From positions 50,123 to 70,122 of the forward strand of contig JABANN010000112.1 of the NCBI GenBank assembly GCA_013115125.1: a stretch of 20,000 bases of DNA, given 5' to 3'. Numbering within the stretch: the first letter of the stretch is position 1; every line of letters starts with the position of its first letter. The position numbers were made by a program, and so were the translations under genes. Of the stretch, positions 1-20,000 are shown one piece after another. Source of the stretch: Perkinsus olseni (Eukaryota). The notes beneath the pieces are model-generated. The model did no database searches. It worked only from the letters and a program-made list of their open reading frames with translations, and was not told where the DNA came from.

Positions 1-53
1 GGAACTCCGAAACGGGGGTCCCGGATTCGATTCCCACTGCCTGCATTCATTAC

Positions 54-1497
54 TCGCAATGAAGCGTTCCCTTTCTCTGCATAACTTTGCATTTTCTACA
101 ATAAATCCTCCTCTGGCTCGGCAGCCACTGCTCTTCTCCAAAATCATCATCAGCCTCATCATAACTTTCCTGGGGGTGTACTCGCAGAAGGCCGGGATCC
201 GAGAGGAGCGCACAGCGAAGAAATGTGAATAACGACGAAATCTGAGCGGAGAGTGCTCGCCGGCCGAAGACGTGATTTCGATACGCCTGGAAGGTCGACA
301 CTCTATCGTTTGCTAGCCATAGTCAGGCTTCGGCGAATCAGATTCCACCTTGAAACTTCCCTGAGCGCGAAAGACAGAAGGCTTAACGTTATCAATTCGT
401 CTACAGGCCCCCTTCAGAATACTGCAAGTCACCCACAAATTACCGCACAGAAAGATGCAATCATGTAACGAGTTGCAAACCTCTATCCCCACTTTCAATG
501 AACCCCAGGAGAGGACTGGTTGCCGAATGGCATCAATGCAGCGAGCTGGAACTTACCGTCAAAATGGTGCCTACGAGCCCTTGAACCTTCCGTTGGTTTT
601 CTGACACCTCTAGCCGTGGTGTGAGCATCCAAGCAAATCCAAAACCAATACCAATGATCACTCCGACCATCACAATAATAGCGTACCTGTAGAGGAAAAT
701 GCATATGCGTGTAATAATCCATACCACTCCTTTCCTTACCAATGCGGACCTATATAAAGTACTACTCCCAGGGGGCCTTTGAAGACCCTGACGCGTCCGT
801 AATGTTGCACCTCCCGCGTCGCCCGCATTTCCCGAAATTCATGGGAGGCCTCAAAACTCATGAAAATCAAACCGTTCTCGTCCAACTCCATCTCATCATT
901 CGAATCATCATCTCGCGAAGAGCAGCTACTCGACGCAGAGTCCCAGCTTTCGAAACTATCGAAGCGCTTTCGATGTGAATCTCGCTCGCCCGTAGGATAT
1001 GCCTCCAAACGAACCTCATCCGAATCGCCGAAAACCCGATCGTTGTCGAACGATTCCTGAAATGAGGCGAAGCAATGAGCACCGAAATCTAATCAGTACA
1101 CACGAACTTCCCAAAATACGGCCTTTAACCAACCGATTTTCCGCGTGTAGTAAACCCCTCCCCCACGTTTGTAATCTCGCTTAGAAATCAGTAGCAATGC
1201 TGTAGCGTAGTATTCTCTTCGGCTTTGAACTGGACTTTTGAAATGCACGAACAAGATCAAGTAGCAAGGTAGATGACCACTCGAGTGTACAAACGGACAT
1301 TTTTAACGAGCCTCTAAATTCGACCCCCCTCTCCTTTCCCTCCAAACTACCCGTAGATAATCCACGGATCCTTCCTCATCTCGACCGCGTTGGTATCCCG
1401 AACTTGATGAAGATGCGCCATCAAGCGTCCGCGGCGTGATCGGCAAGGTCAGCTTCGGCGGGCCAGCTCCGTAGTTGCCATCAGCCTTTTGACTCAT
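54..1497 (-). CDS. DHHC-type palmitoyl S-acyltransferase, 5' part (spliced; runs off the window's left edge). Exons 1497-1351, 1056-740, 686-557, 241-54
   Basis: GT-AG junctions join in frame to give ...LYIGPHW-YAIIVMVGVIIGIGFGFAW (TM)...VGTILT-ISSLFTFLRCALLSDPG...CRKCKVMQRKGTLHCE. TM-TM-DPG followed by CxxC...HC is the start of the DHHC cysteine-rich domain. The DHHC tetrapeptide itself lies outside the window. Exon 1 is the least certain. Confidence 0.8.
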
Positions 1498-1912
1498 TTC
1501 GGAAATGCAACCGTTTTAAATTGCAGAATTAAATCTAACAAATATAGGTTCAATGAAGGCACGCCAATTAGCGAGACTCCTGAAGGAACGAAGTGACCGG
1601 ACAGTTACTTCGGCAATGCGCTGAATAGTTCCTGTAGACCCCTCAATCACGGTGTGTTTGATCAAGCTGACTCCCGAGTTCATTAGAAAGGACTCCGACG
1701 AAGAAGTGGCGTAGCGCAGAAGAATGCACTTGGGAGTGCAGTGAAGCCCAGAAACCAATCCGGCTATCCCTTAGAGCAATGCAACTCCCACAGGCCAATC
1801 GTCACGCGCCACAAAACTCCTCCTGTTACATGGTCATAGTCAACACAATAGCAAGTGGATGAAACACAGAAACTCCCGGCGGTTTCAAACATGACAATCA
1901 CACCAGAAAACC

Positions 1913-3768
1913 TCACACAAACTCGACCTGAAGGAGTGATAGATTTACACAAAATAAGCGAGCATCAATCCTCGATTCAGTTGGTCCAGAACCGCACGGA
2001 GCTAGACGAATTTTGGAAGACTAGCCAATGACGATTTCAGATCCTTTTCACTAGGACCTATCCCAGAAAATCCGAATGAGTCCGTAGTCATTCCTCAATG
2101 ACATGGTAGTTGTATTCAATAACCCTTATTGAATAGCGCGATGACGGAATGATGTGGTATCATCCACAAGAGAGGTGAATTACCTGAGCCCCAGTGGACT
2201 CCATCTTCTTCTTGATCTCTTCAGCGTGCTCTAAAGGTACGCCTTTCTTGATAACCTGGCATTCACCAGGTGCATGAGTAGCGCACGAAAACTCATATCG
2301 ATTAACCGTTTCACAACTACTAACTGTTCTGGGACCCTAGAGGAACATATGTCTATCAAAGAGCTCCAACGGACTGCTGATGTAATTGGGTAAATTATTC
2401 CGCCCCTCCTCGATCTAATACCGTTGGACATCCTTCCACCGCATCCTTCGCCTCCCGAAGGCCAAGCCCAGTGACTGCTCGGACCTCCTTGATCGTCGTA
2501 ACCTAACAAATGCCATCTCCCAGATTCGAACCGGAGTCCTTTAGATTACCTTCTTCTCTGTATTGTAACTAACCAACTTGATTGTCACGACGCTCTTCGC
2601 AGGCTCTTTCTTCTTCTCGGCCGGCTTCTCCTCAGCCTCCCCACCTCCCTCCGCCGCTGTCGCTTCCCCTGAAACGCATCACACCAACCGTCCCACTCAA
2701 TTCTTATATTAACAAGGCCAGCTACCGGCAGGAGGCGAGGTCGGCTGCTGAGGAGCCCCGCCAGGCATCGGAGTGCCCATCATCATTGGCGAGGGTATCA
2801 TACCACCACCACCGAACATGGCCCCTGGATGGGGGAAGGGAGATCGGCCAGGGACACCTCCGGACCTGACAGGCCCTCTACCCCTTCACAACAGCTCATC
2901 AGATGATACTGCTATACAGCCTCCACAAGTAGTTGAAGAAAACCCATAGCACAGAACGCGTCGTTCTTGCGAACTATCATCGCCATTTATCATGTTACGA
3001 AGTGGCGGCTTGCCTCCAAGCCCACCCCGACGTTCTTGAGGAGGGATACAACCCGAGGAGCATTCCTCATGACCAAGCGTATTCTGCTTGAAACCTAAGG
3101 TGTCACTACCTGGCAGCGAGTTTCTCCTGACATAAGTCGCAGAGATCCGCAGCTTCAATAAGCGACAATGACAATATATCATCAACCAGTTTAATGACCT
3201 AGAAATACCCATCACGGGGTTCGAACCGGATACCATTCGATTACCTTATCAGACGGTTTTCGTTTCTTGGCTTCCCCAGGCGAAGCATCCATCTTTCCAT
3301 CTCCCTTATCTTTGATTTTCGCGAAGACGTCAAAGGAAGAGTCCCTGGCCGGCGCCTCAGCGCTGAATGCTCTCACTGCCGTTAACACGAGCGGAGCCTG
3401 AAGGGGATCTATCACCAAGATTCCGCCTGTACACAAGAGCTCCAGTAAAAGCGTTAGCTTTCCCGCTGTTAAAAGTTTTCCTTATACATCGCGCTGCACA
3501 CAATCAGTGATTGTACCAATTGGACTACAATCGCCAAGTCTCTCAGCACAAAGGGCGTCAGCCAACGCGCCAAGTTTACACACAACACGCTGGCTACACA
3601 CGATCAACAGACACTCAACGATCACACCGGAAGAAAAGTTGGGAAGAAGTACTTCCTGTGCACAATTTTAACGCATCGGATGAGTCCCCGCCCGCCTACC
3701 TGGTAGTATAACCGCCGAGAAATGGCAAAACAAGACCGACGGATAAGGGCTGTTGAGGAACACATCAT
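1913..3768 (-). CDS. MRPL12: Mitochondrial ribosomal protein L7/L12 (bL12m), 8 exons, about 245 aa. Exons 3768-3700, 3397-3245, 3198-3110, 2865-2726, 2668-2550, 2502-2422, 2255-2184, 1927-1913
   Basis: All junctions are GT-AG and phase-consistent (738 nt in total). The translation has an Arg/Ser-rich presequence ([35 protein letters not shown]), the L12 N-domain ([28 protein letters not shown]), a flexible hinge, and the L12 C-domain ([56 protein letters not shown]). Confidence 0.9.
2503..2549 (-). other. 47-nt spliceosomal intron consisting of a tRNA 3'-half-like sequence
   Basis: Sequence GTAATCTAAAGGAC-TCCGG-TTCGAAT-CTGGG-AGATGGC-A-TTTGTTAG. Removing it restores L7/L12 ([12 protein letters not shown]). 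Confidence 0.8.
3199..3244 (-). other. 46-nt spliceosomal intron consisting of a tRNA 3'-half-like sequence
   Basis: Sequence GTAATCGAATGGTA-TCCGG-TTCGAAC-CCCGT-GATGGGT-A-TTTCTAG. Removing it restores L7/L12 (PSDK|VIKLVDD). Confidence 0.8.
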
Positions 3769-5419
3769 GAGAAAAATATCAATAGAACATGGAGCAGCAT
3801 ATTAAAACAGACCATAAACGAGATGGTGTCCACCTGTACACGGAAGACTCACTCAATGTCCCGAGGGAGAACCTGGTCCTACGGACGAGTGCATTCGCCC
3901 CACTGACTCAACTAACGCGGAAGAACTTCTTCGTTCCTGGTTACATGTTGTGGTTCATAGTAAAGCATCAGAATAGGTTGCGATAGGACCTGGAGCGTTC
4001 GACTGATTGGAACGAAATGAGTTCCTCTGCCTGAAGTGGATACGAAGCGTCCGAGGTTTAGGTAGTTATCCCAATAGTAATCCTGAGTAATTTTTCGAGA
4101 AGGGTTTAACTATATTGTAGAAGCACGTTGCAGATCCCACTCCCTGCTTTTGGGACTCTTAACACACACGAGAGCCCGAAGAGATCTCTCTGATCGAGGG
4201 CTTATCAGCGAGTACTTTCCTCTTGCCTAGCAAAGATTCCTCAAACATACGCCACATGATGAAGTCACGTCGGTAAAGCTACCGCACAATGTGAAGCATC
4301 CTTTCAGCGTCATCCCACCTTTCGCGCAGAGATCCACGGCACTCCCGAGTCCCTATAGCTAACAGCAATATCTGGGCGGACTACAAATGAGACCAGCCAG
4401 ATAGGTGGTAGTGAGAGTAATGAGACCGCGCACAATACACCATACGCACTGTGTGGCATCCAACAGTACTTCAAGACAAGATCCCGAGTTCGAATCCCAG
4501 AAGGCCAATCCCAAATATATTCTTCAGTTCATATTCTACGCGCTGACTACGAACGCGTCTCAGTCGGGTCTCACAACAGCCTACGTGGCCGCTGCAGGGA
4601 AGCTCTGGTGAAGAGCACTCAAACTTCCACACGTTATTCGGCGATTCCGACACGGCGTATAATTAGACAGCATCCCCGAGCGGCAGGGTTCGGCGGGAGA
4701 CTTTGAGACAACTGATAGCGGGTCTGTCCGAGAGGCCGGCATCGGAAGACTCCTCACGAAGGAGTGGATTCATACGCGATCGAACCTCCCTGTGGCGGGC
4801 CTTGATCCGAACGAAGCAGGCCCTGCAAAAGGCGACGGGGTGAACCGCGGCGCCCGGCGGAGCCTCGTTAGAGTGATGTCACGAGAACCGATTGGTCCAA
4901 TTAAATCTGATCCGCCCTATATCGTATCTTGCGCGGGCAACTTCGTCAAGCTGCAAACCAAAAATCTTTCTAGGAGATTTCAAAAGCAAGAGGAGGGCAT
5001 ACAACGAGTTTCACTCTGTTAATTCGTAACCGTTGAGTATCTAAGCTTCAACCTTGCAGGATACAAAACAGGTCTGATCCAATTCCCACTCACTCGGAGG
5101 GGCTACTCTAACTGAGAGTTTCTAAGATCGGGATTGGATCAGGTCACTCTAACCCAGTTCACCATAAACCTTCCTTCATGCCGGTTCACTCTGAAGCTCG
5201 CTCAGGCCATTCTACCACCCGACTGGTCGACATAGTTCCCCATATCCCAAGCCCTCCACTTCGCGGCTCCAACAGGTCCAACCAAATGATTTCATCGCGA
5301 GACACAGCACACACAGCCTCCGTTGAGGAAATGCAAGATTGCAAGTGGTTATCGATAGCTAACTGGCATCGACGGCGAGAAAGCCTCAAGAGGCATTCAG
5401 TGACTTCTCCTCTGCCATA

Positions 5420-7600
5420 ATGAGCAGTGTCACATTAACTAACGTATTTTCTTTCGTGCCACCCGTGGTGGGTCTCTTGTGGGCCATCAAGGAGTTGGTC
5501 TATGTTCGCAGCATCAAGCTCGCCGGTCCCTACAAGGGCAAGAACGGCATGCAGGATTCCCTTGTCGCTGGTGATGCTCGTGATGTTCAGAAGATCCTCG
5601 TCGCCATGCGCGAGATCTCTTCCAACATCGCCGAGGGTGCCAATGCGTTCCTCGTCGCCGAGTACAAGTACATGATGGTCTACGTTGTTGTCTTCTCGAT
5701 CATCATCTGGCCCTGCATCGGTCTCGGTACCATGCTCTCTTTCGTCGTGGGTTCCCTCACTTCGATCGCTTGTGGTTACATTGGTATGAAGACTGCCGTC
5801 TACTGCAACGTTCGTACCGCCCACGAGTGCTGGAAGAGCCTCACCGACGGTTATGACGTCGCTCTCCGCGGTGGCTCCGTCATGGGTTTCGCCCTTGTGT
5901 CCTTGGCTGTCCTCAACTTGGCCATCCTCGTCACCATCTACAACATCCCCTCTCTCTACAACGGTGATCTTCGTGCTCTTTACGAGGCTCTCACCGGTTA
6001 CGGTTTGGGTGGTTCTTCCATCGCTCTCTTCGGTCGTGTCGGTGGTGGTATCTACACCAAGGCTGCCGATGTTGGTGCCGATCTCTCTGGCAAGAACGAG
6101 TACGGTCTTGATGAGGATGATCCGAGGAACCCCGGCTGCATCGCCGATAATGTTGGAGACAACGTCGGTGATATCGCCGGTATGGGTGCCGATTTGTTCG
6201 GTTCTTTCGCCGAGTCTACTTGCGCTGCTATGGTTATCTGCTCCGCTGCTCCCGATGCTCTTGTTTCCGGCAGCTGGTCCACCATGTTGTTCCCCTTGAT
6301 GGTCTCCTCTGTTGGTATCATCGTTGGTCTCGTCACCATGCTCACCGTTAACATCTTCTACAAGGTTAGGGTGATCGCTGATATCGAGAAGGCCCTTAAG
6401 GGTGTCCTGGTCATCTCCACCTCCTTGCAGACCCCTACCGTCGTTGCCCTCGCTTGGTGGGCTCTTCCCGCTGGCTACTTCGCCATCGACGAGGCTCATC
6501 CCGCCTGCTCCTGGGTCAAGTGTGCCGTCTGCATTCTCCTCGGTCTTTGGTCCGGTCTTTGCATCGGTTACACTACCGAGTACTACACTTCTCAGACCTA
6601 CAGACCCGTGCGTGAGATCGCCGAGTCTGAGGGTGTTTCTGCCGCTACTGGTATCATTTACGGTCTCGCCGCCGGTTACGTCTCTTGCATCGTTCCCGTC
6701 ATCTGCTTGGCTCTCACCATCTGCGTTGCCCATTCCGTCGCCGGTATGTTTGGTGTTGCTCTCGGTGCTCTTGGTATGCTCGGTACTCTCACCATGTCCC
6801 TCACCATCGATGCCTACGGTCCCATCTCGGATAACGCTGGTGGTATCGCTGAGATGTCTGAGTTGGGCCCTGAGGTCAGGGAGCGCACTGATGCCCTCGA
6901 TGCCGCTGGTAACACCACCGCTGCCATCGGTAAGGGCTTCGCCATCGGTTCCGCCGCTCTTGTGTCCCTCGCCTTGTTCGGTGCTTACTGCGTCCGCGCC
7001 AACATTTCCAAGGTTAACATTCTCGATCCCTGGACCTTCACCGGTCTTCTCTTCGGTGCTATGATGCCTTATGCCTTCTCTGCTATGACTATGAAGTCTG
7101 TCGGAAAGGCCGCCAACCAGATGGTTGAGGAGTGCATGTCGCAGTTCCCCAAGATCATCTCTGGTGAGATGAAGCCCAACTACACCAAGTGCATCAAGAT
7201 CGCCACCGACGCTTCTCTCATGGAGATGATCGCCCCTGGCTGCTTGGTCATCCTCTCCCCCCTCGTTGCCGGTCTTCTCTTCGGTAAGAACTGCACTGCC
7301 GGTCTCTTGTGTGGTGCTCTTGTCTCTGGTGTCCAGATGGCCATCTCCATGTCTAACACTGGTGGTGCTTGGGATAACGCTAAGAAGTTCATCGAAGCCG
7401 GGGGTCTTGGTCCCGAGTGCGGCAAGGGTTCTCAGGCTCACAAGAACGCCGTCACTGGTGATACCGTTGGGGACCCGCTCAAGGATACCTCTGGTCCCGC
7501 TATTAACATCGTTATTAAGCTTTCGGCCATCATGTCTCTCGTCTTCGGTGGCGTTATTGCCAAGACTTCCAACGAGAACGGTGGTCCTTTCTGGTTGTAA
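5420..7600 (+). CDS. VP1: Vacuolar/acidocalcisome H+-translocating pyrophosphatase, K+-dependent type, copy A (726 aa, intronless)
   Basis: Motifs GGGIYTKAADVGADLSGKNE, EDDPRNP, DNVGDNVGD, DAYGPISDNAGGIAEM, LDAAGNTTAAIGKG (Ala at the K+-determinant position), GGAWDNAKK and GDTVGDPLKD, with many hydrophobic helices. Confidence 0.97.
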   Translation: MSSVTLTNVFSFVPPVVGLLWAIKELVYVRSIKLAGPYKGKNGMQDSLVAGDARDVQKILVAMREISSNIAEGANAFLVAEYKYMMVYVVVFSIIIWPCIGLGTMLSFVVGSLTSIACGYIGMKTAVYCNVRTAHECWKSLTDGYDVALRGGSVMGFALVSLAVLNLAILVTIYNIPSLYNGDLRALYEALTGYGLGGSSIALFGRVGGGIYTKAADVGADLSGKNEYGLDEDDPRNPGCIADNVGDNVGDIAGMGADLFGSFAESTCAAMVICSAAPDALVSGSWSTMLFPLMVSSVGIIVGLVTMLTVNIFYKVRVIADIEKALKGVLVISTSLQTPTVVALAWWALPAGYFAIDEAHPACSWVKCAVCILLGLWSGLCIGYTTEYYTSQTYRPVREIAESEGVSAATGIIYGLAAGYVSCIVPVICLALTICVAHSVAGMFGVALGALGMLGTLTMSLTIDAYGPISDNAGGIAEMSELGPEVRERTDALDAAGNTTAAIGKGFAIGSAALVSLALFGAYCVRANISKVNILDPWTFTGLLFGAMMPYAFSAMTMKSVGKAANQMVEECMSQFPKIISGEMKPNYTKCIKIATDASLMEMIAPGCLVILSPLVAGLLFGKNCTAGLLCGALVSGVQMAISMSNTGGAWDNAKKFIEAGGLGPECGKGSQAHKNAVTGDTVGDPLKDTSGPAINIVIKLSAIMSLVFGGVIAKTSNENGGPFWL

Positions 7601-8246
7601 ACGCTGTTCGTATGCATATAGTAAAGCAATAGTACATTTACTTAGTCGCTGTTCCTGCCTTGTTCCTTTCCGATGTGTGTTCGGGTAGGTAGCCGTACAC
7701 TTTTCATCGTGGACTCCTTCATGTCGTGTTTGCAGTCGTCAAAAGGTGCCTGTTAAGGCTGAGGGTCACCAAGCTTTCAGGGAAGGATCGTCCTAGTTTA
7801 CTAGCCAGATGGTCCACAGAACTCACGGATAGCGGACTCTGCTCATCGCCTGGCTCGAGCACAGAGCTTGCCACAGTGATACTCTCAGTTCACTAGTATG
7901 GCAGCGGCAAGTTCTTAAACGAACAGAGCATGTTACGCTTGATGTGGAAGAGACATCTGTAACGAGAGAGAAAAAGGAGCTTACAAAACCATGGACGTAA
8001 GAAAGAATAAACTACCTTGGCGTCAGAACTAAAACTGCACTGAGAAAGACAGATTAGCCTTTGCTCATACTGTTCACCCTTATTGCATGTATGCTGATTA
8101 TACAGTCCTCCAGTAACGTTGAGAAGGCTAAGGCTGGTCAGCGATTCCACCAGAGCTTCTGTTGTGCATCGCTGCGCAGCCCAAGATATCATCATGGTGA
8201 AGATGGTTAAACCTCACACCGTTTGATCGTCTCATCCGTTTTGCAA

Positions 8247-10418
8247 ATGGCGAGCGTTCTTGCAACCAATTTGCTTGCTTTTATCCCACCTATACTAGGT
8301 GTCCTTTGGGCCCTTAAGGAGGTAACCTATGTTAGCCGTATCAAGCTATCCGGCCCTCCTTCGGGTATCCAAGCCTCGTTGATGGGCGACGGAAAGAAGG
8401 TCGACGTCCAGAAGATTCTCGAGCGCATGCGGGACATTTCGTCGCATATTGCGGAAGGTGCCAATGCGTTCCTCGTCGCCGAGTACAAGTACATGCTTGT
8501 TTATGTTGTTATCTTCTCGATTATCATCGGACCCTGCATCGGTCTCGGTACCATGATTGCCTTCATCGTGGGTTCCCTCACTTCCATTGCATGTGGCTAC
8601 ATTGGTATGAGGACCGCCGTCTATTGCAACGTTCGTACTACTCATGAATCCTGGAAGAACATTTCCGCTGGTTACGACGTTGCTATCCGTGGTGGTTCAG
8701 TCATGGGTTTCGCTCTTGTTTCCTTGGGTGTTTTTAATCTTTTCATCTTGGCCTTGATCTACTCCAAGTTCTACGGCAATAACGTTATTGCTCTTTATGA
8801 GGCTCTCACCGGTTACGGTTTGGGTGGTTCTTCCATCGCTCTCTTCGGTCGTGTCGGTGGTGGTATCTACACCAAGGCTGCCGATGTTGGTGCCGATCTC
8901 TCTGGCAAGAACGAGTACGGTCTTGATGAGGATGATCCGAGGAACCCCGGCTGCATCGCCGATAATGTTGGAGACAACGTCGGTGATATCGCCGGTATGG
9001 GTGCCGATTTGTTCGGTTCTTTCGCCGAGTCTACTTGCGCCGCCATGGTCATCTGCTCTGCCTCCCCTGAGGTCGCTGTGCACGGAAGCTGGTCGGCTAT
9101 GATGTTCCCCTTGCTTCTCTCTTCTGTCGGTATTCTTGTCGGTATTGTGACTTTGATGTCCGTTAATATCTTCTACAAGGTTCGTGAGATTAAGGATGTT
9201 GAGAAGGCTCTTAAGGGCATCCTTATCATCTCCACCACTATTCAGACCCCCGTGGCTATTCTCCTTGCCTGGTGGGCCCTCCCCAGTGGCCTCTTCGCCA
9301 TTGACGCCTCTCGTCTCCACTGCACTTGGTGGAAGTGCGCCATCTGCGTCCTTCTCGGTTTGTGGTCTGGTCTCTGCATCGGTAACATCACCGAGTATTT
9401 CACGTCCGACACTTACAAGCCCGTCCGTAGCATCGCTGATGCCGAAAAAATCTCCGCTGCTACTGGTATCATCATTGGTCTCGCCAGCGGATACGCTTCG
9501 ACCGTCATTCCCATCATCTGCTTGGCCATTACGATCTGCGTGGCATTCTCTCTCGCTGGTATGTTCGGTGTTGCTCTCGGTGCTCTTGGTATGCTCGGTA
9601 CTCTCACCATGTCCCTCACCATCGATGCCTACGGTCCCATCTCCGATAACGCCGGTGGTATCGCCGAGATGTCCGAGTTGGGCCCTGAGGTCAGGGAGCG
9701 TACCGATGCCCTCGATGCCGCTGGTAACACCACCGCTGCCATCGGTAAGGGCTTCGCCATCGGTTCTGCTGCCCTGGTGTCCCTCGCCTTGTTCGGTGCT
9801 TACTCTGTCAGAGCTGGCATCAACGTTGTTAGTCTTCTCGATCCCTGGACCTTCACCGGTCTTCTTTTCGGTGCTATGATGCCTTATGCCTTCTCTGCCA
9901 TGACTATGAAGTCTGTCGGAAAGGCTGCCAACCAGATGGTTGAGGAGTGCATGTCGCAGTTCCCCAAGATCATCTCCGGCGAGATGAAGCCCAACTACAC
10001 CAAGTGCATCAAGATCGCCACCGACGCTTCTCTCATGGAGATGATCGCCCCTGGCTGCTTGGTCATCCTCTCCCCGCTTGTTGCCGGTCTTCTCTTCGGT
10101 AAGAACTGCACTGCCGGTCTTTTGTGCGGCGCTCTCGTCTCTGGTGTCCAGTTGGCCATCTCCATGTCCAACACCGGTAGCTCCTGGGATAATTCCAAGA
10201 AGTTCATCGAGGCCGGGGGTCTTGGTCCCGAGTGCGGCAAGGGTTCTCAGGCTCACAAGAACGCCGTCACTGGTGATACCATCGGTGACCCGCTCAAGGA
10301 TACTTCTGGTCCCGCTATTAACATCGTTATTAAGCTTTCGGCCATCATGTCTCTCGTCTTCGGTGGCGTTATCGCCAAGACTTCCAACGAGCATGGTGGC
10401 CCCTTCTGGCTCAAGTAA
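8247..10418 (+). CDS. VP1: H+-translocating pyrophosphatase, copy B (about 723 aa from the ATG at 8247, intronless)
   Basis: Tandem paralog of copy A with the same catalytic motifs. The ATG at 8247 (MASVLATN) aligns approximately with the copy A start, so the track's TTG start at 8223 is unlikely. Confidence 0.95.
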   Translation: MASVLATNLLAFIPPILGVLWALKEVTYVSRIKLSGPPSGIQASLMGDGKKVDVQKILERMRDISSHIAEGANAFLVAEYKYMLVYVVIFSIIIGPCIGLGTMIAFIVGSLTSIACGYIGMRTAVYCNVRTTHESWKNISAGYDVAIRGGSVMGFALVSLGVFNLFILALIYSKFYGNNVIALYEALTGYGLGGSSIALFGRVGGGIYTKAADVGADLSGKNEYGLDEDDPRNPGCIADNVGDNVGDIAGMGADLFGSFAESTCAAMVICSASPEVAVHGSWSAMMFPLLLSSVGILVGIVTLMSVNIFYKVREIKDVEKALKGILIISTTIQTPVAILLAWWALPSGLFAIDASRLHCTWWKCAICVLLGLWSGLCIGNITEYFTSDTYKPVRSIADAEKISAATGIIIGLASGYASTVIPIICLAITICVAFSLAGMFGVALGALGMLGTLTMSLTIDAYGPISDNAGGIAEMSELGPEVRERTDALDAAGNTTAAIGKGFAIGSAALVSLALFGAYSVRAGINVVSLLDPWTFTGLLFGAMMPYAFSAMTMKSVGKAANQMVEECMSQFPKIISGEMKPNYTKCIKIATDASLMEMIAPGCLVILSPLVAGLLFGKNCTAGLLCGALVSGVQLAISMSNTGSSWDNSKKFIEAGGLGPECGKGSQAHKNAVTGDTIGDPLKDTSGPAINIVIKLSAIMSLVFGGVIAKTSNEHGGPFWLK

Positions 10419-11287
10419 ATGATGCCAATTCCTCCACAGACTCGATTCCGCATAATATTCGTATACTTTTGTGCGCGGCTTAGATTAGTGCTTACTTGGC
10501 TAGTATTGTTGCGTTAACTCAGTGGGGCGTAGAACATAAGACCGCCCTGAAGGCAAGCCCACCTATCGATCGGTTACTGCTCGGAAGAACACTCTCAATT
10601 GGTGTCGGAGACCAGGGTCGTGACATTGATTAACGACTGAGTCTAAACTGATCTTCTTGGTCGTAAGTTTCGGCGTGGCATTGCGTAGTAGAGTTGGGTA
10701 TCGACGACACTATCAACTGCTTGCCAGAACACAGACGAGGCCACCTTTTTGGAGGCGGGCGAGCCCGATGTCGACCATCTCGTCCGATTAGTTGCATTGA
10801 CTGCTCAACTTTCCCATTCTTATGACTTCCATGGCCGTTCTACCTCGTTCAATATCACGGTGAAATTTTCACCCGACTCATCGGCTTCTGTACACCGAGG
10901 ACTTCGGTGTGTGTGTGAGTTTAAAGTCCAACGCCGACAGTAGGGCTTAGTTAGACTAGCACCGACGTAGCTTTCTGAGGGGGATTAGTTCAGGCTCTTC
11001 TGATCAAACCAAAGAACGTTGCTCTCAGAGCGTGGTCATCGTCAGCTGGGGAATGTTCTTTCCTCCCGGCAGAATCCGCTTCCCACAGCTGCGGGGGCTG
11101 TGCACGACCACGAAACACTAGCCCATCCCGCAGTGTGTCGAACCACAAGCATCATCTCCGGCACTCGAAAAGTCCATACCCTGGCTAAGACTCCCTCTTA
11201 CCGAAAGCTGACATTCTTACTGGCAGAGGCACGTGAATCTAATATCATCCCCTCGCATTATGAATCGGTAAGACTTCGGTATACACA

Positions 11288-11319
11288 CGACACCTGAGAG
11301 ATTCGAACTCTCGCGGGCA
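11288..11319 (-). pseudogene. tRNA 3' fragment (Ser-like end: perfect T-arm plus acceptor strand)
   Basis: Minus strand reads TGCCCGC-GAGAG-TTCGAAT-CTCTC-AGGTGTC-G. No matching 5' acceptor strand (GACACCT) or D-arm lies upstream on that strand. Confidence 0.65.
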
Positions 11320-11392
11320 TGGCTACTCTCTGCTACCCAATGATAAAGGCGCACTTCTCGATGGCGAAAGGATTTGTACACCATTCTCAGTT

Positions 11393-11473
11393 GCCCGATT
11401 AGTTCAGCTGGATAGAAAGTCTGCCTAGCAGATGGTCAGCAGATGGTCGTGGGTTCGAATCCTGCATCGGGTA
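11393..11473 (+). pseudogene. Full-length tRNA-like cloverleaf with a disrupted anticodon loop (probable pseudo-tRNA; isotype undetermined)
   Basis: Acceptor stem GCCCGAT/ATCGGGT, D-arm TAGTTCAGCTGGATAGAAA, anticodon stem TCTGC/GCAGA around a 14-nt loop, T-arm GTGGG-TTCGAAT-CCTGC. A-box and B-box are recognisable. An 11-nt tandem duplication (AGCAGATGGTC x2) lies at 11427-11448. Confidence 0.7.
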
Positions 11474-12228
11474 TTGTTTCAGCTCTTCTTGATGCTGCGT
11501 CCTTTCTCGGTGGTCAAGGGTCCAGTCCAGGATGCTGGCCTCGCGAGGTCACCACTATATATACGACCGATACCCGAGTGTAACACAACGACATTTATAT
11601 ATATGATGCCAAGCGGAAGTCGCTAATCTCCAGGTCCACCTCTGCTTTCGCCTGGAGTAAACAAAAGCTATGGCTGTCCTCTGCTGGCTACTATGTAGCT
11701 TCACAGCCGTACACCCCGGCATGCGAAGTCCATTACCCAAGATTCCCAGGCTGGGAAAGATCGCTTGACGTAGGACATGACCCGAATTCTCATTCGTTGC
11801 CGAGGAACACTACAGAATAGCAGGTGCAGGAGTGAGTGTGGAGCGACGGTTCCGCCTAGCTATCGTATAGTAGGGCGCATCGTCTTTGAACACCTCAACA
11901 GCGATGGCTGTTTGCTTGCCATCATCCATGAGTCGCTCCCTCGAGTTGTTGACGGAGTCCTTGGGAGTAGTACTGCATCCGCACCGAATTCGAGGGTCTT
12001 GCCGTGCAGGCCTCCTCGAGCCGGGTTCCGCTTGCTAGCTTCCGTCAGCCGCACGAGAGTTAGATATTCGGGCTCATACTGTGTAACAATGTGATTTTCA
12101 TTTCCCGGTGTCATTTGAGAAGTTCCCTTGTAGCAATCGTGCGTCGGAGCTTTGGCGCGAGCGAAATTGCCGCGCAGAGGCTGTAGGCTGTGCGCAACGA
12201 GCCCCGTAATTTAGAATCGTAGCGGCGC

Positions 12229-12267
12229 TTCATTGTAGCTCAATGGTAGAGCTAGCATGCTGCTAGC
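12229..12267 (+). pseudogene. tRNA 5' fragment (A-box/D-arm) followed by a short hairpin
   Basis: TAGCTCAATGGTAGAGC (D-stem GCTC/GAGC) at 12236-12252, overlapping the hairpin GCTAGCA-TGC-TGCTAGC. No T-arm follows. Confidence 0.55.
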
Positions 12268-12611
12268 GAAAGAAAGAACCGTACCAAGTAATGGTTGCGT
12301 CAGCCATTATCACGAGCCCTGCACTCCCTGAACGTGGAGGTAGGATACTAGATACCGCTGACTCAACTCAGAGCGGGTATGGAGTCAGCTAATTCCAGTG
12401 TCCTACTGAACAGTTGCGACAGCCAAGTAGTAGTTGGCGGCAGCCGCTGGCTCCTGCTGCCTGGTAGCTGGCCCTGACGCTAATAGGTATTGAACTAGAA
12501 CAGATCAGAGCCACATACTGTTCACACTCCCAACCTCTACATCACGGGGATTTTGTCTCCGCTTCACAGCGCAACTGAAACCGACTCCGGTAAAGAAACC
12601 ATCACATTCAC

Positions 12612-13749
12612 TCAACGCTGGAGGATTCCTCCATTCCTAGAAGCTGCAGTGCTTGGCGTTGCTACAGCATCACGCCAACGTCCTCGAGGCGTCCATGGCT
12701 GATTCGTAAATGGGCCTCTCGCCGCCTTGCTAGGTCCGCGACCTATCAACCCATCTCCAGAGAAGACGGGGAGCCCTTTTGGTTCGGAATCTTCCTCTAC
12801 CATCTCTTGTGCCGCTCGCTCACAGGACGGACACAGCTCAGCACCTTGCGTCGGAGTGCAGCAGATAACGCACGTACCACTCTCTCGCGGGATCGCGTCC
12901 AGAAGTAGCTCTTGACAGGAGTGGCATATGCCATCGTTCTCGTCTATGCTAGCGTCCACGGGAGATCCACAAGTCACACATTTCCTTGTAGATGGTACGT
13001 GCTGTCTGAGAGGAGCAACACATTCACGACTCGGAACATATCAAGAAGGTTGAATAACGGTCAAGGCCGATCGGGTCCGGATAGTTACAAGGCGCACTGA
13101 ATGGAATGGTAGCGCATGAGAAGCGACTTCGGTGAGACAGTGAACGGTAGCAATCGTGTTGTTGAGAATGATACGATGCCCTCGTAACGAGGGTCGCGAC
13201 ATATGGCAGCAGCTCAGTCCAGTAGACGGTCTAAAATGCCTGACATGACTAGTGGGAATGCCAGGAAGGGAAGCACCTCATCATTCGCTGAGCATGCCCT
13301 AAGAAACCGAATTTGGCAAGATACGAGCCATCCTCACTTACGTGGCATGCGTGAAAGTCTCTATGGCGGACTTCAATGCTCTATTGGGGACAACACGTTG
13401 GCTTCTCAGTGGAGCGTTGGTGAGGGGATCGATCTTAGGTCTTCTGAAACTCATAATCAATAGTCCTTGGCGCCGATCACTGCCATCAGGTGCCAAGCCG
13501 AGCGTGCTAATCTTATCATGAGATTCGCGGATGGAGTGGTAGGAGATTCTCATACCACTCCATCCGCTAATCTTCTCCTCGGGTTCACCATGCAAGCTCC
13601 TACCTTTTGAAGGCATTTCTGAGTGCCGAGCGTTCGTAAGTGAAGCCGGTCTCGACTAGCGTGACGGGGTCGGTCATGAGCTCCTGTGTGATAGGACACT
13701 CGAAGGACTCCACCAGCTCCTTCAAAAGGGCCTCATCGTCACCATCCAT
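12612..13749 (-). CDS. U-box domain protein (putative E3 ubiquitin ligase) with downstream CxxC pairs. Exons 13749-13604, 13443-13342, and a large exon at about 13003-12612; middle exons and 3' end unresolved
   Basis: Spliced translation MDGDDEALLKELVESFECPITQELMTDPVTLVETGFTYERSALRNAFKR-RPKIDPLTNAPLRSQRVVPNRALKSAIETF matches the U-box consensus. The downstream exon has CVTC...CHSC and CVIC...CPSC; its linkage to the U-box exons is inferred. Confidence 0.75.
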
Positions 13750-14096
13750 TTGCAGGGGCACGAAAACGTACCAATAACAATCAAGCTACTGACAACTGCG
13801 CAGATGAAATATATTGCGAGTTTCGATTCCGATCAGGGCGAAGCAGCGCGATAGACAGTGTTCTCTGCGGCCCTCTATGATACGTACGTATGATCAATTC
13901 CGACTTTCCGACCTATTCCGTATCTTCGCGGGCCAACCCTAGATACGTAACGTGAATCTTGAAGTTTATTGTGCTGGCTAGGCGCAGGTCACTATGAACA
14001 CTACAACGAACTCTTGTCGGAGGGAAAGAATAATGTCTACTACTGCTACTACTAACGCCATCTACGCCGTCGTCCAATAATCATCATCATCACAAC

Positions 14097-15344
14097 TCAA
14101 TCTCTACTTCCACTTCGGCTCCTGTTTCTGCTGTCCTCTCTCACGCGCGACTTCGACTCCTTCCTCGGCGAATGGCTGTAAGATCTCGACGAAGACCTGC
14201 TCGAGCTGGGACTCCAACGGTCGCGGCTGTAGCTCCTCCGACGTTCTCTGAACCTCCTAGGAGACACCGGCTTCCTCCACCTCCCGCGCACCTCATCGCG
14301 GATACGACTCATCACGATCGAGCTGGGGTTGCGACAATCAGCGCGGATGAGCAGATCGGGCCCGAAGACACGAGAAAGCTGCTCCTGACTGAGCTCCCTC
14401 AATCTGTCCTCGCACTCCGCGTCCAGGCTGTAGCGATCGCACATATCAGATACCGACACTCTGTGGTGACGACTTCTACTTCTCGATCTCGATGACGATC
14501 TCGAGTAGGAACGATCCCTCGGTCGACGCCGACTCTCGCGCGCTGCCACCCTACGTCTGAAGGCCATATCATCTACCTTCCTCTGCACCACCCTCTTCAC
14601 GCGAATCCCCACATATTTCTGAGGAATTCTGATATCCCTTCTAGACCTGACATCCTGGTTGATCGAGTGGACCGTCTCGTAAAGGACGTCCTCGAGGAAC
14701 CTCCTGCCCGATCTGTCCAGTACCGAATACAACAATCTCATAGTCAAGGAATCGTCTAGGAAATCCTCAGCCTCCACAATACGTTGCTTGTGTATCGCAT
14801 CATCTACCACCTCTTCAATAACTTTATCCAAGTCCCCTCGGCTATCCGCGCGGTCCCTTCTCATCACCCTGGGCTTGGTTCTATCAACGTCACTCACGTC
14901 GCTGCTCGATTCTGATCTCGATCGAGAGTCTCTGCGCTCCTTAGGAGCTTCTTCCTCAGTGGCATCCTTTCTACTCGAAACTGACCTGCTGCGAGATCTC
15001 TTCTCATCACCTTCCTTCCCGTGGTCAACTCGGCGACTCTTCGATCGTGATTTCTCAACGCTCTTCGAGGCGGATCTATCAGCGACCTCCTTAGAACGAC
15101 TCTTTTCGACCGATCTCGAGCGGGAGTCCTTACGTTCCACAGAACGCTCGCGCTCTGAAGATTTGCGGTCAGCCGGAGAACGGTCTCTCGAGTCCGACCT
15201 GTCTCTCTTCTCAGATCGACCCTCCCTACGACCTTGACGAGATCCAGACCTCGAATAGCGCCTGAAGGCCTCCGAGCGACGACCACGACTGCTGCTGCGG
15301 CTTCTTCTGCTGCTCATGCTTCTGCTGCGACTCCTGCGGGCCAT
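14097..15344 (-). CDS. RS-rich protein, paralog 1 (415 aa, intronless), with two helical domains
   Basis: Long ATG-started ORF with RS/SR-rich termini. Its non-repetitive core is homologous to the two neighbouring ORFs. Confidence 0.85.
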   Translation of the reverse strand: MARRSRSRSMSSRRSRSSSRGRRSEAFRRYSRSGSRQGRREGRSEKRDRSDSRDRSPADRKSSERERSVERKDSRSRSVEKSRSKEVADRSASKSVEKSRSKSRRVDHGKEGDEKRSRSRSVSSRKDATEEEAPKERRDSRSRSESSSDVSDVDRTKPRVMRRDRADSRGDLDKVIEEVVDDAIHKQRIVEAEDFLDDSLTMRLLYSVLDRSGRRFLEDVLYETVHSINQDVRSRRDIRIPQKYVGIRVKRVVQRKVDDMAFRRRVAARESRRRPRDRSYSRSSSRSRSRSRHHRVSVSDMCDRYSLDAECEDRLRELSQEQLSRVFGPDLLIRADCRNPSSIVMSRIRDEVRGRWRKPVSPRRFRERRRSYSRDRWSPSSSRSSSRSYSHSPRKESKSRVREDSRNRSRSGSRD

Positions 15345-15681
15345 GATTTAGAAGATAGGGAGGAATGGAAGAAGTAGAAGAAGTTCTGCCACTCGACAGG
15401 ACCATAAGCCTGGATTGATCCCTGATGACGGCTTTCCGAGAGTCGCCCTCCTTCCCGAGGGGGCCAGACAAATGATTCCTACCTTACAGAGTAGCGATTA
15501 CTCGGTGCTGCATCATCTAAGGTAATGAAAGCAACCCAATGCGTATCCACCCAGGATCAACGTAAGATTCTCTCTCGCGTGAACTCGGCGAATCTCTCTT
15601 AGCTAGAAATATTAAACGTCCCCTACCATTGTCATAAAATCATACGTATCCAAGCTTGATGCGGCAAAGATACAAGACAGG

Positions 15682-16380
15682 TCAAGTTGACCGAGATCTA
15701 CTCCTGCAATAGCTTCTGCTTACCACGTCCGGCAATCTGCCCCGCATCTCATCTCTAATTCTGGCCATGATCAGACTGCTCACGTTCCTACAATCGCGAT
15801 GGATAATCAAATCACCTCCACACACTCGTTGTAGCTGCTCTTGATTCAACCTCTTCAGTCTCATCTCGCACTCAGCATCGACGCCGTACTTCCTGGCGAA
15901 CTCCTCCACGACAACTCTTCTACCAGGCTTCACACCAGACAATGATCGAGATCTCGAAGGCTCTCTTCGCCGCGCCCTTCTCGGCGACAACCCCATATCC
16001 CTTCTCCTAATAGACCGTTTCACTCGAGCCGCCACCAGCCGCCCTGGGTGGCTAACCTCCCTCCGACTACGGAAATCTCTCGAGATGGAATCGATCGCAT
16101 CATCAACGACCTCTTGGACGAAGTTGGGCCCGTGGATGCGAAAGCAATGAAGCAAGCTCTCCACCACATCTTGATCATCAGTAAAATCCTCAACGTAAAG
16201 GGTGATCCTCGAGTCCTTTAAACTGCCGTCAATGATATCCTCAACACGATCATACGACGATCGCGCACGCCCCGGTGATCGATTATCATTGTTATTCCTT
16301 GTTCTAGAGCGACTCCTACTTCTGTTGCTGCTGCTGCGACGGCTGCGACAACTCGAGCGAGACCTCGATCGGGAGGGCAT
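15682..16380 (-). CDS. RS-rich protein, paralog 2 (232 aa, intronless)
   Basis: Shares VEDFxDD...GxxFVxEVV...IxSIxxDxRSRREVxxP and YGVDAECExRLxxLxQEQLxRVxGxDLxIxxDCRNxSSxxMxRIRDExRGR with paralog 1. Confidence 0.85.
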   Translation of the reverse strand: MPSRSRSRSSCRSRRSSSNRSRSRSRTRNNNDNRSPGRARSSYDRVEDIIDGSLKDSRITLYVEDFTDDQDVVESLLHCFRIHGPNFVQEVVDDAIDSISRDFRSRREVSHPGRLVAARVKRSIRRRDMGLSPRRARRREPSRSRSLSGVKPGRRVVVEEFARKYGVDAECEMRLKRLNQEQLQRVCGGDLIIHRDCRNVSSLIMARIRDEMRGRLPDVVSRSYCRSRSRST

Positions 16381-16732
16381 TCCAAAGACGGTAGAAAACT
16401 GGCAAATATGTGTCCGACTCCAAAGCGTGAAACTTCGGGGGCAATCTCTCCAAGCTGAGACCTAGCTCTCGCATCGAACAACGTTAAGGGAGAACTTATG
16501 GACTAACTGTATGACGCTGAAGGAAAAGATCGGATAGCAACTTACCCATACGGTAGGAGGCTCGGATCATCGTCATCTCACGCCATCTTACCGAGACTCC
16601 TTAAGAGGCTAGATGGCATCTACTCAGGATGCAAGACAGAAGAAAAAATGGCCGAGAAGAAGCCTTCCTCCTCCTCCTGCTCACCCGCCCAGACGCAACA
16701 CCATCACATGCCTCAAAATCATCAACTACCGT

Positions 16733-17437
16733 CTACGAGCGAGACCTGCTCCTATGTCGCCTTCCACTCTTGGATCTCATATCCAGTCGGTCTTCTAAAC
16801 GCCTTCTGCCCTCCTCACCCTCCCCGATATCCTCACACACCTTCCGCAATTGACGTTGGGTCAGCGACCTCAACCTCTCCTCCATCCTATCATCACTAAT
16901 TTCACATTTTTCCATCAGTTTCGTCACCGAAATCTTCTTGGGTGGGCCCGACCTTCTCCGTTCATCTTCCATGTAGCGCATAATTCTATTGACTCTGATG
17001 CCGGCAAACTTGTGCGGTACTAAGATATCTCGACGATCTCTGACGTCGAAGCCGATAGAGTGCAGAACCTCCTCGATAAGCTCAACCACGAAGGAGCCGC
17101 CATATCTCGCATAACACCCCTCAAGATTCCTCATAGTCAACCTGTCCTCGATGAAATCTTCCAACTTCAAAAGATTCGTTTTTTCTACAGCGTGCGCAAC
17201 ACAGGCCTCCAGATCCTCTCTGTCGGCCCGGCGTCTCCGCTCCCTCGGATCGCTCGGCGATCTACCCCTCGATGGACTTCTCTTCTCAGCCGTATCTTTG
17301 ACCTCGGAAGATTCCTTCGGTGAATTGTCGGCCGACTTGGATGGCGTCCTCTTGCCGTTCACAGCGCTGCGGGACGGCGAGCTTCTACTCCTGCTTCGGC
17401 TGCTGCTGCTCCTGCTGCGGCTACTGCTGCGGGTCAT
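16733..17437 (-). CDS. RS-rich protein, paralog 3 (about 234 aa from the ATG at 17437, intronless)
   Basis: Starts MTRSSSRSRS. Core LEDFIEDRLTMRNLEGCYARYGGSFVVELIEEVLHSIGFDVRDRRDILVPHKFAGIRVNR aligns with the paralogs. The second domain is truncated or diverged. Confidence 0.8.
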   Translation of the reverse strand: MTRSSSRSRSSSSRSRSRSSPSRSAVNGKRTPSKSADNSPKESSEVKDTAEKRSPSRGRSPSDPRERRRRADREDLEACVAHAVEKTNLLKLEDFIEDRLTMRNLEGCYARYGGSFVVELIEEVLHSIGFDVRDRRDILVPHKFAGIRVNRIMRYMEDERRRSGPPKKISVTKLMEKCEISDDRMEERLRSLTQRQLRKVCEDIGEGEEGRRRLEDRLDMRSKSGRRHRSRSRS

Positions 17438-17896
17438 AGTCACGGCAACAATAAGCGCTGAAACGAATCTTGACGATCCGACACAATCACAATGAGGACG
17501 ATACCTCGACAAAGTCGCCTACTTCATACCACGGATCATGCAGTGTTGAACGGGACGACCTTAGATACTTCACGTACGGTACTGGAGAAGCTGAGAATTT
17601 CGGTCAGTAATCCGACGTTTTTCATATCCAGCGTTCCTTGACCTAGGATACCCTCTTGCGCTATCACGTATAAGCTAGAAAGGTCCTCGGATCAAATCTA
17701 TGCAGACCCATTCTGAAGTATCAGCGAGTTGCAGCATCCTTCGAGAACTCAACACGACGATAGGCGATGCAAGAGTAAGTACGGCGGTTGTAAGAAACGC
17801 AAATCGATCAACCGTTTCATATCTGCGCTCGAGAACAGTAAAAACTTGTCCGAATAGTTCAACGCAAGGATCGAACTATAGACGATATCATCACAA

Positions 17897-19426
17897 TCAA
17901 TCGGTCTTCTTATCAGCCTGGTCGGCCCCTTTTCCCTCCATCACATCTTTCCCATCAACAACACGATCGACTACAATACTTATGCTCGGAACACCTGAAG
18001 GATATAAATACGTGTGAAGCAGCAACGAAGACAACGCTGTGATCAGCCACATAGTGTAACCGAACTAACGAATCACCGGAAGCAGGTACCATGCTCAAGT
18101 ATGCTCAATCATTATAGGCTCTTGCTATGCAAAAAATGAGCTCCCCCAAGCAGGAGAGACTCAACCTAACGAGCCTAAATCGGCGATACGAAGGGTTCTG
18201 GCGGTAGCGCGGGAATTGCACACTGCTGAGTAAACAGGCTCACGATGATAGTTTTCAGAGGTGGACGATGGATTGGAGGGTCGGAAAAGAGATGGCATGA
18301 TCAGAGGTCAGAAAGGTCTGATTATATCGTCCGAACTGGAAGAGGATTCCAACCGGGACCGCGATGTAGCTCGGCGTACGCAGATGCAATGGACAATGAA
18401 CAGATTTCATAGATGTACAATGGACTCGGTAGATGCGAAATTTCGAGTGTTGGTAGGCAACACGCTAAACAAGATTAAAGGCAAACACGAAGCAGCCGGG
18501 AGACTTAGCGAGATGGGTGACGTTAGATTTCATCATCCGCGAGACCCTGGGTTCGATTCCCCCTTTTACCATGCTCCTCACTAGCCCTTCCTGCGGGATA
18601 GTCAGGTCTAACCATCACCACACCGGTCTCGATGTTGACAATTTTACCAACACCTGCCGACTCAGCCGCGGTAGCAGCAGCAACGGCATAAGTGATGGCA
18701 GCCGCGAGACCGGTCACTTCAACATGCTCAACTGGCTTCTTAGCAGGGAGCTCACCTTTGGCCTGAAACAGGAAAAAAGATACTCTGCACACTGTAATCA
18801 GCTCGTCCGCAGAGACGCGCATATCGGACAAATCTGAGCATCTCGGACATCTAAACTAAGTTGAAGACATCTCACGAACTAATCCAGTAAGAAAGCCGTC
18901 GAACTCTCAAGGCTTACAACTCTCATGCGACGAAGGCATAATAAAATGCCGAGCCAACTCCATTCGCACAACTGCCATTGTGACCCTATTTTCAAGGTCA
19001 CACTCCGAATCACCAGCGCTCTAGGTTCGAAACCGCCCAAATTACGATAGACAACTAGATCTTTGCGATCAATATAGAATCTATACGTATCAACCACCAC
19101 TCGGGGTGAGAATGATAGGACGTGGCGCTACGCGAGATGTGTTCCCACACTACCGGCATGCCCTTCAAGAAGTTCTGAACGGCTCGGATATAAAAATTGG
19201 CTGAGTGCTTCGACGTACAGCGAATAACGGGCCTGAGCAGGATGACGAGGATGAGTTGAATGAAGATATCCTGCACCTCGAAACTCAGTGCATTAGAACA
19301 GAGCAAGGACGAGCTTCCTCGATCGAATAGTGAATAATAAACCTCCCCTCAAGTGACGTTGGATTGCAGCGCTACGATCCACCAGATGCCACCATAGACT
19401 TACATATCAGCGTCGGCGTTCGCCAT
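17897..19426 (-). CDS. Alba-family DNA/RNA-binding protein, 4 exons, 126 aa. Exons 19426-19404, 19232-19154, 18762-18582, 17994-17897
   Basis: Phase-consistent GT-AG splicing (381 nt) gives MANADADMPVIRCTSKHSANFYIRAVQNFLKGMPAKGELPAKKPVEHVEVTGLAAAITYAVAAATAAESAGVGKIVNIETGVVMVRPDYPAGRASVPSISIVVDRVVDGK... This fits the Alba pattern (FY helix, VxxxGLxxAIxxAVxxA, KIxxIxT, PxIxI), recalled from apicomplexan Alba3-type proteins. Confidence 0.8.
18535..18571 (+). pseudogene. tRNA 3' fragment, antisense within Alba intron 3
   Basis: ATCCGCGAGACCCTGGG-TTCGATT-CCCCCTTTTACCA, with B-box GGTTCGATTCC. It ends 10 nt from the intron donor at 18581. Confidence 0.55.
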
Positions 19427-20000
19427 CTTTGGAGAGGGTAAATTAACGAGGGATTGGTAGTAACGAAAAAACAAATGCACAAAGTCTTGAAATCTTGCTA
19501 GCTTGATGTTTCTCCACGTCTGCGCGTTCAGGGGCTCGCGTTCAAGATAGGACTCTGAGTGCGTGTTCAGTGTAATTAAGTGACTGTAGTCATCGTGAAT
19601 CGGATGGTTGGAATCATTTTGAGACAGGCCATCTCTACGAGGGTCGTATCTTGTGGAGCAGCGTGCCTCGTTGAGAACATCGCCTTACGAGCGATTAGTA
19701 GCATCAGATCAGCCGACGCGTTGTCGTTCTTAATGGGCATGATACAATTCGGCAACTTTGCTCGTCGCAACTTTAGGTCACGTTGCCCAGACGTGCCTCA
19801 GCGCACAATTCAGCGACGTTGCTCTTTCTTGACTCACACTCAGCGACCGGCTCTTCACGGCAATATCTAGGTCGCCGCTACTTTTCCCGTCTTGCCGACC
19901 AATTCCTTCCAACTTGCTCTTTTTCGGGTCTCGTGTTGCGGTTTTTCTTAAAATCCTACAAAAGCGACGCGTGCGGGAATTGAACTGGGGGTCTTTTCAC

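Follow-up and report, generated by a model that had tools for sequence, protein, structure and literature searches.

Intronic B-box motifs resembling isolated tRNA promoter elements in a window of Perkinsus DNA

A short motif matching the T-loop, or B box, of a resident tRNA gene recurs in the window, that is, the whole 20,000-nucleotide stretch of DNA that was analysed, far more often than simulated sequence would predict, and it lies predominantly in introns of protein genes. Most of the copies are bare motifs, not tRNA halves. We tentatively prefer, as a possible rather than a probable account, the reading that the pieces are B-box elements of tRNA-gene descent that came to lie in introns and have been preserved as a DNA motif, in the manner of extra-TFIIIC sites.

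Sequence, sequencing runs and host genes

The window is nuclear perkinsid DNA, Perkinsus olseni-like as judged from spliced-leader tails and protein names, and the statistics given below cover this one 20-kb window with its six non-tRNA loci. The intron set comprises 16 introns of the window, with splice joints as listed for contigs of the sequencing runs. Splice support was counted over four runs, and run X7 was only guessed to be RNA. Runs X9, X14 and X16 have no depth over 4003-5336 and 10006-12673, and the absence of a joint from them in these two intervals is uninformative. The claim that the introns are backed by protein homology stands for the minus-strand L7/L12 host gene, which matches PF00542 (37.7 bits on one exon), whereas the weak Alba match scores 18.6 bits, below the cut-off of 25; the DHHC identity of another host gene was not confirmable inside the window. 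The features are collected in Table 1, in which p1, p2, p3 and p7 are the four pieces borne out as lying inside spliced introns.

Table 1. Position, setting, motif match and T-stem pairing of the tRNA gene and the tRNA-like pieces (strand of the window; joints supported in the given number of runs).
Feature	Position	Strand	Setting	11-mer match	T-stem pairs
p1	1..45	+	antisense to minus-strand host gene; starts 8 nt inside intron, donor at 53	24-34, 2 mismatches	2/5
p2	2503-2549	-	47-nt GT-AG intron of L7/L12 gene; joint 2500>2548 in 4/4 runs	2522-2532, sense, 1 mismatch	5/5
p3	3199-3244	-	46-nt GT-AG intron of same L7/L12 gene; joint 3196>3243 in 4/4 runs	3217-3227, sense, 1 mismatch	3/5
p4	4473-4507	+	between minus-strand L7/L12 and plus-strand H+-PPase genes	4487-4497, 1 mismatch	
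p5	11287..11366	-	80-nt decayed tRNA-like relic; relaxed-threshold cloverleaf c[11287-11366]		5/5
Intact tRNA gene	11392..11474	+	ARAGORN; Rfam 45.7 bits (11393-11473)	11452-11462, source of reference 11-mer	5/5
Further intronic 11-mer	18344-18354	-	sense, inside intron 17995-18569; 215 nt to donor, 349 nt to acceptor	1 mismatch	
p7	18535-18571	+	antisense, donor end of 575-nt intron 17995-18569 of Alba-like gene; joint 17992>18568 in 4/4 runs	18550-18560, 1 mismatch	3/5
Further intronic 11-mer	19024-19034	+	antisense, inside intron 18763-19153; 119 nt to donor	1 mismatch	
p8	19965..20000	-	not counted as member	3 mismatches	
Loci at no more than 1 mismatch			2522(-), 3217(-), 4487(+), 11452(+, tRNA), 18344(-), 18550(+), 19024(+)		

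A B-box motif enriched in introns

The query was the 11-mer GGTTCGAATCC, which is the T-loop/B box of the window's own tRNA. With up to two mismatches it gave 15 matches against 6.43 expected (15 being reached in 1 of 200 shuffles), corresponding to 12 distinct loci against 4.65-7.65 expected under Markov orders 1-4. With no more than one mismatch there were seven loci, the tRNA's own included, against 0.25-0.42 expected, a number reached in neither of two sets of 300 simulations, run at Markov order 1 (maximum 4) and order 3 (maximum 3). The motif is strongly enriched, and these counts make it highly improbable that the whole pattern is a chance or composition artefact of CG- and TCGA-rich sequence. 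About half of the matches at up to two mismatches are nonetheless expected by chance, and several of the two-mismatch matches look random, as does p8, which is absent from the matches at up to two mismatches, has no splice joint among the joints listed and is in our reading at chance level.

Introns make up 17% of the window and hold five of the six non-tRNA loci (P=0.0008); against non-coding DNA alone the bias is still seen (P=0.017). The intronic copies, when the two-mismatch copy p1 is included, are equally divided between the sense and the antisense orientation (three each). The A-box consensus is not enriched in the window (9 against 7.1 expected, P=0.26), and all six non-tRNA loci carry the B-box consensus without a functional tRNA gene or an A box. 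What is conserved among the copies is the 11-mer plus a short stretch 5' of it, which together read approximately GGTC-YCC-GG-TTCGAATCC. Six non-tRNA loci differ from the query at one position and five at exactly two, the latter being about the chance number; since, in addition, the outer pairs of the T stem match at the chance rate (see below), the motif has been kept better than its flanks, although this is partly an effect of ascertainment, as the search selects copies with an intact 11-mer.

The tRNA gene, its relic and the decayed stems

With default settings ARAGORN calls a single gene and types it as Leu(CAG); if introns are permitted, the call becomes Ala(AGC) with a 7-nt intron. Relaxed runs give 7-15 calls, some of them inside coding exons. 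The segment 11393-11473 had been listed as one of the tRNA-like fragments; ARAGORN and the Rfam score identify it as an intact gene. Head-to-head with it at a distance of 25 nt stands the relic p5, with a perfect T arm at 11296-11312 and six of seven acceptor pairs, and the supposed 3' half at an intron end, 11288-11319, is the 3' part of p5, where no splice joint is listed. A tRNA 5'-half-like piece was also observed near 12232-12256.

Only p2, p5 and the live tRNA have a 7-nt TTCRANY loop closed by a T stem of 5 bp; in the five remaining intronic copies, 2-3 of the five positions pair. Two of these five pairs are fixed by the 11-mer itself. Of the 18 outer pairs, three at each of the six non-tRNA loci, 7 form, in line with the chance rate (0.375), and three of these seven come from one copy. 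At E<=10, the Rfam tRNA model RF00005 reported only 11393-11473 in the whole window and no tRNA match in the 791-base slice 2480-3270 that holds p2 and p3. The name of tRNA 3' halves, given to the pieces in the original prediction, is therefore not sustained, the outer pairing being at chance and the Rfam model reporting no other piece. Capture of cDNA from mature tRNA does not fare better, since none of the nine pieces tabulated has CCA after discriminator position 73; several pieces have T-rich, gene-like trailers. Split or permuted tRNA genes were tentatively rejected, as no complementary 5' acceptor strands were seen by eye and the stems are decayed. When the surroundings of 11 loci were compared over +/-150 nt, no common repeat body emerged, and only cores of 19-28 nt aligned.

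Two related pairs of intronic copies

The copies at intron ends had been taken to resemble different isotypes and not one repeat; they form instead two related pairs, the top two of 120 intron pairs. The best is p2/p3, which agree at 22 of the first 25 intron positions (z 10), and the second-best is p1/p7, with 16 of 19 identical (z 5.6). Judged by this similarity, p2 and p3 are copies of one another, whether through duplication, transposition or gene conversion, and each other's closest relatives. Both mini-introns are preceded by AAG and followed by GT(T/C)A, with AG|GT at both ends; in 7 of 15 introns of the window the acceptor is directly followed by GT. The Logan relative shares the p3 intron, at the same codon; its tail ends after four codons (VMRR) and is uninformative on conservation of the p3 motif. 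A metagenome scan with the letters common to p2 and p3 returned one match (L001), which was rejected as a family member and taken as chance, being a high-GC bacterial contig without tRNA.

Both p1 and p7 are antisense and lie 8-9 nt from donors. For at least two of the four long-intron copies to do so, the rough chance is 0.02, with 300 nt assumed for the cut p1 intron, which runs off the window; the exon end of p1, at 54, is given by X9 and X14 contigs that leave there, among the loose ends listed. The p7 intron likewise occurs at the same codon in P0002, the Logan relative, and it is found also in P. marinus, a public gene model of which (P0003) runs into this intron. Beyond ...EEHG the read-through continues as KRGNRTQGLA in the window, as KRGIRTRVLA in P0002 and as RWGIRTCAC in P0003. 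In all three, the antisense B box is encoded by the G-(N/I)-R-T codons, which occupy the same position in each tail, whereas adjacent intron codons differ, and the exon protein of the gene shares 72% identity with that of P. marinus in alignment A2 (70% by BLASTP). The p7 antisense B box thus appears to be kept in two other Perkinsus lineages, at one locus and as read from protein tails, not DNA. The block adjoins the 5' splice site, where other constraints act, which counts against the account that we prefer; for the neighbouring Alba intron, chosen as a control for ordinary conservation at intron starts, no candidate protein was found. The proposed comparison of intron presence and absence in related species accordingly found the p3 and p7 introns at the same sites, and because these sites are occupied in relatives the two introns are not recent gains.

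Two further intronic copies, 18344-18354 and 19024-19034, were absent from the eight pieces described earlier. The original prediction held that the tRNA 3' end always points at the nearest splice site. Four pieces conform, p2 and p3 as sense mini-introns and p1 and p7 as antisense copies behind donors, whereas two intronic copies are internal and one of these points the wrong way; the rule of fixed polarity rests on these four cases. Three of the eight original pieces, moreover, lie outside any listed intron. Among them, p4 had been placed about 20 nt before an acceptor; one X7 contig runs unbroken over 3861-5276, spanning p4, there is no splice joint there among the joints listed, and p4 is probably intergenic. 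The possibility that 18344 and 18550 are inverted ends of one element was rejected (pairing z 0.8).

Possible origin and role of the intronic motifs

Of the earlier readings, TFIIIC binding and an introner-like element are still live options. According to the account that we prefer, short elements around the B box would descend from tRNA genes or from a tRNA-derived repeat and would now occupy, in both orientations, chiefly the introns of protein-coding genes in Perkinsus. The 11-mer would have been under selective constraint while the tRNA fold was lost, and, by analogy with extra-TFIIIC sites, it may be recognised as DNA by the TFIIIC component that binds B boxes, with no transcription by Pol III. 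The presence of a live and a relic tRNA gene in the same window counts for this account. On the other hand, a TFIIIC site in a transcribed gene could hinder Pol II, and a role for TFIIIC leaves unexplained that two copies make up nearly whole mini-introns and that two others lie so close to donors. A rather unlikely alternative is that of introner-like mobile mini-introns, in which an element of about 45 nt built around a tRNA-like core enters AG|GT sites in either direction and is spliced out. Its T-rich tail plus AG would provide the acceptor when the element is in sense, and the complement of the tail (GTAAAA/GTAATG) would provide the donor when it is antisense. The likeness of p2 to p3 as whole introns, their common AAG and GT(T/C)A flanks, the p1/p7 pair with its shared distance from the donor, and introner families or repeated introns in dinoflagellates (10.1101/2020.10.14.339549) and, in the available text of PMC7789003, in Amoebophrya all speak for it. 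Yet there are two pairs only among 16 introns, with similarity that ends after 19-28 nt and no body beyond, and the one opposed pair tested showed no significant inverted-repeat pairing. The p3 and p7 introns are also shared with relatives, two copies lie well inside long introns, a third is probably in intergenic DNA, and the pattern common to p2 and p3 found nothing in the metagenome scan beyond the bacterial chance match.

Equally doubtful to us is neutral debris, that is, decaying fragments of tRNA genes or pseudogenes spread across non-coding DNA and met with in introns for no other reason than that introns are such DNA, with the polarity as an accident of small numbers. The relic adjoining the live tRNA, the 5'-half-like piece, the copy p4 in intergenic DNA and the mostly decayed T stems agree with it, as does the folding of intron RNA, which is no better than that of shuffles (z -1.66 to +1.11 in six sequences). 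The mismatch spectrum, with its six loci at one mismatch and no excess at two, is however too sharp for free decay, no A-box excess accompanies the B boxes, the intron bias persists within non-coding DNA, and P. marinus has retained the p7 block despite the divergence of the exon protein. A signal at the RNA level, with the motif or its small hairpin acting as an intronic enhancer or branch-region element, would suit the four copies in mini-introns or beside donors, and the retained p7 block comes after a G-run directly behind the 5' splice site. It is distinctly unlikely given that both orientations occur, that the motif is near an end in only 4 of 16 introns, that other introns show, in our reading, a TGAT-type candidate branch motif instead, and that the folds are no more stable than shuffles, the T-arm hairpin of p2 not being the minimum-energy structure. 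We also regard as improbable a combined account, in which a Perkinsus family of intron modules would descend from the 3' part of a tRNA gene and its B box would be kept by selection across species as an intragenic TFIIIC site. Such a module would consist of variable loop, T arm, acceptor strand and T-rich trailer; in the sense orientation, trailer plus AG would become polypyrimidine tract and acceptor and give a complete intron of 46-47 nt, and in antisense the donor would come from the trailer's complement (GTAAAA or GTAATG).

Significance

If the excess holds genome-wide, Perkinsus protein-gene introns would contain thousands of isolated tRNA-promoter boxes, some of them nearly whole introns. 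This would offer a tractable case for the origin of new spliceosomal introns in alveolates, a group with known introner activity, and likewise for the role of B-box-only sites beyond yeasts and animals. Were the reading as tRNA-derived intron modules true, it would amount to a new route of intron birth in which Pol III promoter elements are tied to Pol II gene structure. The annotation of shellfish parasites is affected as well, since introns of 46-47 nt readily escape notice, and among public P. marinus gene models at least one (P0003) enters the p7 intron.

Comparison with known systems

In yeast, ETC sites are located between divergent genes. The available text of PMC12409998 describes the ETC sites of yeasts and humans as B boxes without TFIIIB or Pol III, and the Perkinsus loci resemble them as lone B boxes in either orientation, with no complete tRNA gene and no A box. 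They differ in lying in introns, two of them in introns of 46-47 nt, and not in promoters or between genes, and their occupancy by TFIIIC is putative.

Introner families with 4-nt target duplications are reported for dinoflagellates, the sister lineage of Perkinsus, in the available part of 10.1101/2020.10.14.339549, and repeated introns are described in Amoebophrya in that of PMC7789003. As in the introners of dinoflagellates, Amoebophrya, Micromonas, Aureococcus and fungi, related whole introns (p2/p3) stand at AG|GT-type sites in one genome. In contrast to these systems, no clear target duplication was seen, the one pair tested showed no significant inverted-repeat pairing, two copies per type were seen, and the pieces are far shorter than those of described introner families and have a tRNA-like core. 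The word 'tRNA' does not occur in the available text of PMC9860276 and 10.1101/2020.10.14.339549, and it occurs twice, in another context, in that of PMC7789003. A literature search found no description of tRNA-like pieces within spliceosomal introns, whether of Perkinsus or of other organisms. With tRNA-derived SINEs the pieces share a dispersed tRNA-like promoter motif, while they show no A-box excess, common body or tail and are about 25-40 nt long.

In C. elegans, extra-TFIIIC sites lie on CeRep3 repeats, suspected tRNA pseudogenes that are over-represented in protein-gene introns, according to the available part of PMC6950938. These sites, as described there, combine Box A with Box B in an annotated repeat family, whereas in Perkinsus the B box alone is enriched, with no long shared body; what the two have in common are tRNA-gene-like relics over-represented in the introns of protein genes.

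Gene content and transcripts

The window comes from a eukaryotic nuclear genome. Alignment of RNA contigs from four public runs (X7, X9, X14 and X16) defines at least 15 GT–AG introns, every listed one in a minus-strand gene, as well as three mRNA 5' ends, each carrying TGAGCCAAG as loose letters. On the minus strand, and with the genomic AG added, these letters give CTTGGCTCAAG, with which the Perkinsus marinus spliced leader ACCGTAGCCATCTTGGCTCAAG ends; this leader carries TCTT where the dinoflagellate form has TTTT, according to passages of PMC3101222 and PMC9399869. The nearest proteins carry the species name Perkinsus olseni, at 92% and 95% identity; those from P. marinus and P. chesapeaki are more distant. 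A DHHC gene, originally named as an intron host, could not be confirmed inside the window.

Features of the window with their positions, orientation and supporting evidence
Feature	Position	Strand or orientation	Evidence
Spliced-leader trans-splice acceptor sites	1536, 13790, 16400	−	three mRNAs; 9 loose leader letters plus genomic AG
L7/L12 gene		−	PF00542, 37.7 bits on one exon
Alba-like gene			weak, 18.6 bits, under cut-off
U-box/zinc-ribbon gene		−	
H+-pyrophosphatase gene, tandem, no introns	5420-7600	+	PF03030, 788 bits
H+-pyrophosphatase gene, tandem, no introns	8247-10418	+	PF03030, 782 bits
Arginine/serine-rich open frame, tandem paralogue	14100-15347	−	
Arginine/serine-rich open frame, tandem paralogue	15682-16461	−	
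Arginine/serine-rich open frame, tandem paralogue	16736-17518	−	
tRNA gene, sole true one in window	11392-11474	+	ARAGORN, Rfam
Additional intronic B-box copy	18344-18354	sense	215 nt from nearest splice site
Additional intronic B-box copy	19024-19034	antisense	119 nt from nearest splice site

Gene conversion between the two H+-pyrophosphatase genes is suggested by shared tracts that are 94% identical over 300 nt; X9, X14 and X16 show depth over the first copy and almost none over the second, a contig-derived figure that cannot rank expression. None of the three arginine/serine-rich frames matched Pfam; RNA contigs cover each of them, with a spliced-leader tail at 16400. A near-perfect hairpin at 13521-13573 (26-nt arms, 92% complementary, 1-nt loop) lies inside intron 13441-13603 of the minus-strand U-box gene and gave the only Rfam matches besides tRNA, microRNA-precursor-like and far under threshold (E 1.9-6.7). 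Contigs from every run depart from the window at positions 206 and 16263, where as many as 255 letters no longer resemble it (20 for X16 at 16263), and these departures may represent alternative splicing, alleles or paralogues.

A B-box-specific excess in introns

The T-loop/B-box 11-mer of the window's own tRNA gene (11452-11462) served as query. With up to two mismatches it matched the window 15 times, where 6.43 matches are expected and 1 of 200 shuffles reached that number; these matches form 12 loci, compared with 4.65-7.65 predicted by Markov models of orders 1-4. With at most one mismatch, seven loci compare with an expectation of 0.25-0.42, and none of 300 simulations at order 1, or of 300 at order 3, reached seven, so that nearly all the enrichment comes from near-perfect copies. 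An A-box consensus showed no excess in the window (9 against 7.1 expected, P = 0.26), and the signal is therefore specific to the B box, as had been suspected. All these statistics come from one 20-kb window.

RNA-confirmed introns, 3469 nt in total or 17% of the window, hold five of the six non-tRNA loci with at most one mismatch (binomial P 0.0008; P 0.017 against the ~10.5 kb of non-coding DNA alone). The original prediction had placed about eight tRNA 3'-half-like pieces at intron ends or beside plausible splice sites. Two of them, 2503-2549 and 3199-3244, are to the base the 47-nt and 46-nt introns of the L7/L12 gene, joined over in all four runs; 18535-18571 adjoins the donor site of intron 17995-18569, which is 575 nt long (four of four runs), and 1-45 starts 8 nt within an intron, with the exon end at 54 (loose ends of X9 and X14). 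Three others fell away: 4473-4507 lies between divergent genes and is crossed without a break by one X7 contig, 11288-11319 forms the 3' end of a decayed cloverleaf 80 nt in length, and 19965-20000 differs from the 11-mer at three positions. The single intergenic B-box copy (4487) occupies the divergent gap between minus-strand and plus-strand gene blocks.

The copies had been judged too different from each other to be one recent repeat, but those at intron ends form two related pairs, 2503-2549/3199-3244 and 1-53/17995-18569, which are the best two local similarities among the 120 pairs of 16 introns. Members of the former agree at 22 of their 25 opening intron bases (z 10), or at 24/28 once the last three bases of the preceding exon are included; members of the latter agree at 16/19 bases (z 5.6), located 15 and 5 bases from their donors. 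Two types can therefore be distinguished, a sense copy forming a whole mini-intron and an antisense copy directly behind the donor. No longer shared body was found, the likeness stopping after 19-28 nt. As for the proposed polarity toward splice sites, two of the four long-intron copies hug the donor in the predicted orientation (rough P ~0.02 for at least two so placed, with 300 nt assumed for the window-cut intron), while the other two are internal, one in the predicted and one in the opposite orientation. The mini-introns are unable to test the position rule, and fixed polarity is suggestive, not established.

Relation to tRNA genes

The identity of the live tRNA is ambiguous, as ARAGORN reads Leu(CAG) without introns and Ala(AGC) with a 7-nt intron if introns are allowed; its acceptor stem has no G3:U70 pair, and its anticodon region contains a tandem 11-nt repeat. 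Head-to-head with it lies the decayed cloverleaf (11287-11366), which keeps 6/7 acceptor pairs and a perfect T arm. Together (11287-11474) they occupy the convergent gap between gene blocks. In trypanosomatids, tRNA genes can lie at strand-switch regions, which the positions of the 4487 copy and the tRNA-relic pair resemble. A tRNA 5'-half-like piece at 12232-12256 (+) carries D-arm-like GCTC/GAGC together with a one-mismatch A box; it is antisense in a region linked by an X7 contig to the transcript of the minus-strand U-box gene; 5'-type debris thus exists too, despite no overall A-box enrichment.

That the copies are tRNA 3' halves is mostly not demonstrable. Besides the relic, only 2503-2549 has a 5/5 T stem; the remaining intronic copies form 2-3 of five pairs, two of them dictated by the 11-mer itself, and across the six loci the three outer pairs match in 7/18 cases, the chance rate. 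The Rfam tRNA model reported none of the pieces, whether the window or a 791-base slice was searched. No copy has CCA after the discriminator position, so mature tRNA and tRNA halves are unlikely templates. A few bases 5' of the box are common to the copies (GGTC-like, then YCC ahead of GG), and tRNA-gene ancestry is a reasonable inference, because a live and a decayed tRNA share the window.

Conservation in relatives

Gene callers read through the Alba intron in two relatives, one from Logan (P0002) and P. marinus (model P0003). After the common ...EEHG, the window reads KRGNRTQGLADDEI, P0002 KRGIRTRVLASVRLFN and P0003 RWGIRTCAC; the antisense B box is spelled by the codons G-(N/I)-R-T at equal offset in all three, and P. 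marinus has different codons on either side. For the closer relative, agreement extends over approximately the first 33 intron bases, about 18535-18571, and is then lost. Read from protein at one locus, this is the best evidence that any copy may be under constraint; a control search for ordinary intron-start conservation, at the neighbouring Alba intron, gave no candidate protein. The 3199-3244 intron is present at the same codon in the Logan relative (P0006), whose tail ends before the box would show. P0003 (against window 18526-18762) ends in the intron read-through …EEHGRWGIRTCAC, and the P. olseni and P. chesapeaki Alba-like models carry a last exon missing from it; the P0003 gene model is probably mis-annotated.

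Possible roles and known systems

Because the introns fold no better than shuffles and both orientations occur, a DNA-level motif is favoured over an RNA-structure role; in the 47-nt intron, the T-arm hairpin differs from the minimum-energy fold. The copies may act as B-box-only DNA sites, candidates for TFIIIC binding without Pol III. We regard this tentatively as the closest working model, and it leaves the mini-introns and donor-hugging copies unexplained. An introner-like origin appears rather unlikely, though AAG and GT flank both mini-introns and introners are present in sister lineages, according to parts of PMC7789003 and 10.1101/2020.10.14.339549. Putatively, the T-rich trailer of a tRNA gene followed by AG would supply a ready acceptor, and its complement, GTAAAA/GTAATG, a ready donor.

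The literature, apart from supplements, yielded no report that tRNA-like pieces occur in Perkinsus introns or give rise to spliceosomal introns. B-box-only sites with TFIIIC but without Pol III are described in sections of PMC12409998, and in Caenorhabditis elegans, as portions of PMC6950938 state, such sites are over-represented in introns and lie on CeRep3 repeats, suspected tRNA pseudogenes. Both tRNA-relic/B-box sites in introns and introners are already known kinds.

Follow-up and report, generated by a model that had tools for sequence, protein, structure and literature searches.

A short intron resembling the 3' half of a tRNA gene with its trailer, and a second like it, in a mitochondrial-type ribosomal protein L7/L12 gene of Perkinsus olseni

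The origin of new spliceosomal introns is an old open question, for which transposon-like introners, filler DNA from repair and organelle DNA are known sources. The question is raised by a 47-nt intron of Perkinsus olseni, which belongs to a lineage that is intron-rich relative to its dinoflagellate kin. An initial annotation, made from the sequence alone, had described the entire intron as the 3' half of a tRNA. That reader had sought such patterns over many windows, which implies some selection bias. The window referred to below is the whole stretch of DNA analysed, 20,000 nt of contig JABANN010000112.1 (positions 50,123 to 70,122 of the forward strand). The features are collected in Table 1.

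Table 1. Positions of the host gene, the two introns and the other tRNA-like features in the window
Feature	Position	Strand	Details and evidence
Coding span of the host gene, 245-aa mitochondrial-type ribosomal protein L7/L12	1913..3768	(-)	8 exons, 7 GT-AG introns; joints, translation, Pfam
47-nt GT-AG intron	2503..2549	(-)	Intron 5 of 7, phase 0, between K190 and V191
Part resembling a tRNA 3' half, from the donor GT onwards and equivalent to tRNA positions 35-73	2511..2549	(-)	Rfam, model R1, profile, flank test
T-arm-like hairpin, also a match to the B-box-like motif	2519..2535	(-)	5/5 pairs (two G-U), 7-nt T loop of canonical pattern
T-rich tail of 8 nt that follows the discriminator A and ends in the acceptor AG, without CCA	2503..2510	(-)	Sequence; the joint shows use of the acceptor
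Second like intron, 46 nt, same gene	3199..3244	(-)	Intron 2 of 7, phase 0, between K74 and V75
Spacer fragment resembling a tRNA 3' half, between the L7/L12 gene and the first pyrophosphatase gene	4470..4508	(+)	R1 15.5 bits, E = 0.011, model 1-39
tRNA 3'-half-like fragment at the window edge, 5' side cut off	7..45	(+)	R1 11.5 bits, E = 0.17
Perfect T-arm hairpin without other tRNA-like flank	11293..11312	(-)	R1 14.0 bits, model 15-34 only
Only full tRNA gene in the window, comparator	11393..11473	(+)	Rfam 45.7 bits; ARAGORN

The 47-nt segment is an ordinary U2-type GT-AG spliceosomal intron in a nuclear gene for mitochondrial ribosomal protein L7/L12. Among named proteins, the nearest to those of the organism come from Perkinsus marinus. 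A skip of exactly these 47 nt, with GT..AG ends, was found in one contig each of the three RNA-type runs (X9, X11 and X8) and in no contig of the DNA run X1. X11 is recorded as RNA, and X9 and X8 were typed as RNA by the program's guess only. On the plus strand the joint shows as CT..AC, with the cut at +2. Removal of the segment restores an open frame of 245 amino acids, and the joints of all seven introns of the gene were found in spliced contigs. Single exons of the gene match the Pfam families Ribosomal_L12 and Ribosomal_L12_N. Both exons flanking the 47-nt intron match Ribosomal_L12 (E = 2.5e-9 and 1.3e-4), the lower value belonging to the next exon (2422-2502), which corresponds to positions 14-38 of the C-domain. 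The initial annotation had placed a complete, spliced intron in the L7/L12 C-domain at AAG|GTT and had pointed to RNA data as a check on the junction; the K190/V191 joint in three out of three RNA-type runs and the Pfam match on the next exon bear this out.

The first 39 nt of the intron are laid out as in a tRNA 3' half, with the remainder of the anticodon loop, the 3' strand of the anticodon stem, a variable loop of 5 nt, a T arm, 7 nt and a discriminator A. A GTAA start and an end formed by a T-run and AG are also expected from splicing alone. The minus strand from 2549 to 2503 reads exactly as the initial annotation had segmented it, and in the T arm, which it had described as paired with G-U wobbles, all five pairs form and two of them are G-U. 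Hairpins of this kind (5-bp stem, G53-C61, 7-nt loop TTCRANY) occur three times in the window against 0.34 expected, and the T arm of the intron is one of the three.

The Rfam tRNA model gave 16.1 bits on the isolated 47 nt, as a 5'-cut match to positions 34-71 of 71. A covariance model of the 3' half only (R1) was built from 31 class-I tRNA 3' halves of one unrelated bacterial genome and was run over the whole window on both strands with filters off. It scored the intron at 20.6 bits (E = 3.5e-4), without gaps over positions 1-39 of 39 and from the first intron base. This is the second among the 19 listed R1 matches, after the window's true tRNA gene, whose 3' half (11435-11473) has the top R1 score of 30.7 bits. 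With a separate gapless profile the intron scores 18.7, which was reached by one of 300 dinucleotide-preserving shuffles of the window. The best non-tRNA R1 match in 86.6 kb of GC-rich bacterial control DNA had 16.1 bits, and none reached 20.6 bits.

The likeness is not one of the T arm alone, because the part 5' of the T arm (columns 1-14) scores 8.9 bits, p = 0.0004 over all window positions, whereas the same columns gave p = 0.39 at the T-arm-only hairpin (region 11288-11326). The corresponding columns of the window's real tRNA score 8.3 bits, comparable to the intron. The T-arm-only hairpin, taken as the benchmark for a T arm by itself, gave 11.0 bits with Rfam when isolated (E = 6.4) and p = 0.32 for its flanks. 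As judged from these sequence comparisons, the tRNA likeness of the intron is more than chance, and the co-linearity with tRNA positions 35-73 that had been seen by eye is recovered by Rfam, R1 and the flank test.

The same gene contains a second tRNA 3'-half-like intron, 46 nt long, which is new here and had been missed by the initial annotation. Its joint was found in three of three RNA-type runs and in 0 contigs of the DNA run X1. Unspliced contigs over either intron were not found among the run contigs, and this was given no weight beyond the joints, nor were the stretches of the gene that lack RNA-contig cover. The layout is the same from the first base and weaker, with a decayed T stem in which three of five pairs form. 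R1 gave 13.2 bits (E = 0.054) for model positions 1-39 from intron base 1, a score within the non-tRNA range, as six matches of at least 13.1 bits are found in the 86.6 kb of control DNA (one of these six being a site picked beforehand by pattern). The gapless profile gave 15.5, with 0.007 such matches per shuffled window, and the 5' flank scored 4.2 bits (p = 0.006). Rfam had 0 matches on the isolated 46-nt intron.

The two introns are identical in 35 of 48 aligned columns, whereas the 47-nt exon flanks do not align (24/51 and 20/49, with scores of -9 and -12). No other of the 21 intron pairs of the gene has a local score above 13. The other five introns have only GTA and YAG in common with them, and none of the five is among the 19 listed R1 matches. 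The longest block identical between the two introns is 11 nt, lies at the same offset in both and covers the B-box-like motif; this 11-mer has only two matches in the window. Direct copying from one intron to the other is not demonstrated by the likeness, because 26/39 identities are not above what is found between unrelated tRNA halves (mean 22.2; at least 26 in 11.7% of 325 pairs). In the 14 columns that differ, one intron agrees with the window's tRNA in eight, about the chance expectation. Direct copying had been proposed from a z of about 6 against shuffles and was withdrawn because unrelated tRNA halves are often equally alike. A search with nhmmer using both introns gave no third member in the window, the next match being the tRNA gene at E = 0.8. 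A GT..AG segment at 11118-11164 on the minus strand was ranked with the introns at first and then rejected, its alignment being unconvincing and the segment being absent from the R1 matches.

The absolute scores are low. The initial annotation had made its case depend on a match to a tRNA covariance model, and a match was given by R1 and by Rfam on the isolated 47-nt intron, but the 16.1 bits of the latter are below the Rfam gathering score of 29, and Rfam was silent in context. No tRNA match at the intron was given by Rfam either with 1.6 kb of context (2000-3600) or with the whole window, and ARAGORN called no tRNA there. The intron falls short of a functional tRNA gene with full cloverleaf (RF00005, at least 29 bits). 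The R1 scores of the introns are lower than those of every real tRNA half tested, which range from 24.5 to 43.9 bits in the training set, with 30.7 bits for the window's tRNA. By the profile, the acceptor-strand part of the two introns shows no tRNA likeness (p = 0.25 and 0.16), and these columns are its least informative ones. Neither intron folds more stably than its shuffles do, with z values of 0.45 and -0.78, and the structure predicted for the 47-nt intron is not the T arm. The folding test says nothing on origin, because the 3' half of a real tRNA alone behaves likewise.

Chance or convergence would mean that an ordinary short intron has a T-arm-like hairpin and a few matches in the flanks, and that splicing constraints made the second intron alike. 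The low scores, the silence of Rfam in context, the lack of a folding signal in either intron and the choice of this case out of a very large scan are in line with it, as is the overlap between the needs of splicing (a GTA start, a T-run and AG at the end) and the tRNA register. It is nevertheless unlikely, given that 1 in 300 shuffles reached the profile score of the 47-nt intron, that R1 gave its E value over the window, and that the flank-only test, restricted to the one position set by the T arm, gave low p values for both introns. The other five introns share nothing with the pair beyond GTA and YAG and are absent from the listed R1 matches, and the 11-mer shared at the same offset, with its two window matches, is not a general splicing signal.

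Further tRNA-like pieces are found in the window and beyond. The gapless profile has four non-tRNA matches of at least 15.0 in the window, with about 0.007 expected per shuffle at 15.5 or more. The spacer fragment has a profile score of 17.1 (flanks p = 0.0013); no convincing ORF was found around it. The fragment at the window edge scores 15.0 (flanks p = 0.00025). The motif RGTTCGANNCY, which follows the consensus of the B box, occurs eight times in the window against 0.72 expected, about 11-fold, and none of 200 shuffles reached eight. Of 15 GTTCGA cores in the window, eight lie in the full motif. At least one other genomic copy of the 47-nt intron sequence exists, which the initial annotation had missed: another contig of DNA run X1, 28.3 kb long, contains 33 bases of the intron region (2523-2555) with one mismatch. 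A further loose end lies at 2550 in the same run. A degenerate family pattern of 25 nt gave one match each in metagenome and prokaryote contigs, in the same high-GC bacterial coding stretch without a tRNA, and these matches were discarded as chance. For Perkinsus marinus, more than 500 gene copies of five tRNA types are reported in one study (PMC3706591).

The tRNA-like pieces outside genes, as at 4470-4508, point to dispersal independent of introns. Both intron sites could be old, a tRNA-derived repeat having landed inside introns that subsequently shrank to about 47 nt. Such a secondary invasion is quite improbable, as in both introns the tRNA-like part begins with base 1 and fills all but the last 7-8 nt, so that no room is left for older intron sequence, and two independent invasions with exact trimming are less economical.

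The core may instead be kept for a present role, for example as a putative B-box-type site for TFIIIC, the RNA polymerase III factor that binds the B box, or as another intronic signal. The position of the 11-nt identical block across the B-box-like motif and the over-representation of this motif would agree with a role of this kind. However, 11-identity runs occur in 15% of the 325 pairs of tRNA halves and are thus not unusual, and the stem has decayed in the 46-nt intron. A separate small transcript was not seen, though contigs cannot reveal one. Retention for a present function is on these grounds quite unlikely.

The GT at positions 35-36 is in a register that would fit an NGU (Thr-type) anticodon rather than the tRNA-Phe to which the intron had been likened. 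Among 26 gap-free bacterial halves the closest to the 47-nt intron is a tRNA-Thr, with 25/39 identical positions. The window's tRNA gene has 23/39 and 25/39 identities to the two introns, no better than bacterial tRNAs. In both introns the discriminator A leads straight into a T-run, without CCA, and a T-rich trailer after the discriminator is also present in the window's tRNA gene and in the fragments in the spacer and at the window edge. A tRNA gene or precursor is therefore a likelier source than a mature tRNA half. A mechanism in line with the anticodon-loop cleavage product of the initial annotation, in which a mature half cut in the anticodon loop is copied into DNA and inserted, is highly improbable, since a mature half would end in CCA where a genomic-style T-rich trailer is found. 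The 5' end does lie in the anticodon loop, the starting point of tRNA halves, but the GT that splicing requires accounts for it just as well.

The preferred reading is that the 3' half of a tRNA gene together with its trailer now serves as an ordinary intron, and this is probably the case. The 47-nt intron would descend from positions 35-73 of a tRNA gene and a short T-rich 3' trailer. Bases 35-36 of the former anticodon loop would have become the donor GT, and the trailer would have supplied the pyrimidine run and the acceptor AG. The T arm would be retained as a fossil, in a tRNA-like part that is presumably now without tRNA function. The 46-nt intron would have the same origin, either as a copy of the same intron (e.g. 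by reverse splicing into another AG|GT site in the same transcript) or by a separate capture of a similar tRNA piece. The route by which the tRNA piece entered is one that we infer.

A wider proposal is put forward tentatively and is itself doubtful. The Perkinsus lineage may have propagating mini-introns of about 46-47 nt, derived from the 3' half and trailer of an NGU-type tRNA gene, that spread to new AG|GT sites, twice in the L7/L12 gene, by reverse splicing or repair-mediated copying. The numerous tRNA genes would then be a recurrent source of introns, and a tRNA half would be a ready-made intron with a GUAA start and an end of T-run and AG.

Introners and introner-like elements are alike introns at unrelated positions, described in one source for Micromonas, Aureococcus, fungi and dinoflagellates including the relative Amoebophrya (PMC7789003). 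As with introners, the two introns are much more alike than the exons around them, the genome contains at least one further copy, and the sites are AG|GT. They differ from introners in their length of 46-47 nt and in the tRNA-like body, and the copies seen in the window and the run contigs are two introns and one or two partial contig matches, against hundreds. Unlike in introners of the DNA-transposon type, neither terminal inverted repeats nor target duplications were seen by eye in the two introns, and only the generic AG|GT is repeated. The literature searched contained no report of tRNA-derived spliceosomal introns or of introners in Perkinsus.

With tRNA pseudogene fragments, SINE-type repeats and sites with a B box only, the introns have in common the T arm and B-box-like core, remnants of the variable and anticodon loops, and a discriminator with T-rich trailer. 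Several such pieces are scattered across the window, as is the case for tRNA-derived dispersed pieces. A tRNA-derived SINE has a head with A box and B box, a body and a tail. In contrast, the 5' half and a recognisable in-register A box are absent here, a coding exon lies upstream, Rfam and ARAGORN were negative, and the piece is exactly an intron within an mRNA precursor.

Introns are also born from inserted foreign DNA, as reportedly in a spliceosomal intron of mitochondrial DNA origin, and new introns in Daphnia are said to be associated with repair. As in these cases, unrelated genomic DNA with usable splice sites would have given a new intron at a protosplice site. The donor would differ in being a tRNA gene half, seemingly used at least twice in one gene.

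The Dada DNA transposons of P. marinus, 4.7-11 kb long, target tRNA genes and insert in the A-box region, as described in the same study (PMC3706591). What is shared is the setting, a lineage with an unusually large number of tRNA genes and with mobile DNA associated with these, but there is no direct link between Dada elements and the two introns.

Starting at its first base, the verified 47-nt intron of the L7/L12 gene runs co-linear with a defined piece of a tRNA gene, and so does the 46-nt intron. In annotation, introns and fragments of this kind can pass for tRNA pseudogenes or polymerase III sites. If the origin proposed here holds genome-wide, introns would have a concrete source, easy to recognise, in the halves of tRNA genes, and the timing and mechanism of intron gain would become testable by comparing Perkinsus species.

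The 47-nt intron, fifth of the seven introns in the mitochondrial-type L7/L12 gene, is a real intron and is exactly removed by the spliceosome. The 47-base string in the initial annotation (minus strand, 2549 to 2503) was reproduced as described. When contigs assembled from four public runs were aligned to window positions 1900-3800, all seven L7/L12 introns were seen as contig joints with GT..AG ends. The joint skipping 2503-2549 was found in one contig each of X9, X11 and X8, that is in all three RNA-type runs, which come from three studies, and in none of the contigs of the DNA run X1, which spans the stretch unspliced and in one piece. X11 is RNA by record and X9 and X8 by automated guess only; because the run data are contigs, the joints are evidence of presence, not of level. 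Located between K190 and V191, the intron is in phase 0. Its length is ordinary, given that introns of 39 to 1622 bp, mostly below 100 bp, are reported for P. marinus (PMC3101222).

The host gene lies on the minus strand with a coding span from 3768 to 1913, and as a whole it was assembled into eight exons and seven GT-AG introns encoding a 245-residue product, the N-terminus of which, by eye, looks like a mitochondrial presequence. Inside its first intron a stretch of about 35 bases (3526-3560) is a short dispersed repeat, with a summed X1 depth of 939 versus 82.6 in the flanks and at least six other X1 contigs matching with 1-3 mismatches; there are also several loose ends on both sides. The adjoining genes are two tandem, intronless proton-pumping pyrophosphatases at 5420-7600 (+) and 8211-10418 (+). 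The first, next to the L7/L12 gene, shares 96% identity over 726 residues with a protein named from Perkinsus marinus ATCC 50983 and 76% with a second P. marinus protein; the window accordingly belongs to a near relative of that species. Three adjoining long open frames at 14097-15347, 15682-16461 and 16733-17518, all on the minus strand, code for arginine/serine-rich proteins whose central regions are similar, and resemble a tandem family. At 13516-13582 a near-perfect hairpin of about 30 bp gave weak matches on both strands to three unrelated microRNA families, far below the cut-offs.

The 47-nt intron is co-linear with tRNA positions 35-73, followed by an 8-base T-rich tail. ARAGORN made no tRNA call there, and Rfam gave no match, either within a 1.6-kb context or in a search of the whole window. 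With the 47 bases alone as query, which allows a match cut at the 5' end, the Rfam tRNA model aligned positions 34-71 to intron bases 1-39 with 16.1 bits (E=0.15 for 94 bases x 4227 families; gathering score 29), and the segmentation in this alignment is the same as that given in the initial annotation. R1, a covariance model restricted to the tRNA 3' half (positions 35-73, T stem paired) and trained on 31 class-I tRNAs from one unrelated bacterium, needs no cut end and was run on both strands of the whole window with filters off.

Features of the L7/L12 gene and tRNA-like matches in the window
Feature	Position	Strand	Evidence
Ribosomal_L12 C-terminal domain, positions 14-38	exon 2422-2502	-	Pfam, single exon, E=2.5e-9
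Ribosomal_L12 C-terminal domain, positions 40-63	exon 2184-2255	-	Pfam, single exon, E=1.3e-4
Ribosomal_L12_N	exon 3112-3198	-	Pfam, single exon, E=1.8e-4
3' half of the real tRNA	11435-11473	+	R1 30.7 bits, E=3.3e-7, model 1-39
47-nt intron	2511-2549	-	R1 20.6 bits, E=3.5e-4, model 1-39, gapless, starts at donor G
Intergenic fragment	4470-4508	+	R1 15.5 bits, E=0.011, model 1-39
Bare T arm	11293-11312	-	R1 14.0 bits, E=0.032, model 15-34
Match without T loop in first pyrophosphatase frame, probably spurious	7393-7424	+	R1 13.9 bits, E=0.033, model 1-39
46-nt intron	3206-3244	-	R1 13.2 bits, E=0.054, model 1-39, starts at intron base 1
B-box-like motif RGTTCGANNCY	2522, 3217, 4487, 11299, 11452, 17867, 18550, 19024		five sites lie outside the tRNA gene and the two introns

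The E-values of R1 are rough according to the tool's own warning, and three controls were therefore added, based on shuffles, real DNA and flanks only. A gapless profile from the same alignment scored the intron at 18.7, a value reached by only one of 300 shuffled windows (dinucleotides preserved; null maximum: mean 5.8, sd 3.5). In the bacterial DNA surrounding the training tRNAs (86.6 kb of real sequence), the top non-tRNA match of R1 was 16.1 bits, and real halves scored 24.5-43.9. With the T arm excluded, the 14 columns 5' of it gave 8.9 bits (p=0.0004 over all window positions), as good as the 8.3 bits of the window's real tRNA; the flank-only score of the bare T arm (11288-11326) was -8.6 (p=0.39). 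The eight columns 3' of the T arm in the intron, acceptor strand and discriminator, held no signal (p=0.25). On the strength of these controls the tRNA likeness is real from the T arm back to intron base 1, which bears out the original observation that the intron looks like a tRNA 3' half; it is the likeness of a decayed relative and not of a working tRNA.

A second tRNA-like intron of 46 nt (3199-3244, minus strand) is intron 2 of the same gene, in phase 0 at K74|V75, and is spliced in the same three RNA-type runs. Rfam gave no match for it, three of five T-stem pairs are kept, and its R1 score falls inside the non-tRNA range of GC-rich control DNA. The gapless profile scored 15.5, such hits occurring 0.007 times per shuffled window, and the columns 5' of the T arm gave p=0.006. 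Taken alone, the case for its tRNA origin is weak; it counts because of the register it shares with the intron start and because of its likeness to the 47-nt intron. The first six bases are identical, an exact 11-mer is found at the same offset in both and has only these two matches in the window even at one mismatch, and 35 of 48 alignment columns agree. Their exon flanks, taken at 47 nt, fail to align (24/51 and 20/49), and none of the other five L7/L12 introns is among the 19 R1 matches listed for the window. The 26/39 identities over the tRNA-like part are not above those of unrelated tRNA halves (mean 22.2; 11.7% of 325 pairs reach 26), so that one intron may have been copied from the other, or each may stem from its own capture of a similar tRNA piece. 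Within the window's set of five tRNA-like sequences the two are each other's closest, with 17 of 28 identical columns outside the T loop versus 8-15 in the other nine pairs, and this comparison slightly favours a shared source. The L12 N-domain exon that follows the 46-nt intron also weakly matches positions 15-39 of the C-domain profile (E=0.028), almost the same positions as the exon following the 47-nt intron (14-38); both introns thus precede similar peptide motifs. At the DNA level the two exons are dissimilar.

A separate 28.3-kb X1 contig holds the 33 bases 2523-2555, six of exon and the first 27 of the 47-nt intron, with one mismatch. In another X1 contig, seen as a loose end only and absent from the depth table, the match stops at 2550 with unrelated sequence beyond, a hint of a further copy of the 47-nt intron. 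As far as the loose ends reach, a reading of 30 letters suggests that the sequence upstream of both matches cannot form a tRNA 5' half. At 85% likeness the 46-nt intron had no match in any additional contig.

The window is rich in tRNA-like fragments. Besides the tRNA gene, it has four 3'-half-like stretches scoring at least 15.0 on the gapless profile (about 0.007 of at least 15.5 expected per shuffled window), three full T-arm hairpins versus 0.34 expected and eight B-box-like motifs versus 0.72 expected, a number reached in none of 200 shuffles; the bare hexamer core of the motif is not enriched (15 versus 13.4). The intergenic fragment lies in a spacer between divergent genes and has no convincing reading frame. 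It is preceded by GTAC and followed after 19 bases by a pyrimidine run and CAG. A further 3'-half-like fragment, 7-45 (+), is at the window edge. The bare T arm is a perfect hairpin with 5/5 pairs and a canonical loop; it sits some 80 bases upstream of the tRNA gene, on the other strand, and has no other tRNA-like flank. In the tRNA gene itself (11393-11473, plus strand; Rfam 45.7 bits), the region of the anticodon loop spans 14 nt and includes an 11-base tandem duplication. In this region 11 bases stay outside the Rfam alignment, ARAGORN calls Leu(CAG) with a shifted acceptor, and a 7-nt intron may be present in the gene. For P. marinus, over 500 gene copies of five tRNA types are reported, as are Dada transposons that target tRNA genes (PMC3706591).

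Tests of the 47-nt intron as a tRNA gene, a SINE or a retro-copy of a mature half were each negative. A transposon-type introner needs inverted repeats and target duplications, which were not seen on inspection of the intron. The initial annotation had likened it to a tRNA-Phe 3' half, with a donor that coincides with the start of a product of cleavage in the anticodon loop. The layout and the role of the intron ends in that reading stand; the cleavage origin is not favoured, because CCA is missing and the trailer is similar to the one of the tRNA gene in the window, two points in favour of a tRNA gene or its precursor as the source rather than a mature half. The anticodon register points rather to NGU.

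The 47-nt intron thus probably descends from half of a tRNA gene. A DNA copy of the 3' half and its trailer would have landed in the coding sequence at an AG|GT site, and would have survived because the signals for its splicing came with it. The donor GTAA would consist of bases 35-36 of an NGU-type anticodon plus A37 and A38, and the pyrimidine run and AG would come from the tRNA trailer. On inspection, the two introns have a short block in common some 13 bases ahead of the acceptor, a possible branch site. The second copy could have arisen when the excised intron was reverse-spliced into a different site of that transcript, or by a second capture. A literature search covering article texts found no report of introners in Perkinsus, no paper that joins introners with tRNA-derived sequence and nothing relevant otherwise. 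In the way it works, the 47-nt intron resembles an introner or an intron made of filler DNA, and that introns made from tRNA halves are a spreading class is a tentative and rather doubtful proposition.

Follow-up and report, generated by a model that had tools for sequence, protein, structure and literature searches.

Two introns of one protein-coding gene of Perkinsus olseni are alike along their whole length, and each is like the 3' half of a tRNA, in the same register and with the same boundaries. They are intron 5 (I1) and intron 2 (I2) of a mitochondrial-type ribosomal protein L7/L12 gene, found in a 20,000-nt stretch of contig JABANN010000112.1 that is called the window throughout (Table 1). 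Both are spliced out of RNA, and their likeness is confined to the introns. Our best explanation, held tentatively, is that one intron unit derived from a tRNA gene was inserted twice at AG|GT sites of this gene, likeliest by copying within the gene.

Table 1. Positions in the window of the two introns, their host gene and the tRNA gene used for comparison
Feature	Position	Strand	Remarks
Mitochondrial-type ribosomal protein L7/L12 coding region	1913..3768	-	8 exons, 7 introns; from RNA joints
Exon 2	3245..3397	-	51 codons; 5' neighbour of I2; ends ...GAT AAG
I2	3199..3244	-	46-nt intron 2; GTAATC...TTTCTAG; phase 0; subject of the initial annotation
5' splice site GTAATC of I2	3239..3244	-	nucleotides 35-40 in tRNA register
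T-arm-like core TCCGGTTCGAAC of I2	3219..3230	-	T-stem 5' strand and T-loop; exact 11-mer common to I1
Putative branch region GTGAT of I2	3211..3215	-	in stretch matching tRNA acceptor 3' strand
TTTCTAG of I2	3199..3205	-	T-run and 3' splice site; in place of tRNA 3' trailer; Pol III terminator-like
Exon 3	3110..3198	-	3' neighbour of I2; L12 N-terminal (dimerisation) helix; Pfam PF16320
Exon 5	2550..2668	-	5' neighbour of I1; ends ...GAG AAG AAG
I1	2503..2549	-	47-nt intron 5; GTAATC...TTTGTTAG; phase 0; partner of I2
Intact T-arm hairpin of I1, TCCGG-TTCGAAT-CTGGG	2519..2535	-	5 pairs, 2 of them G-U
Exon 6	2422..2502	-	3' neighbour of I1; part of L7/L12 C-terminal domain; Pfam PF00542
Genuine tRNA gene with trailer	11393..11482	+	ARAGORN; Rfam 45.7 bits; outside the L7/L12 gene

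Splicing and mutual likeness of the two introns

Removal of both introns was seen in the contigs of all four runs, one of them recorded as RNA and three guessed to be RNA, which join 3198 to 3245 and 2502 to 2550 with GT..AG ends. The I2 joint was read in the contigs of all four as 3196>3243 (cut +2), and the boundaries were then fixed. I2 as initially annotated is the reverse complement of window positions 3199-3244, the gene being on the minus strand. The seven introns of the gene measure 302, 46, 244, 57, 47, 166 and 256 nt in order, in phases 0, 0, 2, 1, 0, 0 and 0, and splicing yields a frame of 738 nt (245 aa) that has a single stop, at its end. Keeping either I1 or I2 in the transcript brings an early stop, so that the frame is open solely after their removal. 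Pfam domains continue across both junctions; exon 3 matches PF16320 (E 1.8e-4, profile positions 4-28 of 48) and exon 6 matches PF00542 (37.7 bits against a cut-off of 25.9, profile positions 14-38 of 67). A pyrophosphatase gene neighbours the L7/L12 gene.

GT...AG boundaries are found in I1 and I2, as in all 15 RNA-supported introns of the window. I1 and I2 are genuine GT-AG introns of the ordinary U2-type (spliceosomal) kind; since these ends are common to all the other introns, the spliceosome is a simpler reading for them than a tRNA-type bulge-helix-bulge intron. The joints and the spliced frame agree with what had been annotated of their setting, namely phase 0, an AAG|GT context and a next exon that begins with GT.

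Ungapped from the 5' end, I1 and I2 are identical at 30 of 46 positions. Over the first 42, for which the initial annotation had proposed an ungapped alignment, 29 are identical, with GTAATC, GG and TCCGGTTCGAA at the same offsets; ATTT...TAG follows. When gaps are allowed, 35 of 48 columns (73%) agree. The global score of 19 was reached by none of 20,000 shuffles that retained GTA...AG, and the local score was the highest of any of the 105 pairs that the 15 RNA-supported introns form, though I1 and I2 (47 and 46 nt) are the shortest of them. The splice consensus of these 15 introns amounts to GTA...YAG alone: every one starts with GTA, and ATC at +4 to +6 occurs solely in I1 and I2. The likeness therefore goes beyond the general splice consensus, a point on which the initial annotation is borne out. 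The shared 11-mer is by itself unremarkable, with six window matches at up to two mismatches where 6.4 are expected; the significant part of the likeness is collinearity over the whole intron, not the 11-mer alone.

The flanking exons of the two introns are unrelated. In anchored alignments, 9/30 positions agree on the upstream side and 9/30 on the downstream side, and the local scores are no higher than those of shuffles, which rules out a segmental duplication of exon together with intron. A weak second match of exon 3, to the L12 C-terminal profile (E 0.028), was also noted. An internal protein repeat was rejected as the cause, the introns falling two codons apart in the alignment of exon 3 to that profile. 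Similarity that stops exactly at the splice sites and exceeds the consensus implies a shared, specific source at two non-homologous sites, and this is compatible with intron gain.

Introner-type gain had been proposed for the pair. The shared source at non-homologous sites speaks for it, but a model of I1 and I2 found no further member, either in the 13 other RNA-supported introns or in the rest of the 20 kb, where it matched the genuine tRNA gene alone, so that within the window the similar introns are confined to one gene. That 20 kb hold no more copies is weak evidence on the genome as a whole; for Amoebophrya, tens of introners within a single gene are reported (PMC12130899, in its available text). 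The strict shared pattern GTAATCNAANGGNNTCCGGTTCGAA gave one match each in prokaryote genomes and JGI metagenomes, both in the same bacterial coding sequence, where no tRNA was found; these scans did not return I1 and I2 themselves, and at least these two loci are therefore absent from the metagenome set.

AGGT is present at both ends of I1 and of I2, and was first thought to be a possible target-site duplication. It does not serve as evidence for one, since 4 of the 15 introns have AG|GT at both ends: the downstream exon begins with GT in 7/15 and the upstream exon ends with AG in 6/15, and junction ambiguity is at least 4 nt in 7/15 joints. No inverted repeats were listed within or around I1 and I2, and their predicted folds are without a terminal stem. 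A stable RNA structure, or a fold like that of introner-like elements (ILEs), was rejected on folding z-scores of +0.45 and -0.78, which are not those of unusually structured RNAs.

Likeness to the 3' half of a tRNA

I1 and I2 are collinear with tRNA nucleotides 35-73 followed by a T-rich trailer ending in TAG. In this register the GTAATC of I2 covers the final two bases of the anticodon, then A37 and A38, then the first part of the 3' anticodon stem. The Rfam tRNA model (RF00005) matched I1 over positions 34-71 of 71, 5'-truncated, at 16.1 bits (E 0.17; gathering score 29) and gave no match to I2 at E<=10; ARAGORN called no tRNA gene at either intron. A profile of 31 bacterial tRNA 3' halves, from a control set of one genome, matched I1 at E 0.0019 and I2 at E 0.0082, in both cases from intron base 2, and any match as good was given by 2 of 100 shuffled windows. 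Besides the tRNA gene, five profile matches at E<=0.05 were found in the window, where 0.09 of any kind are expected.

Identity to real tRNA halves averages 19.7/39 for I1 and 19.8/39 for I2, compared with 20.8+-3.2 for tRNAs among themselves; among the 2,816 39-mers of the other introns the mean is at most 16.4. With the T-loop masked, I1 still ranks 50th and I2 128th among the 39,924 window 39-mers. The resemblance of both introns to a tRNA half, seen already in the initial annotation, thus persists without the T-loop. Compared with each other in tRNA register, I1 and I2 agree at 26/39 positions overall, at 16/26 with the T-loop masked and at 12/16 in the 5' part, levels reached by 24, 23 and 5 of 442 tRNA pairs of different isotype. 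Pairs of the same isotype span 22-37/39. Judged by sequence, the mutual likeness of I1 and I2 is that of two tRNAs of one isotype.

The two introns keep different parts of the tRNA. Complementarity of the T-stem is lost in I2, and a scan for T-arm hairpins finds I1 and not I2; three hairpins were found in the window against 0.69 expected, a count reached by 5 of 300 shuffles. In our reading of the 15 intron 3' ends, motifs of the TGAT/TGAA type lie about 15-20 nt before the 3' splice site. GTGAT in I2 and GAGAT in I1, each then followed by TTT, lie 9-20 nt upstream of that site, as a putative branch region and T-tract.

The genuine tRNA gene of the window offers a direct comparison. Its 3' portion, 11435-11482, reads GTC...TTGTTTCAG and has the same layout as I1 and I2, carrying A-TTGTTTCAG where I2 has TTTCTAG. 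This 3' half was the top non-self match of the I1+I2 model (E 0.0033) and its sole other match below E 0.01. The motifs ATGGT and GGGTATT, kept in I2, are common to it. It agrees with I1 at 23/39 positions and with I2 at 25/39, about as close as the introns are to each other. As the specific source of I1 and I2 this tRNA was rejected, the likeness being no higher than that of the best bacterial tRNAs.

Origin of the pair

In the explanation that we tentatively prefer, I1 and I2 would each descend, over their whole length, from the 3' portion of one type of tRNA gene, comprising the anticodon loop from nucleotide 35, the variable loop, the T-arm, the acceptor 3' strand, the discriminator base and a T-rich trailer. 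GTA of the anticodon-loop region would have become the 5' splice site; GTA would suffice, since it is all that introns of this organism share there. The stretch G(A/T)GATGG of the acceptor strand may have supplied the branch region, and the terminator-like T-run with AG the 3' splice site. An exact intron-sized unit would then have been placed twice, at AG|GT sites of the same gene. The likeliest route would be reverse splicing of the excised intron into the same transcript, at a second AG|GT site, then reverse transcription, then recombination.

Copying within the gene is favoured because both copies lie in one gene and none is among the other 13 introns. The explanation gains support from same-gene intron duplicates without exon duplication being a described class (PMC3609843, in the text available). 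It is weakened by the Rfam results, namely a score for I1 that falls below the gathering score and the lack of an I2 match at E<=10, and by the T-stem of I2, which is not complementary. Also against it are tRNA controls that are bacterial and from a single genome, and a window tRNA about as close to I1 and I2 as they are mutually. To our knowledge, reverse splicing has never been demonstrated in this organism. With two copies only, differing at about a quarter of positions, common descent of the intron unit is not separable from two captures of similar tRNA genes.

I1 and I2 may instead belong to an introner-like family derived from tRNA and dispersed genome-wide, with insertions at AG|GT in many unrelated genes, a reading that we consider possible, though on the unlikely side. 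The AGGT may then be a target-site duplication, in which case the insert proper would begin at tRNA nucleotide 37/38 and extend through the whole trailer. Eukaryotic tRNA introns sit at 37/38, and if GT and AG came from the target, the insert would start AATC..., near that point. The confinement of the likeness to introns, the identical boundaries and the AGGT at both ends of both introns suit such a family, as does the over-representation of tRNA-3'-half-like fragments (the five at E<=0.05 given above). Related alveolates are reported to have introner families with several members per gene (PMC7789003, PMC12130899), and Perkinsus marinus to have more than 500 copies of five tRNA gene types (PMC3706591), each according to the available text. 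Against a dispersed family, the I1+I2 model matches 0/13 other introns and nothing else in the 20 kb save the tRNA gene, the two copies are just 73% alike, and the AGGT repeat is common here. Neither terminal inverted repeats nor a stable fold was found in them. They also belong to the shortest class of introns in the window, while fungal introner-like elements are described as longer and more structured (PMC3609843, available text). Our literature searches, supplements excepted, found no tRNA-derived introners, and the main text of a 2025 introner survey, as available, contains none of the strings 'tRNA', 'SINE' and 'Perkins'.

Quite unlikely, in our judgement, are two independent captures, in which similar tRNA-gene fragments, or DNA-copied 3' pieces of pre-tRNA, were inserted at two breaks during repair and survived as introns where they happened to supply GT...AG at AG|GT sites. 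The 3' portion and trailer of the window tRNA already read GT...TTTCAG, tRNA genes are reported to be very numerous in this lineage (PMC3706591, available text), and the likeness of I1 to I2 falls within the same-isotype range, each being nearly as close to the window tRNA. The different features kept, a paired T-stem in I1 and the ATGGT and GGGTATT of the real tRNA in I2, would also fit separate captures. Two rare events would be needed in one gene, however, and both inserts would need exactly the same tRNA ends, with no extra bases in conserved coding exons. The identity of 12/16 in the 5' part, as rare among different-isotype pairs as was noted above, likewise counts against them.

That the introns have no common origin is very improbable; their likeness would then be due to chance, or to selection on a motif that both carry, for example a TFIIIC site of the B-box kind or a signal for splicing. 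Their invariant core GGTTCGAA is the B-box/T-loop consensus, the window is enriched in B-box-like 11-mers, with 9 where 1.02 are expected, and GATGG...TTT.TAG, which forms the 3' third, would also make sense as a branch site followed by T-tract and acceptor; but no shuffle reached the I1-I2 score, and the tRNA likeness survives T-loop masking at the ranks already given. Other T-loop-like sites of the window (18440-18600 and 4370-4530) get no Rfam tRNA-model match, and at most a 13-nt match to a tmRNA T-loop. An origin from the intron half of a spliced-leader (SL) RNA was considered because SL exons of Perkinsozoa are reported to end in AAG with a G|GTA boundary (PMC9399869, available text); it was set aside, the 80-83 nt SL RNA of P. 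marinus having the boundary G|guag (PMC3101222). No SL gene was found in the window.

Significance and relation to known systems

The origin of new spliceosomal introns is not settled; most of the sources known so far are transposons. The pair described here suggests tRNA genes as a material from which new introns may arise: a whole intron is recognisable as a piece of a tRNA gene, whose anticodon-loop GTA, T-rich terminator and following AG would double as splice signals. A broader reading, which we regard as doubtful, is that perkinsid tRNA-gene 3' portions (roughly the tRNA 3' exon plus the Pol III terminator) act as ready-made introns, with I1 and I2 as members of a wider, possibly mobile class. 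Inserts at AGGT sites would then either carry GTA, a branch region, a T-tract and AG themselves or complete them at the site. If true, introners would have a source not described before, one that ties intron gain to Pol III genes. Should the pattern recur genome-wide, tRNA genes would be an intron source that exists in hundreds of copies and is targeted by its own transposons, and the sister group of dinoflagellates would offer a datable, sequence-traceable system for intron birth. If the pair is only local, it is still a clean case of within-gene intron duplication without exon duplication.

Among known systems, tRNA genes and tRNA-derived repeats (Rfam RF00005, SINE heads) share with I1 and I2 the collinear stretch of nucleotides 35-73 and the terminator-like trailer, and differ from them in having a 5' half, an A box, a cloverleaf or a LINE-like tail. 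A tRNA-derived SINE consists of a head with A box and B box and a LINE-related tail. As an identity for I1 and I2 it was rejected: their tRNA likeness begins at nucleotide 35 and so includes no A-box region, and the unit ends 7-8 nt after the discriminator base. In Daphnia, as Li et al. are said to have reported in 2009, new introns have short direct repeats on either side, lie at AG|GT-like sites and consist of inserted DNA of unrelated origin. We liken I1 and I2 to this repair-associated gain for the short direct repeats at such sites and the unrelated insert; we know of no tRNA-derived filler from that study. For the Perkinsus lineage itself, tRNA genes in hundreds of copies and mobile DNA associated with tRNA are reported (PMC3706591, available text). 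Dada transposons, described there as targeting tRNA genes in P. marinus, were rejected as the cause of the boundaries seen here, inserting as they do at the A box (TAGCTC) and not at the anticodon loop.

Introners and introner-like elements are known from Micromonas, Aureococcus, fungi and dinoflagellates (PMC9860276, PMC12130899, PMC3609843, each in its available text). As in I1 and I2, the intron is there an inserted unit, similarity ends at the splice sites, positions are unrelated, and a splice site can come from short direct repeats at the junctions. Introners are described as multi-copy in unrelated genes, often with terminal inverted repeats (TIRs) and target-site duplications (TSDs) or as long, stably folded units, whereas I1 and I2 are two copies in one gene of a 20-kb window, of the shortest intron class, with no TIR and no stable fold. 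Fungal introner-like elements in particular are described as longer than regular introns, with an unusually stable predicted fold (PMC3609843), and I1 and I2 are neither. Amoebophrya are dinoflagellates, the sister lineage of Perkinsozoa (PMC9399869, available text). Their introner elements recall I1 and I2 in having direct repeats of 3-5 nt that overlap the exon/intron boundaries, and are repeated introns genome-wide (PMC7789003). They differ, in the text available, by inverted repeats of 8-20 nt that join the intron ends and by being mostly non-canonical; I1 and I2 have canonical GT-AG boundaries and lack inverted ends.

Also close are the same-gene intron duplications (SGDs) of fungi, in which one gene has similar introns at several different sites (Collemare et al. 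2013, PMC3609843). In the available text of that paper SGDs are near-identical by BlastN, no tRNA origin is reported for them, and their hosts are fungi; I1 and I2 are 73% identical and their host is an alveolate. About half of the SGDs lack duplication of the flanking exons, and they are of ordinary intron length with no special fold; their authors propose transposition of the intron within the same transcript. I1 and I2 are likewise similar introns of one gene, free of exon duplication and of any special fold.

Two short introns of the L7/L12 gene

Splicing of the gene for mitochondrial-type ribosomal protein L7/L12 was read from contigs of four public runs, with RNA on record for one and guessed for three. 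Among 17 joints that these contigs place on the window, the 15 listed are all GT..AG on the minus strand. Seven belong to the L7/L12 gene (minus strand; intron lengths 302, 46, 244, 57, 47, 166 and 256 nt). Joined, the eight exons encode 245 aa in an uninterrupted frame whose N-terminus looks like a presequence; they match the L7/L12 N-terminal domain PF16320 and C-terminal domain PF00542 (37.7 bits). The two shortest introns, I1 (47 nt) and I2 (46 nt), are both skipped in 4/4 runs, and retention of either brings an early stop. Each is in phase 0, follows AAG, and precedes an exon beginning GT. The runs and the frame confirm this arrangement, which the initial annotation had proposed: I1 and I2 are both real spliceosomal introns, and they share a gene.

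At position 2623, in exon 5, contigs from three runs match the window upward only, with 56–97 unrelated letters below. A chimeric path of the assembly via the Glu/Lys-rich stretch could account for this, as could a second transcript with that piece.

The splice signals of the window's 15 RNA-supported introns are unusual, with little conserved beyond an initial GTA (15/15). The exon that follows starts with G in 12 of the 15. Intron lengths span 46–575 nt, and only four are below 60 nt.

I1 and I2 are identical at 30/46 positions ungapped and in 35/48 columns gapped. Their score was reached by none of 20,000 shuffles that kept GTA...AG, and was the highest of the 105 pairs from the 15 introns, despite theirs being the shortest pair. 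The window's consensus is weak, positions +4 to +6 being variable; ATC there is found only in I1 and I2, as is a terminal TAG (CAG in 12 introns, AAG in one). Thus the similarity exceeds splice consensus. The exons flanking the two introns are unrelated (anchored identities 9/30 and 9/30, local scores no higher than shuffle level), so the likeness is bounded by the splice sites. Segmental duplication was ruled out as source of the pair on the same ground.

Likeness to tRNA 3' halves

The Rfam tRNA model matched I1 at 16.1 bits, below its gathering score of 29 (positions 34–71 of 71, 5'-truncated; E 0.17 over 4,227 families); I2 alone had no Rfam match. I1 carries a proper T-arm, TCCGG-TTCGAAT-CTGGG; the window holds three hairpins of this kind, this one included, where 0.69 are expected. 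The T-stem of I2 is decayed. As controls we took 31 distinct tRNAs of one bacterial genome (37 ARAGORN predictions on 30 loci, identical sequences collapsed), using nucleotides 35–73 in a register set by the T-loop. Mean identity to these halves was 19.7/39 for I1 and 19.8/39 for I2. Control tRNAs of different isotype share 20.8±3.2 of 39 positions (442 pairs), and 39-mers drawn from the remaining 13 introns (n = 2,816) averaged 9.7, with a maximum of 16.4.

We searched the entire window with a profile HMM built from the 31 halves. The tRNA gene came top (E 9.8e-6), with I1 in second place (0.0019) and I2 in fourth (0.0082). For either intron the alignment begins at intron base 2, and only 2 of 100 dinucleotide-shuffled windows gave a match as good as that of I2. 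With the T-loop masked (13 columns), I1 and I2 ranked 50th and 128th among 39,924 window 39-mers, scoring 10.3 and 9.8 against 11.1±1.3 for real tRNAs (leave-one-out). Reciprocally, a model of I1 and I2 had one other match below E 0.01, to the genuine tRNA gene of the window in its 3' half and trailer (E 0.0033). Profile, masked and reciprocal comparisons therefore place I1 and I2 collinear with tRNA from anticodon loop to discriminator base, and the tRNA-half likeness initially noticed in both holds after calibration. Beyond the collinear part the introns end TTTGTTAG or TTTCTAG, at the position that the T-rich trailer takes in a tRNA gene. The 3' portion and trailer of the window's own tRNA gene (11435–11482) read GTC...A-TTGTTTCAG, the layout of I1 and I2 and resembling a 48-nt intron. 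In this register only tRNA-Thr halves (3/31) start GT, so the source may have been a Thr-like tRNA, unless the GT has another origin. We infer that each intron corresponds end to end to the 3' portion of one type of tRNA gene, tRNA features acting as splice signals.

Over all 39 columns I1 and I2 agree at 26, a level reached by 24/442 different-isotype tRNA pairs; with the T-loop masked they agree at 16/26 (23/442), and in the 5' part at 12/16 (5/442). Same-isotype pairs share 22–37 of 39. The window's own tRNA shares 23/39 and 25/39 with the introns, almost the I1–I2 level. Judged by sequence, I1 and I2 are as close as tRNAs of the same type are to each other; their relation goes beyond generic tRNA likeness, yet is too distant to require a direct copy.

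tRNA-like fragments and other features of the window

Matches to tRNA 3' halves, tRNA gene included, numbered six at E≤0.05 and nine at E≤0.5; shuffled windows gave 0.09 and 0.46. This over-representation is in keeping with passages of PMC3706591 that report, for P. marinus, five tRNA gene types present in >500 copies, along with five transposon families whose insertion target is the A box of tRNA genes. Of the five matches at E≤0.05 other than the gene, three are intronic: I1 and I2 in sense, 18539–18562 in antisense. The Rfam tRNA model had no match at 4473–4504 or 18539–18562, the two scanned. The anticodon region of the tRNA gene holds an ~11-nt tandem repeat (CAGATGGTCAG/CAGATGGTCG), which also allows an AGC anticodon followed by a 7-nt tRNA intron, so the isotype is uncertain.

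Features of the window
Feature	Position	Strand	Details
L7/L12 coding region	1913–3768	−	host of I1 and I2
I1	2503–2549	−	47 nt
I2	3199–3244	−	sequence is the reverse complement of these positions
tRNA-3'-half-like fragment	13–44	+	profile E 0.022
tRNA-3'-half-like fragment	4473–4504	+	profile E 0.0043
tRNA-3'-half-like fragment	11295–11312	−	profile E 0.42; perfect 5-bp T-arm (11296–11312)
tRNA-3'-half-like fragment	18539–18562	+	profile E 0.018
tRNA-3'-half-like fragment	19968–19993	−	profile E 0.13
Sole tRNA gene	11393–11482	+	ARAGORN: Leu(CAG)
H+-translocating pyrophosphatase gene	5420–7597	+	PF03030, 788 bits
H+-translocating pyrophosphatase gene	8247–10415	+	PF03030, 782 bits
Hairpin	13521–13573		in 163-nt intron 13441–13603 (−)
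Arg-Ser repeat-rich intronless frame	14100–15347	−	
Arg-Ser repeat-rich intronless frame	15685–16461	−	
Arg-Ser repeat-rich intronless frame	16733–17518	−	
C-box-like segment	18518–18540	−	in 575-nt intron 17995–18569

The pyrophosphatase genes are tandem, intronless, and adjoin the L7/L12 gene. Best named relative of the first is a Perkinsus marinus protein (96% identity), a second named P. marinus protein standing at 76%; RNA contigs cover it in 4/4 runs, and in one of these a loose poly(A) end is seen at 7711. The protein identities mark the window as coming from a Perkinsus-like alveolate rather than a fungus. The hairpin is near-perfect, its arms (26 nt each, 92% complementary) enclosing a loop of 1 nt; its Rfam matches are weak and microRNA-precursor-like only. 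The three neighbouring Arg-Ser-rich frames, all covered by RNA contigs, have a common conserved core (e.g. ...CRNPSSIVMSRIRDE... and ...CRNVSSLIMARIRDE...); the first two, which were scanned, had no Pfam match. The segment GCGGATGATGA, with its C-box-like start, weakly matches an archaeal C/D-box sRNA model (13.5 bits; gathering score 54), and may be an intronic snoRNA or chance.

Origin of the pair

We argue that the moved unit was already intron-sized, because start and end points are identical, without stray bases in conserved coding exons. Copying of an intron within the gene, a same-gene duplication as described in parts of PMC3609843, is the likeliest, if tentative, route to the pair. 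The initial annotation favored introner-type gain, with I1 and I2 belonging to a dispersed tRNA-derived introner-like family. Support for this reading is partial. The specific, intron-bounded, tRNA-half likeness speaks for it; against it, the I1/I2 model found no third copy in the 13 other RNA-supported introns or the rest of the 20 kb, and we consider such a family somewhat less likely. Nor is the AGGT repeat diagnostic of the target-site duplication suggested for it: the downstream exon starts with GT at 7/15 introns, the upstream exon ends in AG at 6/15, both occur at 4/15, and junction ambiguity is at least 4 nt in 7/15 joints. Passages of PMC7789003 describe repeated sequences at intron boundaries in dinoflagellates. 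Repeated capture of alike tRNA-gene pieces at AGGT sites is improbable. Chance, or a selected B-box-like motif, is unlikely given the 20,000 shuffles and the T-loop-masked ranks.

I1 and I2 contain no terminal inverted repeat and no unusual fold (z-scores +0.45 and −0.78). A 21-base pattern common to both matched a single bacterial coding sequence in prokaryote and metagenome collections. We found no tRNA-derived introner in the literature, excerpts of the 2024 review PMC11282704 included; the main text of the 2025 survey PMC12130899 has no "tRNA", "SINE" or "Perkins". Perkinsus introns are given as 39–1622 bp, mostly <100 bp, in a section of PMC3101222. I1 and I2 are the shortest intron class in the window, whereas fungal introner-like elements, as portrayed in parts of PMC3609843, are longer and more structured. 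Intron duplication or gain is a known kind of event; what would be new here is a tRNA-gene-derived unit as the source.
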